A DNA stretch of 64,000 bases, from positions 1 through 64,000 of IMG/VR virus record IMGVR_UViG_3300030330_003356. One strand, 5' to 3'. Under the pieces are notes generated by a model. The model did no database searches. It was not told the origin of the DNA and worked only from the letters and a program-made list of their open reading frames with translations. Below are positions 1 to 64,000 of this stretch, piece after piece. A program made the translations under genes and the position numbers. The stretch's first letter is position 1. The number at the start of each line of letters is the position of its first letter. The stretch is from a virus (taxonomy: Duplodnaviria; Caudoviricetes).

Positions 1-31
1 AATGTCACTCAGCGTAGTGATCTTGGCGTCC

Positions 32-60
32 ATTCTATCATCAACTTTCAGAAAAGTCAA
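32..60 (-). promoter_or_regulatory. sigma70-like promoter firing leftward out of the window
   Basis: Reverse complement reads TTGACT-N17-TAGAAT (-35 at 60-55, -10 at 37-32). Confidence 0.6.
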
Positions 61-135
61 CCACCCCACTGATAAAAATTCCATAACAGTCCTCCGCAAA
101 ATTATAGAAAATGCTGATAAATATGCGTGAGTTGA

Positions 136-164
136 TTGACAATATCTCCCGCGTATCTTAGACT
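136..164 (+). promoter_or_regulatory. sigma70-like (early-type) promoter
   Basis: TTGACA (136-141), 17-nt spacer, TAGACT (159-164), upstream of the ATG at 193. Confidence 0.65.
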
Positions 165-192
165 AATTAAGTATCACCACTGGAGCAGATTC

Positions 193-366
193 ATGTCAGT
201 TTCTTACACTCAAGCACAGAAGCAACGTTACAGAATCACCCTAGATTTAGAGGTGCTCAGTGACTTTAACCCCCACCAAATTGATTGGGAAGAGTTATTC
301 AATCTGGAAGGGAATGAGCGTGTAGAAAGTTACATTGAAGACTTGAATAATCCAACCAGTTGGTGA
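193..366 (+). CDS. small hypothetical protein (57 aa)
   Basis: ORF-track frame. ATG at 193 follows a GGAG Shine-Dalgarno at 182-185; the track's start at 136 is the TTG of the -35 box. Confidence 0.7.
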   Translation: MSVSYTQAQKQRYRITLDLEVLSDFNPHQIDWEELFNLEGNERVESYIEDLNNPTSW

Positions 367-403
367 AGCCTAATGCACACTTTCTGAGAATATCAAGTGT
401 TAG

Positions 404-451
404 TGTGCCAGTACGATTACCTGCACACGATATGGTTTTGGGGGTGGATCT
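404..451 (+). promoter_or_regulatory. imperfect palindrome plus -10 box (early-promoter-like module)
   Basis: GTGTGCCAG-N9-CTGCACAC (404-428), a GC-rich stretch, then TATATT at 446-451; GGAGG SD downstream before the ORF at 520. Confidence 0.5.
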
Positions 452-519
452 GCCCTATATTAGGTACATCGGAGGGGGATCACACTTAACCCTCCGTTAA
501 CACTTCACTCCCTTAAATC

Positions 520-768
520 ATGTCTGCACAAACTTACAACGGTTGGGCAAATTATGAAACCTGGAATGCATCGTTGTGGATCAATAATGACGAGTCGATG
601 TATCGTCAGGTGTTGGGATTAGTCAACAGTAAGGTGACACAATGGACTGATATTGCAGGCGTGTTAACAACACTTTTCGGTGATAAAACTCCCGATGGTG
701 TTGCATGGAATGATCCTACGATTGATGCAGATGAGATGAACGAAATGCTGGCAGAATTGATCAACTGA
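520..768 (+). CDS. hypothetical protein with N-terminal YNGWxNYETWN motif
   Basis: 82-aa ORF. The GWxNYETWN..LW motif is one I recall from small phage proteins. Confidence 0.8.
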   Translation: MSAQTYNGWANYETWNASLWINNDESMYRQVLGLVNSKVTQWTDIAGVLTTLFGDKTPDGVAWNDPTIDADEMNEMLAELIN

Positions 769-801
769 TTAACACTTACTATTCACCTCTTATCTAACAT
801 C

Positions 802-969
802 ATGTCCCAGAAATCATCCGCCACTGTCTATCGTCAACTCTTCACTGTTTCGCAGTGGGATGCTATTAGTTCCGCAATGAAAGATTACGCGGATTATGGT
901 AACGAAGAGGCGACGATTGCAGACGAGATTGTTGCAAAAATCAGCACCATATTTCGTCTCACTGAGTGA
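802..969 (+). CDS. small hypothetical protein (55 aa, not in ORF track)
   Basis: Hand translation ATG802-TGA969: MSQKSSATVYRQLFTVSQWDAISSAMKDYADYGNEEATIADEIVAKISTIFRLTE; fills the gap after ORF 520-768. Confidence 0.65.
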   Translation: MSQKSSATVYRQLFTVSQWDAISSAMKDYADYGNEEATIADEIVAKISTIFRLTE

Positions 970-989
970 TACTTTCGTCGGGGTTATTC

Positions 990-1018
990 GTGGGGGTTCT
1001 TGTTAATCAGTCCCCCAC
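990..1018 (+). other. GC-rich hairpin after the small-ORF cluster
   Basis: GTGGGGG-N15-CCCCCAC inverted repeat; no clear U-tract. Confidence 0.4.
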
Positions 1019-1023
1019 AGTTC

Positions 1024-1053
1024 TTGACAGTTTCGGCAGCAATGTGGTAGGAT
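1024..1053 (+). promoter_or_regulatory. sigma70-like promoter with extended -10
   Basis: TTGACA (1024-1029), 18-nt spacer, TG-g-TAGGAT (1045-1053). Confidence 0.55.
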
Positions 1054-1059
1054 ATTCGT

Positions 1060-1190
1060 GTTAGGCAGTTCCCGCGATTATGGGGGCGTTTATGTGCGCC
1101 GTCGATGCGTATATAAAAATGCCTAACTACCCTAACCTACAGAGGTGACAAAACGCGAGAGTGATTTCACTTTCATAAAAAAAATTTTTG
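1060..1190 (+). ncRNA. candidate structured non-coding RNA or cis element
   Basis: Begins at the predicted TSS. An 8-bp stem GTTAGGCA (1060-1067)/TGCCTAAC (1120-1127) encloses internal hairpins, with further hairpins downstream. No family assigned. Confidence 0.3.
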
Positions 1191-1192
1191 CC

Positions 1193-1333
1193 ATGAAAAA
1201 AACGCCCTATTGGAATTTTTGGAAGGTTGTACTTGCAGGGTGGATGATAAGATATCCACACATTGTATTTCGCCCCATCATGTTTCTGGTAGGGATTTTT
1301 CTTGTCTTGATATATAATGCGATTGTAAATTAA
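1193..1333 (+). CDS. small membrane protein (46 aa)
   Basis: ORF-track frame from the ATG at 1193; hydrophobic C-terminal segment IMFLVGIFLVLIYNAIV. Confidence 0.65.
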   Translation: MKKTPYWNFWKVVLAGWMIRYPHIVFRPIMFLVGIFLVLIYNAIVN

Positions 1334-1369
1334 AAAGAACTAAAAAAAATTTTCGGAGGAAAAAAATGT

Positions 1370-1573
1370 ATGAGTAAGATTTATCACATATATGCTAAGG
1401 GTGAATGTTTGTATCATAGTTTAACTGAGCAACAATTCCAAGATACCTGGCAACAACTTCAAGGTATGGTAGGATTGATGAAGACAGACTATGCAGCGGA
1501 GGATCTCTCATATGAAACTGTACAACTATTAAATGAAGGATACGGAGAACCGAACGGATCTCCATCATATTGA
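1370..1573 (+). CDS. conserved-type cyanophage hypothetical protein (67 aa)
   Basis: ORF track; GGAGG SD at 1355-1359. Confidence 0.8.
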   Translation: MSKIYHIYAKGECLYHSLTEQQFQDTWQQLQGMVGLMKTDYAAEDLSYETVQLLNEGYGEPNGSPSY

Positions 1574-1598
1574 CAACTACATATCACTGAACTATAAT
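1570..1598 (+). promoter_or_regulatory. perfect-consensus sigma70 promoter for the glycosyltransferase operon
   Basis: TTGACA (1570-1575), 17-nt spacer, TATAAT (1593-1598). Confidence 0.8.
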
Positions 1599-1621
1599 TG
1601 AACTGAAGTTTATTCCAACTC

Positions 1622-2398
1622 ATGGCAAAAGGATTTACTGTTAAGACTGTTCCACCAAAGAAAGCGAAAGCACCTGAATGGGACATTGAAGCGATTAAGG
1701 GGCGAATGAAAGGTAAGAAGATTGTCTTCTGCCTCCCTGGACGTGGATGTTCATTCACGTTTCTAAAGAACTTTGTACAACTTTGTTTTGATCTTGTACA
1801 GAATGGAATGAGTATCCAGATCAGTCAGGATTACTCTTCAATGGTTAACTTTGCACGTTGTAAGTGTTTGGGTGCAAATGTATTGCGTGGCCCTGATCAG
1901 ATTCCTTGGGACGGCAAACTGGAGTATGATTATCAACTGTGGATTGACAGTGATATTGTCTTCAATACTGAAAAGTTCTGGCAGTTGTGTGACTTGGCAT
2001 TAAATGCTGAGGGCGAAGAGAAAGCAATTACTGCTGGATGGTATTCCACAGAAGATGGACAGACTACATCCGTTGCACACTGGTTGGAAGAAGATGACTT
2101 CCGAAAGAACGGTGGTGTAATGAATCATGAAACTGTCGAATCGATTTCCAAGCGTAAGAAACCATTCACGGTAGACTACACAGGTTTTGGATGGGTATTG
2201 ATTCAGAACGGTGTCTTTGAGAACACTGAGATGAAGTATCCATGGTTTGCTCCTAAGATGCAAGTCTTTGAGAGTGGTGCAGTTCAGGACATGTGTGGTG
2301 AGGACGTGTCATTCTGTCTGGATGCTATTGAAGCAGGTTATGAAATTTGGTGCGACCCTCGTATTCGGGTTGGCCACGAAAAAACTCGCGTTATCTGA
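1622..2398 (+). CDS. GT-A fold (GT2-like) glycosyltransferase
   Basis: IVFCLPG start strand, DxD motif (WIDSDIVF), GEDVSFC acidic motif, C-terminal WCDPRIRVGH. Confidence 0.7.
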   Translation: MAKGFTVKTVPPKKAKAPEWDIEAIKGRMKGKKIVFCLPGRGCSFTFLKNFVQLCFDLVQNGMSIQISQDYSSMVNFARCKCLGANVLRGPDQIPWDGKLEYDYQLWIDSDIVFNTEKFWQLCDLALNAEGEEKAITAGWYSTEDGQTTSVAHWLEEDDFRKNGGVMNHETVESISKRKKPFTVDYTGFGWVLIQNGVFENTEMKYPWFAPKMQVFESGAVQDMCGEDVSFCLDAIEAGYEIWCDPRIRVGHEKTRVI

Positions 2399-2410
2399 GG
2401 TACTTAAATT

Positions 2411-2560
2411 ATGGCAGTTCGTTCAAAGGTTGGATTGGTTAAGGACGGGTTTATGCCCGGCACCCCCAAGAAAACTCGTCAAGGAGATGGAAAGCACACC
2501 AAGTATGCGGCGACTTCTCGTAATGGTAAGCGCAAAGCATATCGTGGACAGGGTAAATAG
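2411..2560 (+). CDS. small highly basic protein (49 aa, not in ORF track)
   Basis: Hand translation: MAVRSKVGLVKDGFMPGTPKKTRQGDGKHTKYAATSRNGKRKAYRGQGK; GAGG SD at 2397-2400. Confidence 0.75.
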   Translation: MAVRSKVGLVKDGFMPGTPKKTRQGDGKHTKYAATSRNGKRKAYRGQGK

Positions 2561-2581
2561 GTGTAACGACTATGTTACGTT

Positions 2582-3235
2582 ATGGCAGCACTAATTTGCA
2601 ACCTCCCTTCGGTTGAAGTATGGGTAAGGAAAGAATACCTTACTGATCATCAATCTGGTTGGGGAGAATATGTAAAGGGCGTTTGGGTATCGGCTAAGTC
2701 GATTCCTGGACGCGCTTTTTATTTTGAGACATACTTACCAGAGTATGCAGCAATGTATGATAAGTTACCAATCAGTGCTTTTCTGGCGGAACCAAAGAAA
2801 CCTGATCCTGATATGAGTTTACATAATTTACAGTTTTGGAATTGTATGGATTATGGTGTGGTTGCTGTTCAGAAGCAGTTTATTGGTAGTATGGACTATG
2901 AAGTCTATACAAGAGATCATGGTACAATGAAAGGAACATATATTTGTACCATTGATAATTATCATCAAGATCCTGATACAGTTGACTATGCAACCTCAGA
3001 GAATCCAGCAGAACACAAGAGTCATAATTTAATTGAACTTGTGAATGGACAGTATGCATTGTATCCAAATAATAGAACAAGGATCTATGATAATAGTTTG
3101 ACACCAGAGAAACCAAAGACACCAGACTTTAAGGTATCAACTGAGTATTATCAAGTTGAGAATGGATATGACAGAATGGGACTTGGTGATCAAGAAAGTT
3201 ACTTCTGGAAAACTGCTCAGGAACGAGATAAATAA
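2582..3235 (+). CDS. conserved marine-phage hypothetical protein (217 aa)
   Basis: Long ORF in operon order before gp25; no recognised catalytic motif. Confidence 0.8.
   Translation: MAALICNLPSVEVWVRKEYLTDHQSGWGEYVKGVWVSAKSIPGRAFYFETYLPEYAAMYDKLPISAFLAEPKKPDPDMSLHNLQFWNCMDYGVVAVQKQFIGSMDYEVYTRDHGTMKGTYICTIDNYHQDPDTVDYATSENPAEHKSHNLIELVNGQYALYPNNRTRIYDNSLTPEKPKTPDFKVSTEYYQVENGYDRMGLGDQESYFWKTAQERDK
3228..3234 (+). promoter_or_regulatory. T4-like late promoter
   Basis: ATAAATA upstream of gp25. Confidence 0.6.
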
Positions 3236-3257
3236 AGCATAATTGCTTGTACATAGG

Positions 3258-3659
3258 GTGCCGATAGAACGTGCCAGTAAATCATTTAAGGACATTTCGA
3301 TGTCTTTTAAGGTAAGTCCGCTTACCTTTGATTTGATTGCAAATAAAAATGAGACTGCGATAGCACGTTCTATTCGTAATTTAATCCTTACTGCTCCTGG
3401 TGAACGTCCATTTAATCCTGAACTAGGATCACAAGTGAGTCGTTTATTATTTGATCCTATTGATGATATTACAACTGAAGCTTTAAGAGAGCAGATCGAA
3501 AATACAATTAATAACTTTGAACCTAGAGTTAAATTGCGTCAAGTGGTAGTTCAACCAAACCATGATGCAGGTGAATATGATATCTCTATTCGTTATGACA
3601 TTGTTGGGATAGAAGCAACTCCTCAACAATTATCATTCGCATTACAACAGACACGATAA
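3258..3659 (+). CDS. gp25: baseplate wedge subunit gp25
   Basis: AIARSIRNLILTAPGERPFNPELGS and IENTINNFEPRV motifs; precedes gp6. GTG start at 3258 preferred. Confidence 0.93.
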   Translation: MPIERASKSFKDISMSFKVSPLTFDLIANKNETAIARSIRNLILTAPGERPFNPELGSQVSRLLFDPIDDITTEALREQIENTINNFEPRVKLRQVVVQPNHDAGEYDISIRYDIVGIEATPQQLSFALQQTR

Positions 3660-5734
3660 TGGCACTAGTCAACTTTGCCAATTTAGATTTCGATCAGATC
3701 AAACAGTCGATCACTGAGTATCTGCGATCTAATTCTAATTTCACTGATTACGATTTTGAAGGATCTAATCTTTCAACAATTGTTGATGCGTTGGCGTATA
3801 ACACGTATATAACCTCATATAATGCCAATATGGTATCTAATGAGGTATTCATTGATTCCGCCACTCTCAGGGAGAATGTGGTGTCTCTGGCGAGAAATAT
3901 AGGATATACTCCTAAGTCAGCAAAGTCTGCAAGAGCAAATATATCTTTCATTGTTAACACTGCAAACTATTCTGTCAAACCTCAAACTATTACTTTAAAC
4001 AAAGGAGTAGTGGCGACATCAAACGGGTTTGGTAATACAAATTACACATTCTCCATTATGGAGGATATTACAGTACCGGTTGAAAATAATATCGCTACTT
4101 TTAGTAATATTGATGTATACGAAGGAACATATCTGACGACAGAATTTACATATAGCACATATGATCCTGATCAAAAGTATATTTTAGAAAATCCAAACAT
4201 TGATACTTCTTCACTTAATGTGATTTGGAAACCATCTCAAAGATCTTCAGTAAAAAGAAAGTATCGCTTATCTAATTCTTTATTTGAAGTTGATGGCGAT
4301 TCTCCTGTATATTGGATTCAAGAAATTGAAGATCAAAGATATGAATTAATTTTTGGCGATGGTGTATTTGGACGTGCATTACAAGAACCAAACTTTATTA
4401 GTGTTGCATATATTGCCACCAATGGTTCTGAAGCAAATGGAATTGATTCTCTTAACTTCAACGGAAAGTTAACCACATCCAGAGACAATGTAGAGATTGC
4501 ACAGGGTATCTCTAGAATAACTGTTAACACACCCTCTTTTGCAGGGGCTGATGTTGAGAGTGTTGAATCTATCAAGAAGTATGCACCTCAAACATATGCA
4601 TCTCAGAACAGAGCAGTAACTTCTACTGACTACGAACACATCATTCCTAAAATCTATCCAGAAGCAGAATCAATTTCTGTATTCGGTGGTGAAGAATTAA
4701 ATCCACCACAGTTTGGAAGAGTATTTGCAAGCATCAAACCAATCAATGGTGCATATCTTTCTAACTTGGTAAAAGATAATATTAAGAGAGAAATCAAACA
4801 ATATTCTGTTGGTGGTATTGATTTACAGATTACTGATTTGAAATACCTTTACATTGAAGCCCTTGTCAATGTTTATTATAACTCAAATGACGCAAACAAT
4901 GATAGTCAGATAACTTCACTTGTTTCTCAGAATATCGGAAGATATGCCGATTCAACTGAAGTTAATAAGTTTGGAGCAAGATTTAAGTATAGTAAGTTTC
5001 TGAATATTATTGATAATAGTAATTCTGCTATTACATCCAATATTACCACAATTCAAATGAGAAGGGATCTTAGAGCATCTCTTAATACGTTTGCCGAATA
5101 TGAAATTTGTTTTGGCAATAGATTCCATATTAAAAACCATGGACATGGAACGCATAGGGGGAAGATTGGATACAATATTAAATCATCTGGATTCCAGGTA
5201 AGTGGTGTCGCAGGAACTGTATATTTGATGGATGAACCTGATTTTAGTTTAGAAACGGGAACAATTAATTTAATTAGACTTAAGTCTGCTACAGAGGAAA
5301 TTATTGTTAGAAGAAATGTAGGATCGATTGATTACATAAAGGGTGAAATTAAACTCAATCCTGTCAATATTATTTCTACTTCTATAAGTAAAGACTTTCC
5401 TCTGATTGAGATCTCTGCTGTACCTTACTCTAATGATATTATCGGATTACAGGATCTTTATATTCAACTAGATACTAATAACATAACAATAAATTCTATC
5501 AATGATAGGATTGCTTCTGGTTATGACATATCAGGATCTGATTATATTGTTTCTTCAAGTTTTGCAAATGGAAGTTTAGTCCGTGGAACAGTTGATGCGA
5601 TAGCAATAAATCGAAATTCAAACGTTGAATCGACTACATCAACTACAACGACAACCTCTTATACACCGCCGACTAGTTCTGGTACAACCACAAGTTCAAC
5701 AACTTCAACTTCCTCTCCTACTTATTCATACTAA
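3659..5734 (+). CDS. gp6: baseplate wedge subunit gp6
   Basis: DYDFEGSNLS, FIDSATLRENVVSLA, YELIFGDG and QNRAVT motifs. Confidence 0.95.
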   Translation: MALVNFANLDFDQIKQSITEYLRSNSNFTDYDFEGSNLSTIVDALAYNTYITSYNANMVSNEVFIDSATLRENVVSLARNIGYTPKSAKSARANISFIVNTANYSVKPQTITLNKGVVATSNGFGNTNYTFSIMEDITVPVENNIATFSNIDVYEGTYLTTEFTYSTYDPDQKYILENPNIDTSSLNVIWKPSQRSSVKRKYRLSNSLFEVDGDSPVYWIQEIEDQRYELIFGDGVFGRALQEPNFISVAYIATNGSEANGIDSLNFNGKLTTSRDNVEIAQGISRITVNTPSFAGADVESVESIKKYAPQTYASQNRAVTSTDYEHIIPKIYPEAESISVFGGEELNPPQFGRVFASIKPINGAYLSNLVKDNIKREIKQYSVGGIDLQITDLKYLYIEALVNVYYNSNDANNDSQITSLVSQNIGRYADSTEVNKFGARFKYSKFLNIIDNSNSAITSNITTIQMRRDLRASLNTFAEYEICFGNRFHIKNHGHGTHRGKIGYNIKSSGFQVSGVAGTVYLMDEPDFSLETGTINLIRLKSATEEIIVRRNVGSIDYIKGEIKLNPVNIISTSISKDFPLIEISAVPYSNDIIGLQDLYIQLDTNNITINSINDRIASGYDISGSDYIVSSSFANGSLVRGTVDAIAINRNSNVESTTSTTTTTSYTPPTSSGTTTSSTTSTSSPTYSY
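5630..5731 (+). repeat. Ser/Thr-rich low-complexity C-terminal tail of gp6
   Basis: STTSTTTTTSYTPPTSSGTTTSSTTSTSSPTYSY. Confidence 0.9.
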
Positions 5735-5743
5735 AGACGTAAG

Positions 5744-8700
5744 ATGATATCAACCGATTTTCAGCGAGTACAGATTCAGGACATCATTGAGTATCAATTA
5801 CCTGCATTTGTAAGGGATGACTTTCCTCTTGTTGGCGAATTTTTAAAGCAGTATTATATTTCTCAGGAATATCCTACTGCACCATCTGATATCATTCAAA
5901 ATATTGATGAATATGTAAAACTTGAAACTCTTCTAAGTGGTGAGGAAGAAACTCGTCTTGATATTGATATTGATTTTGATGCTACCACCATCAATGCAAC
6001 ATTTGATCTTTATAATGATCAGTTTGGTACTTATAAGTTTCCCGAAAGATACGGACTTATTCAGATTGATGATGAGGTAATATTATATACAACTAGAAGT
6101 AATTATCAGTTCCTTGGTTGTGTACGTGGATTTAGTGGTGTAACTGCATTTAGTGATAACGATGAAGAACTGACATTTACTAGTTCAGAAGCAACATCAC
6201 ACGTTCAAGGTGCTAAGATCGTTAATCTCAGTAACATCTTACTGAGAGAGTTTTTAGTTAAACTCAAGAAACAAATTACTCCTGGATTTGAAAGAAGAGA
6301 GATTAACTCTGAAGTTAATGAAAGACTTTTCTTATCAAGAGCAAAAGATTTTTACCAATCGAAAGGAACAGATGAATCTTTTAGAATTCTGTTTGCTGCT
6401 CTATATGGAGAAAAAGCAGAAGTTGTAAAACCAAAAGAATTTCTGTTTAGGCCTTCTGATGCGGAGTACAGAAAGACAAAAGATATTGTTGTTGAAGCAA
6501 TTGTTGGTGATCCAACAAAATTAAAAAATCAAACTTTATATCAAGATGCATTTCCTGAGTATGGAATTAATCAGGCATATGCCACAATTATTGATGCAGA
6601 AAAAATTCAAAGAGGATCTGATACTTTCTATCAACTAAGTGTTGACTTTGATTATAGTAAAGACATCGATCTTACTGGAGGAACTGTTTTAGGAGACTTC
6701 GCTGCTCATCCTAAAACTCAAAACACAGTTTTAGTGTCATCCGGATCATCAATTATTGATGTTGACTCTACAATTGGTTTTCCAGATAGAGGGCAAATAT
6801 TTGTTAAAGGGCAAAGTGGTATCCTTACATATAGATCCAAAACTACAAACCAGTTTTTTGGAGTTGGTTTAGCTAACACCACAACCTTTGGAACTAACTA
6901 CGAAATCACCGCTGGAAGTGATTTAAGATTAAACGTTACTGCATATGGTTTTGAGGGAATTAACCCCGTCTCAGTCGCTTCTAGCGATGCCTCAGCGGTT
7001 GGAATCGCTTCCACTTCAAAGATCGAAATAAGAATAGGAAATGTTCTTGGTAAGAATACAGTTTATGGTGATACCTCTTACTATACTAACGAAGATATTA
7101 TCAAAATAAAATCTTTAGGTATTAGCACATCATCGGCGTTAGCTAACAATTGGTTTGATAATGTTAGCCCTAAGTATGATGTAAAGCAACTTTCACTAAT
7201 TGACTCTTCCAACTTTACATATTCAATTACATTATTTGCGGATAGTATTCTTAGAATAGGTGACAAAGTAACTGTTATTCAATCCAATGGAGTTGGAAAA
7301 CAAGGAGTAGTTGTAGATATAACAGATGCTAAAACTTTCTCCTTCTCAAGAGCAGGTGAATTGGTTGGAAGTAACTTTAGTGTAAGAAGAGATATTCTTA
7401 AACCAGATGTAAGTAGCGTAAACTCAAATTATTCTTACATCGAAAACGCTTTTGCTAATGTTCAGAACACTTATGCAAAATACAATGGTGATATTTTAGT
7501 TACATCATCTTCAATTCCATCTTATCATGACACTCCTCTTGATTTTTATGACAGAAAAGTTTCTTTAGATGGAAGTTTTAGTGGAGAAACTTTTGATGTA
7601 TCAAAGAATCATGGTTTCGTAACTGGAGATAAAATTTATTATGAATCTTATGTCTATGCTGACGATATAGGACAAACCGTAGAAAGTAAATTTCCTGAGA
7701 TTGATCCAGGAGTATTTTACGTTAAGAAAGTAAATAATACTCAATTTAAAATTGCATCTAGTTTAACTAACCTTTTCAATAATAATTTTGTTTCTGTTTC
7801 TGGTATTGTAACAAGCAATTATTTCTGTGTAAATGATTTCTATAAAAAAGATTTAGAACATCAAAAACTTGTTAGAGAGTTTAAATCACCAGTCAATGAT
7901 GGTGGGACTCATAGAACATCTCCAGGCAAAACTGGAATGTTAGTTAATGGTGTTGAGATTCTTAATTACAAATCTGGAGACAGCGTTTACTTTGGGACAA
8001 TTAATAGTTTAACAGTGTCTGCTGGTGGTGATGGATATGACGTAATTAATCCTCCTATTTTATCAATCCAAGATTCAACAGGTATTGGTGCAACAGGACT
8101 CGTAAATGTAAAAGGTGAGTTAGATAGAATTGATGTCATTGATCCTGGATTTGATTATGTTACTAATCCAATTGTTACAATTTCTGGTGGTAATGGATCA
8201 GATGCTTCTGCTTTTGCCAATACTAAACTAGTTACCCACTCAGTATCTTTCTTCGCAACATCAGATAATCCTCAAGTTGGGTTATCTTCAAATACGATTG
8301 GATTCACTACATTCCATAAATTTAGAGAATCTGAAAAAGTAATTTACAAAACTGATGGACAAAGTGCTATTGGAGGTATCTCTGCTGATGCAATTTATTA
8401 TGTTAAGACAGTTGATACTAAAACTATAAAATTATTCCTTACCGAAGGTGATTCTATTACAGGTTTAAACACAGTTAGCTTATCATCTAATGGTGTTGGA
8501 GTTCATAGATTTGAATCGTTTGATAAGAAGAGAGTCCTTTCTGATGTAATTGTTAAATCTTCCGGATCAAACTATGAAAATAAAGAAAGAACATCTGGAA
8601 CAAGTGGAATCAATACATCTCTGAATCAAATTAATATCTCAAATCACGGATTTAAATCTGGTGATACAGTAACATATTCTGGAAATGCTTCAGGACTTAG

Positions 8701-11700
8701 TTCAGATCAAAATTACATTGTTACCGTAGTTGACTCTAATAATTTTAAATTGTCCTCAGTTGGTGTAGGAACAACTGCGAAACTCTTCTACTATAATACA
8801 AATCAATATGTTGATATCGAATCTGTAGGATCTGGATCTCATACATTTAATTATCCAACAATTACTGTTTCAATTTCTGGAGAGATTGGAATTAATACAG
8901 TAAGTGGACAAGACTTTACCGCCAAGATTCAACCTGTATTCAAGGGATCAGTAGAGTCGATTCACCTTACTGATAATGGTGTGGGATATGGTTCAAGTGA
9001 GATTATTAATTTTAACAAGCAGCCTTCATTTAAACTACTAAGTGGTAGAGATGCAGAACTTCTGCCTATCATTAATAATGGAAGAATTGAGCAAGTTCTT
9101 GTTACAAACAATGGTTTTGAATATAACTCTGCCCCACAATTGGTTGTAAACGGCGAGGGCAGTTTTGCAAAGTTAACTGCCGTTGTTAATAACGGACAGA
9201 TTGAAAGAGTTATTGTCGATAATCCAGGAATTAATTACACTGACACCACGACAGTAAGTGTGTTGTCAAATGGACTGGGCGCAAACTTAATTGCTGACAT
9301 AAATCAATGGACTATTAACCTCTTTGAAAAATACAAAGGTATTGTAAGTGATGATGATGGTATTCTTGATGTTGCTCTAAATGAAGATTATGGAATTCAG
9401 TACACTCACCTTTATGCACCAAGAAAATTAAGAGAAACGGTTTTTGGTAGAGTTTTATCGGGTGACATTAATTATGGATATAGTGACTTATCAAAAGGAA
9501 TCAAATATGGAGTTGCTGATCTTAGAATTGATGATACCAATCAAGAAATTGAAGCAAACTTCCACTCTCCTATAATAGGATGGGCATATGACGGCAACCC
9601 AATATATGGCCCATATGGATATGACACTAATACCGGTGGAACTGTTAGAGCACTTAAGAGTGGATACAGTTTAGTAGAATCATCAAATCGTCCTTCGCTT
9701 TCAAGCTGGGAAAATGGATTCTTCTGCGAAGATTACCAATTTACTGGTGACGGAGATCTTGATGAGCATAACGGTAGATATTGTATAACTCCTGATTTCC
9801 CTAATGGAGTATATGCATATTTTGCAACTATAAGTGATGGTACAGTTGCTGGTGATGGATCATTTGAAAACTTTAAATTGCCAGTGTTCCCATATTTTAT
9901 TGGCGATAAGTTTAAATCAAAACCAAATGAATTCAATTTCAAAAATGATTCATATCAAGAAAAATATGATATTGTAAGTGATATGTGGTTGAGAAATACC
10001 ACACCCTATGGATTAGTACAAGACAATGTGTCATATGAATATGTTACTCAACCATATAAAATATTTGATGAAGTAATTGATATTACATCTGCTTCATTAG
10101 GAACAATTGATAACGTTGGTATTATTACTGGTGGTAGTGGATATCAAGTTGGTGATAGAGTGGTATTTGAATCCTTACCTGGAGCAACTGATGCGAAGGC
10201 AAAGGTATCTAGAGTTGTTGGTAAAGTTATCACCGATGTAAGCGTTGAAACCTTAACATCATCTGAATTAGAAATTTCTCCTGTTGATTCATCTGGAAGA
10301 TATGTTGCTTTTGCACAATCTCCACATAATTTAGTAAACAGCAATTTAGTTTCCTTATCTGGATTTAATACTTCCTCAAACTTAACTAATAAGTCATATA
10401 GAATTGGCGTATCCACTGATTTCTATAATTTAACAACAGGTGTTAGCACTTCTGGTGTCACTGGTATTGTTACATACTTCTCAATTAATGGTGGAATAAT
10501 TAATCATGGACTTCTTTCAGTCAGAGAAAATGACATCTTTACATTAGGTTCTGAAAAAGTTCGTGTTCTTAATGTTGATAATTTAAATTCAAGATTAAGA
10601 GTTGAAAGAGCAGTAAGTAGCACGGTGTCTGCAGCTCATACTGCTACTACTTCACTTTCTGAAAACAGTCGTAAGTTTACTTTCATTTCAGAAAGAGAGA
10701 ATGAAGTTAAATTTGAACTGAACAAACAAGTATATTTTGATCCAAAAGAAACTTTAGGTGTTGGTACACTTAGTGGCGTTGGAATTGGTTCTACTGTATT
10801 TTTCTCAAATCCAGGTGCAGGAATCACTCAAAAATTTGTATCTACTCAAACTTTATTCTTACCCAATCACGAATTAAAGACTGGTGATGTTGTTGTTTAT
10901 AATAATGGTGGTGGACAGTCAGTTGAAGTAGATACAAATCCATCAGTAGGAACTACTTATAGAATTGCTAATAATACTCCATTGTATGTTGCTAAAATTA
11001 GTAATGATGTAATTGGAATACAAACATTTAAAGTTGGTATTGGTTCCACAGGAACATTTGTTGGTATTGCTGATACAACGATGAGTTCTGGATTGCTGTT
11101 CCTCACAGGTATTGGAACAGGAACAAAGCATAGCGTTAAAACAGTAAGAACAAATGTTGTAACTGCTGAATCTTCACGTAATACCGTCACTGTTGCTACC
11201 GCTTCAACTCATGGACTAACAATTGGTGATAAAGTTAATATGTCAGTTACACCTGGCATTACCACGACTGTTACTGTCAAGTACAATGATCACAATAGAA
11301 GAATTGTATTCAATCCTCTCGGATTTACAACTGCTGGTGTAAGCACTTCTCAAAATACGATTGAGATTTCAGATCATGGATTTAATACCGGCGATAAAGT
11401 AATTCTTGATTCTAGCCCTGCACCATCAGGACTGGAGGATCAGAAAATATACTATGTTTTCAAACTTTCCAAGGATAAAGTAAGACTTTGTGATTCAAAG
11501 TATCAAGTTGAAAGATTTAATCCCAATTTTGTCTCAATTGAGATTGCAAGAGAGGGAACATTATTACCCATCAATCCACCTGTAAATGTTTACAATGGTA
11601 ATACTATAATATTTGATCTAAGTGATTCATCTCTTTCATCTTTGAATGTATCCACACTGTATTCTGCTTTTGATATGAATCTCTATAGAGATTCTAACTT

Positions 11701-14700
11701 TACAGATGTGTTTGATGGATCTTTAAAAGACGATGATTTTGAAGTCACAAAATCCGGAAAAGTTGGAATTGATGCAAATGCAAAACTGACTCTAGTTGTA
11801 AATGATAATATTCCTCATAATATTTTCTACAAGTTCTCTTTAATAAATTCTGATTTTATTGAAGATGTCAAAAAAGAAATTGTAATTGATTACGAGGTAG
11901 ACGGAGCTAACAAAATTGATGTTGTTAACAGCACATATTCTGGTGAGTTCTCAGTAATTGGAGTTGGAACAACCGCAACCTTTAGTTATGATGTAGAAGA
12001 AAAACCAGAAAGAGGATCTTATACAAGATCAACTGGAGGATTATTGTATAACACTGACTCTACAAATGCATATGGTGGAATCGCTGATATCAATATCACT
12101 TATAAGGGTTCAAATTATAAGGAAGTAGTTGGAGTATCAACAATTGTTGGAATTGTAACAGGAACCGGGGCAGTTCTTGAACCATCCAGTAATACAATTG
12201 GTAGAGTTCTTTCTACTAAGATTGAAAATATCGGATTTGATTACCCAACTGATTTTACTATACGTCCTACCACTAATTTACCTGAAGTTCTTCTTCTTGA
12301 ATCACTGACATCATTTGAAGAAATTGGTATTACATCTGCAGGCAAAAATTATTCAATTGCCCCTAATTTAATTGTTCTTGATGGATTGACTGGCAAGCAT
12401 ATTAATGACGTAGATCTTTTCTATCGTCTTGGAGATCCAAAAGTAACTATTAGAAAAAATACTCGTGGACTTACCAACGTTACTCCAACAATTATTCCAA
12501 TCAGCAATACAAATGGTGTTGGAATCAATGATATTTCTTTCGATATTGCAACTAAAAAGGTAACAGTTGGTTTTGATACTGGATTTAGTGATCAGTCACC
12601 TTTTGCAGTTGGTGATAAAGTTCTAATTGAAAATGTTAGTGTGGGTGTTGGATCAACTGGTTCAGGTTATAATTCAGTTGATTATAATTATCAGTTATTT
12701 ACATTGACTGATGTAAATATTCCTCTAGGCGGAAATGTTGGCGTAGTTACTTTTAGTCTTTCCGGAATTATTGATGATAATCTTTATGCAGGTAATTATG
12801 ATTCTGTTAATTCTGCAGGAAGAATCATAAATCAAAGTTCTTTCCCTCAATTTGATATTTCTCTTAAGAAAAATGATTTCTTAATTGGAGAAAAAATTGT
12901 ATCTGATAGAGGTGACGGTACTGTTGATAGTTGGAATAATAGAATTGAACTTCTAAAAGTTTCTACATCAAGAGATTTTAGAGTTGGTGATTTAATCAAA
13001 GGACAGACATCAGGAACTCAAGGTACTGTTAAGTCGAAAATTGATTACAATTCTGATATTGAAACTGAATCTTCTTCGATTGTAGAAAAAGGTTGGAATA
13101 CGACTACTGGATTCTTAAATGATAATCAGCAAAGAATTCCTGATAACTTCTATTATCAGAATTTCTCTTATGCTATCAAATCAAAGATTCCTTTACAGAA
13201 ATGGGACGATACTGTAAGTTCTCTCAATCATACATCTGGATTCCTCAAGTTTAGTGACTTAATTATCGAATCTTCTGATGAAAGGATTGGTGGTGGTGCA
13301 TTTACTGATAATTTATCAACTATCTCCTTAACAGTAGACATTAGCCCTACAACAACTTACGGAAGTGGAAACTTTGGGGGAGGAATTAGTTTAAATTGCT
13401 ACCCTGCGTTTGATCTTGTAACAGAAAATTCTAAAACTGCCTCCGGCACAGTTTACTCTGATAGAATTTTCTTAGAAAATAGAGTTCTTACTGATTATTT
13501 TGAATCAGTGGGTAATAGAGTTCTTACCATTGATGACATTAGTGGACAATTTAATAGCGAAGAACGTCCTACTAGATTCAGCATTGTTAAGAAGTTCCCT
13601 GTTGAGCAAAGATCTAAGAAAATCTTAACGTTCGTTCGCGATAAACTTTACACTGGAGAGAGACAAGCATCTATTGTTACTCTTGTTCAAGATGGACAAA
13701 ATGCTGAAGTTTTAAATTATGGTAGAGTTGATAGTGTATTAGATCTCGGAAGTTTCGACTTTAACATTTCGGGAAGTGAGGGACAACTTCTTTTCTATCC
13801 TACTAAGTTTAGAAATAATAATTATAACATTTCTTATTGTAGTTTTGATCTTGATAATAGTATAACTGGCATTGGAACGTTTGCTTTAGGTGAAATATGT
13901 GATATTGAATCTACTCAAATTGACAATATTCCAGCAGGTAGTTCAACAACAATTGTAGGTATTGCATCTACATACAGATCTACCAAAGTTTTGGTTGAAA
14001 TAAACACCGACAATGGTGTTTTTGGATTTAACGAATTAAATGTAATTCATGATGGTACAACTGCAGAACTTTTAGAATATGGCGATCTTTCAACCGATCT
14101 TGGAAATACGGTATTAGGCATCGGAACTTACTCTGTTGATATGTCTGCCGGAGATATAAATGTAAACTTTACTCCAAACGCTGGATATGCAGTCACAGTA
14201 AACACTGTTAGAGTTTCAATGTCTAGCACCGAATCTGTTGGTGTTGGAACGACTATAATTGGTGCAGGTGGTGAGAATGTTGCTGAATTACAATCTTTCT
14301 ATACATCAATTGGATCCTCTGCTTCTCCTGGTATTCATACAATCGCAGAATATACTTGTGGTGGCCTTGATGATTATTCTGCAGCGTACTACCTTGTAAG
14401 TGTTGAAGATACGACAAATAATGAATATCAACTCACTGAATTGATTGTATTAAATGATAATGGTGGATCATATATTACAGAATATGGAACACTTACCACA
14501 GGAAGTGGAATTGGAACGTTTGATGCATTCATGGATCCATCAATCACTTATTTACGATACACTCCTCCAGCAAACGTTGATGTTGAAACAAGAGTTTTCC
14601 AACAGGCGATTCAATTAGTTCAAGTTGATGATACTCTTGATCACGAAATTGATTTAAACAATGCATCTGTAACGGCTGGATATGGATTCTATCAAGGAAC

Positions 14701-17700
14701 ATCTAATGATGTTAAGAGAGAGTTTGCACTTACTCATAATGGATTGCCAATCTTCAGCAGAAACTTTGATGGAAGTAACAGTGCGATTGTTGATGTTGAC
14801 ACAAATAAAATTACGATCCCTGATCATTTCTTTGTTACAGGAGAACCAGTAAGTTATTCAGTTGGTGTTAACACCACTGTTCGTATTGGTATCGAAACTA
14901 CATCATTCGCTGGTATTGGTAGTACTACTTTATTACCAACCAATGCACTTGTTTATGTAATTAAAGATAATGATTCAACTATTAGACTTGCCTCTTCTGC
15001 AACTAATGCAAACCTTTCAACACCTGTTGCAATTGGAATTACTAGTGTTGGTATTGGAACTTTCCATACATTTACATCGGATAAACAAAATACGAAATGC
15101 TTAGTTGCTCTTGACAACTACATTCAAAATCCAATTGTATCTACTGCAACGACAACCTCTATTGATAAAGAAATAGTTCTCGGTGATACCATCATTGAAA
15201 CAGTAGGTGTTACTTCATTCTATGCTGCAGATCTTATTCAAGTAGGATCTGAAATCATGAAGATTAATACTGTAGGTTTTGGAACAACTAACGGTATTTT
15301 GGTTGATCGTGGATGGATGGGAACAGGAATTCAAACTCATCAGGTTGGAGTTGCTGTAACTAAAGTTGATGGTGCGTATAACATTGTTAACAACACCATT
15401 AACTTCTATACTGCACCTAGAGGCCCGATTCCTATCGGATCAATCACAAATCCTCCTGATGAAAGAGATTGGACAGGTATCACTACATTCTCCACATTCC
15501 AGGGAAGAACTTTCTTAAGATCTGAACCCAAGAATAGTACAAATGATGCATACTATTCTAACTATGTTTTTGACAGCATTGCTGATCAATTCGATGCAAC
15601 CACCAAGACGTTCTCACTTAAATCTGAAAATCAAGATGTAGTTGGTTTCTCCACTAACAATGCAGTTGTGCTTGTAAATGGAATATTCCAAGGCCCTACT
15701 GGACAACTTGCGGTTGCACAAGATTATTCTTTGAGTGAGGGTTCTGGAATTAGTAGTATCACCTTTACCGGAACTGCAACATCAGTTGCTTATGATCCTA
15801 ACAATGCAAATATTCCTGTCGGTGGAATAATTGTTTCAGTCGGTTCAACTGGTGGACTTGGATATCAACCTCTTGTTTCTGCTGGAGGAACAGCGATTGT
15901 TTCCGCTGCAGGAACTATCACTTCTATCAGCATTGGAAATACTGGTTCTGGATATCGTTCTGGTATTCAAACCGTCAATGTCGGTGTCTATACATCATCC
16001 ACAGGAAGAACTGGTATTGAGTTTATTGGTACTGCTGCTGTTAGTAATGGACATATTGTGAGTGTTGCAATCACTAATCCTGGATCAGGATATTTGATTG
16101 GATCCGAACCTGTTGTTGTATTTGATGCACCTCTATCATACTCAAACATTCCTCTGGTATATTCAGATTCTTCTGTATCTGGATTTGGAACTGAGGCAAC
16201 TGTTGACATTGTAGTTGGACAGGGATCAAGCGTTATCGATTTTGAAATCAGAAATACTGGATATCGTTATGGACAAAATCAAACACTTACAATCGCCTCT
16301 GGCGGTGCAACTGGAATTCCTACTGATACAAACTTTGATTTTGAAGAATTCCAAATCACTATCGACAGAGTTGAAGCAGATAAATTCTCTGCTTGGCATT
16401 TTGGAGAACTTGAGCGTCTTGACAATATTGATTCTGAGTTTGATGGAGTCAAGAGACAATTTACTATTAAGAGAGACGGATCTCCTGTAACAATTAGATC
16501 TGCTACAGGATCAAACATCGATGTTCAATCAACACTTCTTATCTTTGTCAACGATATTCTTCAGGTTCCTGGTGGTTCATATACCTTTGATGGTGGTAGT
16601 GTAATTAACTTCTCAGAAGCACCAAAAGGCCCGTCTGCAGATGGTGCTTTCTCTGGAGACACATGTAAGGTTCTTTTCTATAAGGGATCTGGTGATATTG
16701 ATGTCACATTCCGCGATGTGCTTCAAACTGTCAAGGATGGTGATTTATTTACAATAAGAGGTGATGAAACCCTTGTACCCAATTCAGTTGATCAGGGTTC
16801 AAGATTAATTACTGAAATTATTTCCTCTGATACAGTAAAAACAAACGCATATTATGGAAGAGGAATAGATTCAAATCCAGATCATGCACGAACTGTCACA
16901 TGGTGTAAACAAACTGTTGATAAAGTAATTAATGGCAAAATTGTTAGTAAGTCTAGAGAACTAAATGAAGCACTGATTAATCCAAGAACAAACATCATTC
17001 AATCTGTGGGTATTGAATCAACAATGCTATTTGTTGAGAGTGTAATTCCATTCTTTAATCCTGATGATGAAAATCAGACTACCAAGAATGTTCAAACCAT
17101 CAGTCTTGTTTCGCAAAACAATATTGTAGCGGCAGCTGCTACGGCAGTTGTGTCTGTTGCTAATACAGTAGAATCAATCACAATTGGATTTGGTGGCACA
17201 GGTTATACATCTGCACCCTCAGTCACGATTGAGACTCCAGTGGGACTTGGAACGACTGCTAGAGCAACTGCAACCGCAACACTGACTGGTGATACAGTTT
17301 CTTCTATAACCGTCTCGACTCCAGGTGTTGGTTACACCAGAACATCTGTTCCTCAAGTTCTGATCGAAGCGCCTAAGTTAATTAAAGAAACAAATGAAAC
17401 AACACTTTATCAAGGTGACTTTGGTGATATTGTTGGATTGACTTCTACATCTGTTGGTGTCGCTTCTACAGGATTTGTAATGGACTTCTTTGTTCCTATT
17501 GATTCTTTCTTACGTGACACTAAAGTCGTTGGTGCTGCAGTTACTTTGAGTGACATTGCAGTTGGTGATTACTTTACAGTGAAGAACAGCAATGTTGGAA
17601 GTGGTGTTACATCACTTTATCAAACTGGTGGAACATTAGGAGTAACCACACAATTCCTTGATGCTGTATATGAGGTAGCAGCAGTATCTGTAGCACAAAC

Positions 17701-17950
17701 TGCAGTTGCTGGTGTTGGTATTACATATGTTAAGAGAGTGACTGTGAGTGTTGAAGATCTTGGTAATATCACTGGAATCGGACTTACAGAATTCTATGGT
17801 GAGTTCTCTTGGGGTAAAATTACATTAGGAAGTAGAACAAATGCAGCAGCGTTTGACGCATACCTCCTAAATGGCACATCCGGTATATCTACTGGTGCTG
17901 TCATCAATAGAGTCGAACCTCTGAAATTTGTAGGATACTCTACAACATAA
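5744..17950 (+). CDS. gp7: giant baseplate wedge initiator gp7 (4068 aa) with many accessory domains
   Basis: Lies between gp6 and gp8. N-terminal QLPAFVRDDFP..FLKQYY, KGTDESFRILF, and core DNFYYQNFSYAIKS...HTSGF. Confidence 0.88.
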   Translation: MISTDFQRVQIQDIIEYQLPAFVRDDFPLVGEFLKQYYISQEYPTAPSDIIQNIDEYVKLETLLSGEEETRLDIDIDFDATTINATFDLYNDQFGTYKFPERYGLIQIDDEVILYTTRSNYQFLGCVRGFSGVTAFSDNDEELTFTSSEATSHVQGAKIVNLSNILLREFLVKLKKQITPGFERREINSEVNERLFLSRAKDFYQSKGTDESFRILFAALYGEKAEVVKPKEFLFRPSDAEYRKTKDIVVEAIVGDPTKLKNQTLYQDAFPEYGINQAYATIIDAEKIQRGSDTFYQLSVDFDYSKDIDLTGGTVLGDFAAHPKTQNTVLVSSGSSIIDVDSTIGFPDRGQIFVKGQSGILTYRSKTTNQFFGVGLANTTTFGTNYEITAGSDLRLNVTAYGFEGINPVSVASSDASAVGIASTSKIEIRIGNVLGKNTVYGDTSYYTNEDIIKIKSLGISTSSALANNWFDNVSPKYDVKQLSLIDSSNFTYSITLFADSILRIGDKVTVIQSNGVGKQGVVVDITDAKTFSFSRAGELVGSNFSVRRDILKPDVSSVNSNYSYIENAFANVQNTYAKYNGDILVTSSSIPSYHDTPLDFYDRKVSLDGSFSGETFDVSKNHGFVTGDKIYYESYVYADDIGQTVESKFPEIDPGVFYVKKVNNTQFKIASSLTNLFNNNFVSVSGIVTSNYFCVNDFYKKDLEHQKLVREFKSPVNDGGTHRTSPGKTGMLVNGVEILNYKSGDSVYFGTINSLTVSAGGDGYDVINPPILSIQDSTGIGATGLVNVKGELDRIDVIDPGFDYVTNPIVTISGGNGSDASAFANTKLVTHSVSFFATSDNPQVGLSSNTIGFTTFHKFRESEKVIYKTDGQSAIGGISADAIYYVKTVDTKTIKLFLTEGDSITGLNTVSLSSNGVGVHRFESFDKKRVLSDVIVKSSGSNYENKERTSGTSGINTSLNQINISNHGFKSGDTVTYSGNASGLSSDQNYIVTVVDSNNFKLSSVGVGTTAKLFYYNTNQYVDIESVGSGSHTFNYPTITVSISGEIGINTVSGQDFTAKIQPVFKGSVESIHLTDNGVGYGSSEIINFNKQPSFKLLSGRDAELLPIINNGRIEQVLVTNNGFEYNSAPQLVVNGEGSFAKLTAVVNNGQIERVIVDNPGINYTDTTTVSVLSNGLGANLIADINQWTINLFEKYKGIVSDDDGILDVALNEDYGIQYTHLYAPRKLRETVFGRVLSGDINYGYSDLSKGIKYGVADLRIDDTNQEIEANFHSPIIGWAYDGNPIYGPYGYDTNTGGTVRALKSGYSLVESSNRPSLSSWENGFFCEDYQFTGDGDLDEHNGRYCITPDFPNGVYAYFATISDGTVAGDGSFENFKLPVFPYFIGDKFKSKPNEFNFKNDSYQEKYDIVSDMWLRNTTPYGLVQDNVSYEYVTQPYKIFDEVIDITSASLGTIDNVGIITGGSGYQVGDRVVFESLPGATDAKAKVSRVVGKVITDVSVETLTSSELEISPVDSSGRYVAFAQSPHNLVNSNLVSLSGFNTSSNLTNKSYRIGVSTDFYNLTTGVSTSGVTGIVTYFSINGGIINHGLLSVRENDIFTLGSEKVRVLNVDNLNSRLRVERAVSSTVSAAHTATTSLSENSRKFTFISERENEVKFELNKQVYFDPKETLGVGTLSGVGIGSTVFFSNPGAGITQKFVSTQTLFLPNHELKTGDVVVYNNGGGQSVEVDTNPSVGTTYRIANNTPLYVAKISNDVIGIQTFKVGIGSTGTFVGIADTTMSSGLLFLTGIGTGTKHSVKTVRTNVVTAESSRNTVTVATASTHGLTIGDKVNMSVTPGITTTVTVKYNDHNRRIVFNPLGFTTAGVSTSQNTIEISDHGFNTGDKVILDSSPAPSGLEDQKIYYVFKLSKDKVRLCDSKYQVERFNPNFVSIEIAREGTLLPINPPVNVYNGNTIIFDLSDSSLSSLNVSTLYSAFDMNLYRDSNFTDVFDGSLKDDDFEVTKSGKVGIDANAKLTLVVNDNIPHNIFYKFSLINSDFIEDVKKEIVIDYEVDGANKIDVVNSTYSGEFSVIGVGTTATFSYDVEEKPERGSYTRSTGGLLYNTDSTNAYGGIADINITYKGSNYKEVVGVSTIVGIVTGTGAVLEPSSNTIGRVLSTKIENIGFDYPTDFTIRPTTNLPEVLLLESLTSFEEIGITSAGKNYSIAPNLIVLDGLTGKHINDVDLFYRLGDPKVTIRKNTRGLTNVTPTIIPISNTNGVGINDISFDIATKKVTVGFDTGFSDQSPFAVGDKVLIENVSVGVGSTGSGYNSVDYNYQLFTLTDVNIPLGGNVGVVTFSLSGIIDDNLYAGNYDSVNSAGRIINQSSFPQFDISLKKNDFLIGEKIVSDRGDGTVDSWNNRIELLKVSTSRDFRVGDLIKGQTSGTQGTVKSKIDYNSDIETESSSIVEKGWNTTTGFLNDNQQRIPDNFYYQNFSYAIKSKIPLQKWDDTVSSLNHTSGFLKFSDLIIESSDERIGGGAFTDNLSTISLTVDISPTTTYGSGNFGGGISLNCYPAFDLVTENSKTASGTVYSDRIFLENRVLTDYFESVGNRVLTIDDISGQFNSEERPTRFSIVKKFPVEQRSKKILTFVRDKLYTGERQASIVTLVQDGQNAEVLNYGRVDSVLDLGSFDFNISGSEGQLLFYPTKFRNNNYNISYCSFDLDNSITGIGTFALGEICDIESTQIDNIPAGSSTTIVGIASTYRSTKVLVEINTDNGVFGFNELNVIHDGTTAELLEYGDLSTDLGNTVLGIGTYSVDMSAGDINVNFTPNAGYAVTVNTVRVSMSSTESVGVGTTIIGAGGENVAELQSFYTSIGSSASPGIHTIAEYTCGGLDDYSAAYYLVSVEDTTNNEYQLTELIVLNDNGGSYITEYGTLTTGSGIGTFDAFMDPSITYLRYTPPANVDVETRVFQQAIQLVQVDDTLDHEIDLNNASVTAGYGFYQGTSNDVKREFALTHNGLPIFSRNFDGSNSAIVDVDTNKITIPDHFFVTGEPVSYSVGVNTTVRIGIETTSFAGIGSTTLLPTNALVYVIKDNDSTIRLASSATNANLSTPVAIGITSVGIGTFHTFTSDKQNTKCLVALDNYIQNPIVSTATTTSIDKEIVLGDTIIETVGVTSFYAADLIQVGSEIMKINTVGFGTTNGILVDRGWMGTGIQTHQVGVAVTKVDGAYNIVNNTINFYTAPRGPIPIGSITNPPDERDWTGITTFSTFQGRTFLRSEPKNSTNDAYYSNYVFDSIADQFDATTKTFSLKSENQDVVGFSTNNAVVLVNGIFQGPTGQLAVAQDYSLSEGSGISSITFTGTATSVAYDPNNANIPVGGIIVSVGSTGGLGYQPLVSAGGTAIVSAAGTITSISIGNTGSGYRSGIQTVNVGVYTSSTGRTGIEFIGTAAVSNGHIVSVAITNPGSGYLIGSEPVVVFDAPLSYSNIPLVYSDSSVSGFGTEATVDIVVGQGSSVIDFEIRNTGYRYGQNQTLTIASGGATGIPTDTNFDFEEFQITIDRVEADKFSAWHFGELERLDNIDSEFDGVKRQFTIKRDGSPVTIRSATGSNIDVQSTLLIFVNDILQVPGGSYTFDGGSVINFSEAPKGPSADGAFSGDTCKVLFYKGSGDIDVTFRDVLQTVKDGDLFTIRGDETLVPNSVDQGSRLITEIISSDTVKTNAYYGRGIDSNPDHARTVTWCKQTVDKVINGKIVSKSRELNEALINPRTNIIQSVGIESTMLFVESVIPFFNPDDENQTTKNVQTISLVSQNNIVAAAATAVVSVANTVESITIGFGGTGYTSAPSVTIETPVGLGTTARATATATLTGDTVSSITVSTPGVGYTRTSVPQVLIEAPKLIKETNETTLYQGDFGDIVGLTSTSVGVASTGFVMDFFVPIDSFLRDTKVVGAAVTLSDIAVGDYFTVKNSNVGSGVTSLYQTGGTLGVTTQFLDAVYEVAAVSVAQTAVAGVGITYVKRVTVSVEDLGNITGIGLTEFYGEFSWGKITLGSRTNAAAFDAYLLNGTSGISTGAVINRVEPLKFVGYSTT

Positions 17951-17953
17951 CTG

Positions 17954-17960
17954 ATAAATA
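17954..17960 (+). promoter_or_regulatory. T4-like late promoter
   Basis: ATAAATA upstream of gp8. Confidence 0.65.
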
Positions 17961-17979
17961 AGTAAAAAACCACGCAAAA

Positions 17980-19539
17980 ATGGCTGCGATTATAACTGAT
18001 CAACTTCGTATATTAAACGCAAAAGATTTTGTTGCTAGTGTTGCTTCCACTAGCAACTCTTTCTATTCGTTTGTTGGATTGCCCAATCCAACTGATGTTG
18101 ATGCAAGTTGGGATAGTAGTCCTCCAGATCCAAGAGATAATTTTAATGAGGAGAACAATTATTGGGATACAATGATTGCTCTTAAAAAAATTGATGCTGA
18201 TGATGTTCAGCAAGTAATTAGAAAAATTACTTGGCAGTCTGGCACAACTTACGATATGTATCGCAATGATATTAAGGCAGAAAATCCCTCTAAACCTTCT
18301 AATGTCGTAAGTTTATATGAGGCAAATTATTATGTAATGAACTCTGATTTTAGAGTTTATGTTTGTCTTCAAAATGGATCTAATCCAGAAAATCCGAGTG
18401 GAAGAGCATCACTCGATGAACCCACTTTTACTGACTTAGAACCAAGAGAAGCAGGTACAAGTGGTGATGGATATATCTGGAAATATCTTTTTACTATTAA
18501 ACCCAGAGATATAGTCAAATTTGACGCAACTAATTTCATGCCAGTCCCTAAAGATTGGACTACTACATCTAATGCCAATATTTCAGCAGTAAGAAATAAT
18601 GCTGATACCAGTGGACAATTAAAAATTATCACAATAACAAACAGAGGAGTTGGATTAGGAACCGCAAATAGAACTTATACACAAGTTCCTATTAAAGGCG
18701 ATGGAAACGGTGCTGAGTGTACTATTGCAATTAATAACAATTCAAAAGTAGAATCTGTTACTGTCTCAAAAGGTGGTTCGGGTTACACTTTTGGAACTGT
18801 AGATTTGGTGGCAGGTAATGTTCCTACAGGAACAACAGCACCTATCTTCGATGTAATTATACCACCTCAAGGTGGACATGGTTCTGATATCTATAGGGAA
18901 CTTGGTGCAAGAAATGCTCTTGTATATTCAAGAATTGAAAATGATACAGAAAATCCTGATTTTGTAACAGGAAACGAGATTGCTAGAGTTGGATTAGTTC
19001 AAAATCCAAAAGCATATAATACCTCTACAAATCTAGAACTTGATAAAGCATCTGCAACATATGCTCTTAAATTAACTGGTGCAGGATATAGTTCTGCCAC
19101 ATTTACAGCAGACGCTTTTATCACCCAAACAGTAGGTTTAGGTTCTACTGCGGTTGGACGAGTTGTATCTTATGATCAAGTAACTGGTGTTCTTAAGTAT
19201 TGGCAGGACAGATCAACTGCAGGATTCAATACTGACGGAACAAAGAACACAAGTCCAGAATATGGATTCAAAATGAACAGATTTACGCCAGACATTGCAT
19301 CTGGTGGTTCTTTTGATATTATCGGTGGATCTTCTACACTCGCAATTCAAACCTCATTTACGGGTGTCTCAACCGAAATAAATAGTCGTACTTATTACCT
19401 GGGGCAATCTTTTAATGAAGGTGTCGCCCAGCCTGAAGTTGAAAAATATACGGGTAATATCATTTACGTAGATAATAGGCCCTCTATTACAAGATCGTCC
19501 AGTCAAAAAGAAGATATCAAAATTATCTTGCAGTTCTAA
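17980..19539 (+). CDS. gp8: baseplate wedge subunit gp8
   Basis: WQSGTTYDMY, VYVCLQNG, DGYIWKYLFTI, GGHG motifs and the C-terminal EDIKIILQF. Confidence 0.93.
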   Translation: MAAIITDQLRILNAKDFVASVASTSNSFYSFVGLPNPTDVDASWDSSPPDPRDNFNEENNYWDTMIALKKIDADDVQQVIRKITWQSGTTYDMYRNDIKAENPSKPSNVVSLYEANYYVMNSDFRVYVCLQNGSNPENPSGRASLDEPTFTDLEPREAGTSGDGYIWKYLFTIKPRDIVKFDATNFMPVPKDWTTTSNANISAVRNNADTSGQLKIITITNRGVGLGTANRTYTQVPIKGDGNGAECTIAINNNSKVESVTVSKGGSGYTFGTVDLVAGNVPTGTTAPIFDVIIPPQGGHGSDIYRELGARNALVYSRIENDTENPDFVTGNEIARVGLVQNPKAYNTSTNLELDKASATYALKLTGAGYSSATFTADAFITQTVGLGSTAVGRVVSYDQVTGVLKYWQDRSTAGFNTDGTKNTSPEYGFKMNRFTPDIASGGSFDIIGGSSTLAIQTSFTGVSTEINSRTYYLGQSFNEGVAQPEVEKYTGNIIYVDNRPSITRSSSQKEDIKIILQF

Positions 19540-19545
19540 GGAATT

Positions 19546-22500
19546 ATGTCACAGGAAACCAATCTTAACGTCGCCCCTTATTTTGACGACTTTGATCCTC
19601 AAAAGGATTATTACAAGGTTTTATTCAAACCAGGTTATCCAGTACAGGCAAGAGAATTAACTTCTCTCCAGTCCATCCTGCAAAATCAGGTTGAGAAGTT
19701 TGGACAGCACTTTTTCAGGGAAGGTGCTAAGGTAATTCCTGGAAATACGACATATTCTACAAATTATAAGTGTGTTCTTTTGGAAAACACTTATCTGGGA
19801 GTGCCTCTTTCTGATTATATCGATCAGTTAGTTGGTGCTCAAATCACTGGACAAGATTCTGGTGTCACTGCAATTGTTGACAGATATATTTTAGAATCAG
19901 AGTCTACTAGAAATCAGGTAACTTTATATTTAAATTATTCTGGATCAGGTTCAAATAATCAAGAAACTGTTTTTAGAAATGGTGAGCCTCTAACATCTAA
20001 TGTTACTATTTCTACTGCTAATACTTTAATTGCAGAAGGTGTTCCATTTGCATCTACTATTCAAACAGATGCAACAGCAGTTGGATCTGCGTACTTCATT
20101 AGTAATGGTATATATTTTGGAAAAGGAACATTTCTTAACGTAAATGATCAGACATTAATTTTAGATCAATATTCAAATACTCCAAATTATAGAATTGGAT
20201 TATTAATTGAAGAAAGAATTATTAATCCTGATCTTGATCCATCATTAACAGATAATTCTGCTGGATTTAATAATTTTGGATCTCCCGGAGCAGATAGACT
20301 TCAAATTACTACATCACTATTCAAAAAAGATTTAACAGATCTTGATGATAGTAATTTTGTGGAGCTTGGAGTTGTAAATAATGGAATTCTTAGACAAAGA
20401 ACCACAAGTAATACATCTCAATTCACTGACGTATTAGCAAAGAGAACATATGCTGAGTCAGGAGATTACTATGTCAAGTCTTTTGGACTTAATGTAAAAG
20501 AATCACTCAATAATTTTAAAGGAAATAGAGGCATCTTTAGTGAAGATCAGGTTACTTACGGAGGATCAACCCCTTCTGAAGATCTAGCATTATATCAAAT
20601 TACACCTGGAAGAGCGTTTGTAAAAGGATATGAGGTTGAAACAACAGCACCAACATATCTCGACGTTTTAAAGCCAAGAACTACAAAAACCTTAAAGGGA
20701 CAACAAATTAATTATGAGACAGGTGAGACTCTTAAATTAAATAGAGTTCATGGATCTCCAACAATTGGTATTGGAAACACATACGTTCTGAGTCTTAGAG
20801 ATTCGAGAGTTGGAGATAGCGCAACAGGAATCGCCGGAAAAGAAATTGGTTTAGCAAGAGTATATGATTTCAGTCTTGATTCTGGAACATATAATGCATC
20901 AAATTCAAACATTAATGAGTGGGGATTATCTCTTTATGATGTTCAAACAACCACTGAAATTACAGTAAACGAAAATATAACATTATCAGTACCTACTTTC
21001 ATCAAAGGAAAGAATAGTGGTGCAACCGGTTTCTTAAAAGAGGCAGCAACTGATACTAAATCTTTAGTTCTTTATGAAACCTCTGGCAAGTTTATTTTAA
21101 ACGAGAACTTTATTATAGACGGAGTTGAAAACTCAAGAGTAGCAACTGCTGTCACATCTTATGGTATTAGTGATGTATTATCAGTATTTGGTAGCGCAAA
21201 CGGTGCTGAAGTTGGAGCCGCAAGAACTTTCTCTGCTGATGTGGTTCTTACTCCCAATTTTAACGTTGGGGTTGCTACTATTACTGCTGCTGCTAATGAT
21301 TTTACATCGGTAATTAGATCAACTAATCCTCGTTTCCCAGGACAAATTAAAGCAGGAAATATTATCTCCTTTAGTGGAGATTTATCTCAAGATCCAGTTT
21401 TTGCTTCAGTTGTTAGCGTAGCAACTTCTTCTGTAACTGTTACTGGTGTATCAACAGTTGATGGTGTTGCAAGTGGTGCTATTCCTACTTCTGCATCATC
21501 TTTAAATGATGTAAAAGTAATTGCTGGAGATTTGGGAGTTTCTAATGATAGAACTCTTTATACCGAATTATCAAAGAGTAATATTTCAGATGTACAACTT
21601 AATGATGCATCTTTGGTAATTAGAAAAACTCAGCAAGTTAACATTGTTGATAATAAGTTATCATCAGCTATCTTAACAGAATCAAACGAAAGTTTCTTAC
21701 CATTCACTCCTGAAAGATATCTTCTTATTAGAAGTGATGGTACAACTGAAGAATTAACATCTGATAAGGTACAGATTAATGCTGGATCTAATCAGTTGGA
21801 GATTTTCAATCTTGGATCAGATGATGAAGCGACTTTAGTTACAACAATTACTAAAGTAAAACCAAAGGCAAAGAATAAAATTAAGAATAGAGTTAATTCT
21901 ATTGTAATTGATAAGTCTGTCAACAGCGCATCTGGAATTGGTTCAACTACATTGAATGATGGACTGACATATGGAAATTATCCATATGGAACAAGAGTAC
22001 AGGACGAAAATATTTCTCTCAATCATGCTGACTTGATTGAAGTTCATGGTGTTTTTGAATTAGCAACTGATCCTTCAGTCAACAACACAAATCCATCTGC
22101 ACCATCTGTTGTTCTCTCAAACTTAACAGGCCCAACAGGTAAAACTTCAGATTTGGTTATTGGAGAGGAAATTGTTGGAGAAACTTCAAATGCTCGCGCA
22201 ATAGTCGCTGTTAAAGAAACTGATTCAAAAATTGTTTATCTTTCTAAAAATCAGATTAATTTCAAAGAAGGTGAAGTTGTTGATTTTGAAGAGTCGGGAG
22301 TTAGAGCAGTTGTCATCACTTTAGACACCCCAAGTAAGGATATCTCATTTAAATACAGTTTCACTAATGGACAAAATGGTGAATTTTACAACTATGGTGT
22401 CCTGAATAGAAAGAACGATGAAGAAGCACCTCAGAGAAAATTAATTGCATATTTCTCTAATGGTTATTATGAATCAACTGACGATGGTGATATTACTACT

Positions 22501-25500
22501 GTAAATTCTTATTCTGGATTTGATTATGCTACAGAAATTCAGGATGTAAACGGAGTAAGAAATTCTGATATCATTGATATTCGTCCTAAGGTTTCTGATA
22601 TTGAAACAGTTTCAGAGGGTGATAGATCTCCTCTTGAGTTTAATGGTAGATCATTTAATGTTTCTGGCAATTCTGCTACAAATATCCTTGCATCAAATGA
22701 GGGTATTTTAACTGACTTCTCTTTCTATCTTGGTAGAATTGATAGAGTATATCTCACAAAGGATGGAGTATTCCAAGTTAAGTATGGAACTCCAGCAGAA
22801 AATCCAGAAAAGCCAACATCTGTTGATGATGCACTTGAGATTGCTACGATAACTTTACCACCATTCTTATATAATATTACTGATGCTAGTAAGAGATTCT
22901 TAGAGCATAAGCGTTATAGAATGGTTGATATCAAGCAACTTGAAAATAGAATTAAGAATCTTGAATTCTTCACTTCTTTATCTCTGCTTGAGACTAACAC
23001 CGCTAATCTTTTTGTTCCTGATGCAAACGGACTTAACAGATTTAAGTCTGGATTCTTTGTTGATAATTTCACTTCTTTCCTTGCTCAAGAAGAGTCAGTT
23101 GATTTAAAAAATAGTGTTGACTTTAATCAAAAAGAAGCACGTCCTAAGCACTATACAACACAAACTGATTTAACTCAAAGTCTTACCGGATCGGGTGATC
23201 TAAGATTTACTAATCCGGATGGGACAAATATTAGAAAGACAAATGATATTGTCACTCTTGACTATACTGACGAAGTTTGGTTAAGTCAGCAGTTCTGCAC
23301 TAGATCTGAAAGTGTAACTCCCTTTATTGTTGGATTCTGGGTAGGTGCTCTAGAACTTCTTCCTGCATCAGATTCTTGGACTGATCAAGTAAGACTTGAA
23401 GCTAATATTGTTCAGGCAGAGGGTAATTTCTCTGAAACTCTTGAAAGAGCGTCTAGAACTCTTAATGTTGATCCTCAAACTGGATTTGCACCTGCTATCT
23501 GGAATTCTTGGGTTAATAATTGGACTGGACAAGAGGAAGGAGTCAGAACCGAGGATAGAACATTAAATGAAAGAAATGTTTTTGAACGCGGTAACACCAG
23601 ATTTGATGTAAGAACATCCACTACATTTAGAGATACTATTAGACAAGTATTTGATACTGGTGTAGCAACTAGAACTGGTACAAGAACTGTTGTCACAGAA
23701 CAATTTGATAACGAATCCCTTGGAGATAGAGTTGTAAGTAGAGATTTAATTTCTTTTGCAAGATCTAGAAATATTGAGTTTAATGTTAGTTCTCTGAAAC
23801 CAAATACTCAAGTCTTTGGATTCTTTGATGGAGTGGCGATCACAGATTATTGTATTCCCAAACTTCTTGAAATCAATATGATTTCAGGAACCTTCCAAGT
23901 TGGCGAAACAATTACAGGAACCATGCGTCCTGTGGGGAACGCCCCTGCAACTGACAGTGATCCGCAAATCACTTTTAGAGTAGCACAAGCAAATCATAAA
24001 TCTGGTGCTTTTGATAGTGCAACTGAGGTTTTCACTATTAACCCTTATAATAATACTCAAGTTCTTCCCAGCGCATATTCATCTACATCTACGATTTTAA
24101 ACATCGATACTTTCTCATTATGCGATCAACCACAAGGTGACTTTATCGGTTATGTCGCACCAGAAATGGTTCTGGTTGGAGGAACTAGTGGTGCTCAAGC
24201 CACTATTAGTCAAGTTAGACTCGTATCTGACTTTACTTCTTCATTGATTGGAAGTCTCTTTATTCCTGATCCTAATATTGGCAACAACCCAAGATTTGAA
24301 GTTGGAACTAAAGTTCTTACGTTTATTGATGACGCTAATAATAATATTAGAAGTGCCACCACTCGTGCTACTTCAACATTCTTGATTAGTGGTGTCATAG
24401 AAACAGTACAAGAAAATATTGTTTCTATTAGAAACGCCAACGTACAGTCACAAGAAATTTCTGATGAGAGAGATATCAGAAGACAAAATGAAACTGTAGG
24501 AACTCAAGTTCTTAGCACCGAAGTAATTGCTGAGCAAACTAGAACCTTCACTGAAAATATAAATCGTGGAGGTGGAGATCCTCTTGCACAAACTTTTGTG
24601 GTTGAAGACACAACAGGAATCTTTATCACCAAATGTGATGTGTTCTTTGAGCAAGTTGATAATCTTGGAATCCCTGTAATTTGGGAACTTAGAACAGTTG
24701 AAAATGGAGTGCCGACTACAAAAATTCTTCCATTGTCTCAAGTAATACTACCAGCTGATCAAATTAATGTCAGCGATGATGGTTCAGTTGCTACAACCTT
24801 TACTCTTAAGGCACCTGTATATCTCGAACCTGGTGTTGAATATGCTATGGTTATGCGCTCTGCATCTGCAAGATATAGAGTCTTTATCTCAAGAGTTGGT
24901 GAAAATGATCTTATCACCCAAACATTCGTTTCTAACCAACCCTATCTTGGATCTCTTTATAAGTCTCAAAACGGATCTGTTTGGGAACCAAGTCAGTGGG
25001 AAGATCTTAAGTTTACGCTTTACAGAGCTAATTTCGTTGAAAATGGTTCTATTGAAGTCTATAGTCCTCAGTTAAGCAGTGGTAATAATCAAATTGCCAA
25101 ACTTGTTCCAAATTCAATCAACCTTGTTTCTAGATCTGTTCGTATCGGCATAGGATCCACTCTTCAAGATACTGATCTTACTCTCGGCAACACGATTGTT
25201 CAACACGGAAGTAATGCATCTGGTAACTTTGTTGGAAAAGCGGGCATCGCTACTGGAACTTTAAACATTATTAATTCTGGAATTGGATTCACTCCATCCT
25301 CTGGATATCTTGAGTATACCGGTGTTGAATTAATTAACATCACCAGTAACGGTAGAAATGCAAAAGCAGACATTACCATTGATAATGGTGTTGCAGTTGG
25401 CGCAACTATTTCTGAATACGTCGCTGCAAGTGGCGGACAAGGATATGTAATTGGTGATGTCTTAGGAGTTTCTACGATTGGAAATAACAATCTTGGTAGA

Positions 25501-27006
25501 AATCTTAGATTGTCTCTCGTATCTATTGCTAATACAAATGAACTCCTCTTAGATAATGTTCAGGGAGACTTTATTACAGGTGCAGGAAATACCGTACAAT
25601 TTATCAATAACTCTGGACTTAGAACCGATTTAAATGCTGCTCAAGGTGGAAATGCACTGATTGATGGTATTAACGACATTGTAAGTGATGGTATTCATTT
25701 CAGCGTCAATCATAGAAACCATGGCATGTACTTTGCGGACAACAGAGTTGCAATCTCTGATGTTGAATCAGATATTCTCCCCATTAAACTCACTGCTGCA
25801 ATTGATTCTTCTTCAACATCACCTATCACGGTTGATTCTACGACAGGATTTGATACCTTTGAAAATGTAGGTGTTGGAACAACTAACTTAGGTTATCTCA
25901 AGATTGGTAATGAAATTGTATCTTATGAAGCAGCATCTGGAAATAGCATTACCATTGTCGAAAGAGGAATTGATAGCACGTCTGCTGAAAATTACTCTGC
26001 AGGAACACAGGTATTTAAATATGAACTTGGTAATGTTTCTCTGAGAAGAATCAATAAAACACATAATCTGAATGATGTGACTGCCGCAAGTCCTCGTACT
26101 TTTGACTCATATAAAGTCAAACTCAACATGGGAGAAAGTGGAGTTGGACGTTCAACTGGCGAAAGTTTCCCCATTCTTTATATGGGCGAAACAAAATCAA
26201 CTGGTGGATCTAAGATTAAGGCTACTCAAAACATTCCTTTTGAGATCTTAACTCCACAGATTCAGCATATGACTGTTCAGGGAACAAACATTGATGCTCA
26301 AGTTAGAACGATCTCTGGATCTTCAATTAGTGGTAATGAAATTCCTTACATTGATCAAGGATTTGAAGAAATTTCAGTATCAAGTCCAAATTATTTCAGC
26401 ACACCAAGAATTATTGCTTCTAAGGTAAACGAAGACGCAAAACTGTCCACTTTACCTGGCAATAAATCAATGACTCTGAGACTCAACTTCGGAACAACTG
26501 ATTCAAGAGTTTCTCCTGTCATTGATACCCAGAGAATGAGTGTTGTTACAACTTCTAATAGAGTTGATAATGTCATCACTAACTATATTACTGATAGTAG
26601 AGTGAACGGTATTGAAACTGATCCAACTGGTTTCCAATATCTTTCTAAGGAAATTTCTCTTGAAAATCCTGCTACTTCATTGAAAATTATTGTTGAAGTG
26701 TTTAAAGATAGAGATGCTGATATCAGAGGATTCTTTGCAATCGCTGATCATCAAAACTTTAATCCAATTTATGAAGCATTCCCTGGATTTAATAACATTA
26801 ACGAAAGAGGACAAATTATCGATGTTGCAAATAATGACGGTTCTAGTGACACTTTTGTCGCCCCTGCTGAAGACTTTAGAGAGCACACATTCACAATTGA
26901 TGAACTCCCTTCCTTCAACTCATATAGAATCAAACTCCTCCTCACTTCAACTAACCAGGCCAATCCACCTAGAATCAGAAATCTGAGAGTGATCGCACTT
27001 GCATAA
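19546..27006 (+). CDS. large virion structural protein, DUF4815/VrlC-like (2486 aa)
   Basis: N-terminal PYFDDFD...KVLFKPGYPVQARELTSLQSILQNQ, PGADRLQI, DPLAQTF; usual position after gp8. Confidence 0.85.
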   Translation: MSQETNLNVAPYFDDFDPQKDYYKVLFKPGYPVQARELTSLQSILQNQVEKFGQHFFREGAKVIPGNTTYSTNYKCVLLENTYLGVPLSDYIDQLVGAQITGQDSGVTAIVDRYILESESTRNQVTLYLNYSGSGSNNQETVFRNGEPLTSNVTISTANTLIAEGVPFASTIQTDATAVGSAYFISNGIYFGKGTFLNVNDQTLILDQYSNTPNYRIGLLIEERIINPDLDPSLTDNSAGFNNFGSPGADRLQITTSLFKKDLTDLDDSNFVELGVVNNGILRQRTTSNTSQFTDVLAKRTYAESGDYYVKSFGLNVKESLNNFKGNRGIFSEDQVTYGGSTPSEDLALYQITPGRAFVKGYEVETTAPTYLDVLKPRTTKTLKGQQINYETGETLKLNRVHGSPTIGIGNTYVLSLRDSRVGDSATGIAGKEIGLARVYDFSLDSGTYNASNSNINEWGLSLYDVQTTTEITVNENITLSVPTFIKGKNSGATGFLKEAATDTKSLVLYETSGKFILNENFIIDGVENSRVATAVTSYGISDVLSVFGSANGAEVGAARTFSADVVLTPNFNVGVATITAAANDFTSVIRSTNPRFPGQIKAGNIISFSGDLSQDPVFASVVSVATSSVTVTGVSTVDGVASGAIPTSASSLNDVKVIAGDLGVSNDRTLYTELSKSNISDVQLNDASLVIRKTQQVNIVDNKLSSAILTESNESFLPFTPERYLLIRSDGTTEELTSDKVQINAGSNQLEIFNLGSDDEATLVTTITKVKPKAKNKIKNRVNSIVIDKSVNSASGIGSTTLNDGLTYGNYPYGTRVQDENISLNHADLIEVHGVFELATDPSVNNTNPSAPSVVLSNLTGPTGKTSDLVIGEEIVGETSNARAIVAVKETDSKIVYLSKNQINFKEGEVVDFEESGVRAVVITLDTPSKDISFKYSFTNGQNGEFYNYGVLNRKNDEEAPQRKLIAYFSNGYYESTDDGDITTVNSYSGFDYATEIQDVNGVRNSDIIDIRPKVSDIETVSEGDRSPLEFNGRSFNVSGNSATNILASNEGILTDFSFYLGRIDRVYLTKDGVFQVKYGTPAENPEKPTSVDDALEIATITLPPFLYNITDASKRFLEHKRYRMVDIKQLENRIKNLEFFTSLSLLETNTANLFVPDANGLNRFKSGFFVDNFTSFLAQEESVDLKNSVDFNQKEARPKHYTTQTDLTQSLTGSGDLRFTNPDGTNIRKTNDIVTLDYTDEVWLSQQFCTRSESVTPFIVGFWVGALELLPASDSWTDQVRLEANIVQAEGNFSETLERASRTLNVDPQTGFAPAIWNSWVNNWTGQEEGVRTEDRTLNERNVFERGNTRFDVRTSTTFRDTIRQVFDTGVATRTGTRTVVTEQFDNESLGDRVVSRDLISFARSRNIEFNVSSLKPNTQVFGFFDGVAITDYCIPKLLEINMISGTFQVGETITGTMRPVGNAPATDSDPQITFRVAQANHKSGAFDSATEVFTINPYNNTQVLPSAYSSTSTILNIDTFSLCDQPQGDFIGYVAPEMVLVGGTSGAQATISQVRLVSDFTSSLIGSLFIPDPNIGNNPRFEVGTKVLTFIDDANNNIRSATTRATSTFLISGVIETVQENIVSIRNANVQSQEISDERDIRRQNETVGTQVLSTEVIAEQTRTFTENINRGGGDPLAQTFVVEDTTGIFITKCDVFFEQVDNLGIPVIWELRTVENGVPTTKILPLSQVILPADQINVSDDGSVATTFTLKAPVYLEPGVEYAMVMRSASARYRVFISRVGENDLITQTFVSNQPYLGSLYKSQNGSVWEPSQWEDLKFTLYRANFVENGSIEVYSPQLSSGNNQIAKLVPNSINLVSRSVRIGIGSTLQDTDLTLGNTIVQHGSNASGNFVGKAGIATGTLNIINSGIGFTPSSGYLEYTGVELINITSNGRNAKADITIDNGVAVGATISEYVAASGGQGYVIGDVLGVSTIGNNNLGRNLRLSLVSIANTNELLLDNVQGDFITGAGNTVQFINNSGLRTDLNAAQGGNALIDGINDIVSDGIHFSVNHRNHGMYFADNRVAISDVESDILPIKLTAAIDSSSTSPITVDSTTGFDTFENVGVGTTNLGYLKIGNEIVSYEAASGNSITIVERGIDSTSAENYSAGTQVFKYELGNVSLRRINKTHNLNDVTAASPRTFDSYKVKLNMGESGVGRSTGESFPILYMGETKSTGGSKIKATQNIPFEILTPQIQHMTVQGTNIDAQVRTISGSSISGNEIPYIDQGFEEISVSSPNYFSTPRIIASKVNEDAKLSTLPGNKSMTLRLNFGTTDSRVSPVIDTQRMSVVTTSNRVDNVITNYITDSRVNGIETDPTGFQYLSKEISLENPATSLKIIVEVFKDRDADIRGFFAIADHQNFNPIYEAFPGFNNINERGQIIDVANNDGSSDTFVAPAEDFREHTFTIDELPSFNSYRIKLLLTSTNQANPPRIRNLRVIALA

Positions 27007-27245
27007 TGAAACACTTAAAAGTTGAAGGACACAATAACCTTCTCAGAGATAGTGAAACCGGAGCTATCATCAATAACGATAAATCTGGTTTCTCTTCATA
27101 TATGATGAGTAAGAATGTTAAAAATGAAGAGAGTATTAGAATACAGAATGTTGAGCGAGATCTTGCTAACATTCATAATGAAATCAGTGAACTAAAATCA
27201 CTTCTCAAGGAGGCACTCTATGGATCCCGAATCGATCAAACTTAG
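27006..27245 (+). CDS. small hypothetical protein with C-terminal coiled coil
   Basis: KVEGHNNLLRDSETGAIIN motif; start overlaps the preceding stop (TAATG). Confidence 0.8.
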   Translation: MKHLKVEGHNNLLRDSETGAIINNDKSGFSSYMMSKNVKNEESIRIQNVERDLANIHNEISELKSLLKEALYGSRIDQT

Positions 27246-27396
27246 CAATTTATCTAAAAGTTTTGAATATACCAAATTAGCATCTGAGATAGATAGTTGT
27301 GATGATAGAGATACTTTGAGAAACATCGCAAAGTCATTTGTAAAACTTTATTATAAACAACAAGAGACTTTATCAGTAATAAACATAAATGGCTAA
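27220..27396 (+). CDS. 58-aa helical protein, possibly NblA-like (not in ORF track)
   Basis: Hand translation: MDPESIKLSNLSKSFEYTKLASEIDSCDDRDTLRNIAKSFVKLYYKQQETLSVINING; GGAGG SD at 27209-27213. The function call is recall-based. Confidence 0.6.
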   Translation: MDPESIKLSNLSKSFEYTKLASEIDSCDDRDTLRNIAKSFVKLYYKQQETLSVINING

Positions 27397-27808
27397 TCAG
27401 AACGTAACCTTTGATGTAGCATCTGGTGCTCCATATGCCGTAAATTTAAACATTTACGGCGGGGCAAACTTTAGTGATAAGTTTACAATTACTAATCCAA
27501 ACGGAACTGCATTTAGATTTGATACTGGTGCTGGATCAACTCCTAGCAGTCCTGTTGAGTGGAGTGGTTCTGCCGCCATGTCCAAAAGTGTTGCTGTTGG
27601 AGCTACTTTAGGAGTTACGACTGCATTTACTGTAGGATTTACCAGCGCGAGAGATGGTGTTATGACATTATCTCTTAATCCAGCGGCTACTAGAAATCTT
27701 AAACCTGGTAGATATGTTTATGATGTCCTGGTGAGTTCTGGTAATACCACTTACAATATTATTAATGGTGATGTTTTAGTTAAAGCAGGTATTGCTACAA
27801 ACCCATAA
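27389..27808 (+). CDS. putative virion structural protein (Ig/BppU-N-like)
   Basis: beta-rich; LKPGRYVYDVLV motif; lies among structural genes. Confidence 0.65.
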   Translation: MANQNVTFDVASGAPYAVNLNIYGGANFSDKFTITNPNGTAFRFDTGAGSTPSSPVEWSGSAAMSKSVAVGATLGVTTAFTVGFTSARDGVMTLSLNPAATRNLKPGRYVYDVLVSSGNTTYNIINGDVLVKAGIATNP

Positions 27809-27811
27809 ATA
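27805..27811 (+). promoter_or_regulatory. T4-like late promoter
   Basis: ATAAATA upstream of gp13. Confidence 0.6.
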
Positions 27812-27827
27812 GGTAAAAAGTAGATAA

Positions 27828-28673
27828 ATGCAACCATCAACTAGAGCGGAGTTAGTAGACTACTGCAAAAGAAAGTTAGGTGCTCCTGTCCTTGAGATCA
27901 ACGTTGCTGATGAGCAAATAGAGGACTTAGTTGATGATGCAATTCAATATTTTCATGAAAGACACTTTGATGGTGTTGGACAAGTATTTTTAAAATATCA
28001 AATAACTCAAGACGATATTAACAGAGGTAGAAGTCCTTCCTCTAGCGTAACTCAAGCTGGTATTGTTACCACAACAGCAACAGCAACTATTGATGGTGCT
28101 GATACTACATTTTCATACGAAGAAAACAGCAACTATTTACAAATCCCTCCCTCTGTTATTGGGGTAAATAAAATATTTCAATTTGCTGGTGGTAATTCAA
28201 TCACTAACAATATGTTTAGTGTGAAATATCAATTATTCCTCAATGATGTTTACTTCTTCGGAAACACGGAGTTATTGTCATACGCTATGACAAAGACTTA
28301 TCTTGAAGATCTTGATTTCTTATTAAACACTCATAAGCAAATCAGATTTAATCAAAGGATGGATAGATTATATCTTGATATTGATTGGAGTAGTGTTACT
28401 GTTGGTGAGTATATAATTATTGATTGCTTCAGAACAGTTGATCCGAATGATTTTTCAAGAGTTTATAACGATTCTTTCTTAAAACCATATCTCACTGCAT
28501 TAATCAAGCGTCAATGGGGACAAAACTTGATGAAGTTCCAAGGAGTCAAACTCCCTGGTGGAGTTGAACTCAATGGTAGACAAATTTATGAAGATGGACA
28601 AAATGATCTAGATAAAATCATGGAAAAAATGTCCAATACTTATGAACTTCCTCCCCTTGACTTTATCGGATAA
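27828..28673 (+). CDS. gp13: neck protein gp13
   Basis: YCKRKLGAPVLEINV, KRQWGQNLMKFQGVKLPGGVELNG. Confidence 0.95.
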   Translation: MQPSTRAELVDYCKRKLGAPVLEINVADEQIEDLVDDAIQYFHERHFDGVGQVFLKYQITQDDINRGRSPSSSVTQAGIVTTTATATIDGADTTFSYEENSNYLQIPPSVIGVNKIFQFAGGNSITNNMFSVKYQLFLNDVYFFGNTELLSYAMTKTYLEDLDFLLNTHKQIRFNQRMDRLYLDIDWSSVTVGEYIIIDCFRTVDPNDFSRVYNDSFLKPYLTALIKRQWGQNLMKFQGVKLPGGVELNGRQIYEDGQNDLDKIMEKMSNTYELPPLDFIG

Positions 28674-30070
28674 TGGCGTTAAATCCTTTTTTCTTACAAG
28701 GCTCTCAAGGAGAGCAAAGTCTTGTTCAAGACTTGATCAACGAACAGTTGAGGATGTATGGTGTTGAAGTATATTACTTACCAAGACAATACGTCACTAA
28801 AAACAAGGTAATACGAGAAGTAATTACTTCAGAATTTAATCAATCATATCCCATTGAGGCATATGTTGACAATTTTGATGGATATGGCGATAATACAGTT
28901 CTTTTATCAAAATTTGGTGTTCAAGCAACGAGTGAACTTAAGTTAATCATTTCACAAGAGAGATTTTCTAGTTATATTACTCCACTGATTAAGAATTTAC
29001 CAAATATTGAACTTGCAACTCGTCCAAAAGAGGGAGATCTGATTTATTTCCCACTTGGTGATAGACTTTTTGAAATTAAGTTTGTTGAGCACGAAAAACC
29101 TTTTTATCAGTTACAAAAAAATTACGTTTACGAATTAACTTGCGAACTGTTCAGAGGGGAAGATGAGGTTCTGGATACTGGTATTGAGGAAATCGATGAT
29201 ACCTTCGATGTGGAAGGAAATATCAGATCTCTCACGCTTATCGGATCTGGATCCACCGCAACCGCTATCTCTGGAAGAATTGCTAGCGGTGCCGTCAACC
29301 AAATTATCGTTACCTCTAGAGGTGAAAAATACAATTATCCACCCGCTGTTGCGATTTCATCTGCACCTACCGGTGGTATCCGCGCCACAGGAATTTCAAC
29401 CTTACGTAACGACATTGTTAATTGTGATGGAACTCTGATTGGAGAAAAAGTACAAGGAGTCTTTATTTCTAATCCTGGTGCGGGATATACAGTCAATCCC
29501 GGTATTGTATTCGTAGGAGTTAACACTAATCCTGGTGTTGGTGCTGCTGCAACAACTAGAATATCTGATAATACAGTTGGTGTTGTAACTATTAGTGATG
29601 GTGGTGGAGGATATGTATCTGCACCAACAGTTACGTTCAGCAGCCCTGGAATTGGTACAACTGCACAAGGTGTTGCCGTCGTCTCTGCTGCAGGAACAGT
29701 TACTGCAATTTATTTGACAAATGCTGGTGCTGGATACACAGTGGCACCTACTATCACCCTATCCGCTCCAGATCTTGGTGGAAGCGGAGACTTTATTCCC
29801 ACAGAGACTATCACTGGTTCTACAAGTGGCGTTACTGGAATTGTTAAAACTTGGAATTCTGTCACAAACGTTCTTACATATTCTAACGTCTCTGGCGACT
29901 TTGTTGCTGGCGAGACAATTACTGGATCTGAAAGCAGTGCTTCCTATGTAATTAGGGTTGTAGAAGATGACAACACTGTGAATAAGTACCCCGATAATGA
30001 TGAAATTGAACTCTCTGCTAAGGATGGAATCTTAGATTTCTCAGAATCAAATCCCTTTGGGAATCCTTAA
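28673..30070 (+). CDS. gp14: neck protein gp14 with internal repeat insertion
   Basis: EQLRMYGVEVYYLPR, RPKEGDLIYFP, FYQLQKNYVYELTCELF; C-terminal DFSESNPFG. Confidence 0.95.
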   Translation: MALNPFFLQGSQGEQSLVQDLINEQLRMYGVEVYYLPRQYVTKNKVIREVITSEFNQSYPIEAYVDNFDGYGDNTVLLSKFGVQATSELKLIISQERFSSYITPLIKNLPNIELATRPKEGDLIYFPLGDRLFEIKFVEHEKPFYQLQKNYVYELTCELFRGEDEVLDTGIEEIDDTFDVEGNIRSLTLIGSGSTATAISGRIASGAVNQIIVTSRGEKYNYPPAVAISSAPTGGIRATGISTLRNDIVNCDGTLIGEKVQGVFISNPGAGYTVNPGIVFVGVNTNPGVGAAATTRISDNTVGVVTISDGGGGYVSAPTVTFSSPGIGTTAQGVAVVSAAGTVTAIYLTNAGAGYTVAPTITLSAPDLGGSGDFIPTETITGSTSGVTGIVKTWNSVTNVLTYSNVSGDFVAGETITGSESSASYVIRVVEDDNTVNKYPDNDEIELSAKDGILDFSESNPFGNP

Positions 30071-30071
30071 C

Positions 30072-30078
30072 CTAAATA
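30072..30078 (+). promoter_or_regulatory. T4-like late promoter
   Basis: CTAAATA upstream of gp15. Confidence 0.6.
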
Positions 30079-30098
30079 GAGTTAACTAAGGCAATTGT

Positions 30099-31106
30099 AT
30101 GTTTGAATACTTTTACCATGAAATTCTGAGACGAACGATTATTTCGTTTGGAAGTCTTTTTAATGGAATTGAAATCAAGCATTTAGATTCCAGTGGAGAC
30201 GTTGATGAAGTTATCAAGGTTCCATTGGCATACGGGCCTACCCAAAAGTTTTTAGCAAGACTTGAGCAATCGGCAGATCTCAACAAACCAACGTCGATTA
30301 CTCTCCCAAGAATGTCATTTGAATTCACGGGACTTCAGTATGATGGCACAAGAAAAGTAACTACAACTCAAACTTTTAAATCCCAGAGTGTAGGAATTGC
30401 AACGGCAATCAGAAAAACCTACATGCCTGTTCCTTACAATATGTCGTTTGAACTATCAATCTTCACTAAGTTGAATGATGATATGCTTCAAATTGTTGAA
30501 CAGATTTTACCATATTTTCAACCAGCATACACTCTTTCAGTTAATCTGGTAGATACAATTGGTGAGAAAAGAGATATTCCCATCGTGATTGAAAATGTCA
30601 CAATGCAAGATGATTACGAAGGCAATTACAGCACCAGACGCTCTCTTCTCTATACAATAAGATTTACTGCTAAGACATATCTGTTTGGCCCTGTTGGAGA
30701 TACAACAAAGGCATCCAGAGATCTTATCAAAAAGGTTCGTGTTGGATATGTTCAAGACGATACTTCGACTCCAACCAGAGATCTTACCTATACTGTTATT
30801 CCAAGAGCGACACAGAGTTACACAGACAACGTTGTAACAAATCTCGCAGAAGATGTTGGAACGACTACCAATATTCTGCAAGTAAATGATTCTTCTGGAA
30901 TTGCAGAAAATACTTATATCACGATTAATAATGAATCTATATACGTCGATCGAAAAGAAGGGAATACTTTATTTACGAAGAGAGGACAAGACAACACTAT
31001 TACAGGTTCCCATGTTCGTGGCACTGCAGTCAATCTCATCACTGATGCTGATGATGCTCTTATTGAAATAGGTGATGACTTTGGATTTGACGGGAGTATC
31101 TCATGA
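30099..31106 (+). CDS. gp15: tail sheath stabilizer / tail terminator gp15
   Basis: FGSLFN, KVPLAYGP, LPRMSFE, QIVEQILPYFQP. Confidence 0.95.
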   Translation: MFEYFYHEILRRTIISFGSLFNGIEIKHLDSSGDVDEVIKVPLAYGPTQKFLARLEQSADLNKPTSITLPRMSFEFTGLQYDGTRKVTTTQTFKSQSVGIATAIRKTYMPVPYNMSFELSIFTKLNDDMLQIVEQILPYFQPAYTLSVNLVDTIGEKRDIPIVIENVTMQDDYEGNYSTRRSLLYTIRFTAKTYLFGPVGDTTKASRDLIKKVRVGYVQDDTSTPTRDLTYTVIPRATQSYTDNVVTNLAEDVGTTTNILQVNDSSGIAENTYITINNESIYVDRKEGNTLFTKRGQDNTITGSHVRGTAVNLITDADDALIEIGDDFGFDGSIS

Positions 31107-31522
31107 GTTTCGATAGTCTGAATGAAGCATTTGACGTATCGAGTGAGATCGTCTCTAGTGAACCTGAGCAGGTAAAACCTGTTCAGAAAGAGGTTGATGC
31201 AATTAAAACTGATACAAGAAAAGATTACGAATACACAAGAGGTAATCTTTATTCACTGATTGAAAAGGGACAAGAAGCAGTCAACGGTATACTTGAACTC
31301 GCACAGGAAACAGAGCAAGCAAGAGCATATGAGGTTGCAGGACAATTAATTAAGAGCGTTGCTGATGCAACTGACAAACTTCTTGATTTACAGAAGAAAC
31401 TAAAAGACGTTGAAGAGGAGTCACAATCTAAAGGCCCCACAAATGTCACAAACGCACTTTTTGTTGGTTCTACAGCAGATCTCGCTAAACTTTTAAAGCA
31501 GAATAAACAGCAAGATAAATAA
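31103..31522 (+). CDS. gp16: terminase small subunit gp16
   Basis: DYEYTRGNL, RAYEVAGQLIK, NALFVGSTADL. Confidence 0.92.
   Translation: MSFDSLNEAFDVSSEIVSSEPEQVKPVQKEVDAIKTDTRKDYEYTRGNLYSLIEKGQEAVNGILELAQETEQARAYEVAGQLIKSVADATDKLLDLQKKLKDVEEESQSKGPTNVTNALFVGSTADLAKLLKQNKQQDK
31515..31521 (+). promoter_or_regulatory. T4-like late promoter
   Basis: ATAAATA upstream of ORF 31565. Confidence 0.6.
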
Positions 31523-31564
31523 ACTATAGGGTGAGAAAACCCGAGGTTATTTACTTATATTTTA

Positions 31565-34500
31565 ATGGCGCAGGCTGAAGATAAAAACTTGCCGTCTTTG
31601 GACGATTATATTATTGAAGATGAATTTCCTTCAGTCGAAGAAGCGGTTGATAATGATTTGCCGTCTATAGAAGATAATAAAGAAAGCAATTTACCATCAA
31701 TTGAAGAAGAAGTTGAAGCAGAACTTCCCTCAGTTGAAGAATTTGTAGAAAAAGAAGAAGAAGAGTTAGTCGAAGAAGTCATAGTAGAAGAAGACTTAAC
31801 TCTTGACGAAGTAAAAGAACTAATTGAAGAAGTCAAGGCAGAAATACTTGACATTCCTCAAATCAAGCATTTTGACGAAGTTTTAGAAAAACTTTGTGAA
31901 GCAGTAGATCAAGTAAAATCAGAAATTCCTGAGGTTCCAGAACCAAAGGTATATGATGATGAAATCGAAGCAATTTGTGATGCCATTGATTCTGTAAAGG
32001 AAAATATTTCTTCTCTACCAGAAGTCAAGTATTATGATGAGCAAGTTCAAAATATTGAAGACAGAATAGATTCTGTTATTCAGGAAGTTACAAATCTTCC
32101 AGAACCAAAATATTACGATACAGATCTTGACTCGATAAAAGAGGACATCACTAAGGTAAGAGAAGAACTTGCTCCACTCCCTTGGGTTGAAAATACATTT
32201 TCGGGTATTGAAGAAAATTTTGAAAAAGTATCAGATGTAATCGATACATTAAAAGAAAAGTTAAATTTTAACTTTGACGAATATTCTGATTCTATAGATG
32301 TCAAGTTCTTTGAGAGTAAAGTTGAAACTCAAGGAATCAAAGAAGAGTTTGAATCTGAGAAAGAGAAAATATGGGATGAACTCAAAAAGTCCTCTGTCAA
32401 AATTTTTGAATATCAAAAAACATTCAAAGATGATGATAGAAAGTTAAAGAAACAAATTCTTGGTGAATATAATAAACTCAAGAATAATATTAAAAAGGAA
32501 CTTGAAGAAGCGACTGACAAGAGTATAAAAACTGATGAACTTCTTCTTGGATATTTTACTGAACTTAAAGGAGAGATATCAAATCTTCCAGAAGTAAAAT
32601 ATTATGATGAAGAAATTGATGAACTTCAAAAATTAGTCAGTAAGTTCAATAAAAGATTTTCTCCGGTAGAAGGAGATATTAAATCTCTCTATAGAATTGT
32701 AGAGGATATTAAAAAAACACAGATTGAACTTAATGAGCAGATTCTGGATGAGCCTGCCGATGTAAGTCAAGATGTAGGTGGTGGTAAAGATCCATTGACA
32801 CCCACAGATCAAAAGTTTGCAACGCTTGATGATCTTTCCAAACATTACACACTTTTTGTAAATCGTATTCAGCAACAACTCTCTACTGTTGGCGGAGGCG
32901 GTGCAGGATTTATCAAAGATCTTTCAGACGTTGATATTTCTGAATTAGCAGATGGATATATTCTTCAATATAACGCATCAGAAAATAAGTGGGAAACAGT
33001 TGCCAACACTGGAGGTGGATCAGTTGGTGTTGCGACAGCCGCTGCTTCTCTTGTACTTGATGCTAGAAATAATAATATTGGATATGGATTAACCATAGGT
33101 ACACCAGTATATCAGACTGGATATAATAGTGGACAAAATAGAATTAATATTGAAGAAGCAAGAGCATCTCAGTCTTCAACAATGCCAGCAAAAGGTGTTG
33201 TCCGTACTGATCTTGCAAATAATACTAATGGCACCATAATTGTATATGGTGAGTTAGAGGGAGTTGACACCAGAGATTTTGAAGTTGCGGATGAACTATA
33301 TGTAGCTCCTGGTGGTGGACTTACAAATGTTCGTCCTACGGATCCAACACATCTGGTTCAGAAGATTGCTGTTGTTCTGAAGAAGTCAAATAACGGCGCG
33401 ATACTTGTTTATGGTGCTGGAAGAACTAATGATGTACCCAACAATATTAGTATTGCTGGATCAGTAACCGCTGCATCTTTCCACGGTGATGGATCTGGAT
33501 TAACTAATGTAGGATTTGACACAAACTTTATTGTAGGAACTGCCATCACAATGGTTGATGGTATATTCAGTGGAAATTTATCTGTTGGTGGCACACTTAC
33601 ATATCAAGATGTAGAACATATTGATTCTGTTGGTATTATCACCGCACAGCAGGGTGTTCAGATTCTTAATAATGGACTGAACATAGTTAGTGGTATTGCA
33701 ACTGTTGTAGGAACTTCTGGTACAACAACGATAGGTGGTGTAGGAAATACGGCGTTATACGTTGATGGTAACGCCCGAGTCGTTGGTGTCCTAACAGTTG
33801 GTAGAGCATCTGTCACGATTGATGGTGATAATAATCAAGTTTCTGTTGGTATTGTTACCATTACCAATACGAGCGTAGTTATTGGTGATAATGTTACTAT
33901 TGACACAGGTGCATCTGGTATCAACTCTGCACCCAATGTTTTATACGTTGCGAAAGATGGAGATGATGATAATAATGGAACATCTATTGATAATGCATTC
34001 CTAACGATCAAAGCTGCTGTAGGTGCCGCTCAGTCTGGAACAACAGTTAAGGTGTTGTCAGGTAATTATGTTGAGGATAATCCAATTGAACTTCCTGCCT
34101 TTAGTGCTGTAGTAGGTGATGACTTAAGAACTTGCAAAATTCTTCCTAATAATGCAACTTCTGACATATTCCATGTTAACAAAGGATGTAAGTTGCAAAA
34201 TATGACTTTCTCTGGACATTTATCACCTGCTGCTGCTGTTGCATTCCCAGATAGTGGTGCAACTAATGTTGGTGGTGGTAAATGGAAAGGCCCATACGTC
34301 CAAAACTGCACAAGTGATACTACAACTGGAACTGGCATCAGAATTGATGGAAGTAAAGCGGTAAAAACAAAGTCAATGAATGTTGACGCTTTTACTCAAT
34401 ATAATCAAGGTGGTGTTGGTGTCGCTGTAACTAATGAGGGTTATGCACAACTAGTATCTGTATTTACTATTTGCTGCGATAAAGCAATTACTTGTCATGC

Positions 34501-35341
34501 TGGTGGACAAGCAGATGTTGCCAATAGTAATTGTAGTTTTGGTACACTTGGTTTAGTCGCTGATGGAAAGGGCGATCTTCAATATATTGGTACTTGTACT
34601 GCCGCTGCTGATGCTGCTCAAGACAATGTTACTATCAATGTTGGTGCAGCAACCACACGTCCATATGATGGACAGATTGTATTCTTTGGCGAACTGTTTG
34701 AGTCTGTAGAAACTATTACAGTTGGTTCTGGAGGAACAGGATATACATCTACTCCTACAGTTACAGTAGATGCTCCAACAGGAGCTAGTGGAGAAACCGC
34801 TACTGCTTTTGCAACTTTAGAAGGAGAGAGTGTTGCATCTATTACTATTATAAGTAGCGGATCGCAATATCAAACAACACCTACTGTAACTATCAGTGCT
34901 CCTGATGTGGGCGTAAATACCGCAACTGCCACTGTTACGATGGCACCGATTTACTATACAATAAATAGTTCAACACCAATAGTATCTGGAATAACTACAT
35001 TAACTCTTGAAGAAAACTTAATCAATGCAGTTGGTGTAGGAACATCGGTTCATTTCTTCCAACAAAGCAAGATTGTTGCTAGTTCACATACTTTTGAATA
35101 TATCGGTGCTGGAAACACGATTACGGAAGCAACTCCAAAGCGTGGTGGCGTTACTATTCAGGCAAATGAAGTTACCAAAACAAACGGAGGTAATGTTGTT
35201 TATACCAGCACTGATCAATCTGGTAACTTCAGAATAGGTGATGACTTACAAATTAACCAGAACACTGGTACAATTAGTGGTAGAGCATTCTCTAAGAGTT
35301 TGTTCTCAGAAATGACACCGTTTATTTTAGCATTGAGTTAA
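31565..35341 (+). CDS. modular 1258-aa protein: acidic repeat/coiled-coil N-half fused to a fibre-like, beta-helix-like C-half
   Basis: LPS[ILV][ED][ED] and PEVKYYD repeats, GGGGAG linker, then a G/T/V-rich region with LYVAKDGDDDNNGTSIDNAFLTIKAA (a pectin-lyase-like start). Confidence 0.8.
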   Translation: MAQAEDKNLPSLDDYIIEDEFPSVEEAVDNDLPSIEDNKESNLPSIEEEVEAELPSVEEFVEKEEEELVEEVIVEEDLTLDEVKELIEEVKAEILDIPQIKHFDEVLEKLCEAVDQVKSEIPEVPEPKVYDDEIEAICDAIDSVKENISSLPEVKYYDEQVQNIEDRIDSVIQEVTNLPEPKYYDTDLDSIKEDITKVREELAPLPWVENTFSGIEENFEKVSDVIDTLKEKLNFNFDEYSDSIDVKFFESKVETQGIKEEFESEKEKIWDELKKSSVKIFEYQKTFKDDDRKLKKQILGEYNKLKNNIKKELEEATDKSIKTDELLLGYFTELKGEISNLPEVKYYDEEIDELQKLVSKFNKRFSPVEGDIKSLYRIVEDIKKTQIELNEQILDEPADVSQDVGGGKDPLTPTDQKFATLDDLSKHYTLFVNRIQQQLSTVGGGGAGFIKDLSDVDISELADGYILQYNASENKWETVANTGGGSVGVATAAASLVLDARNNNIGYGLTIGTPVYQTGYNSGQNRINIEEARASQSSTMPAKGVVRTDLANNTNGTIIVYGELEGVDTRDFEVADELYVAPGGGLTNVRPTDPTHLVQKIAVVLKKSNNGAILVYGAGRTNDVPNNISIAGSVTAASFHGDGSGLTNVGFDTNFIVGTAITMVDGIFSGNLSVGGTLTYQDVEHIDSVGIITAQQGVQILNNGLNIVSGIATVVGTSGTTTIGGVGNTALYVDGNARVVGVLTVGRASVTIDGDNNQVSVGIVTITNTSVVIGDNVTIDTGASGINSAPNVLYVAKDGDDDNNGTSIDNAFLTIKAAVGAAQSGTTVKVLSGNYVEDNPIELPAFSAVVGDDLRTCKILPNNATSDIFHVNKGCKLQNMTFSGHLSPAAAVAFPDSGATNVGGGKWKGPYVQNCTSDTTTGTGIRIDGSKAVKTKSMNVDAFTQYNQGGVGVAVTNEGYAQLVSVFTICCDKAITCHAGGQADVANSNCSFGTLGLVADGKGDLQYIGTCTAAADAAQDNVTINVGAATTRPYDGQIVFFGELFESVETITVGSGGTGYTSTPTVTVDAPTGASGETATAFATLEGESVASITIISSGSQYQTTPTVTISAPDVGVNTATATVTMAPIYYTINSSTPIVSGITTLTLEENLINAVGVGTSVHFFQQSKIVASSHTFEYIGAGNTITEATPKRGGVTIQANEVTKTNGGNVVYTSTDQSGNFRIGDDLQINQNTGTISGRAFSKSLFSEMTPFILALS
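31856..32179 (+). repeat. four tandem 27-aa (81-nt) P-x-x-K-x-[YF]-D repeats
   Basis: Repeat prolines at 31856, 31937, 32018 and 32099; a fifth copy at 32588. Confidence 0.85.
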
Positions 35342-35342
35342 G

Positions 35343-35675
35343 ATGGCACAATTAGCACTTAATAGATTCCAAACAGTAACACTTGAACTAACTGACTCAG
35401 AGCAGACAATGTACACTGCTCCGACTGGTTATACTGCCATTCTTCTGTATGCTCATGTTGCAAATGTTGGTTCGTCTGATGCAACAGTTACAATGAAACA
35501 TGCGAGATCTGGAACAGACACTGAGATTATCAAAGAAGCCAACGTTCCTACTAATGATGCATTCGTTCCACTAAGTGGAAAATTAGTTTTAGAAACTAGT
35601 GATGCGGTAAAGGTTACTGCAAGTGCAAACTCAACCCTTAAGTGTATCCTTAGTATCTTGGAGACAGCGACGTAA
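35343..35675 (+). CDS. small beta-rich putative structural protein
   Basis: 110-aa ORF; MYTAPTGYTAILL...GKLVLETSD pattern. Confidence 0.75.
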   Translation: MAQLALNRFQTVTLELTDSEQTMYTAPTGYTAILLYAHVANVGSSDATVTMKHARSGTDTEIIKEANVPTNDAFVPLSGKLVLETSDAVKVTASANSTLKCILSILETAT

Positions 35676-36040
35676 TGCCATATATCGTAGGTTCATTAAC
35701 AAAAACTAATTTAAATATGACTGGTGGTGTTGTTCAGTCGGGAGTGACGACAACCACCACTACAGATGAGACTGCGATTATTTCTTTATCAGCACCGAAA
35801 TATCAATCTGTTGAATTTAAGATACAAGTAACTGAATCTAGTTCTTATAATTCGACAATCGTAAGAGCGATGCATGATGGAACATCTGCATATGTTACTG
35901 AATATGGAACATTACAAGTTCCCTCAGGAATTGCAACATTTTCTGCAGATGTAAATGCTGGACAGTTGAGACTTTTAGCATATCCCACAACTTCTGGTTT
36001 GACAACTTTTAGCGTGATTTACACTGCATTAAATTCATAA
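35675..36040 (+). CDS. small putative structural protein, paralog of a gp7 internal domain
   Basis: MHDGTSAYVTEYGTL matches gp7 segments IHDGTTAELLEYGDL and LNDNGGSYITEYGTL. Confidence 0.75.
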   Translation: MPYIVGSLTKTNLNMTGGVVQSGVTTTTTTDETAIISLSAPKYQSVEFKIQVTESSSYNSTIVRAMHDGTSAYVTEYGTLQVPSGIATFSADVNAGQLRLLAYPTTSGLTTFSVIYTALNS

Positions 36041-36043
36041 ATA
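36037..36043 (+). promoter_or_regulatory. T4-like late promoter
   Basis: ATAAATA upstream of ORF 36065. Confidence 0.6.
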
Positions 36044-36064
36044 TATTGAGACTACTAGTTTCTT

Positions 36065-37900
36065 ATGAAAAAGTGTCCATCAGGACAGTATTACTGTTTC
36101 ACTGATAAAAAATGTAAGAAGATTCCCATGGGATACCATGTGGGTGGAAGAGGTATGCTTGAAAAGGACACCGAATCTGAAACCAATAAAAATGGTAACG
36201 GTAATGGAAACGGTAATGGCAATGGAAATGGTAATGGTGGCAACGGCGGCAGTGGCAACGGTAATGGTGGTAATGGCGGGGGTGTGGGAGAAGAAGTAGT
36301 CTACGAGGGTGGAAACCTTCGTCAATGGTTCAAGGGTTCTCGCTCTAAAGGCGGTAAACCCGGATGGGTTCAAGTCGTATCAGGAAAACCCTGTGCTAGA
36401 CAACCCGGACAAAAAACCACACCTAAGTGTGTATCATCAGCAAAAAGAGCTTCGATGTCAGACGCTGAAAGAAAGTCTGCACAAAGAAGAAAAAGAGCAG
36501 CAGATCCAGGACAACCACAAAAATCTGGAGCTGCAAAACCAACCTATGTAAAAACTGATAGTCCTAGAAAGATGAAGAAAGAGGAGATCGAACTGATTCA
36601 AGAAAAGGACAAAAAAGGTAAGGGCAGCGGAACTAAAGATGCCTGTTACCATAAAGTAAAATCTCGTTACAGTGTTTGGCCTAGTGCATATGCGTCAGGA
36701 GCACTAGTCAAATGTCGTAAGGTAGGCGCTGCAAACTGGGGTAATAAGTCTGAAGGACTTTCCTGGGGCGAACTTACTGAAAAATTTAAAACACAATATG
36801 GTGACAAAACCAAATTGTCACAATCATCAGAACGTAAATCTCTTGGTAGAGGTTCCTCTATCAAAGATGGATCTAAGAAGAGTGGTTACGAATCTAAGAA
36901 AGAGTTTCGTGATCAGTCTATGAAACTCAGAAAGCATCGCGAAAGATTTGGTGATCTCGCTAAAGAAGAGACATCACTCGATGAGAAGTGCTGGCCTGGG
37001 TATGAAAAGAAGGGTATGAAGACTATGTTTGGAAAGAGATATCCAAACTGTGTCAAAAAGAAAAAAACCAGAAAAGAGTCGGTTGAAGAAGCAGTAAGAC
37101 TTCCCGCCAAAACTGGTAACATAATTGATGTGCATTTTGTCTTCAGAAGCAGAAGCTTTATGATCAAAATGTTTTTCCCTAAAGTTGGCATACCCAGCAG
37201 ATCTGATGTAAGTGATCAAATTAACAAAGTTTATCCTGGCGCAAAACTAACGTTTTTCAGAGTCTCAGACTATGAACCAGGACAACCACTCTTCAGAGTC
37301 ACAGAAGAAAGAGCAGGAGATCAAGCAGTTGAGGAAACTACTAGATCTAACGCAACAGCATCAGGAAAAATCCTTAAGGATGCCGAGGGGACATTAACCG
37401 AAAAAAAGTATAAGAATGATCCCTGCTGGGATTCTCATAAGATGGAAGGGATGAAAAAAAAGGGAAACAAAATGGTTCCTAACTGCGTTCCTAGAAATGA
37501 AGAAGTTGATGTAAATGAGGCAACTATGGAGAAACCTCTTTCCGCTCAAGAGATTGCTCTTCAAAAGAAAAAGATGCAAATTGATATGCAGATTCTTAAA
37601 AAAAGAAAACAGTCAATGAGTGATATTAAGAATGAAGAAGTAATTCTTGAAAAATCTGCTGCTTGGACAAGAAAAGCAGGAAAGAACAAAGAGGGTGGAC
37701 TCAACGAAAAAGGACGTAAGTCTTATGAAAGAGAGAATCCAGGTTCTGATCTCAAAGCACCTTCTAAGAAAGTCGGTAACAAAAGAAGAGCATCATTCTG
37801 TGCAAGAATGAAAGGAATGAAGAAGAAACTTACTTCTGCCAAAACTGCTAATGATCCCGATAGCAGAATCAATAAATCATTAAGAGCCTGGAACTGTTGA
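36065..37900 (+). CDS. modular basic 611-aa protein, putative head-internal protein
   Basis: Late promoter; Lys/Arg- and Cys-rich modules separated by Glu-rich linkers; GN repeat. Confidence 0.8.
   Translation: MKKCPSGQYYCFTDKKCKKIPMGYHVGGRGMLEKDTESETNKNGNGNGNGNGNGNGNGGNGGSGNGNGGNGGGVGEEVVYEGGNLRQWFKGSRSKGGKPGWVQVVSGKPCARQPGQKTTPKCVSSAKRASMSDAERKSAQRRKRAADPGQPQKSGAAKPTYVKTDSPRKMKKEEIELIQEKDKKGKGSGTKDACYHKVKSRYSVWPSAYASGALVKCRKVGAANWGNKSEGLSWGELTEKFKTQYGDKTKLSQSSERKSLGRGSSIKDGSKKSGYESKKEFRDQSMKLRKHRERFGDLAKEETSLDEKCWPGYEKKGMKTMFGKRYPNCVKKKKTRKESVEEAVRLPAKTGNIIDVHFVFRSRSFMIKMFFPKVGIPSRSDVSDQINKVYPGAKLTFFRVSDYEPGQPLFRVTEERAGDQAVEETTRSNATASGKILKDAEGTLTEKKYKNDPCWDSHKMEGMKKKGNKMVPNCVPRNEEVDVNEATMEKPLSAQEIALQKKKMQIDMQILKKRKQSMSDIKNEEVILEKSAAWTRKAGKNKEGGLNEKGRKSYERENPGSDLKAPSKKVGNKRRASFCARMKGMKKKLTSAKTANDPDSRINKSLRAWNC
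36191..36283 (+). repeat. Asn-Gly low-complexity repeat
   Basis: Encodes NGNGNGNGNGNGNGNGGNGGSGNGNGGNGGG with mixed synonymous codons. Confidence 0.95.
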
Positions 37901-37906
37901 TAACTT

Positions 37907-39565
37907 ATGTCTGATAATGTATATCTTGGCAATCCTAATCTAAAAAAAGCGAATACCCCGATTGAGTTCACTGAAGAACAGATTATTGAATTTGTTCAGT
38001 GTCAACGGGATCCGGTTTATTTTGCCAATAAGTATGTAAAGATTGTTAGTTTGGATGAAGGACTTGTTCCATTCAAACCATATCGATTTCAGGAAAAGTT
38101 AATTACTAATTTCCATGAAAATAGATTTAACATCTGCAAAATGCCGCGCCAGACTGGCAAGTCTACTACGGTGGTTTCTTATCTTCTGCATTATGCGGTT
38201 TTTAATGACAGCGTTAATATTGGCATACTTGCTAACAAAGCAGCAACAGCTAGGGAACTTTTAGGAAGATTACAAACTGCATACGAGAACTTGCCTAAGT
38301 GGATGCAGCAGGGTATTATTGCATGGAATAAGGGTTCGCTGGAGTTAGAGAATGGCAGTAAGATATTGGCAGCTTCTACGTCTGCGAGTGCTGTCCGAGG
38401 TATGTCATTTAACATCCTCTTTCTCGACGAATTCGCGTTCGTCCCAAATCACATTGCTGACTCGTTCTTTGCCTCTGTTTATCCTACTATTACTTCTGGT
38501 AAAAACACCAAGGTAATTATTGTATCTACCCCTCACGGTATGAATCACTTCTACCGTATGTGGAGTGATGCAGAGAAGAGTAAGAATGAATATATTCCAA
38601 CTGATGTTCACTGGAGTGAAGTTCCAGGTAGAGATGAAGCGTGGAAAGAACAAACTATTGCAAACACATCGGAACAGCAGTTCAAGATTGAGTTTGAGTG
38701 TGAGTTCTTAGGATCTATTGACACACTTATTGCTGCTAGTAAATTAAAATCTCTGGTTTACGATCACCCCATACAATCAAATGCAGGGTTAGAAGTATAT
38801 GAACAACCAGTAAAAGATCACGATTATGTGATTACAGTTGACGTTGCAAGAGGTGTGGGAGAAGACTATTCAGCATTCGTATGCGTTGATATCACATCTT
38901 TCCCTCACAAGGTTGTTGCCAAATATAGAAACAATGACATTAAACCGATGTTGTTTCCAAATGTTATATGGGAAGTAGCGAAAAACTATAATAGCGCATA
39001 TGTATTGTGTGAAGTTAATGACGTTGGCGATCAAGTAGCTTCACTTCTTCATTATGACTTAGAGTATCAGAACGTTTTGATGTGCTCTATGAGAGGTAGA
39101 GCAGGACAAGTTGTAGGACAAGGATTCTCTGGTAAGAAGACTCAATTAGGCGTGAAGATGTCTAAGACAGTCAAGAAGGTTGGAGCACTCAATCTGAAAA
39201 CAATGATTGAAGAAGATAAACTCCTTTTTAAAGATCTAGATATTATATCAGAACTGACTACATTCATCTCAAAGAATAATTCATTTGAGGCTGAAGATGG
39301 TTGTCACGATGACTTGGCAATGTGTCTTGTCATTTATGCTTGGTTAGTTGCTCAGGATTACTTTAAAGAACTTACTGATCAAGACATCAGGAAGAGACTT
39401 TACGAAGAGCAGAAAAATCAAATTGAACAAGACATGGCACCATTTGGTTTTATGGACGATGGACTTGATGATGCAAGTTTTGTCGATGGTGAAGGTGATC
39501 GTTGGTTTGGTGCATCTGAATACGGCGAAACTGCTGGTGGTATGGATTACATGTGGAAGTATTAA
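37907..39565 (+). CDS. gp17: terminase large subunit gp17
   Basis: Walker A MPRQTGKSTT, Walker B ILFLDEFAF, nuclease motifs ITVDVARG and HDDLAM. Confidence 0.97.
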   Translation: MSDNVYLGNPNLKKANTPIEFTEEQIIEFVQCQRDPVYFANKYVKIVSLDEGLVPFKPYRFQEKLITNFHENRFNICKMPRQTGKSTTVVSYLLHYAVFNDSVNIGILANKAATARELLGRLQTAYENLPKWMQQGIIAWNKGSLELENGSKILAASTSASAVRGMSFNILFLDEFAFVPNHIADSFFASVYPTITSGKNTKVIIVSTPHGMNHFYRMWSDAEKSKNEYIPTDVHWSEVPGRDEAWKEQTIANTSEQQFKIEFECEFLGSIDTLIAASKLKSLVYDHPIQSNAGLEVYEQPVKDHDYVITVDVARGVGEDYSAFVCVDITSFPHKVVAKYRNNDIKPMLFPNVIWEVAKNYNSAYVLCEVNDVGDQVASLLHYDLEYQNVLMCSMRGRAGQVVGQGFSGKKTQLGVKMSKTVKKVGALNLKTMIEEDKLLFKDLDIISELTTFISKNNSFEAEDGCHDDLAMCLVIYAWLVAQDYFKELTDQDIRKRLYEEQKNQIEQDMAPFGFMDDGLDDASFVDGEGDRWFGASEYGETAGGMDYMWKY

Positions 39566-39795
39566 TGGATTTAGATAAGCAGATAAAACTGGGGCATCTG
39601 CTTCTTAATGATAGAAAGTGTAGGGTGTGTGGAGAGACTAAAAATTTAATAGAAGGATTTTATAGAACAAGAAAAGATAGAGGTGCAGTTGCGTCATCAT
39701 ATTCATACGAATGTAAAGAATGCACTATCAAAAGAATTATAGATAATAGAAAGAAACAAACACCATTCTTGGATTGGGACTATCCAGATTGGTAG
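39565..39795 (+). CDS. small zinc-finger protein (EndoVII/HNH N-terminal-like)
   Basis: CRVC...ECKEC motif; the ATG overlaps the gp17 stop (TAATG). Confidence 0.7.
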   Translation: MDLDKQIKLGHLLLNDRKCRVCGETKNLIEGFYRTRKDRGAVASSYSYECKECTIKRIIDNRKKQTPFLDWDYPDW

Positions 39796-39832
39796 TTCGC
39801 GTCACGTTTCCCCGCTGAAAATAGTCAAAATT

Positions 39833-39839
39833 CTAAATA
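39833..39839 (+). promoter_or_regulatory. T4-like late promoter
   Basis: CTAAATA upstream of gp18. Confidence 0.65.
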
Positions 39840-39871
39840 TTCTTAGATAAACTGAGACAACGGAGAAAAAC

Positions 39872-42058
39872 ATGGCGACTCCTCAATTATCTCCTGGGAT
39901 ACTTGTAAGGGAGGTTGATCTTACCGTAGGAAGAGCTGATAATGTTCTTCAGAACAACGGTGCGATTGCTGGCCCATTTAGTCTGGGCCCTGTAGCTGAA
40001 GCAGTTGACATCACCACCGAAGAAGAACTTATTGAAGTATTCGGACAACCTATCTCTACAGATAGACATTACGAATACTGGATGACTGCATCCTCTTTCC
40101 TGTCATATGGCGGAAGACTTAAAGTCGTCAGAGTTGATGGCTCTAACCTTAACAATGCTAACGCTGGTGTAGGTATTGCATCAACTACTCTCAAGATTAA
40201 GAATTTTGATGACTATAATGCAAATTATAGTTCAGCAACAGACTTCTATTATGCAGGTAAAAACCCTGGAACTTATCTGAGTGATCTCAAAGTTGCAACG
40301 ATTGACGATTTTGGAGATCAAGTCATTGGTATTAACACCACTGATCTGGGTAACCTTGGCGCTACAATTGGTTTTGGTGTTACTTCAGTTCTGTCAGGTA
40401 CAGAAGCAGGAGTAGGAACCACTAAGACTATCGATGGACACCTTAAGGCAATCATCACTGGTGTTACCACCGACTCTACTAACGGAAATAGCAGCATCGT
40501 AGTTAAGATTACCTCTAGAGTATCTGGTGCTGGAACTGAAACTGCTCTTACTTATGTTCAATCTGATCCCAACAGATCTTTTGAACCTTCAGATACCCTG
40601 TTCTTCGTAAACAACTCTGGTATTAATACTGGATCAACAGGAACCGCAGGAACCGTTACCGACTGGTATGATGGACAAACATTAGGACTTACTAATGCTA
40701 CCGTCTTCTGGAAGGAAATCGCTCCCAAACCCGTTTCAAGTCAATATGTGGTTGATAGAAATGGTAAAGGTGATGGAATGCACGTTGTTGTCATCGATGA
40801 CAATGGAACAATCACTGGAGTAAAAGGTAATATTATTGAGAAGAATACCTTCATCTCAAAGGCATCTGATACTGTATCTGCACTTGCATCTCCTGAAAGA
40901 ACCTTCTATAAGGATTACCTTGCACAGGGTTCCAAATATCTTTATGCTGGTGGAAATGTTTCTGCTGCTGCAGATGGATTCCATGGAACAGAACCAGTTG
41001 CAACTGGATTCTCAACTTCCTTCACCCCATTCACAACTGCAGAAGGACTGTTTGGACAAGCGGCACAAGATGTAACCTTCAGTGCTATCGGTAATAAGAC
41101 TTATACTCTTACTAACGGTAAGGACTACAGTGGAACAGACAATAAAGGTATGGCTGCCTCTCTTGGCGATATTACCGCTGGTTATGAACTGTTCTCTAAC
41201 AAAGATGAGATTGAAGTTAACTTCCTCCTGATGGGCCCTGGTTGCACCACTGAGACAGAAACACAAGCGAAAGCACAAAAACTGATTGCTGTTGCTAATG
41301 GCAGAAAAGATTGTGTTGCATGTATCTCACCTGACAGATCAAATGTAGTTGATGTTGCTTCAACCACTGATCAAACAAATAATATCATTAGATTCTTCAG
41401 CGCACTGTCATCATCTTCATTCGCTGTCTTTGATAGTGGATATAAGTACACGTATGATAGATTTAACAATCAGTTCCGCTACATCCCAACTAATGGTGAT
41501 ATCGCAGGATTGATGGTTAGAACTGAGATTGATCAGTTCCCCTGGTACTCACCCGCTGGACAACAAAGAGGTGTCCTCAATAATGCGATCAAACTCGCAT
41601 ACAACCCCAACAAAGCACAGAGAGATTCGCTGTATGAAGCAAGAGTCAACTCTATCGTAACATTACCTGGAGTTGGAACTGTTCTTTACGGTGATAGAAC
41701 CGGACTGAACTTTGCATCTGCATTCGATAGAATAAATGTTCGTCGTCTCTTCCTTACAGTTGAAAAAGCACTGGAAGGACTTGCTAATGATCAACTGTTT
41801 GAGTTCAACGATGAGATCACCAGATCTTCCTTTACCAATGCAGTTGAACCTTTCCTTCGCGATGTTCAAGCGAAGAGAGGTTTGATTGACTTCCGAGTCA
41901 TCTGTGATAGTTCCAATAACACACCTGATGTTATTGATAATAACGAGTTCAGAGCAGACATCTTCCTGAAGCCCACCAAGTCAATTAATTATGTTACCTT
42001 GACGTTCGTTGCCACACGAACAGGTGTTGCTTTTGAAGAAGTGACTGGCAGAGTTTGA
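39872..42058 (+). CDS. gp18: tail sheath protein gp18
   Basis: LSPGILVREVD, WYSPAGQQRG, FDRINVRRLF, IFLKPTKSINYVTLTF. Confidence 0.97.
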   Translation: MATPQLSPGILVREVDLTVGRADNVLQNNGAIAGPFSLGPVAEAVDITTEEELIEVFGQPISTDRHYEYWMTASSFLSYGGRLKVVRVDGSNLNNANAGVGIASTTLKIKNFDDYNANYSSATDFYYAGKNPGTYLSDLKVATIDDFGDQVIGINTTDLGNLGATIGFGVTSVLSGTEAGVGTTKTIDGHLKAIITGVTTDSTNGNSSIVVKITSRVSGAGTETALTYVQSDPNRSFEPSDTLFFVNNSGINTGSTGTAGTVTDWYDGQTLGLTNATVFWKEIAPKPVSSQYVVDRNGKGDGMHVVVIDDNGTITGVKGNIIEKNTFISKASDTVSALASPERTFYKDYLAQGSKYLYAGGNVSAAADGFHGTEPVATGFSTSFTPFTTAEGLFGQAAQDVTFSAIGNKTYTLTNGKDYSGTDNKGMAASLGDITAGYELFSNKDEIEVNFLLMGPGCTTETETQAKAQKLIAVANGRKDCVACISPDRSNVVDVASTTDQTNNIIRFFSALSSSSFAVFDSGYKYTYDRFNNQFRYIPTNGDIAGLMVRTEIDQFPWYSPAGQQRGVLNNAIKLAYNPNKAQRDSLYEARVNSIVTLPGVGTVLYGDRTGLNFASAFDRINVRRLFLTVEKALEGLANDQLFEFNDEITRSSFTNAVEPFLRDVQAKRGLIDFRVICDSSNNTPDVIDNNEFRADIFLKPTKSINYVTLTFVATRTGVAFEEVTGRV

Positions 42059-42092
42059 TTTTAAGATACCATAATCACGGAGGACACAACTA

Positions 42093-42752
42093 ATGGCAAA
42101 CTTAAGAACGATCACTAACTTTAAATCCGCCCTCAGAGGGGGCGGTGCCCGTCCTAATTTATTTGAAGTTGACATCACCGGATGGCCTGGTGGCGAAAAC
42201 ATGGGTGACTTTGGTAATGATGCTAAGGAAGAATTTCAGTTCCTTTGCAAAGCAGCTGCTCTGCCTTCTTCAAACATCACCCCCATTGAGATTCCTTTCA
42301 GAGGAAGAACTCTGAAAGTTGCTGGTGATAGAACCTTTGATACTTGGACAATCACCATTATCAATGACGAAAACTTCAGACTTAGAACTAAGTTTGAACA
42401 GTGGATGAATGGCATCAACAAACTTACCGATGGTTCTGGTGCAACTCAACCAGGTTCCTATATGGGTAATGCTGTTGTTCATCAACTTGGTAGAGGTGCT
42501 AATCAAGGAAGAAATTCTACCACTAACTCTGGTGGTGGAGATGGAAGTGGAGGACGTTCAGACATTACTCCCCTGAGAACTTATTACTTCAGTGACATTT
42601 TCCCAACTGAAGTATCTGAAATTGGACTGTCTTATGATACCACTGATACTATTGAAGAATTCACCGTAACCTTCCAGGTTCAGTACTGGGTTGCTGGTTC
42701 TAACAGCACCAACGGTGGCCCCGCTGATCAACGCAATAGCGTAACCAGATAA
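42093..42752 (+). CDS. gp19: tail tube protein gp19
   Basis: GGARPNLF, IPFRGRTLKVAGDRTFDTWTITIIND, IEEFTVTFQVQYW. Confidence 0.96.
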   Translation: MANLRTITNFKSALRGGGARPNLFEVDITGWPGGENMGDFGNDAKEEFQFLCKAAALPSSNITPIEIPFRGRTLKVAGDRTFDTWTITIINDENFRLRTKFEQWMNGINKLTDGSGATQPGSYMGNAVVHQLGRGANQGRNSTTNSGGGDGSGGRSDITPLRTYYFSDIFPTEVSEIGLSYDTTDTIEEFTVTFQVQYWVAGSNSTNGGPADQRNSVTR

Positions 42753-42755
42753 ATA
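42749..42755 (+). promoter_or_regulatory. T4-like late promoter
   Basis: ATAAATA upstream of gp20. Confidence 0.6.
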
Positions 42756-42782
42756 GTCCAATAAAAGGACTAATATTAAATC

Positions 42783-44456
42783 ATGGCTAAGTTATTTGGT
42801 TTCTCTATTGAGGATACCGAAAAAACTCCACCCAGTGTGGTTTCCCCCGTTCCTCCTAATAATGAGGACGGGGTTGATCACTATCTGACAAGTGGCTTTT
42901 TTGGGCAATATGTTGACATTGAAGGAGTCTATAAAACAGAGTTTGATTTAATCAAACGCTATCGTGAAATGGCACTTCATCCAGAATGTGATAGTGCCAT
43001 CGAAGATGTTGTAAACGAAGCAATCGTTGCGGATACTAACGATTCTCCCGTTGAAATTGAACTTTCCAATCTTAATGCTAGTGATGGCATTAAGAAAAAG
43101 ATTAGAGAAGAGTTCAAGTATATTCTTGGTTTATTGGATTTTGACAAGAAAGCGCACGAAATCTATAGGAATTGGTACATTGACGGGCGTCTTTACTATC
43201 ATAAAGTAATTGATATGAAGAATCCTCATGAGGGGATTCAAGAATTGCGTTATATTGACGCAATGAAAATGCGTTATATTCGCCAACAAAAGAAATCAAA
43301 GAACGATCAAAATCGTTTAGCGAATATTAATAAGGGTACAGACAATCCCATGGAATATGAATTCCCTGAGATTGAAGAGTATTTCCTCTATAATCCAAAG
43401 AGTTCTTATCCTACTCAAAGTCCAGCAACTGCACAAGGTAATGCAGGAATTAAATTCTCAAAAGATTCAATTACCTATTGTTCATCAGGACTTGTAGATC
43501 GTAATAAGGGATCGACTCTTTCCTATCTCCATAAAGCAATTAAATCACTCAATCAACTTAGAATGATTGAGGATTCACTGGTAATCTATAGATTGTCTCG
43601 TGCTCCTGAGCGTAGAATTTTCTACATTGATGTTGGTAATCTGCCTAAGGTAAAAGCAGAACAATATCTTCGCGATGTCATGAACAGATATCGTAACAAG
43701 TTAGTATATAACGCACAAACAGGAGAGATTCGTGATGACAAAAAATTCATGTCAATGCTTGAAGATTTTTGGCTGCCCCGCAGAGAAGGCGGAAGGGGAA
43801 CAGAAATCTCAACTCTGCCAGGAGGCCAAAACCTGGGAGAAATCACTGATATTGAGTATTTTAAAAAGAAACTATACAAGTCCCTTAATGTTCCTATCTC
43901 CAGAATTGAAGGAGATGGTGGGTTTAACCTGGGGAGATCTTCTGAAATCCTGAGAGATGAAGTCAAATTCAGTAAGTTCGTTGGACGTTTGAGAAAGAGA
44001 TTCTCAGGAATGTTCAATGATATGCTGAAGACTCAACTTCTTCTCAAGAATGTCATTACTCCCGAAGATTGGGAAGTAATGAGTGAACATATTCAATATG
44101 ACTTCCTTTATGATAATCACTTTGCAGAACTGAAGGAAGCAGAACTGATGAATGAGAGACTTACTCTTGTTCAAACTGCTGAAGCATTTGTCGGCAAGTA
44201 TTATTCTCAAGATTATATCAGAAGAAAAGTTCTTCGTCAGACTGATGAAGAGATTTTGGAACAAGATAAACTAATTGAGAAAGAAATAAAGGCAGGTATC
44301 ATTTCAGATCCAGCAGAAATGCAGATTGATCCTGCAACTGGACAACCAATTCCGGGTGCAGTTGGAGGTGGTGATTTAGGTGCCCCAGTTATGGAACCTG
44401 AAGTTGACGGATCTGCAACTGAAGCTCCAGAATTACCCAAGGGTGGTGAGATATAA
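42783..44456 (+). CDS. gp20: portal vertex protein gp20
   Basis: NQLRMIEDSLVIYRLSRAPERRIFYIDVGNLP, EDFWLPRREGGRGTEI. Confidence 0.98.
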   Translation: MAKLFGFSIEDTEKTPPSVVSPVPPNNEDGVDHYLTSGFFGQYVDIEGVYKTEFDLIKRYREMALHPECDSAIEDVVNEAIVADTNDSPVEIELSNLNASDGIKKKIREEFKYILGLLDFDKKAHEIYRNWYIDGRLYYHKVIDMKNPHEGIQELRYIDAMKMRYIRQQKKSKNDQNRLANINKGTDNPMEYEFPEIEEYFLYNPKSSYPTQSPATAQGNAGIKFSKDSITYCSSGLVDRNKGSTLSYLHKAIKSLNQLRMIEDSLVIYRLSRAPERRIFYIDVGNLPKVKAEQYLRDVMNRYRNKLVYNAQTGEIRDDKKFMSMLEDFWLPRREGGRGTEISTLPGGQNLGEITDIEYFKKKLYKSLNVPISRIEGDGGFNLGRSSEILRDEVKFSKFVGRLRKRFSGMFNDMLKTQLLLKNVITPEDWEVMSEHIQYDFLYDNHFAELKEAELMNERLTLVQTAEAFVGKYYSQDYIRRKVLRQTDEEILEQDKLIEKEIKAGIISDPAEMQIDPATGQPIPGAVGGGDLGAPVMEPEVDGSATEAPELPKGGEI

Positions 44457-44459
44457 ATA
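44452..44459 (+). promoter_or_regulatory. T4 late promoter (full consensus)
   Basis: TATAAATA. Confidence 0.75.
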
Positions 44460-44484
44460 AATCATAGTAAATATTGACTAAAAC

Positions 44485-44724
44485 ATGGACGAACTTATGG
44501 ATATGATGGTATCCGATGAGTCCCCGTCGCAAATTAGCGATAGGATCAAGGAGATACTGTTTGGAAAAGCTGCTGAAAGGATCGATGCATTTCGTCCCAT
44601 GGTAGCAAATGGAGTATTTGGTGAGGATGATATTGAAGTTGAGGATGGAGAAGAGGAAACTCTTGAAGTCACTGACGAATTAGAAACTGAAACCGAAGAC
44701 GAAACCGAAGAGGAGTCTGAATAA
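44485..44724 (+). CDS. small acidic protein in the prohead-core gene position
   Basis: 79 aa with a Glu-rich tail, between gp20 and gp21 (T4 gp67 position); homology not established. Confidence 0.7.
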   Translation: MDELMDMMVSDESPSQISDRIKEILFGKAAERIDAFRPMVANGVFGEDDIEVEDGEEETLEVTDELETETEDETEEESE

Positions 44725-45284
44725 TGGCACATCGTACAGTTGGTGCTGGACAAAGTATAACTACAAGTGGTAGTTCTGCTAAAAGTGATGCAATTGCTGT
44801 AAAATCTAGCGTTTTAAGAATTACCGCCAGAGATGAGGATGCACATATTGCTATTGGCACAGAACCAACAGCAACAGTGACAGATTATATTATTCTTGCC
44901 GGAACTAGTGAAACTTTGGGTGTTACTAAAGCATCTCAGAGAGTTAGAACTATTGAAAGTTCAGGCACAAAAACAATTGTCACTTGTCCCGAAGGCACTC
45001 AACAACCATTTGCCGTAGGAGACTGTGTTACTCTCGAAGCAAGTAATGCAGATAGTAACTGGACAACAGTTATTAGTCATGTCGGTGTTGATAGCGTTGA
45101 TTCAAGTGCAGATTTTAGTGGTTCTTTTAGCACTAAGGTAACTCTAAGTGCTGATACAAGTGGCATTTCTACAGATTTTGTTAGTAGTGACGCTACCCTT
45201 CGTAAATCGATCAAAGTAGGTGCTGTTGCTACTGGCGCTGGATCTATTTTCGTTCAACAAGTACAAATAACCGGAGTTGCCTGA
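44724..45284 (+). CDS. hypothetical beta-rich protein in the head module
   Basis: 186-aa ORF translationally coupled to both neighbours. Confidence 0.75.
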   Translation: MAHRTVGAGQSITTSGSSAKSDAIAVKSSVLRITARDEDAHIAIGTEPTATVTDYIILAGTSETLGVTKASQRVRTIESSGTKTIVTCPEGTQQPFAVGDCVTLEASNADSNWTTVISHVGVDSVDSSADFSGSFSTKVTLSADTSGISTDFVSSDATLRKSIKVGAVATGAGSIFVQQVQITGVA

Positions 45285-45934
45285 TGAAACTTATCAGAGA
45301 GGAAATCGAATCCGTCGAATTCATTGTCGAATCGAAAGGCGGTAAAAAACAACTTTATATTGAAGGTGTATTCCTTCAAGGAAACATTAAAAACCGTAAT
45401 GGTAGAATGTATCCTATGGAGACACTTCGCCGTGAAGTTGGTAGATATAACGAAAACCATGTTCAGGCAGGTAGAGCACTTGGTGAACTTGGACACCCTG
45501 ACGGCCCTACCGTTAACTTAGATCGTGTATCTCACAAGATTGTTTCTCTGAGAGAGTCTGGTTCTAACTTTATTGGTAAAGCGAAGATCCTAAACACTCC
45601 CATGGGTAAGATTGCAGGATCTCTCATTGATGAGGGCGTCAAACTTGGTGTTTCTTCTAGGGGTATCGGTTCATTAAAGATGACACGCGAAGGTGTCAAT
45701 GTTGTTGGTGATGATTTTATGTTAGCAACTGCTGCTGATATTGTTGCCGATCCTTCTGCTCCTGATGCATTTGTTGAGGGTATTATGGAAGGAAAAGACT
45801 GGGTATGGGATGGTGGTATTCTTCGTGAAAAATTTGCGGAGAAAACATATAGAGAGATTAACACTCTCGCTACTCAAAAGCAACTTGACGAGAAGAAGTT
45901 GGATTTATTCAACGATTTTCTCAATAACCTTTGA
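45284..45934 (+). CDS. gp21: prohead core protease gp21
   Basis: RALGELGHP, GVSSRGIGS, DIVADPSAPDA. Confidence 0.97.
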   Translation: MKLIREEIESVEFIVESKGGKKQLYIEGVFLQGNIKNRNGRMYPMETLRREVGRYNENHVQAGRALGELGHPDGPTVNLDRVSHKIVSLRESGSNFIGKAKILNTPMGKIAGSLIDEGVKLGVSSRGIGSLKMTREGVNVVGDDFMLATAADIVADPSAPDAFVEGIMEGKDWVWDGGILREKFAEKTYREINTLATQKQLDEKKLDLFNDFLNNL

Positions 45935-45956
45935 TAACTGATAAAGTTTTCTAATT

Positions 45957-45964
45957 TATAAATA
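45957..45964 (+). promoter_or_regulatory. T4 late promoter (full consensus)
   Basis: TATAAATA upstream of gp22. Confidence 0.75.
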
Positions 45965-46002
45965 AATATAGTTTTTAAAAAAACGGATACGGAGCTGTTC
46001 AA

Positions 46003-47097
46003 ATGTCTCGTGGCAAAAATTTACAAGAAATGGAAGTAAAGACACAGCAGTCCAAAACTGCTGCTAATGCTAACGCCAAACCTGGCGATCCCATGCCCTC
46101 TCTGTCTGGAACAACTCCTGGACAGACTGGTTCTTACGAAGATCTCGGCGGGCCTACCCCTGAGAACTACAAAACCGATGATGATTCAGCAAAGCTGAAG
46201 ACTCCCGGTAGCACTCTTAAGCAAGTTAAGGATGTAGTTAACAAGAAGGCAAAACCTGGTGATCCTGCACCTGCAGGCATGAAGGAAGAAGAAGTCGAAA
46301 TCGAGGAACCCGTGATCGAAGAGGAAACCACAGACGAAGTAGTTGCTGAAGAAGAAACTACTGAAACCGTCGAGTACAACGTTGAAGAGGATGTTAACGC
46401 ACTCCTCGGCGGCGAAGAACTCTCCGAAGAATTCAAAGAGAAAGCAAAGACAATCTTTGAAGCCGCAATCAATGCTAAGGTTGCTTCTATTCAAGAAGAA
46501 ATCGAAGCACAATATGCTGCCAAGCTCGCTGAAGAAGTTGAGGCAGCGAAAGAATCACTCGCAGAGCGTGTTGATTCTTATCTTGAGTATGTCTCTGACG
46601 AGTGGTTTGAAGAAAACGCACTTGCCATTGAGGCAGGCCTCAAGACTGAAATGACTGAATCATTCCTTGAAGGAATGAAGGGCCTTTTTGAAGAACATTA
46701 TGTATCAATCCCTGAAGAAAAATATGATGTGCTTGAGAGCATGGTAGAAAAACTTGATGATATGGAGACAAAACTCAACGAGCAAATCGAGAAAAATATT
46801 GCTCTGAACGGCAGACTCGCTGAGTCTGTTGCAGACGGTATCCTTGATGACGTTTCTGAAGGACTTGCGTCCACTCAGAAGGAGAAGCTCGCCTCACTTT
46901 CCGAAAGTGTAGAGTTTGAAAGTGAAGAATCTTATCGTGAAAAGCTGGAGACGCTGAAGGAATCTTATTTCCCTAAGAACGCTGCTCCCGTCGCTAAAAC
47001 TGAAACCCTGTCTGAAGGCGAAACTCATAACCATCAGCAGTATTCTGATCAAATGAGTGCTTATCTCAGATCCCTGGGAACTTTTAGCAAATCCTGA
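46003..47097 (+). CDS. gp22: prohead scaffold protein gp22
   Basis: LSEEFKEKAKTIFEAAI, VDSYLEYVSDEW; Glu-rich coiled coil before gp23. Confidence 0.95.
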   Translation: MSRGKNLQEMEVKTQQSKTAANANAKPGDPMPSLSGTTPGQTGSYEDLGGPTPENYKTDDDSAKLKTPGSTLKQVKDVVNKKAKPGDPAPAGMKEEEVEIEEPVIEEETTDEVVAEEETTETVEYNVEEDVNALLGGEELSEEFKEKAKTIFEAAINAKVASIQEEIEAQYAAKLAEEVEAAKESLAERVDSYLEYVSDEWFEENALAIEAGLKTEMTESFLEGMKGLFEEHYVSIPEEKYDVLESMVEKLDDMETKLNEQIEKNIALNGRLAESVADGILDDVSEGLASTQKEKLASLSESVEFESEESYREKLETLKESYFPKNAAPVAKTETLSEGETHNHQQYSDQMSAYLRSLGTFSKS

Positions 47098-47124
47098 ATT
47101 CAATATTAAACAAACACTAAACTT

Positions 47125-47131
47125 TTAAATA
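47125..47131 (+). promoter_or_regulatory. T4-like late promoter
   Basis: TTAAATA upstream of gp23. Confidence 0.55.
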
Positions 47132-47142
47132 GGTAACCCGCA

Positions 47143-48528
47143 ATGTTCCAATCCGAACAGCTGCAGGAGAAGTGGGCACCCCTTCTTGAGTACGATGGAC
47201 TTGAGTCTATCAAAGATCCTCATAGAAAGGCTGTAACCGCTGTCCTGCTCGAAAACCAAGAAAAATTCCTGAAGGAGTCTTCCTCCTTTGAGACTGGTGG
47301 ATCCCTCCTGAGTGAGGCTGCTCCTACCAACTCAACCGGTTCTAGCGTAGACAACTTCGATCCCGTTCTGATCTCCCTGATCAGACGCTCCATGCCTAAC
47401 CTGATCGCTTACGATCTGGCTGGCGTTCAACCCATGAGCGGCCCCACTGGACTCATCTTCGCGATGCGTTCCCGCTATCAGAACCAGACTGGAACCGAAG
47501 CGTTCTACAACGAGCCTGATTCTGCATTCTCCGGACAGAACTTCGGACGCAACCTGGAAGGTGGCTTCTCCGATGGTACTGCTGGTATGGGTACTACCAG
47601 TCAGTCTGGTACTAATCCCTCCGTCCTGAACCCTGTTGGTTCTGCCAACTCCAACGCATATAACCTTGGACAAGGTATGCAGACTTCCGATGCTGAGGCA
47701 CTCGGAGATGCTGCTGCTAATGCCTTCAACCAGATGGCATTCAGCATTGAGAAGGTAACCGTTACTGCTAAGTCACGCGCCCTCAAAGCTGAGTACTCCC
47801 TGGAACTGGCACAGGATCTGAAAGCAATCCACGGTTTAAACGCCGAGGCTGAACTCGCCAACATCCTCTCTACTGAGATTCTGGCTGAGATCAACCGCGA
47901 AGTTATCCGTACTATCTACAAGGTTGCTGAGCAAGGTGCTGTTCAGAACACCGCTACCGCTGGTGAGTTCGATCTCGACATCGACTCCAACGGACGCTGG
48001 AGTGTTGAGAAGTTCAAGGGACTGCTGTTCCAGATCGAAAGAGACGCTAACGCGATTGCACAAAGAACTCGTAGAGGAAAGGGCAACACGATCCTTTGCT
48101 CTGCTGACGTTGCTTCTGCTCTCACTATGGCTGGTGTACTTGACTACACCCCCGCTCTGAACGCTAACCTGAACGTTGATGACACCGGTAACACCTTCGC
48201 TGGTGTTCTGCAAGGTAAGTATCGTGTATACATCGATCCTTATGCTGCTAACCTGACTTCAGGTAACGCAACCCCCGGTAACCAGTATTACGTTGTCGGT
48301 TATAAGGGTTCTTCCCCCTATGACGCTGGACTGTTCTACTGCCCCTACGTTCCCCTGCAAATGGTTCGCGCCGTTGGAGAGGACACCTTCCAACCCAAGA
48401 TTGGCTTCAAGACTCGCTACGGAATGGTAGCGAACCCCTTCGCTGAAGGAACCGAAGCACAACTGGGTGCCCTGAACGTTAATCAGAACCGTTACTACAG
48501 ACGTGTTGCTGTTAAGAACCTGATGTGA
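47143..48528 (+). CDS. gp23: major capsid protein gp23
   Basis: GVQPMSGPTGLIFAMR, KSRALKAEYSLELAQDLKAIHG, FYCPYVPL, FQPKIGFKTRYG. Confidence 0.99.
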   Translation: MFQSEQLQEKWAPLLEYDGLESIKDPHRKAVTAVLLENQEKFLKESSSFETGGSLLSEAAPTNSTGSSVDNFDPVLISLIRRSMPNLIAYDLAGVQPMSGPTGLIFAMRSRYQNQTGTEAFYNEPDSAFSGQNFGRNLEGGFSDGTAGMGTTSQSGTNPSVLNPVGSANSNAYNLGQGMQTSDAEALGDAAANAFNQMAFSIEKVTVTAKSRALKAEYSLELAQDLKAIHGLNAEAELANILSTEILAEINREVIRTIYKVAEQGAVQNTATAGEFDLDIDSNGRWSVEKFKGLLFQIERDANAIAQRTRRGKGNTILCSADVASALTMAGVLDYTPALNANLNVDDTGNTFAGVLQGKYRVYIDPYAANLTSGNATPGNQYYVVGYKGSSPYDAGLFYCPYVPLQMVRAVGEDTFQPKIGFKTRYGMVANPFAEGTEAQLGALNVNQNRYYRRVAVKNLM

Positions 48529-48560
48529 TATAATTTTCACATCCGTGTGAAGGAAGTGCT

Positions 48561-48587
48561 GGGGAACCGAAAGGTTCCCCTTTTTTT
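48561..48587 (+). terminator. intrinsic terminator after gp23
   Basis: GGGGAACC-GAAA-GGTTCCCC followed by a T-run. Confidence 0.92.
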
Positions 48588-48607
48588 ATCTAAATACTTA
48601 GAAAACG

Positions 48608-49171
48608 ATGTCTTACGGCAATCCTTTTGAGAGACAGATAAGTAATAGGAATTTCTTATCTCCCACTGGTTTTAAGTTTACATTGCAGAGAGCACCTAAA
48701 GTTGCTTTCTTTGGCAACTCAGCGAACTTGCCTGCTATCTCTATGGGAACTGCCATTCAACCAACATATCTAAAGGATATTGATCGTCCTGGTGATAAAG
48801 TTGATTTCGGTGATTTTAATTATAGATTTCTTGTAGATGAAAACTTAGAAAACTATCTTGAGATCTATAATTGGATTAGAGGATTAGGATATCCCGAAAG
48901 TTTAAGTGAAATATATGATTGGCAAGGTGGTGTTGAGAATTTTCTACAACCAGCCAATTCAGAACTAAATTTATTCTCTGATGCTACACTGCAGGTTTTA
49001 ACTAGCAAAGAGAATCCAAACTTCAAAGTAATGTTTCAAGACATGTTCCCGATAGAACTGTCTACACTGAATTTTGATGCGACAAGTGAAGACGTACAGT
49101 ACTTTACAGCAGATGTCACTTTCAAGTATACTATCTACAATATAACTGACTTGTCTGGCAACAAATTATGA
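48608..49171 (+). CDS. gp3: tail completion protein gp3
   Basis: NFLSPTGFKF, FLVDENLENYLEIYNW, FPIELSTLNFD; late promoter CTAAATA at 48590-48596. Confidence 0.92.
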   Translation: MSYGNPFERQISNRNFLSPTGFKFTLQRAPKVAFFGNSANLPAISMGTAIQPTYLKDIDRPGDKVDFGDFNYRFLVDENLENYLEIYNWIRGLGYPESLSEIYDWQGGVENFLQPANSELNLFSDATLQVLTSKENPNFKVMFQDMFPIELSTLNFDATSEDVQYFTADVTFKYTIYNITDLSGNKL

Positions 49172-49605
49172 GTCTTGATCTTGAATCGATTCAAGAGATG
49201 TGGAAAAAAGATTCTGACATTGACAGAGACAACTTACACGAAGAGTCTTTGAAAATTCCATCTCTACATGCAAAATACTTTGAACTATATAATACCATAT
49301 TTCTTCTGAGGAAGAAAGCAGAACAACAAAAAAAGAATATAAGGCACGAAAGATATGAGTATTATTCTGGTAAAGCAGATCCCGACGTTTATATTGAAAA
49401 TCCGTTTCCCAAAAAGATCCGAGATAAAGACACTATGCAAAAATATCTGGATGCAGATGAGAGACTCTCAGGAGTTTCGTTGAAGATTGATTATTACGAT
49501 ACTATGCTTGTTTATATTGAGAGTATACTGAAGCAAGTAAGTAATCGAACTTATCACATCAAAAACGCAATAGAGTTCATGAGATTTAACGCGGGGTTAG
49601 GGTAA
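49168..49605 (+). CDS. uvsY: recombination mediator UvsY
   Basis: IPSLHAKY, YYSGKADP, YLDADE, IKNAIEF. Confidence 0.92.
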   Translation: MSLDLESIQEMWKKDSDIDRDNLHEESLKIPSLHAKYFELYNTIFLLRKKAEQQKKNIRHERYEYYSGKADPDVYIENPFPKKIRDKDTMQKYLDADERLSGVSLKIDYYDTMLVYIESILKQVSNRTYHIKNAIEFMRFNAGLG

Positions 49606-49832
49606 TGCAAGACTGGGATGATTGGACTTATGAAGATGAGGACTTTGATCCAGACAAAACTTACATAGAGTTGCAGTTTGGCCCCCAAGATCTTTATCTA
49701 CTTTATAAATCAGTTTCCTTTCATGTTGAAAAATGGGCTGGAGGAAATCCAGAAGAACAAGAAAGAATTCAATATTTAAAAAACTTTTTGTATAGAATTG
49801 TTCTTGAATACAAGTTCAAAAACGAATCATAA
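49605..49832 (+). CDS. hypothetical protein (75 aa)
   Basis: ORF coupled to the uvsY stop. Confidence 0.7.
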   Translation: MQDWDDWTYEDEDFDPDKTYIELQFGPQDLYLLYKSVSFHVEKWAGGNPEEQERIQYLKNFLYRIVLEYKFKNES

Positions 49833-49855
49833 ATATTCACAGGTGATTAATCCCT

Positions 49856-51328
49856 GTGAATACAACAGATCTTGTAATCTCTAAATCTAACGAAGTATTT
49901 CTAAAAATCAATACTGAACCTCATATTGAATATGAGTTAAGAGATCATTTCAAATTTGAAGTCCCAAATGCCAAGTTCATGCCACAGTATCGTGGTAGAA
50001 ATTGGAATGGAGAAATTCATTTATATGACATGCGTTCCAAGCAGATCTATGTTGGACTTCTGGATAAGATTGTAAGTTTTTGTAAGAACTACGGATATTC
50101 TTATTCGTTTGAAAATAATAAATTCTACGGACAACCCTTTGAAGTAAATGATGAGATATCATTTGAGGGTGTCAAGGGATTTATGAAATCTATTTGTACT
50201 CATACTCCACGTCAATACCAAATTGAGGGAGTATACGATGCTTTAAAGCATAATAGAAAGCTATTGATAAGCCCCACTGGGAGCGGCAAATCTCTAATGA
50301 TTTATTCATTAGTGAGATATTATGTAGACAAAGGACAAAAAATTCTTCTTGTCGTTCCAACGACATCTCTTGTAGAGCAGATGTACAAGGATTTTGAGGA
50401 TTACGGTTGGGACGCTGAGACATATTGTCATAAGATTTACAGCGGTAAAGAGAAGGACACAACTTGTCCTGTGACAATTACCACCTGGCAATCTATCTAT
50501 AAGTTAGAAAGATCTTGGTTTGAAGAATATAATGTTGTAATTGGTGACGAGGCACATCTCTTCAAGAGTAAGTCTCTGATATCAATCATGACTAAACTTC
50601 ATCATGCTAAGTATAGATTTGGGTTTACAGGTACTTTAGACGGCACACAGACGCATAAATGGGTGCTTGAGGGAGTCTTTGGCCCTTCATATAAGGTGAC
50701 AAGAACTGATGAATTGATGAAGCAAGGACATCTCTCTGAGTTAGATATTCAGTGCCTTGTTCTTAAACATGATCCACAAAAGTTTGAAACATATAATGAT
50801 GAGATTGAATATCTAATCTCTCATGAACAAAGAAATAAATTTATTACCAATCTAACGTTAGATCTTAAAGGAAATACCCTTGTGCTTTTTGCAAGAGTCG
50901 AAGCACATGGAGAGATACTCTACAATCAGATAAATAAAAACAAGCGTGACAACCGTAAGGTATTTTTTGTACATGGTGGTGTAGACGCTGAAGAAAGGGA
51001 GGTAGTTCGAGAAATCACAGAAAGAGAAAACAATGCTATCATCGTTGCCTCTTATGGAACTTTTTCTACAGGTATCAATATTAAAAACCTCCATAATGTT
51101 ATCTTTGCCTCTCCAAGTAAGTCCAGAGTCAGAAATCTTCAGAGTATTGGACGAGTTCTTAGAAAAGGAAAAGACAAAGTAAAAGCAACTCTGTATGATA
51201 TTGCAGATGATTGTTCTACTAAAACAAGAAAGAATTATACGTTAAACCATCTCATTGAAAGAATTAAAATCTATAACGAAGAGAACTTTAACTATGATAT
51301 CATAACCATTCATTTAAAGAAAGCATGA
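49856..51328 (+). CDS. uvsW: SF2 DNA helicase UvsW
   Basis: SPTGSGKS, IGDEAH, GFTGT, LQSIGRVLR. Confidence 0.97.
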   Translation: MNTTDLVISKSNEVFLKINTEPHIEYELRDHFKFEVPNAKFMPQYRGRNWNGEIHLYDMRSKQIYVGLLDKIVSFCKNYGYSYSFENNKFYGQPFEVNDEISFEGVKGFMKSICTHTPRQYQIEGVYDALKHNRKLLISPTGSGKSLMIYSLVRYYVDKGQKILLVVPTTSLVEQMYKDFEDYGWDAETYCHKIYSGKEKDTTCPVTITTWQSIYKLERSWFEEYNVVIGDEAHLFKSKSLISIMTKLHHAKYRFGFTGTLDGTQTHKWVLEGVFGPSYKVTRTDELMKQGHLSELDIQCLVLKHDPQKFETYNDEIEYLISHEQRNKFITNLTLDLKGNTLVLFARVEAHGEILYNQINKNKRDNRKVFFVHGGVDAEEREVVREITERENNAIIVASYGTFSTGINIKNLHNVIFASPSKSRVRNLQSIGRVLRKGKDKVKATLYDIADDCSTKTRKNYTLNHLIERIKIYNEENFNYDIITIHLKKA

Positions 51329-51747
51329 TAGAAGATGATTTCTACGCAACAATTAAACTAAAGTCTGGTGAAGAAATCTTTGCCAAAGTAGCTGCTGAAG
51401 AAGAACCTGATAGAACTATTCTTGTAGTTTCTAATCCTGTTATTATTAAAGAAGTAAAAGGTAGAGTAGGAATAATTGGTTACAAGGTAGAACCTTGGTT
51501 AAAAACTACTACTGATGATATGTTCTTCATTAATTTAAATGATGTATTAACAATGTCTGAATCATGTGATATTGAAATGATACTCATGCATCAAGAATAT
51601 GTAAGAAAAGCAGATAGTGATCCTACATCTGGTTCTAGTAATCATAAACTTGATAAGAAGATGGGATATCTTGCTAATGTAAATGATGCAAGAGAGATAC
51701 TAGAAAAACTCTATAATAGTCCTTCTAATAAAGATATTAGTAATTAA
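51325..51747 (+). CDS. hypothetical protein (Sm-like N-terminus)
   Basis: FYATIKLKSGEEIFAKV; usual position between uvsW and gp55. Confidence 0.75.
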   Translation: MIEDDFYATIKLKSGEEIFAKVAAEEEPDRTILVVSNPVIIKEVKGRVGIIGYKVEPWLKTTTDDMFFINLNDVLTMSESCDIEMILMHQEYVRKADSDPTSGSSNHKLDKKMGYLANVNDAREILEKLYNSPSNKDISN

Positions 51748-51779
51748 GCTATAGCTGTCTCTTCAAACCCAACAAAGGT

Positions 51780-51808
51780 AGTCTACACAAGGTTTAGAGA
51801 CTTGTCAA
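51780..51808 (-). promoter_or_regulatory. antisense sigma70-like promoter
   Basis: Reverse complement TTGACA (51808-51803), N17, TAGACT (51785-51780). Confidence 0.55.
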
Positions 51809-51830
51809 GTATATGTCTTAGTGGTATACT
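51802..51830 (+). promoter_or_regulatory. sigma70-like promoter with extended -10 for gp55
   Basis: TTGTCA (51802-51807), N17, TG-g-TATACT (51822-51830). Confidence 0.7.
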
Positions 51831-51855
51831 TTATACATAATGATGAGATATAGTT

Positions 51856-52350
51856 ATGATACAACCAGGCATGACTAAGAGAAAAAGATCCGAACATTAT
51901 GTAAATAATAAGGAGTTCCTTGCTGCTCTGATTGCATATCGTGAAGAAAGAGAAATTGCAGAAGCAAAAGGACTTCCAAGGCCTATTATTCCCAGGTACA
52001 TTGGGGAGTGCTTCCTTAAGATCGCAACTCACTTATCATTCAAACCAAACTTCGTGAACTACATGTTCAAGGATGATATGGTTTCTGATGGTATTGAAAA
52101 CTGTGTGCAGTACATCCACAATTTCAATCCTGAGAAGTCTCAGAATCCTTTTGCATATTTCACACAAATTATTCATTACGCTTTCTTGAGACGAATTCAA
52201 AGAGAGAAGCGTCAACTAGAAATCAAGAACAAAATTCTGGAGAAGTCCGGGTACAGTGAGGTGTTTGACGACAACAACACCCTTGACGGATCGAACTACA
52301 GTGACTATAATTCCATCAAGGATGCAGTCCACTCTAAACTTCGTTATTGA
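51856..52350 (+). CDS. gp55: late-transcription sigma factor gp55
   Basis: HYVNNKEF, NPFAYFTQIIHYAFLRRIQREK. Confidence 0.97.
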   Translation: MIQPGMTKRKRSEHYVNNKEFLAALIAYREEREIAEAKGLPRPIIPRYIGECFLKIATHLSFKPNFVNYMFKDDMVSDGIENCVQYIHNFNPEKSQNPFAYFTQIIHYAFLRRIQREKRQLEIKNKILEKSGYSEVFDDNNTLDGSNYSDYNSIKDAVHSKLRY

Positions 52351-53390
52351 TGAAAGTTGCAATTATCACGGATCAACACTTTGGTGCCCGTAAGAATTCT
52401 AAACTCTTTCACAATTATTTTCTTAAATTCTATAACGATATCTTTTTTCCATATCTAGAAGAACATGGTATTACCACTGTTGTAGATATGGGAGATACCT
52501 TTGATAATCGCACAGGTATTAACTTTGGTTCTCTTGCGTGGGCAAAAGATAATTATTATGATCGCTTAGGTGTTATGGGCGTTCATGTTCATACGATTGT
52601 CGGTAATCACACTGCATATTACAAAAATACAAATGAAGTGAACGCAGTTGATCTGTTACTTCGTGAGTATCATAATGTTTCAGTGTATTCTTCACCTGAA
52701 GAAGTAATGCTGGATAATTTAAAAGTTCTCTTTATACCATGGATCAATGAAGAAAATTCTAAAAGTACTTTCTTATCTATTGAAAATACAGATAGCACAT
52801 GCGCGATGGGGCACCTTGAATTACGCGGATTTAGAGCTCATCGCGGATGCGTCATGGAGCATGGTTTTGAGAGCGACTTATTTAAGAAGTTCACCAAGGT
52901 GTTCTCGGGACACTACCACACTCGATCAGATGATCAAAAGATCTTCTATCTAGGCAACCCCTATGAGATGTTCTGGAATGATGTTGGAGACACCAGAGGA
53001 TTTACTATTTTTGATACTGAAACTCTAGAGCACACACATGTAAACAATCCATATCGGATGTTCTATAACATCTATTATGAAGATACTGATTATCAAACTT
53101 TTGATGCCAGAGAATATGAGAACAAGATCGTAAAAGTTATTGTTCGTAAAAAATCAAACAGTAAGAAGTTTGAGAAGTTTGTTGATAAGTTGTATTCTGT
53201 TGGTGTTGCTGATCTCAAGACTGTAGAAAACTTTGAAGTTGGTGATCCTGAAGAGTTTGAAGCTTTTGAATCTGAAGACACACTTTCTATTTTGAATAGA
53301 TATATCCAAGAAGCAGAAATCAATCTTGATAAGTCTGTTCTGCAGGATATTATGAGAACAACATATCAGGAGGCGTGTGAGTTAATTTAA
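52350..53390 (+). CDS. gp47: recombination endonuclease subunit gp47 (Mre11/SbcD-like)
   Basis: IITDQHFG, GDTFD, VGNH, GHLE, SGHYH metallophosphoesterase motifs. Confidence 0.96.
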   Translation: MKVAIITDQHFGARKNSKLFHNYFLKFYNDIFFPYLEEHGITTVVDMGDTFDNRTGINFGSLAWAKDNYYDRLGVMGVHVHTIVGNHTAYYKNTNEVNAVDLLLREYHNVSVYSSPEEVMLDNLKVLFIPWINEENSKSTFLSIENTDSTCAMGHLELRGFRAHRGCVMEHGFESDLFKKFTKVFSGHYHTRSDDQKIFYLGNPYEMFWNDVGDTRGFTIFDTETLEHTHVNNPYRMFYNIYYEDTDYQTFDAREYENKIVKVIVRKKSNSKKFEKFVDKLYSVGVADLKTVENFEVGDPEEFEAFESEDTLSILNRYIQEAEINLDKSVLQDIMRTTYQEACELI

Positions 53391-53668
53391 TGTTTATTCT
53401 AACTGTAGAGGGAAAGGAAGATAAGGGAGCGTATTCCGTAGTAAATGAAACGGGAGATAAGATTTTGTATCTCTTTGAAGAAGAGGATGACGCTACTCGA
53501 TATGCTATGCAGTTAGAAGATGAGCATGGATATCCTGAAATGAATATTATCGAAGTAGAAGACGATATAATGCTTAAGACATGCCACATTCATGAGTGTG
53601 AGTATGCTATAATTTCTAAGAACGACATCGTAGTGCCGCCAGAGACTGAAGAGTATGATTTTATTTGA
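53390..53668 (+). CDS. DUF3110-like hypothetical protein
   Basis: LFEEEDDATRYAMQLE resembles the cyanobacterial DUF3110 core as I recall it. Confidence 0.6.
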   Translation: MFILTVEGKEDKGAYSVVNETGDKILYLFEEEDDATRYAMQLEDEHGYPEMNIIEVEDDIMLKTCHIHECEYAIISKNDIVVPPETEEYDFI

Positions 53669-55364
53669 AAAAATTCGTTGGAAGAACTTTCTTTCTACGG
53701 GTAATCATTGTACTGAAGTCGAATTAAACAAGAATGGCAACACAATGATTATCGGCACCAATGGTGCTGGTAAGTCTACTATTCTTGATGCCCTTACATT
53801 CTCTCTTTTTGGTAAGGCATTTCGTAAAATCAACAAACCACAACTGATCAACACAACTAACGAGAAAGATTGTGTTGTAGAAGTTGAGTTTTCTATTAGT
53901 AATATTTCTTGGAAAGTCGTCCGTGGCATTAAACCTGCCATTTTCAAGATTTATCGTAATGGTGAAGAACTGAATCAAGACGCTGCAGCACTAGATCAGC
54001 AGAAATGGCTGGAGCAGAACGTCTTGAAGATGAATTATAAGTCTTTTACACAGATTGTTATCCTTGGAAGCAGCACATTTGTGCCCTTTATGCAGCTTTC
54101 AGCAGCAAATCGACGTGATGTTATCGAAGATTTGCTCGATATCAAGATTTTTTCGTCCATGAATACAGTAATTAAGAGCAAAATTAGTGCTCTTAAGGAC
54201 GAAGTTAAGACTCTGACACTCAAAAAAGAGTCTCTGAGTGACAAAGTTGACATGCAAAGTCGCTTTATCGACGAGTTGGAGTCCCAAGGTAAGGAAAATA
54301 TTGCCAAAAAGAAGGAAAAAGTCTCTGAACAGACAAAACTGATCAGTCTTTACAATAAAGAGGTGTCTTTGAACCAAGAAAAGGTGCAAAAACAACTTGT
54401 AGAGCAAGAAAAAGTGACTGGAGCTACCGAAAAACTCCGCAAAATGAGTGGGTTGAGGGGGAAAATCACTCAAAAAGCGTCTACGATCATGAAAGATCAT
54501 AAGTTTTTTAACGAAAATACGGTTTGTCCCACCTGTACGCAGTCGATTGATGAGGATTTCCGCATAAATAAGATTAACGACGCTCAAAATGTAGCGAAAG
54601 AGTTGCAATCTGGTTTGCAAGAACTGGATGAGGCAATTAATGAAGAACAGGAGCGAGAGCGTCAATTTCTTGCCCTATCGAAGGAGATTTCTAAACTACA
54701 GAATGAGATTTCTCAAGACAATGTTCGGATTTCTGGATGTCAGCGACAAATCAGAAGTCTGGAATCGGAAGTTCAAGAGCTTACCGAGCAACTTGCAAAC
54801 CGAAATACTGAACATGAGAAGCTAGAAACCTTCAAAGACAACTTAAGAACCACATTTGACGATTTAGCGTCGAGAAAGGACACGATCAACTACTACGATT
54901 TTTCGTATAGTCTACTTAAAGACGGTGGAGTCAAGACAAAGATCATCAAGAAGTATTTGCCGCTGATTAATCAGCAAGTGAACCGTTATCTGCAGATGAT
55001 GGACTTCTATATTAACTTTACTCTCGATGAAGAGTTTAACGAAACCGTCCAGTCCCCGATACATGAGGACTTTTCCTATTCTTCTTTCAGCGAGGGAGAG
55101 AAGATGAGAATCGACTTAGCACTTTTGTTTACCTGGAGAGAAGTAGCAAGGATGAAAAACTCTGTCAACACTAACTTACTCATCATGGATGAAGTGTTTG
55201 ACAGTTCTCTCGATGGATTTGGAACAGATGAGTTCCTTAAGATTATTAGATTTGTTATCAAGGATGCAAATATCTTTGTTATCTCTCACAAAGAGTCTTT
55301 GTTTGACAAATTCGAGAATGTAATTAAGTTTGAGAAAGTTAAAGGATTCTCAAGAATTGTGTAA
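53655..55364 (+). CDS. gp46: recombination endonuclease ATPase subunit gp46 (Rad50/SbcC-like)
   Basis: GTNGAGKST, CPTC zinc hook, FSEGEKMR signature, LIMDEVFD. Confidence 0.97.
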   Translation: MILFEKIRWKNFLSTGNHCTEVELNKNGNTMIIGTNGAGKSTILDALTFSLFGKAFRKINKPQLINTTNEKDCVVEVEFSISNISWKVVRGIKPAIFKIYRNGEELNQDAAALDQQKWLEQNVLKMNYKSFTQIVILGSSTFVPFMQLSAANRRDVIEDLLDIKIFSSMNTVIKSKISALKDEVKTLTLKKESLSDKVDMQSRFIDELESQGKENIAKKKEKVSEQTKLISLYNKEVSLNQEKVQKQLVEQEKVTGATEKLRKMSGLRGKITQKASTIMKDHKFFNENTVCPTCTQSIDEDFRINKINDAQNVAKELQSGLQELDEAINEEQERERQFLALSKEISKLQNEISQDNVRISGCQRQIRSLESEVQELTEQLANRNTEHEKLETFKDNLRTTFDDLASRKDTINYYDFSYSLLKDGGVKTKIIKKYLPLINQQVNRYLQMMDFYINFTLDEEFNETVQSPIHEDFSYSSFSEGEKMRIDLALLFTWREVARMKNSVNTNLLIMDEVFDSSLDGFGTDEFLKIIRFVIKDANIFVISHKESLFDKFENVIKFEKVKGFSRIV

Positions 55365-55478
55365 TTTAACTAAAACTTCATTAAGTTAGCATACGATGAC
55401 TAGATAGTATAGAATTGGAGATAAGGTTATGAATTGAAATTTAATTCTATATTATTTGATATTGTAATAGGTAAAATT

Positions 55479-55661
55479 ATGCACAATCTAATTTCACATA
55501 ATCAGTTAGCGGGTTGGAAGCAAAGTATTGAACGTTTGACTCACACATTAGATCGTACACTAGAAGAATCTGATCTAATAAACGATTACTACGACTGTCT
55601 AATTGAATGTGATGGAGATCAGGCGACATGTAAACGAGTTTGTAGGAGCATTCTTTCATAA
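55479..55661 (+). CDS. small protein with C-x3-C-x6-C-x3-C motif (60 aa)
   Basis: ATG at 55479 after AGGT; ends YYDCLIECDGDQATCKRVCRSILS. Confidence 0.7.
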   Translation: MHNLISHNQLAGWKQSIERLTHTLDRTLEESDLINDYYDCLIECDGDQATCKRVCRSILS

Positions 55662-55681
55662 CCAACTGTAGACACATAGGA

Positions 55682-55727
55682 AACTGTCACTGAGGGCCCT
55701 CACCGAAAGGTGGGGGTTTAGTATTAT
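55682..55727 (+). promoter_or_regulatory. AACTGTCAC motif, GAAA hairpin and -10 box upstream of the VWA gene
   Basis: AACTGTCAC (55682-55690), CCCTCACC-GAAA-GGTGGGGG hairpin (55697-55716), TATTAT (55722-55727). Confidence 0.55.
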
Positions 55728-55749
55728 ATGGGCATCAAAGGGAGATCAC

Positions 55750-57837
55750 ATGCCAGTTCAACAGGAAATCAAGTCTCAACTTGCTAAACTCCTTGCCACT
55801 GAAGATTTGGTGGTTGAGCACCGTAAAGTTGCCACTGCTCAGTTTGATGTTCATAAGCGTGTGTTGACACTTCCGATGTGGGAGAGTGCAAGCAATACTG
55901 TCTACGATCTTCTTGTAGGACATGAAGTCGGACATGCTCTCTTCACTCCTGACGAAGATCCACCGAAAGGTGTTCCTCACTCATTCATTAACATTGTTGA
56001 GGATGCTCGCATTGAGAAGTTGATGAAGCGTAAGTATCCTGGAATGAGTAAGACATTCTACAAAGGATATAGTGAGATGAATGATGATGATTTCTTCTCA
56101 ATCATTGATGAAGATCTCAGTGCAATGAATCTTGCTGATCGAGTAAACCTTTATTTCAAGATTGGCAACTTCGTTGATATTGAGTTCAATGAAGAGGAGA
56201 TGAATATTATTCGTCTGATTGCAGATTGTGAGACTTTTGAAGATGTTGGTGAAGCAGCAAAAGTTCTCTACAAATATTGTAAGAAAGAAGTTGAGAATGA
56301 AACTCAAAATATCGATGCCTCACAATCTGAGCAGCAATCGCAAGAAGAGCAGGAAGAACAGAGTTCTGAGTCTAAACCAGACGGTATGATGGAGGAAACC
56401 TCTGAAGAGGGTACAAATACTGACGATAGTATTGAAGAACCAGAGGTTCAAACTGCTGATGCATTGTCTGAAGCAATTGATCAGTTGGCTCAAAACTCTG
56501 ATGGTATTGAGAACGTTTATGTTGAGATTCCGAAAGTAAATCTAGATACGATTATCGTCAGTAACGATATGGTTCATCAATACGTTGATCATATCTTTGA
56601 TCGTCAAGAACGTGCTGGACTTGAAATGGATATGAAAATCTTTGAGGAGTGTGATAAAGAATACATTCAGTTCAAGCGCACGGCGCAGAAAGAAGTCAAC
56701 TACCTGGTGAAAGAGTTTGAATGCAAGAAAGCTGCAGACTCGTATGCTCGTGCCACAACATCTCGCACTGGTGTTCTTGATTGCACTAAACTTCACACCT
56801 ACAAGTACAATGAAGATCTTTTTCGCAAGGTAACAACTCTTGCAGACGGTAAGAACCACGGACTCGTGTTTTTGCTTGATTGGAGTGGTTCAATGCAATA
56901 CACTCTTCTTGATACTTGTAAGCAGATGTTTAACCTTCTGTGGTTCTGTAAGAAAGTTGGAATTCCTTTTGACGTTTATGCTTTCACTAATGAATGGAGT
57001 GACGGAAATGAAGAGGGTTATTATCATGAAAGTGTAGATCATTATGAGAAGAAAGAAAACCTTCTCTGTGTTCCAAATGATTTCAACCTTCTCAACATTC
57101 TTACCAGCAAAGTATCTGCCAAAGATCTAGAGCACCAGATGATCAATATTTGGCGTCATGCTGCTGCTTTCTGCAGGATTTATCGCTGTTCTTATACTTG
57201 GGGTAGGAAGATGACTCTTTCGGGGACTCCTTTGAATGAAGCACTCGTATCTCTTCATCAGATTCTCCCTAAGTTTCAACGTGAAAATAAACTGCAGAAA
57301 GTTCAGTGTGTGGTTCTGACTGATGGTGAAGCATGTCCTCTCAGCCGTCACAAACTGATCAAGCGTTATTGGGAGAATGATGCTGAGTTCTTGGGACATG
57401 CACGTCACGATTATTGGAAGACTATTCTTCGTGATCGTAAGACTGGTAACATGTACAGTTTTGAGAATGGAGGTTTCAATGGTTTCTCTGACGTGATGTT
57501 GAATAATCTGAAGGATAATTTTCCTACAGTAAACTTCATTGGTATTCGTTTGCTTGCACCTCGCGATGCTAATGGGTTTATCAAGTTGTATAGTGATGAA
57601 CGCAACGAAATCGAGAAACTGCAGACTGAGTGGAAGAAATCAAAGTCTTTTGTAATTCGCAACTCTGGATATGATGCATATTTTGGTATGTCTTGTGCTG
57701 CTCTCGCTCAAGATGTTGAGTTTGATGTTGATGAGGGTGCAACTAAATCTAAGATCAAGTCAGCATTCGTTAAAAGTTTGAAGACTAAGAAACTAAATAA
57801 AAAAGTATTGGGAGAGTTTATCTCTCTGGTGGCATGA
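55750..57837 (+). CDS. CobT-like protein: N-terminal HExxH metallopeptidase-like domain plus C-terminal VWA domain
   Basis: GHEVGHALF, NIVEDARIE, MIDAS FLLDWSGSM, SGTPLNEA, VLTDGEA. Confidence 0.88.
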   Translation: MPVQQEIKSQLAKLLATEDLVVEHRKVATAQFDVHKRVLTLPMWESASNTVYDLLVGHEVGHALFTPDEDPPKGVPHSFINIVEDARIEKLMKRKYPGMSKTFYKGYSEMNDDDFFSIIDEDLSAMNLADRVNLYFKIGNFVDIEFNEEEMNIIRLIADCETFEDVGEAAKVLYKYCKKEVENETQNIDASQSEQQSQEEQEEQSSESKPDGMMEETSEEGTNTDDSIEEPEVQTADALSEAIDQLAQNSDGIENVYVEIPKVNLDTIIVSNDMVHQYVDHIFDRQERAGLEMDMKIFEECDKEYIQFKRTAQKEVNYLVKEFECKKAADSYARATTSRTGVLDCTKLHTYKYNEDLFRKVTTLADGKNHGLVFLLDWSGSMQYTLLDTCKQMFNLLWFCKKVGIPFDVYAFTNEWSDGNEEGYYHESVDHYEKKENLLCVPNDFNLLNILTSKVSAKDLEHQMINIWRHAAAFCRIYRCSYTWGRKMTLSGTPLNEALVSLHQILPKFQRENKLQKVQCVVLTDGEACPLSRHKLIKRYWENDAEFLGHARHDYWKTILRDRKTGNMYSFENGGFNGFSDVMLNNLKDNFPTVNFIGIRLLAPRDANGFIKLYSDERNEIEKLQTEWKKSKSFVIRNSGYDAYFGMSCAALAQDVEFDVDEGATKSKIKSAFVKSLKTKKLNKKVLGEFISLVA

Positions 57838-57971
57838 ACTGGAAAGAAATAGCACTACAGATGGAAACCGATCCTAAGGTTCGGAAGGTTCTCCTTGAAG
57901 GGCCGCGAAGTCTTGCTCAAGCGTGGATGTTGCAAGCAATGAAGTTCAAGTATGGACGATTTGCAAAGTGA
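57834..57971 (+). CDS. small hypothetical protein (45 aa, not in ORF track)
   Basis: ATGA overlap with the VWA gene stop; MNWKEIALQMETDPKVRKVLLEGPRSLAQAWMLQAMKFKYGRFAK. Confidence 0.65.
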   Translation: MNWKEIALQMETDPKVRKVLLEGPRSLAQAWMLQAMKFKYGRFAK

Positions 57972-57976
57972 ACACC

Positions 57977-58011
57977 AGGGGGGCAGCGCCCCCCTTTTTT
58001 GTGTGTATAAT
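57977..58011 (+). terminator. terminator-like hairpin and T-run directly followed by TATAAT
   Basis: GGGGGC-AGC-GCCCCC stem, T-tract, TATAAT at 58006-58011. Confidence 0.6.
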
Positions 58012-58034
58012 AAGCAGGTAAACAACAAAGGCAC

Positions 58035-59111
58035 ATGGCACTCTCCAAAGAAAGCATCATCGATTGTCTCCGTGAATCCTATGGTGAGTCGGTGACTTCT
58101 GCCGAGATCAAGGCATTCTGTCAGATGAATGACTTCAACTATCAAACTATCACTAACAAACTGACTGATTTCAAAGTCGGACGTGGTAAGTGGAACCTTG
58201 AAGTAACTAAAGAAACAGTTCAAGAACTGGAAGTAACTTACAATGCTCCTGCAGCGATGCCTGCAGTTGAACAAAACCTTATTCCTCAGAAAGATGATTC
58301 CTTCGTCCGCTTTGGTAATTTCGCAGATATTAAAAAAGTTATTCAGTCCGGCGTATTCTACCCTACGTTCATCACGGGCTTGTCGGGCAATGGTAAAACG
58401 TTTTCTGTCGAGCAAGCGTGTGCCCAACTCGGACGCGAACTCATCCGTGTAAACATTACAATCGAAACCGATGAAGATGATCTTATTGGCGGTTTCCGCC
58501 TTGTTGATGGCAACACCGTCTGGCACAATGGCCCAGTCATTGAAGCACTCGAACGAGGAGCTGTTCTGCTCCTTGACGAGATCGACCTCGCTTCTAACAA
58601 AATTCTCTGTCTCCAATCTATCCTTGAGGGGAAAGGAGTTTTCCTTAAAAAAGTCGGACGATGGGTTTCTCCTGCAAGTGGATTCAACGTCATTGCCACA
58701 GCCAACACTAAGGGTAAGGGTTCAGACGACGGACGATTCATTGGAACTAACGTGCTCAACGAAGCCTTCCTAGAGCGTTTCCCTATCACTTTTGAACAGG
58801 AATATCCTACTGCTGCCATTGAAACCAAGATTCTGAACAAACTCTCTGATGATGCTGAGTTTTGTAAGCGTCTTGCTGATTGGGCAGACATTATCCGTAA
58901 AACCTTCTATGATGGCGGTATCGAAGAGATCATCAGCACTCGTCGTCTGGTTCACATTATCAAGGCATACAACATCTTTGGTGACAAGGCTAAGGCGATT
59001 AGTGTCTGTGTGAATCGTTTCGATGATGAAACTAAGCAAGCATTCCTTGAACTCTATGACAAGGTTGATGTTGATTTTGAAATGCCCGTTGACGAAACCA
59101 CTATCTCTTGA
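58035..59111 (+). CDS. cobS: MoxR-family AAA+ ATPase (phage 'CobS')
   Basis: GLSGNGKT Walker A, LLLDEID Walker B, IATANTKG, NEAFLERF. Confidence 0.92.
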   Translation: MALSKESIIDCLRESYGESVTSAEIKAFCQMNDFNYQTITNKLTDFKVGRGKWNLEVTKETVQELEVTYNAPAAMPAVEQNLIPQKDDSFVRFGNFADIKKVIQSGVFYPTFITGLSGNGKTFSVEQACAQLGRELIRVNITIETDEDDLIGGFRLVDGNTVWHNGPVIEALERGAVLLLDEIDLASNKILCLQSILEGKGVFLKKVGRWVSPASGFNVIATANTKGKGSDDGRFIGTNVLNEAFLERFPITFEQEYPTAAIETKILNKLSDDAEFCKRLADWADIIRKTFYDGGIEEIISTRRLVHIIKAYNIFGDKAKAISVCVNRFDDETKQAFLELYDKVDVDFEMPVDETTIS

Positions 59112-59117
59112 TATACT
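59089..59117 (+). promoter_or_regulatory. sigma70-like promoter with extended -10 for the clamp operon
   Basis: TTGACG (59089-59094), N17, TG-a-TATACT (59109-59117). Confidence 0.65.
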
Positions 59118-59122
59118 AAACT

Positions 59123-59638
59123 ATGACTTCTTGGAGTTTTCTTTACGACGCTATGTCTGAACAACAAAATGAAGATGTTATTCTGTCGAGTAACATCAGT
59201 GAAGCATCGGAATCTGATTACATCGATTTCTGGGGAGGAATTGGTGCAGCAGACACAGTTCCTTTTGAACTGTATGGTGCAGGACAAGATACTATTTCCC
59301 TTGAAATTCCTGATCTTCCCGATACTCCTAAAAATGACAATGGTTTCTGGAAGTATCATGAGGATGTGATCCTCAAAGAGATTCGTGAATATCTGGGCGG
59401 AACTTATCGTTCACATTATGCTGCCCAGGACTCTAAAACTCAGACACTTGATCTGATTGAAGGTATTGGTGATGCAGAACCTTTCTGTCGTTCCAATGCT
59501 ATCAAGTACCTTTCTCGCTTCGGTAAAAAGAATGGCAAGTCGAAGCAAGATATCTTGAAAGCAATTCACTATTGCATTCTTCTCTATCACTTCGCTGGCC
59601 TTTGTAATGAAAATACGCAACCCTATGAAACTTTCTGA
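59123..59638 (+). CDS. DUF3310-like protein with acidic N-terminal extension
   Basis: HY...FCRSNAIKYLSRFGKKNG...DILKAIHY; start codon uncertain. Confidence 0.75.
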   Translation: MTSWSFLYDAMSEQQNEDVILSSNISEASESDYIDFWGGIGAADTVPFELYGAGQDTISLEIPDLPDTPKNDNGFWKYHEDVILKEIREYLGGTYRSHYAAQDSKTQTLDLIEGIGDAEPFCRSNAIKYLSRFGKKNGKSKQDILKAIHYCILLYHFAGLCNENTQPYETF

Positions 59639-60290
59639 TTCTACTCTTTCTCTTCTCAAGAACTTTTCTTCTATCAATCAGTCGATTCTTTTCAAAGAGG
59701 GTAGCAAACTTCGCACTATCAGTGTGATGAAAAATATTCTCGCAGAAGCAACTGTTAATGAAGAGTTTGCTCGCGACTTTGGCATCTATGATCTCAACCA
59801 GTTCCTCAATGGTTTGAGTCTGCACCAAAAACCTGAACTTGACTTCGCTAATGATGGTTATGTGGTGATCCGAGAAGGACGTTCTCGCTCAAAGTATTTC
59901 TTTGCTGATCCTTCTGTCATTGTCACTCCTCCCGACAAAGAGATTACACTTCCTAGTGAAGATGTCTGCTTTGAACTCACCACCACTGTCCTTGAGAAAC
60001 TTCTGAAGGCAGCGGCTGTCTATCAACTCCCTGATATCTCTGCTGTTGGTGAAGCAGGTGTTGTGAAGTTGGTTGTTCGTGATAAGAAGAACGACACATC
60101 TAACGCTCACGAAGAAGTTGTTGGTGAAACTGATGCCACCTTTAACTTCAACTTCAAGGTTGAGAACATCAAGATTCTTCCTGGAACTTATGAAGTTGTT
60201 GTGTCTCAGAAACTCCTGTCTCGATTCACCAGCAAGAATCACGATCTGACTTACTACATTGCACTGGAACCCGATTCCACTTTTGGTTGA
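59625..60290 (+). CDS. gp45: sliding clamp gp45
   Basis: MKLSDSTLSLLKNFSSINQSI, FGIYDLNQFL, YYIALE. Confidence 0.96.
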   Translation: MKLSDSTLSLLKNFSSINQSILFKEGSKLRTISVMKNILAEATVNEEFARDFGIYDLNQFLNGLSLHQKPELDFANDGYVVIREGRSRSKYFFADPSVIVTPPDKEITLPSEDVCFELTTTVLEKLLKAAAVYQLPDISAVGEAGVVKLVVRDKKNDTSNAHEEVVGETDATFNFNFKVENIKILPGTYEVVVSQKLLSRFTSKNHDLTYYIALEPDSTFG

Positions 60291-60306
60291 TTAAACCTTT
60301 TACATT

Positions 60307-61251
60307 ATGCGTGATGAATTTCTGTGGGTGGAAAAATACCGCCCACGTAAAATTGAAGAGTGTATACTTCCTGACAATATCAAAAAAACGTTCCTTGACT
60401 TCCTAGATAAAGGAGAGGTGCCTAATCTTCTTCTTGCAGGCCCCGCAGGTTGTGGCAAGACGACGGTTGCAAAGGCGCTTTGTACTGAACTTGGGGTAGA
60501 CTATTATGTCATCAATGGATCCGATGAGGGACGATTCCTTGATACTGTCCGAAATAATGCGAAGAATTTCGCTTCGACCGTCTCACTTGCGTCAACTGCA
60601 AAACACAAAGTCATCATCATTGATGAGGCAGATAACACAACCAATGATGTACAACTCCTCCTACGGGCGTTTATTGAGGAGTTTAGTGCAAACTGCAGAT
60701 TCATCTTTACCTGCAACTACAAAAACAAAATCGTTGAACCACTCCACTCTCGATGTGCAGTCGTCGAGTTTGGAATCAAAGGAAAAGAGAAGCAGCAAAT
60801 TGCTGCAGGATTCTTCAAACGTCTCCAAGAAATCTTGGGTGCAGAAGGTGTTGAATATGATAACAAGGTCCTGGTAGAATTAATCAACAAACATTTTCCT
60901 GATTGGCGTCGAGTTCTAAATGAAATACAGCGATACTCGTCGGGTGGAGCGATCGACGCTGGAATCCTGGCAACGTTTTCAGATGTTAAAGTTAACAACC
61001 TTATCTCAAACCTTAAACAAAAGAACTTCCCTGAAGTTCGGAAGTGGGTGGTGGATAATCTGGACAATGATTCTGGTGTACTTATGCGTCGTATTTACGA
61101 TGCTCTTTATACATCCTTGGCAAACTCTAGTATTCCTGCTGCTGTGCTTATCATTGCTAAGTATCAGTATCAGATTGCCTTCGTTGCGGATCAAGAAATA
61201 AACTTGCTGGCTTGTCTGACTGAGATTATGGTGGAGTGTGAATTCAAATGA
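60307..61251 (+). CDS. gp44: clamp loader large subunit gp44
   Basis: WVEKYRP, GPAGCGKTT, IIDEAD, SRC. Confidence 0.97.
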   Translation: MRDEFLWVEKYRPRKIEECILPDNIKKTFLDFLDKGEVPNLLLAGPAGCGKTTVAKALCTELGVDYYVINGSDEGRFLDTVRNNAKNFASTVSLASTAKHKVIIIDEADNTTNDVQLLLRAFIEEFSANCRFIFTCNYKNKIVEPLHSRCAVVEFGIKGKEKQQIAAGFFKRLQEILGAEGVEYDNKVLVELINKHFPDWRRVLNEIQRYSSGGAIDAGILATFSDVKVNNLISNLKQKNFPEVRKWVVDNLDNDSGVLMRRIYDALYTSLANSSIPAAVLIIAKYQYQIAFVADQEINLLACLTEIMVECEFK

Positions 61252-61436
61252 CAGAGCAGGAATTAGAACGAGAAAGATGTGTTGATGACGACTATGAAGT
61301 TGTCAATAATTACTATCGTGCTAAATATTGGCACCCAAATATTCCATTCTATCTACAAGATGAGAATGGAGATACTTATGAGTTTGGGTGGAAATTAATT
61401 TATGAGTATATCGCTAACTTAAATGATACTGACTGA
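61248..61436 (+). CDS. hypothetical protein (62 aa)
   Basis: ORF overlapping the gp44 stop (ATGA). Confidence 0.65.
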   Translation: MTEQELERERCVDDDYEVVNNYYRAKYWHPNIPFYLQDENGDTYEFGWKLIYEYIANLNDTD

Positions 61437-62487
61437 GAGTGATGCGGTTTATGCCGCAGATAAATTTATTAATTATTATACTCAGTTCAATCGTATTGAT
61501 GATTATCTAAGGCACATCAAAGAAGATAGAGGTGAGAACAGATCAGGATATCTTCCTGGTTTTGGTGCAGACTCAGACATGTTTGACAAGTTTGACATGC
61601 ACCCTAATGACATGAATTTTGAAGTTCATGTTGTTGATACTGATGCAAAAAGTCGTTCAAAGTATAATCAGTGGCTCTATTCAGAGACGCTGAATTTGAC
61701 TGCATCTAATCCTATTGAAGAAGCAATTCCTGGTAGGACACATAAATGGATTGTAGTTGAAACAAACACAGACAAGGTTGTTGGTGTTGTGAGGTTTGGT
61801 TCACCCACAATCAATAGTAAACCTCGCAATAATTACTTTGGTGAAGTCAAGTCTCTTGGTGATATTAATGCTCATTTCGTTATGGGTTTCAATATCGTTC
61901 CTACTCAACCTTTCGGATACAATTATCTCGGTGGTAAGTTGCTTGCACTTCTAGCATCATCAAAAGAACTGAAGCAACAGTTTGATGAGAAGTATGGAAC
62001 AGATCTTAAATACTTTGAGACTACATCTCTCTATGGAACCACTAAGGGTGTGTCAATGTATGATGGACTCAAACCGTTCCTAAGGCATATTGGAGATACT
62101 GAGAGTAAGTTCTTACCACTGTTTCATGATGATGTGTTTAGAGACTTCTTCTGGTGGTTCAACGAACGTAACGGTGGAGAGCGTTTGATTTCTGCTGATA
62201 AGTCCTCAAAGAAACTGAAGATTCAAGTCAAGATGATTTCTATCATCAAGAACTCTTTGAAGGATGATGACAAACTAAAGCAGTTCAACGATTGCATTGA
62301 TCATGCAATGTCTCTTACAGAAAAGAAAAGATATTATCTTGGAGACTTCCGTCACACTTCTGAAGAAGTAATCACCTGGTGGAAGAAGAAAGCATCCAAG
62401 CGTTTTGAAAAACTTAAGTCTGAAGACAGAGTAAGAACTGAACTTGAGATTTGGGGATCTACAGAAAATATGGAGATCATTAGATAA
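61423..62487 (+). CDS. DUF4338 / Druantia DruA-like protein
   Basis: PGRTHKWIV...VGVVRFGSP...PRNNYFG...PFGYNYLGGKLLALL matches the DUF4338 pattern as I recall it. Confidence 0.6.
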   Translation: MILTESDAVYAADKFINYYTQFNRIDDYLRHIKEDRGENRSGYLPGFGADSDMFDKFDMHPNDMNFEVHVVDTDAKSRSKYNQWLYSETLNLTASNPIEEAIPGRTHKWIVVETNTDKVVGVVRFGSPTINSKPRNNYFGEVKSLGDINAHFVMGFNIVPTQPFGYNYLGGKLLALLASSKELKQQFDEKYGTDLKYFETTSLYGTTKGVSMYDGLKPFLRHIGDTESKFLPLFHDDVFRDFFWWFNERNGGERLISADKSSKKLKIQVKMISIIKNSLKDDDKLKQFNDCIDHAMSLTEKKRYYLGDFRHTSEEVITWWKKKASKRFEKLKSEDRVRTELEIWGSTENMEIIR

Positions 62488-62855
62488 TGGAACTCAAAGA
62501 TTGGTTGAACTCTATCAACTTTACAAAAGAAGATTTGTCTGAGGACATGAAGTCCTACCCACCATATATCGTCAATCGTTGCTTATCTGGACATATTGAT
62601 TGTGTATTGTTCGCTAATGAGATGAACAAGAATCACTTTCTTGATAAAGATATGCAATATAAATTTTATCTAAATAGTCTGAGGAAAAAGAAGAGATTTT
62701 CTCCCTGGCTCCGTAAGGATAAAGTCACGGATCTCGAAAGTGTCAAACAATACTATGGTTATAGTAATGAGAAGGCATGTCAAGCTCTGAAAATCCTGAC
62801 ACAAGAACAGATTAACTTTATTAAAAAACGACTTGACGTTGGAGGAACAAAATGA
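62487..62855 (+). CDS. gp62: clamp loader small subunit gp62
   Basis: YPPYIVNRCLS, FANEMN, QYYGYSNEKA; precedes regA. Confidence 0.93.
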   Translation: MELKDWLNSINFTKEDLSEDMKSYPPYIVNRCLSGHIDCVLFANEMNKNHFLDKDMQYKFYLNSLRKKKRFSPWLRKDKVTDLESVKQYYGYSNEKACQALKILTQEQINFIKKRLDVGGTK

Positions 62856-63295
62856 GTAATACTGTGGAACCTCAGTATCACTGGACTCAGGATCAGATGA
62901 TCGAAGTCCTACTTAATGAACCAGATGATTTCCTAAAGGTAAGAGAGACACTGACAAGAATTGGAGTTGCTTCTAGGAAAGAGAAGAAACTTTATCAGTC
63001 TTGTCACATTCTTCATAAGCAGGGCAAGTATTATATTGTCCACTTTAAGGAATTGTTTGCTCTGGATGGAAAGCACGCCAATCTTTCTATCAATGATGTT
63101 CAGCGCCGCAATCGTATTGTCCGTCTGCTTTCGGACTGGGGATTGATCTCTATCGTCGATGAAGATACGGTTCTTGACATCGCCCCTCTGAACCAAATCA
63201 AAGTTCTTTCTTACAAGGACAAGGGTGAGTGGATTCTTGAGCAGAAATATAATATTGGTAAGAAAGGCAAAGAGAATGCTCAACAAACTGAATAA
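62852..63295 (+). CDS. regA: translational repressor RegA
   Basis: DDFLKVRETLTRIG, CHILHKQGKYYIVHFKELFALDG. Confidence 0.97.
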   Translation: MSNTVEPQYHWTQDQMIEVLLNEPDDFLKVRETLTRIGVASRKEKKLYQSCHILHKQGKYYIVHFKELFALDGKHANLSINDVQRRNRIVRLLSDWGLISIVDEDTVLDIAPLNQIKVLSYKDKGEWILEQKYNIGKKGKENAQQTE

Positions 63296-63302
63296 AATCA
63301 AG

Positions 63303-63325
63303 GGAGGTTGACACCTCCTTTTTTT
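63303..63325 (+). terminator. intrinsic terminator after regA
   Basis: GGAGGT-TGAC-ACCTCC followed by a T-run. Confidence 0.85.
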
Positions 63326-63335
63326 GTGCTATATT
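63308..63335 (+). promoter_or_regulatory. sigma70-like promoter embedded in the regA terminator
   Basis: TTGACA (63308-63313), 16-nt spacer, TG-c-TATATT (63327-63335). Confidence 0.55.
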
Positions 63336-63399
63336 AACTAAGTAACCTCCCACAACCACCTCTTGGTTAGTGGTTTTCGTATTTACACCGAGGTAAATT

Positions 63400-64000
63400 G
63401 TGACTGTTAAAAGAAGTGATGGGACTACTGTACCCTTCCTACCGATTAAAGAAAGTGGAGACATCAATGCATATTGGATGCCATATGATGAATACGCTAA
63501 TCTTCCTGAAGTATTTTGTCAACGTAATACTGAAGGTCGTTTAAGTAAAGCAATAAAACATCTTGCTAAACTTCTCCCTGAACATTGTGTTGTTTTTGTT
63601 GCAAAACTGACTGAAAAGGATGAACTTTTTGGAAAGAAATATCCTGCTGGATATCTTTGGAGAATCGATTCTAATACTAGGGCGCTGAACTGGGAACGAG
63701 GTGGATCTGATTGTATTCCTAAAGATTTGCTAGTAATTGAGTATTCTTTTCCTTCATGCGAAAGAATTCGTGAATCTTATAACACTTTTGATTCTCCTGA
63801 TAGTGTAGAAAGAAATCAGGAAAAACTTTATGGAATTCTGCAAGGAATGTATCGATACACTCCGCAGAATGATAAAATGATCAAAGGACAAATTCTTTGT
63901 GCTCTGAACAAAGCATGTCATTTTTATTTTCCTGATACCTGGAATCAGCAAAATATTAGAACATCTGAGCTTCCTGGCCAGGTTGGTGCTTTCTTGGAGG
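63400..64000 (+). CDS. hypothetical protein truncated by the window end, possibly ParB/Srx (DGQHR/DndB-like) fold
   Basis: GTG start after a GAGGT SD; hand translation is open for 200 codons to the window end; contains FCQRNT and WRIDSNTR. Absent from the track because there is no stop. Confidence 0.7.
   Translation, partial: MTVKRSDGTTVPFLPIKESGDINAYWMPYDEYANLPEVFCQRNTEGRLSKAIKHLAKLLPEHCVVFVAKLTEKDELFGKKYPAGYLWRIDSNTRALNWERGGSDCIPKDLLVIEYSFPSCERIRESYNTFDSPDSVERNQEKLYGILQGMYRYTPQNDKMIKGQILCALNKACHFYFPDTWNQQNIRTSELPGQVGAFLE

Follow-up and report, generated by a model that had tools for sequence, protein, structure and literature searches.

A recurrent V-G-[IVL]-[GA]-[TS]-T element in outer virion proteins of a marine T4-like cyanophage clade and its candidate roles

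Described systems closest to the motif

Few viruses of the ocean are as abundant as the T4-like cyanophages. Several systems from other organisms resemble what we describe here for one of their lineages. The glycosyltransferase (GT) A197 of Sulfolobus turreted icosahedral virus (STIV) has been proposed to glycosylate the STIV capsid protein, the heptosyltransferases Aah and TibC act on the beta-helix repeats of the autotransporters AIDA-I/TibA, and the general O-glycosylation sequon of the Bacteroidetes type reads D-(S/T)-(A/I/L/V/M/T). Among tailed phages, mycobacteriophage virions are reportedly glycosylated by phage-encoded glycosyltransferases, and Freeman et al. (2023, Cell Host Microbe) are said to have shown experimentally that the glycans sit on C-terminal parts of capsid and tail-tube subunits. 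Glycosylation of mycobacteriophage virions is also mentioned, at second hand, in passages of PMC11256854. Trimeric beta-helix fibres of the S74/MAT type carry a capping loop with the consensus V-G-G/N-pi-x-x-P-x-x-x-L (PMC10769870).

We analysed 64,000 nucleotides of the IMG/VR virus record IMGVR_UViG_3300030330_003356 (the window). Its motif resembles the S74/MAT capping loop in the core V-G-hydrophobic-G-small(T/S) at a strand-to-loop transition: the capping-loop sequences aligned here have a hydrophobic residue after V-G (solved structures: Bd3182 and Bd2133, PDB 8OND, and 8OML), and the window consensus V-G-[IVL]-[GA]-[TS] fits the core V-G-hydrophobic-[G/N]-small. It differs in being followed by a second Thr and in the tail, P at +6 and L at +10, which was found in none of the 37 window matches (ORFs of at least 150 aa) and none of the 58 in Bellamy; among 99 gp7-like sites Pro is outside the six commonest residues at +6. 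The window proteins gave no sequence match to solved S74/MAT fibres, the gp7-like protein gave no PDB match, and structural models suggest hairpins and sandwiches rather than a beta-helix. The fibres of S-TIM5, a cyanophage that is not T4-like, do carry the extended repeat R-I-T-S-x-G-N-V-G-I-G-T-x-x-P-x-x-K-L in two proteins, both of which share sequence homology with 8OND and 8OML, solved fibres of Bdellovibrio, and the S-TIM5 stretch has 12 capping-type words and 19 strict matches.

The enzymatic systems are likewise comparable in part. The window encodes a predicted GT which, like A197 (PDB 2c0n), is a small single-domain viral GT-A protein with a DxD-type motif; the similarity is remote and restricted to profile positions 37-124, STIV has an archaeal host, and the acceptor of A197 is itself inferred. 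As in mycobacteriophages, the GT is encoded by a tailed phage itself and the acceptors are proposed to be surface proteins of the virion, but in this candidate case the tube has no sites and the capsid one, the carriers being baseplate, fibre, neck and sheath proteins. Aah and TibC offer the parallel of a cytoplasmic enzyme modifying Ser/Thr at repeated short motifs of a beta-rich surface protein; they differ in enzyme fold and sugar and act on regular 19-residue repeats of a single protein, whereas the sites here are scattered. The Bacteroidetes-type sequon was rejected as a description of the motif: the residue before S/T is G/A by definition, and D shows no enrichment there (5 counted against 3.1 expected).

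A motif enriched in outer virion proteins

In the 19 virion ORFs (13,342 aa) the strict motif G[IVLM][GA][ST] occurs 39 times against 7.1 matches expected from per-protein composition, and in 21 non-virion ORFs (6,407 aa) once against 1.11. The recurrence in structural proteins noted in the initial annotation is thereby borne out, and the examples quoted in it are all present, at most 6 nt from where it had placed them. That annotation had also proposed to check whether the G/T/V/I composition of beta-rich proteins accounts for the motif, which it does not. We hold it extremely improbable that the motif is an artefact of composition or low complexity. The reversed word [ST][GA][IVL]G is mildly enriched (1.5-2.7x) in the giant proteins of the clade, so some of the excess stems from local composition; however, in the same proteins the forward motif reaches 3-11x, the giant proteins of GT-lacking phages, similar in composition, stand at 0.5-1.2x, and shuffling residues inside windows of 40, 20 and 10 aa raised the virion expectation to just 8.6, 9.2 and 9.8, with a maximum of 21 matches in 400 shuffles. 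Per-protein composition, windowed shuffles and the comparison of forward and reversed words together refute such an artefact.

An unbiased k-mer scan ranked GVGT, GIGST, GVGTT and VGVGT as top words of the virion proteome. Every position of the motif is specific (G, then I/V, then G/A, with T/S last), the extended consensus is [ST]-S-V-G-[IV]-[GA]-[TS]-T-[AT], and S/T takes the hydroxyl position in 85% of words at conserved sites. Codons at motif sites follow the general codon usage, which places the signal at the protein level and not in a DNA repeat. Around the motif, conservation marking a repeated domain was not found beyond positions -1 and +4. The motif is thus a genuine short linear element, specific to one clade, with the consensus [ST]-x-V-G-[IVL]-[GA]-[TS]-T, and V-G-[I/V/L]-[G/A]-[T/S]-T is over-represented about 4-10x in outer tail, baseplate and neck proteins of one marine T4-like cyanophage lineage. 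We found no published description of it in the literature. Proteins of the window with motif matches include the following.

5744..17950, + strand: giant gp7-like baseplate protein (4,068 aa) and principal carrier of the motif; 17 strict sites against 2.6 expected; first G codons at 7001, 8762, 10757, 10781, 11036, 11108, 11960, 12644, 13868, 13958, 14117, 14240, 14507, 14912, 15050, 17243 and 17456
17980..19539, + strand: gp8 baseplate wedge protein; sites at 18652 and 19135, 2 matches against 0.2 expected
19546..27006, + strand: DUF4815 (VrlC-like) structural protein; 7 sites against 1.2 expected
27389..27808, + strand: standalone S74-chaperone-like ORF (phrog_3304, L-shaped tail fibre assembly); one weak C-terminal site, G-I-A-T
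28673..30070, + strand: gp14 neck protein; one site, 29648, in a C-terminal add-on repeat module
30099..31106, + strand: gp15; one site, S-V-G-I-A-T-A, at 30393
31565..35341, + strand: fibre-like protein of 1,258 aa matching tail-fibre phrogs; 3 sites against 0.7 expected
35675..36040, + strand: ORF of 121 aa, paralogue of gp7-like residues 2735-2928, with a homologous motif site
39872..42058, + strand: gp18 tail sheath protein; sites at 40172, 40409 and 41669, 3 against 0.5 expected
45284..45934, + strand: gp21 prohead protease; a motif match outside the phenomenon
47143..48528, + strand: gp23 major capsid protein; A-G-M-G-T-T at 47584, 1 against 0.24 expected, not significant alone

The initial annotation had counted dozens of motifs in gp7, a number reached only under the relaxed form G-h-x-[ST], the strict count being 17 against 2.6 expected. 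Its description of the motif as virion-wide holds for many outer virion proteins and is overstated for the inner ones (tube, portal, gp6 and gp13): gp6, gp13, gp19, gp20 and gp25 have no strict match. Taken one by one, the single matches in gp14, gp15, gp22, gp23, ORF 27389 and ORF 35675 do not reach significance (p 0.06-0.3). The gp21 match, S-S-R-G-[IVLM]-G-S, was excluded, being conserved in every T4-like phage compared, T4 included.

In models and alignments the motif appears to occupy strand/loop junctions in those beta-rich parts of virion proteins that are variable additions, most of all in the gp7-like protein. Across 36 gp7-like orthologues (36-79% identity) the sites form 69 clusters, 23 of them occupied in at least 8 sequences and 24 being singletons; about 18-23 sites are position-stable, and relaxed forms (G-I-N-T, G-V-S-T, G-I-E-T, G-F-G-T) occur in the same columns as conserved sites. 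Two AF2 models (mean pLDDT 78.6 and 82.8) place the centres of 10 of 13 strict sites at most one residue from a strand boundary, a closeness not significant against random positions (p=0.21). Four sites outside the gp7-like protein lie within modules homologous to it. One such module, G-x-G-Y...P-x-V-x-I, which holds the gp14 site, is common to gp14, gp7-like, gp8 and ORF 31565, and S-G-I-A-T-F of ORF 35675 (35927) aligns with S-G-I-G-T-F of gp7-like (residue 2922).

Elsewhere the sites fall in variable regions or differ between phages. Both gp8 sites are outside the T4 gp8 core, the Pfam Phage-Gp8 match spanning residues 129-190 only, and GT-lacking orthologues have different residues there. 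Three full V/I-G-x-G-[ST]-T sites of DUF4815 (21934, 25147, 25870) are common to Bellamy and partly to S-CAM9, with unrelated residues or gaps in syn9 and P-SSM4. The gp15 site is unique to this phage, in a variable loop with unrelated residues in Bellamy and the other phages compared. The outer insertion of gp18, a variable region, holds two of its sites, and the third is in the C-terminal domain, which is conserved; solved sheath proteins gave no alignment to residues 92-427, and gp18 of syn9, P-SSM4 and T4 has no matches. The Bellamy counterpart of ORF 31565 has 9 matches against 1.0 expected. For gp23, Bellamy and ACG-2014f retain the site in relaxed form (A-G-F-G-S-T, V-G-F-G-T-T), and the two matches in T4 gp23 are unrelated.

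The predicted glycosyltransferase gene and the distribution of the motif

The GT-A glycosyltransferase that the initial annotation had seen upstream of the structural block is ORF 1622, encoded on the same strand as gp25 and two genes ahead of it.

1570..1598, + strand: perfect sigma-70-type promoter TTGACA-17-TATAAT, placed 24 nt before the start codon of the GT gene
1622..2398, + strand: ORF 1622, predicted remote GT-A-fold glycosyltransferase and candidate modifying enzyme (phrog_1574)

The protein alone matched no Pfam or NCBIfam model; it has a weak match to a glycosyltransferase phrog (1.4e-6), and the ESM Atlas clusters matching it are named glycosyltransferase. A profile of 53 relatives (29-49% identity) matches PDB 2c0n_A, A197 of STIV, at E=2.4e-7; Pfam Glycos_transf_2 (PF00535) is matched by 18 of the 53, and D109 and D111 of the DxD-type motif are invariant in them, S110 nearly so. 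Sequence comparison thus identifies ORF 1622 as a predicted remote GT-A glycosyltransferase. Some of its relatives carry fused TPR repeats, a protein-binding module. Homologues occur in 104 phage records, relatives are very common in marine metagenomes (2,411 at E<=0.001), and GT identity, 73-98%, is far above the conservation of gp6 or gp7-like.

No other site on the + strand of the 64 kb matches the promoter pattern at 12/12 positions, and in 35 of the 36 T4-like loci with the GT a promoter equally far from the gene keeps at least 10 of the 12. T4 early promoters are treated as sigma-70 promoters (PMC3037559). The GT gene probably stands outside the late structural operon, with its own conserved promoter of predicted early type.

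Five isolates and 35 metagenomic relatives are enriched in the motif, all with an ORF 1622 homologue. The GT-bearing set consisted of the window, Bellamy, S-CAM9, ACG-2014f, P-SSM2 and 35 IMG/VR loci, and wherever an IMG/VR locus extends far enough upstream it carries the GT and is enriched; none of the six GT-lacking phages (syn9, P-SSM4, S-PM2, P-HM1, S-CAM1, T4) showed enrichment, P-HM1 gp7 having no match against 3.1 expected. The co-occurrence with the GT that the initial annotation had proposed to examine is thus present, but it counts as a single event of shared ancestry, since the GT-bearing T4-like phages fall into one clade (98% support, 1 change). The motif-rich middle of the gp7-like protein is also clade-specific: it occurs in 91 phage records, which belong to this clade. 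In ACG-2014f the GT is present and the core virion proteins are unenriched (0.65x). S-TIM5 represents a second GT-bearing lineage, with V-G-I-G-T-rich fibres, and in two other viral contigs no motif excess was found in the 20 kb examined near GT relatives.

Possible roles of the motif

The most likely of the readings, if still a tentative one, is that the motif is a structural loop element. Gly-x-Gly would form a tight flexible turn, beta-branched Val/Ile and Thr would end or start the flanking strands, and the first half would correspond to the capping-loop motif of S74/MAT trimeric fibres. The element may already have been present in the ancestral gp7-like protein of the clade and have multiplied by module duplication and sharing (gp7-like, gp8, gp14, ORF 31565, ORF 35675); loops of DUF4815 and gp18 would have gained it as well within a single sub-lineage (window, Bellamy, S-CAM9), and the neighbouring GT-A gene would be an early gene inherited alongside it, its enzyme acting on a different substrate. 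The S-TIM5 fibre repeats, built from the word V-G-I-G-T and homologous to 8OND and 8OML, argue for such a role, as do the sites near strand boundaries in the AF2 models, the relaxed forms in conserved columns, as expected for a fold element, the four sites in modules homologous to gp7-like, the clade specificity of the motif-rich region and the single evolutionary event behind its link to the GT, the GT's own sigma-70-type promoter and the unenriched core proteins of ACG-2014f. Not readily explained is the same hexapeptide in the unrelated folds of DUF4815, gp18, gp8 and gp15, where GT-lacking orthologues hold other residues or gaps in the loops, nor the absence of enrichment in the equally giant beta-rich proteins of P-HM1, syn9, P-SSM4, S-PM2 and S-CAM1. 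Also against it are the missing capping-loop P at +6, the lack of flanking conservation and the insignificant strand-boundary closeness.

It is possible but doubtful that V-G-[IVL]-[GA]-[TS]-T is an O-glycosylation sequon at which the ORF 1622 GT-A enzyme adds sugar to Thr/Ser. Sugar would then sit on exposed strand/loop junctions of folded proteins and coat the outer baseplate, fibres, neck and sheath, where it could shield them from proteases or grazers, alter adsorption or stabilise the proteins. Such a sequon, suggested in the initial annotation, comes through the comparisons with composition and with GT occurrence, the latter being strict among isolates and IMG/VR loci. It is further favoured by the preference for S/T at the hydroxyl position of conserved sites, the new sites that keep arising in variable loops (the 24 gp7-like singletons, the unique gp15 site), the high conservation of the GT relative to gp6 and gp7-like, the affinity to A197 as nearest solved relative, the TPR fusions and the joint presence of a GT and V-G-I-G-T-rich fibres in the non-T4-like S-TIM5. 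It is weakened by the restriction of the link to one clade and one phylogenetic event among T4-like phages, by the GT's own early-type promoter in place of late co-expression with virion genes, by the unenriched core proteins of ACG-2014f despite the GT, by the S-TIM5 sites being explained by a structural repeat also found in bacterial fibres, and by GT relatives in other viral settings with no nearby motif excess. Non-virion proteins are not depleted of the motif, a comparison of low power, and the virion glycan is itself a prediction. Whether this widespread marine T4-like cyanophage clade O-glycosylates its own outer virion through a highly conserved, early-expressed GT-A, with selection steadily adding sequons to exposed loops, we likewise regard as conceivable but questionable.

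All readings other than a structural element or a sequon are unlikely even when taken together. One of these, which we consider quite improbable, makes the motif a recognition or docking site for another clade-specific partner, be it a decoration/cement protein, an assembly chaperone or a host-surface ligand touched by numerous outer loops. The clade restriction and convergent gain speak for a docking site as they do for a sequon, and small clade-associated ORFs are present in the block (2582-3235, 35343-35675, 35675-36040); however, a hexapeptide that is hydrophobic, rich in glycine and placed at the ends of strands makes a poor docking epitope. The candidate S74-like chaperone, ORF 27389, was rejected as the motif's explanation, having homologues in the GT-lacking, motif-poor P-HM1 and S-CAM1.

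As a structural element, the motif would provide a compact strand/loop signature that helps to parse giant, otherwise unannotatable baseplate proteins of 4,000-5,000 aa, and it would represent a fibre capping-loop word reused outside beta-helices. If it were a sequon, the clade would have the first glycosylation system of cyanophages and, among phages in general, the first whose sequon can be recognised; glycosites in phage proteins would become predictable by a sequence rule, and the virion would bear a coat of sugar with possible effects on host range, adsorption, decay and grazing. Among cultured phages, S-SM2, Bellamy, S-CAM9 and P-SSM2 are members of the clade, and Syn9, P-HM1 and S-PM2 lack the GT.

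Motif content of the virion proteins

The window comes from a T4-like cyanomyovirus whose closest relatives are the Synechococcus phages Bellamy and S-SM2.

Gene order along the window
small ORFs
1622-2398, + strand: ORF 1622, putative GT-A-type glycosyltransferase (GT)
2582-3235: ORF of 217 aa (phrog_3704)
gp25, gp6
5744-17950, + strand: gp7-like baseplate protein, 4,068 aa
gp8
19546-27006: DUF4815 protein, 2,486 aa
27389-27808: ORF 27389, standalone S74-chaperone-like protein, 139 aa
gp13, gp14, gp15, small terminase subunit
from 31565: ORF 31565, fibre-like protein, 1,258 aa
two small ORFs, an ORF of 611 aa, large terminase subunit
gp18, gp19, gp20, gp21 (45284-45934), gp22, gp23
replication genes

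Within the virion proteins (13,342 aa) the motif G[IVLM][GA][ST] was found 39 times against 7.1 expected from the composition of each protein, and shuffling within 40-, 20- or 10-residue windows, which preserves local composition, gave an expectation of 8.6-9.8 matches with a maximum of 21 in 400 shuffles; the motif is thus not due to composition. The 21 non-virion ORFs hold 1 match vs 1.11 expected. Every position of the motif is specific, with enrichment of 5.5x for the leading G, 8.9x and 5.4x for I and V, 5.9x and 4.9x for G and A, and 6.8x and 4.1x for T and S. An unbiased scan of 3-, 4- and 5-mers returned GVG, GVGT, GIGST, GVGTT and VGVGT as the top words, and the consensus grows by one residue on each side only, to V-G-[IV]-[GA]-[TS]-T; in anchored logos of 99 sites, conservation past positions -1 and +4 was not found. 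Codon choice at the motif sites mirrors the general usage of the genes, and this synonymous variation rules out a DNA-level repeat or recombination signal and shows that the signal is one of protein-level selection.

The motif examples quoted in the initial annotation are all present at their places, while parts of its account were overstated: the “dozens” claimed for the gp7-like protein amount to 17 strict sites, and gp6, gp13, gp19, gp20 and gp25 are without any match. Single matches in gp14, gp15, gp22, gp23 and two small ORFs exist and are individually non-significant. The match in gp21 was set aside as no part of the phenomenon, since it belongs to S-S-R-G-[IVLM]-G-S, conserved from cyanophages to T4, and so gives a spurious match in every phage.

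Long internal repeats were rejected as carriers of the motif, as all-vs-all BLAST of the virion proteins revealed no self-repeats in the gp7-like protein and a sole shared module, “G-x-G-Y...P-x-V-x-I”, covering 4 motif sites. Four virion proteins (gp7-like residues 3740-4007, gp14 175-465, gp8 211-333 and ORF 31565 1012-1236) have in common a repeat module some 45 aa long, “G-x-V-x-S-I-T-V...G-x-G-Y-t-s-a-P-x-V-t-I”, which is added to their T4-like cores.

Distribution of the motif and the glycosyltransferase

We retrieved the homologous block from other phages and checked absence of the GT on whole records.

GT homologue and motif matches (observed/expected) in the gp7-like or giant protein
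Bellamy: GT yes; 36/3.0
S-CAM9: GT yes; 20/2.4
P-SSM2: GT yes; 16/3.2
ACG-2014f: GT yes; 10/2.0
syn9: GT no; 2/2.6
P-SSM4: GT no; 2/2.6
S-PM2: GT no; 3/1.1
P-HM1: GT no; 0/3.1
S-CAM1: GT no; 0/1.3

The predicted co-occurrence of motif excess with the GT was borne out, GT-bearing phages being enriched and GT-lacking ones not. In the giant proteins taken together, V-G-[IVL]-x-[ST] is in 4-15x excess in GT-bearing vs 0.3-1.6x in GT-lacking phages, and the reversed word reaches only 1.5-2.7x. Among metagenomic relatives, the 35 whose gp7-like fragments are long all show a 4-14x motif excess, and the GT was found in every one of them whose upstream sequence suffices. Where the window, Bellamy and S-CAM9 carry motif sites in DUF4815, gp18, gp8, gp14 and gp15, the orthologues of syn9, P-SSM4 and T4 have gaps or unrelated residues. 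T4 has no ORF 1622 homologue, and its 4 motif matches are spread across many proteins of the region without enrichment. By our own arithmetic, core proteins are enriched about 5x in the window, 3.7x in Bellamy, 5.7x in S-CAM9 and 2.4x in P-SSM2, with 0.65x in ACG-2014f. In P-HM1 the order of the genes is the same, and its gp7 of 4,446 aa (L099, 8130-21470) is without a motif match; this zero (Poisson p about 0.04) could reflect chance or mild avoidance.

The tree of the DUF4815 protein suggests that the link between GT and motif is not very independent, as all five GT-bearing phages group in a single clade (98% SH-aLRT), for which one change is enough. The motif-rich middle of the gp7-like protein gave no alignment to giant proteins of GT-lacking phages; it occurs in 91 phage records, all of the same clade, the GT in 104 and gp8 in 533. 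ORF 27389 is similar to the S74 intramolecular chaperone (L-shaped tail fibre assembly), is unfused to any fibre and has homologues in 112 phage records (Pelagibacter phage HTVC008M among them), a distribution nearly that of the GT. As a co-varying partner it was excluded, because P-HM1 and S-CAM1 have the chaperone without motif excess and GT.

The glycosyltransferase gene and its promoter

Direct searches with ORF 1622 gave no match in Pfam, NCBIfam or PDB; only the family profile succeeded, matching the GT-A protein A197 of STIV (E=2.4e-7). The family is large and viral (1,647 clusters at E<=0.001), D109 and D111 are invariant within W-I-D-S-D in an alignment of 53 relatives, 18 of which match Glycos_transf_2, IMG labels relatives as GT2 family glycosyltransferases, and some are fused to TPR repeats or FkbM methyltransferase. 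The GT-A label first given to this gene is thus backed by remote homology, through the A197 profile match and Glycos_transf_2 in relatives, which supports its prediction as a GT-A glycosyltransferase. Relatives of 37-50% identity are carried by a giant-virus-like contig (JGI contig Ga0643554_000253), where the neighbouring genes are a second GT2, PI3/PI4 kinase, ATG8, SET and rhodopsin, and by an unrelated phage contig, so that the family is broadly viral; no virion genes adjoin the GT on either contig.

A new observation is the promoter at 1570-1598, which lies 24 nt upstream of the GT start; the + strand of the 64 kb has no other perfect TTGACA-17-TATAAT. At the same place, at least 10 of 12 positions of this sigma-70-type promoter are retained in 35 of 36 T4-like loci. 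Since such promoters have been treated as T4 early promoters (PMC3037559), the GT probably belongs to the early genes and borders the late block without being part of the structural operon, and the promoter suggests strong early expression. The T4 late promoter TATAAATA has only 2 matches in the window vs 4.1 by chance, and both are away from the GT and the baseplate genes. The GT does lie just upstream of the structural block, as initially noted, while synteny as an argument is weakened by the gene's own early-type promoter, although such a promoter does not exclude GT action on late proteins. The ORF at 2582-3235, between the GT and gp25, is labelled “ferredoxin” or “dioxygenase” in related records; it gave no Pfam, NCBIfam or PDB match, and its ESM Atlas neighbours were unconvincing.

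Placement of the sites and possible roles of the motif

Two AF2 models of the gp7-like protein, covering residues 1550-2350 (35-sequence alignment, pLDDT 78.6) and 2650-3250 (31-sequence alignment, pLDDT 82.8), are predicted as all-beta chains of short strands. In these models 10 of 13 strict sites are centred at most 1 residue from a strand boundary, in two predicted arrangements: V-G-I closes a strand and G-T-T is the turn, or G-I lies in a loop and G-T-T opens the next strand. Compared with random positions this proximity is not significant (p=0.21), because strands are so dense in this protein. Among 36 gp7-like orthologues, 69 site clusters were delimited, 23 of them filled in at least 8 sequences and 24 singletons; in the 18 sites with the strongest conservation, 83% of words retain G0 and 85% retain S/T at position 4, and relaxed variants occupy the same columns.

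Foldseek returned nothing useful for the 1550-2350 model. For 2650-3250 (window 13691-15493) it returned local likeness only, with probability 1.00, to T4 gp9 (1qex), a Klebsiella phage KP1 baseplate protein (9f4a_LA) and the AM24 tailspike (5w5p); a part of this model is similar to T4 gp9 and to the head-binding domains of tailspikes. As separate gp9/gp10 annotation is absent from the clade stretches fetched and present in syn9 and P-SSM4, the giant protein may have absorbed those modules. It also contains a YHYH domain (E=5e-23; residues 1268-1363, window 9545-9832) and a sub-threshold match to an endosialidase beta-barrel domain (residues 954-1003, window 8603-8752) directly before conserved site 1007.

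The GT-bearing S-TIM5 is not T4-like, and its GT is 52-55% identical. Two of its fibre proteins are motif-enriched (observed/expected 8/1.4 and 6/1.6), the word lying within the repeat R-I-T-S-x-G-N-V-G-I-G-T-x-x-P-x-x-K-L; one of the two, which has a Peptidase_S74 domain at its end, can be aligned to the Bdellovibrio fibre structures 8OND and 8OML. The motif of that repeat has been described as the capping loop of the trimeric beta-helix (PMC10769870). In contrast to this loop, P at +6 occurs in 0 of 37 window matches (ORFs of at least 150 aa); judged from sequence, the window sites are not of the fibre capping-loop type.

The original observation is confirmed and sharpened to a clade-specific hexapeptide, which according to the models is placed where strands meet loops in outer virion modules and is co-inherited with a conserved GT-A gene. 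We found nothing relevant in the literature on the motif words and cyanophage virion glycosylation, and no published description of the motif. Our preferred reading, plausible if tentative, is that the motif would be a structural strand/loop element. The initial annotation had proposed an O-glycosylation sequon, which survives the composition and GT co-occurrence tests; its support, however, comes from a single ancestry event, and the early-type promoter of the GT, the core proteins of GT-bearing ACG-2014f and the structural precedent of the fibre capping loop all speak against it, and we regard it as less likely than the structural reading. Some other recognition role seems improbable, and a composition artefact, given the shuffles, is hardly credible; a small part of the probability is given to none of these readings.

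The solved relative of the DUF4815 protein, PDB 9euf chain 0 (“DUF4815 domain-containing protein / ORF65”, 1,152 aa; E=1e-34), could serve to position that protein within the baseplate. At 35675-36040 lies an ORF of 121 aa that is paralogous to gp7-like residues 2735-2928 but stands free; it retains the homologous motif site, and its small product would lend itself well to use as a test substrate.
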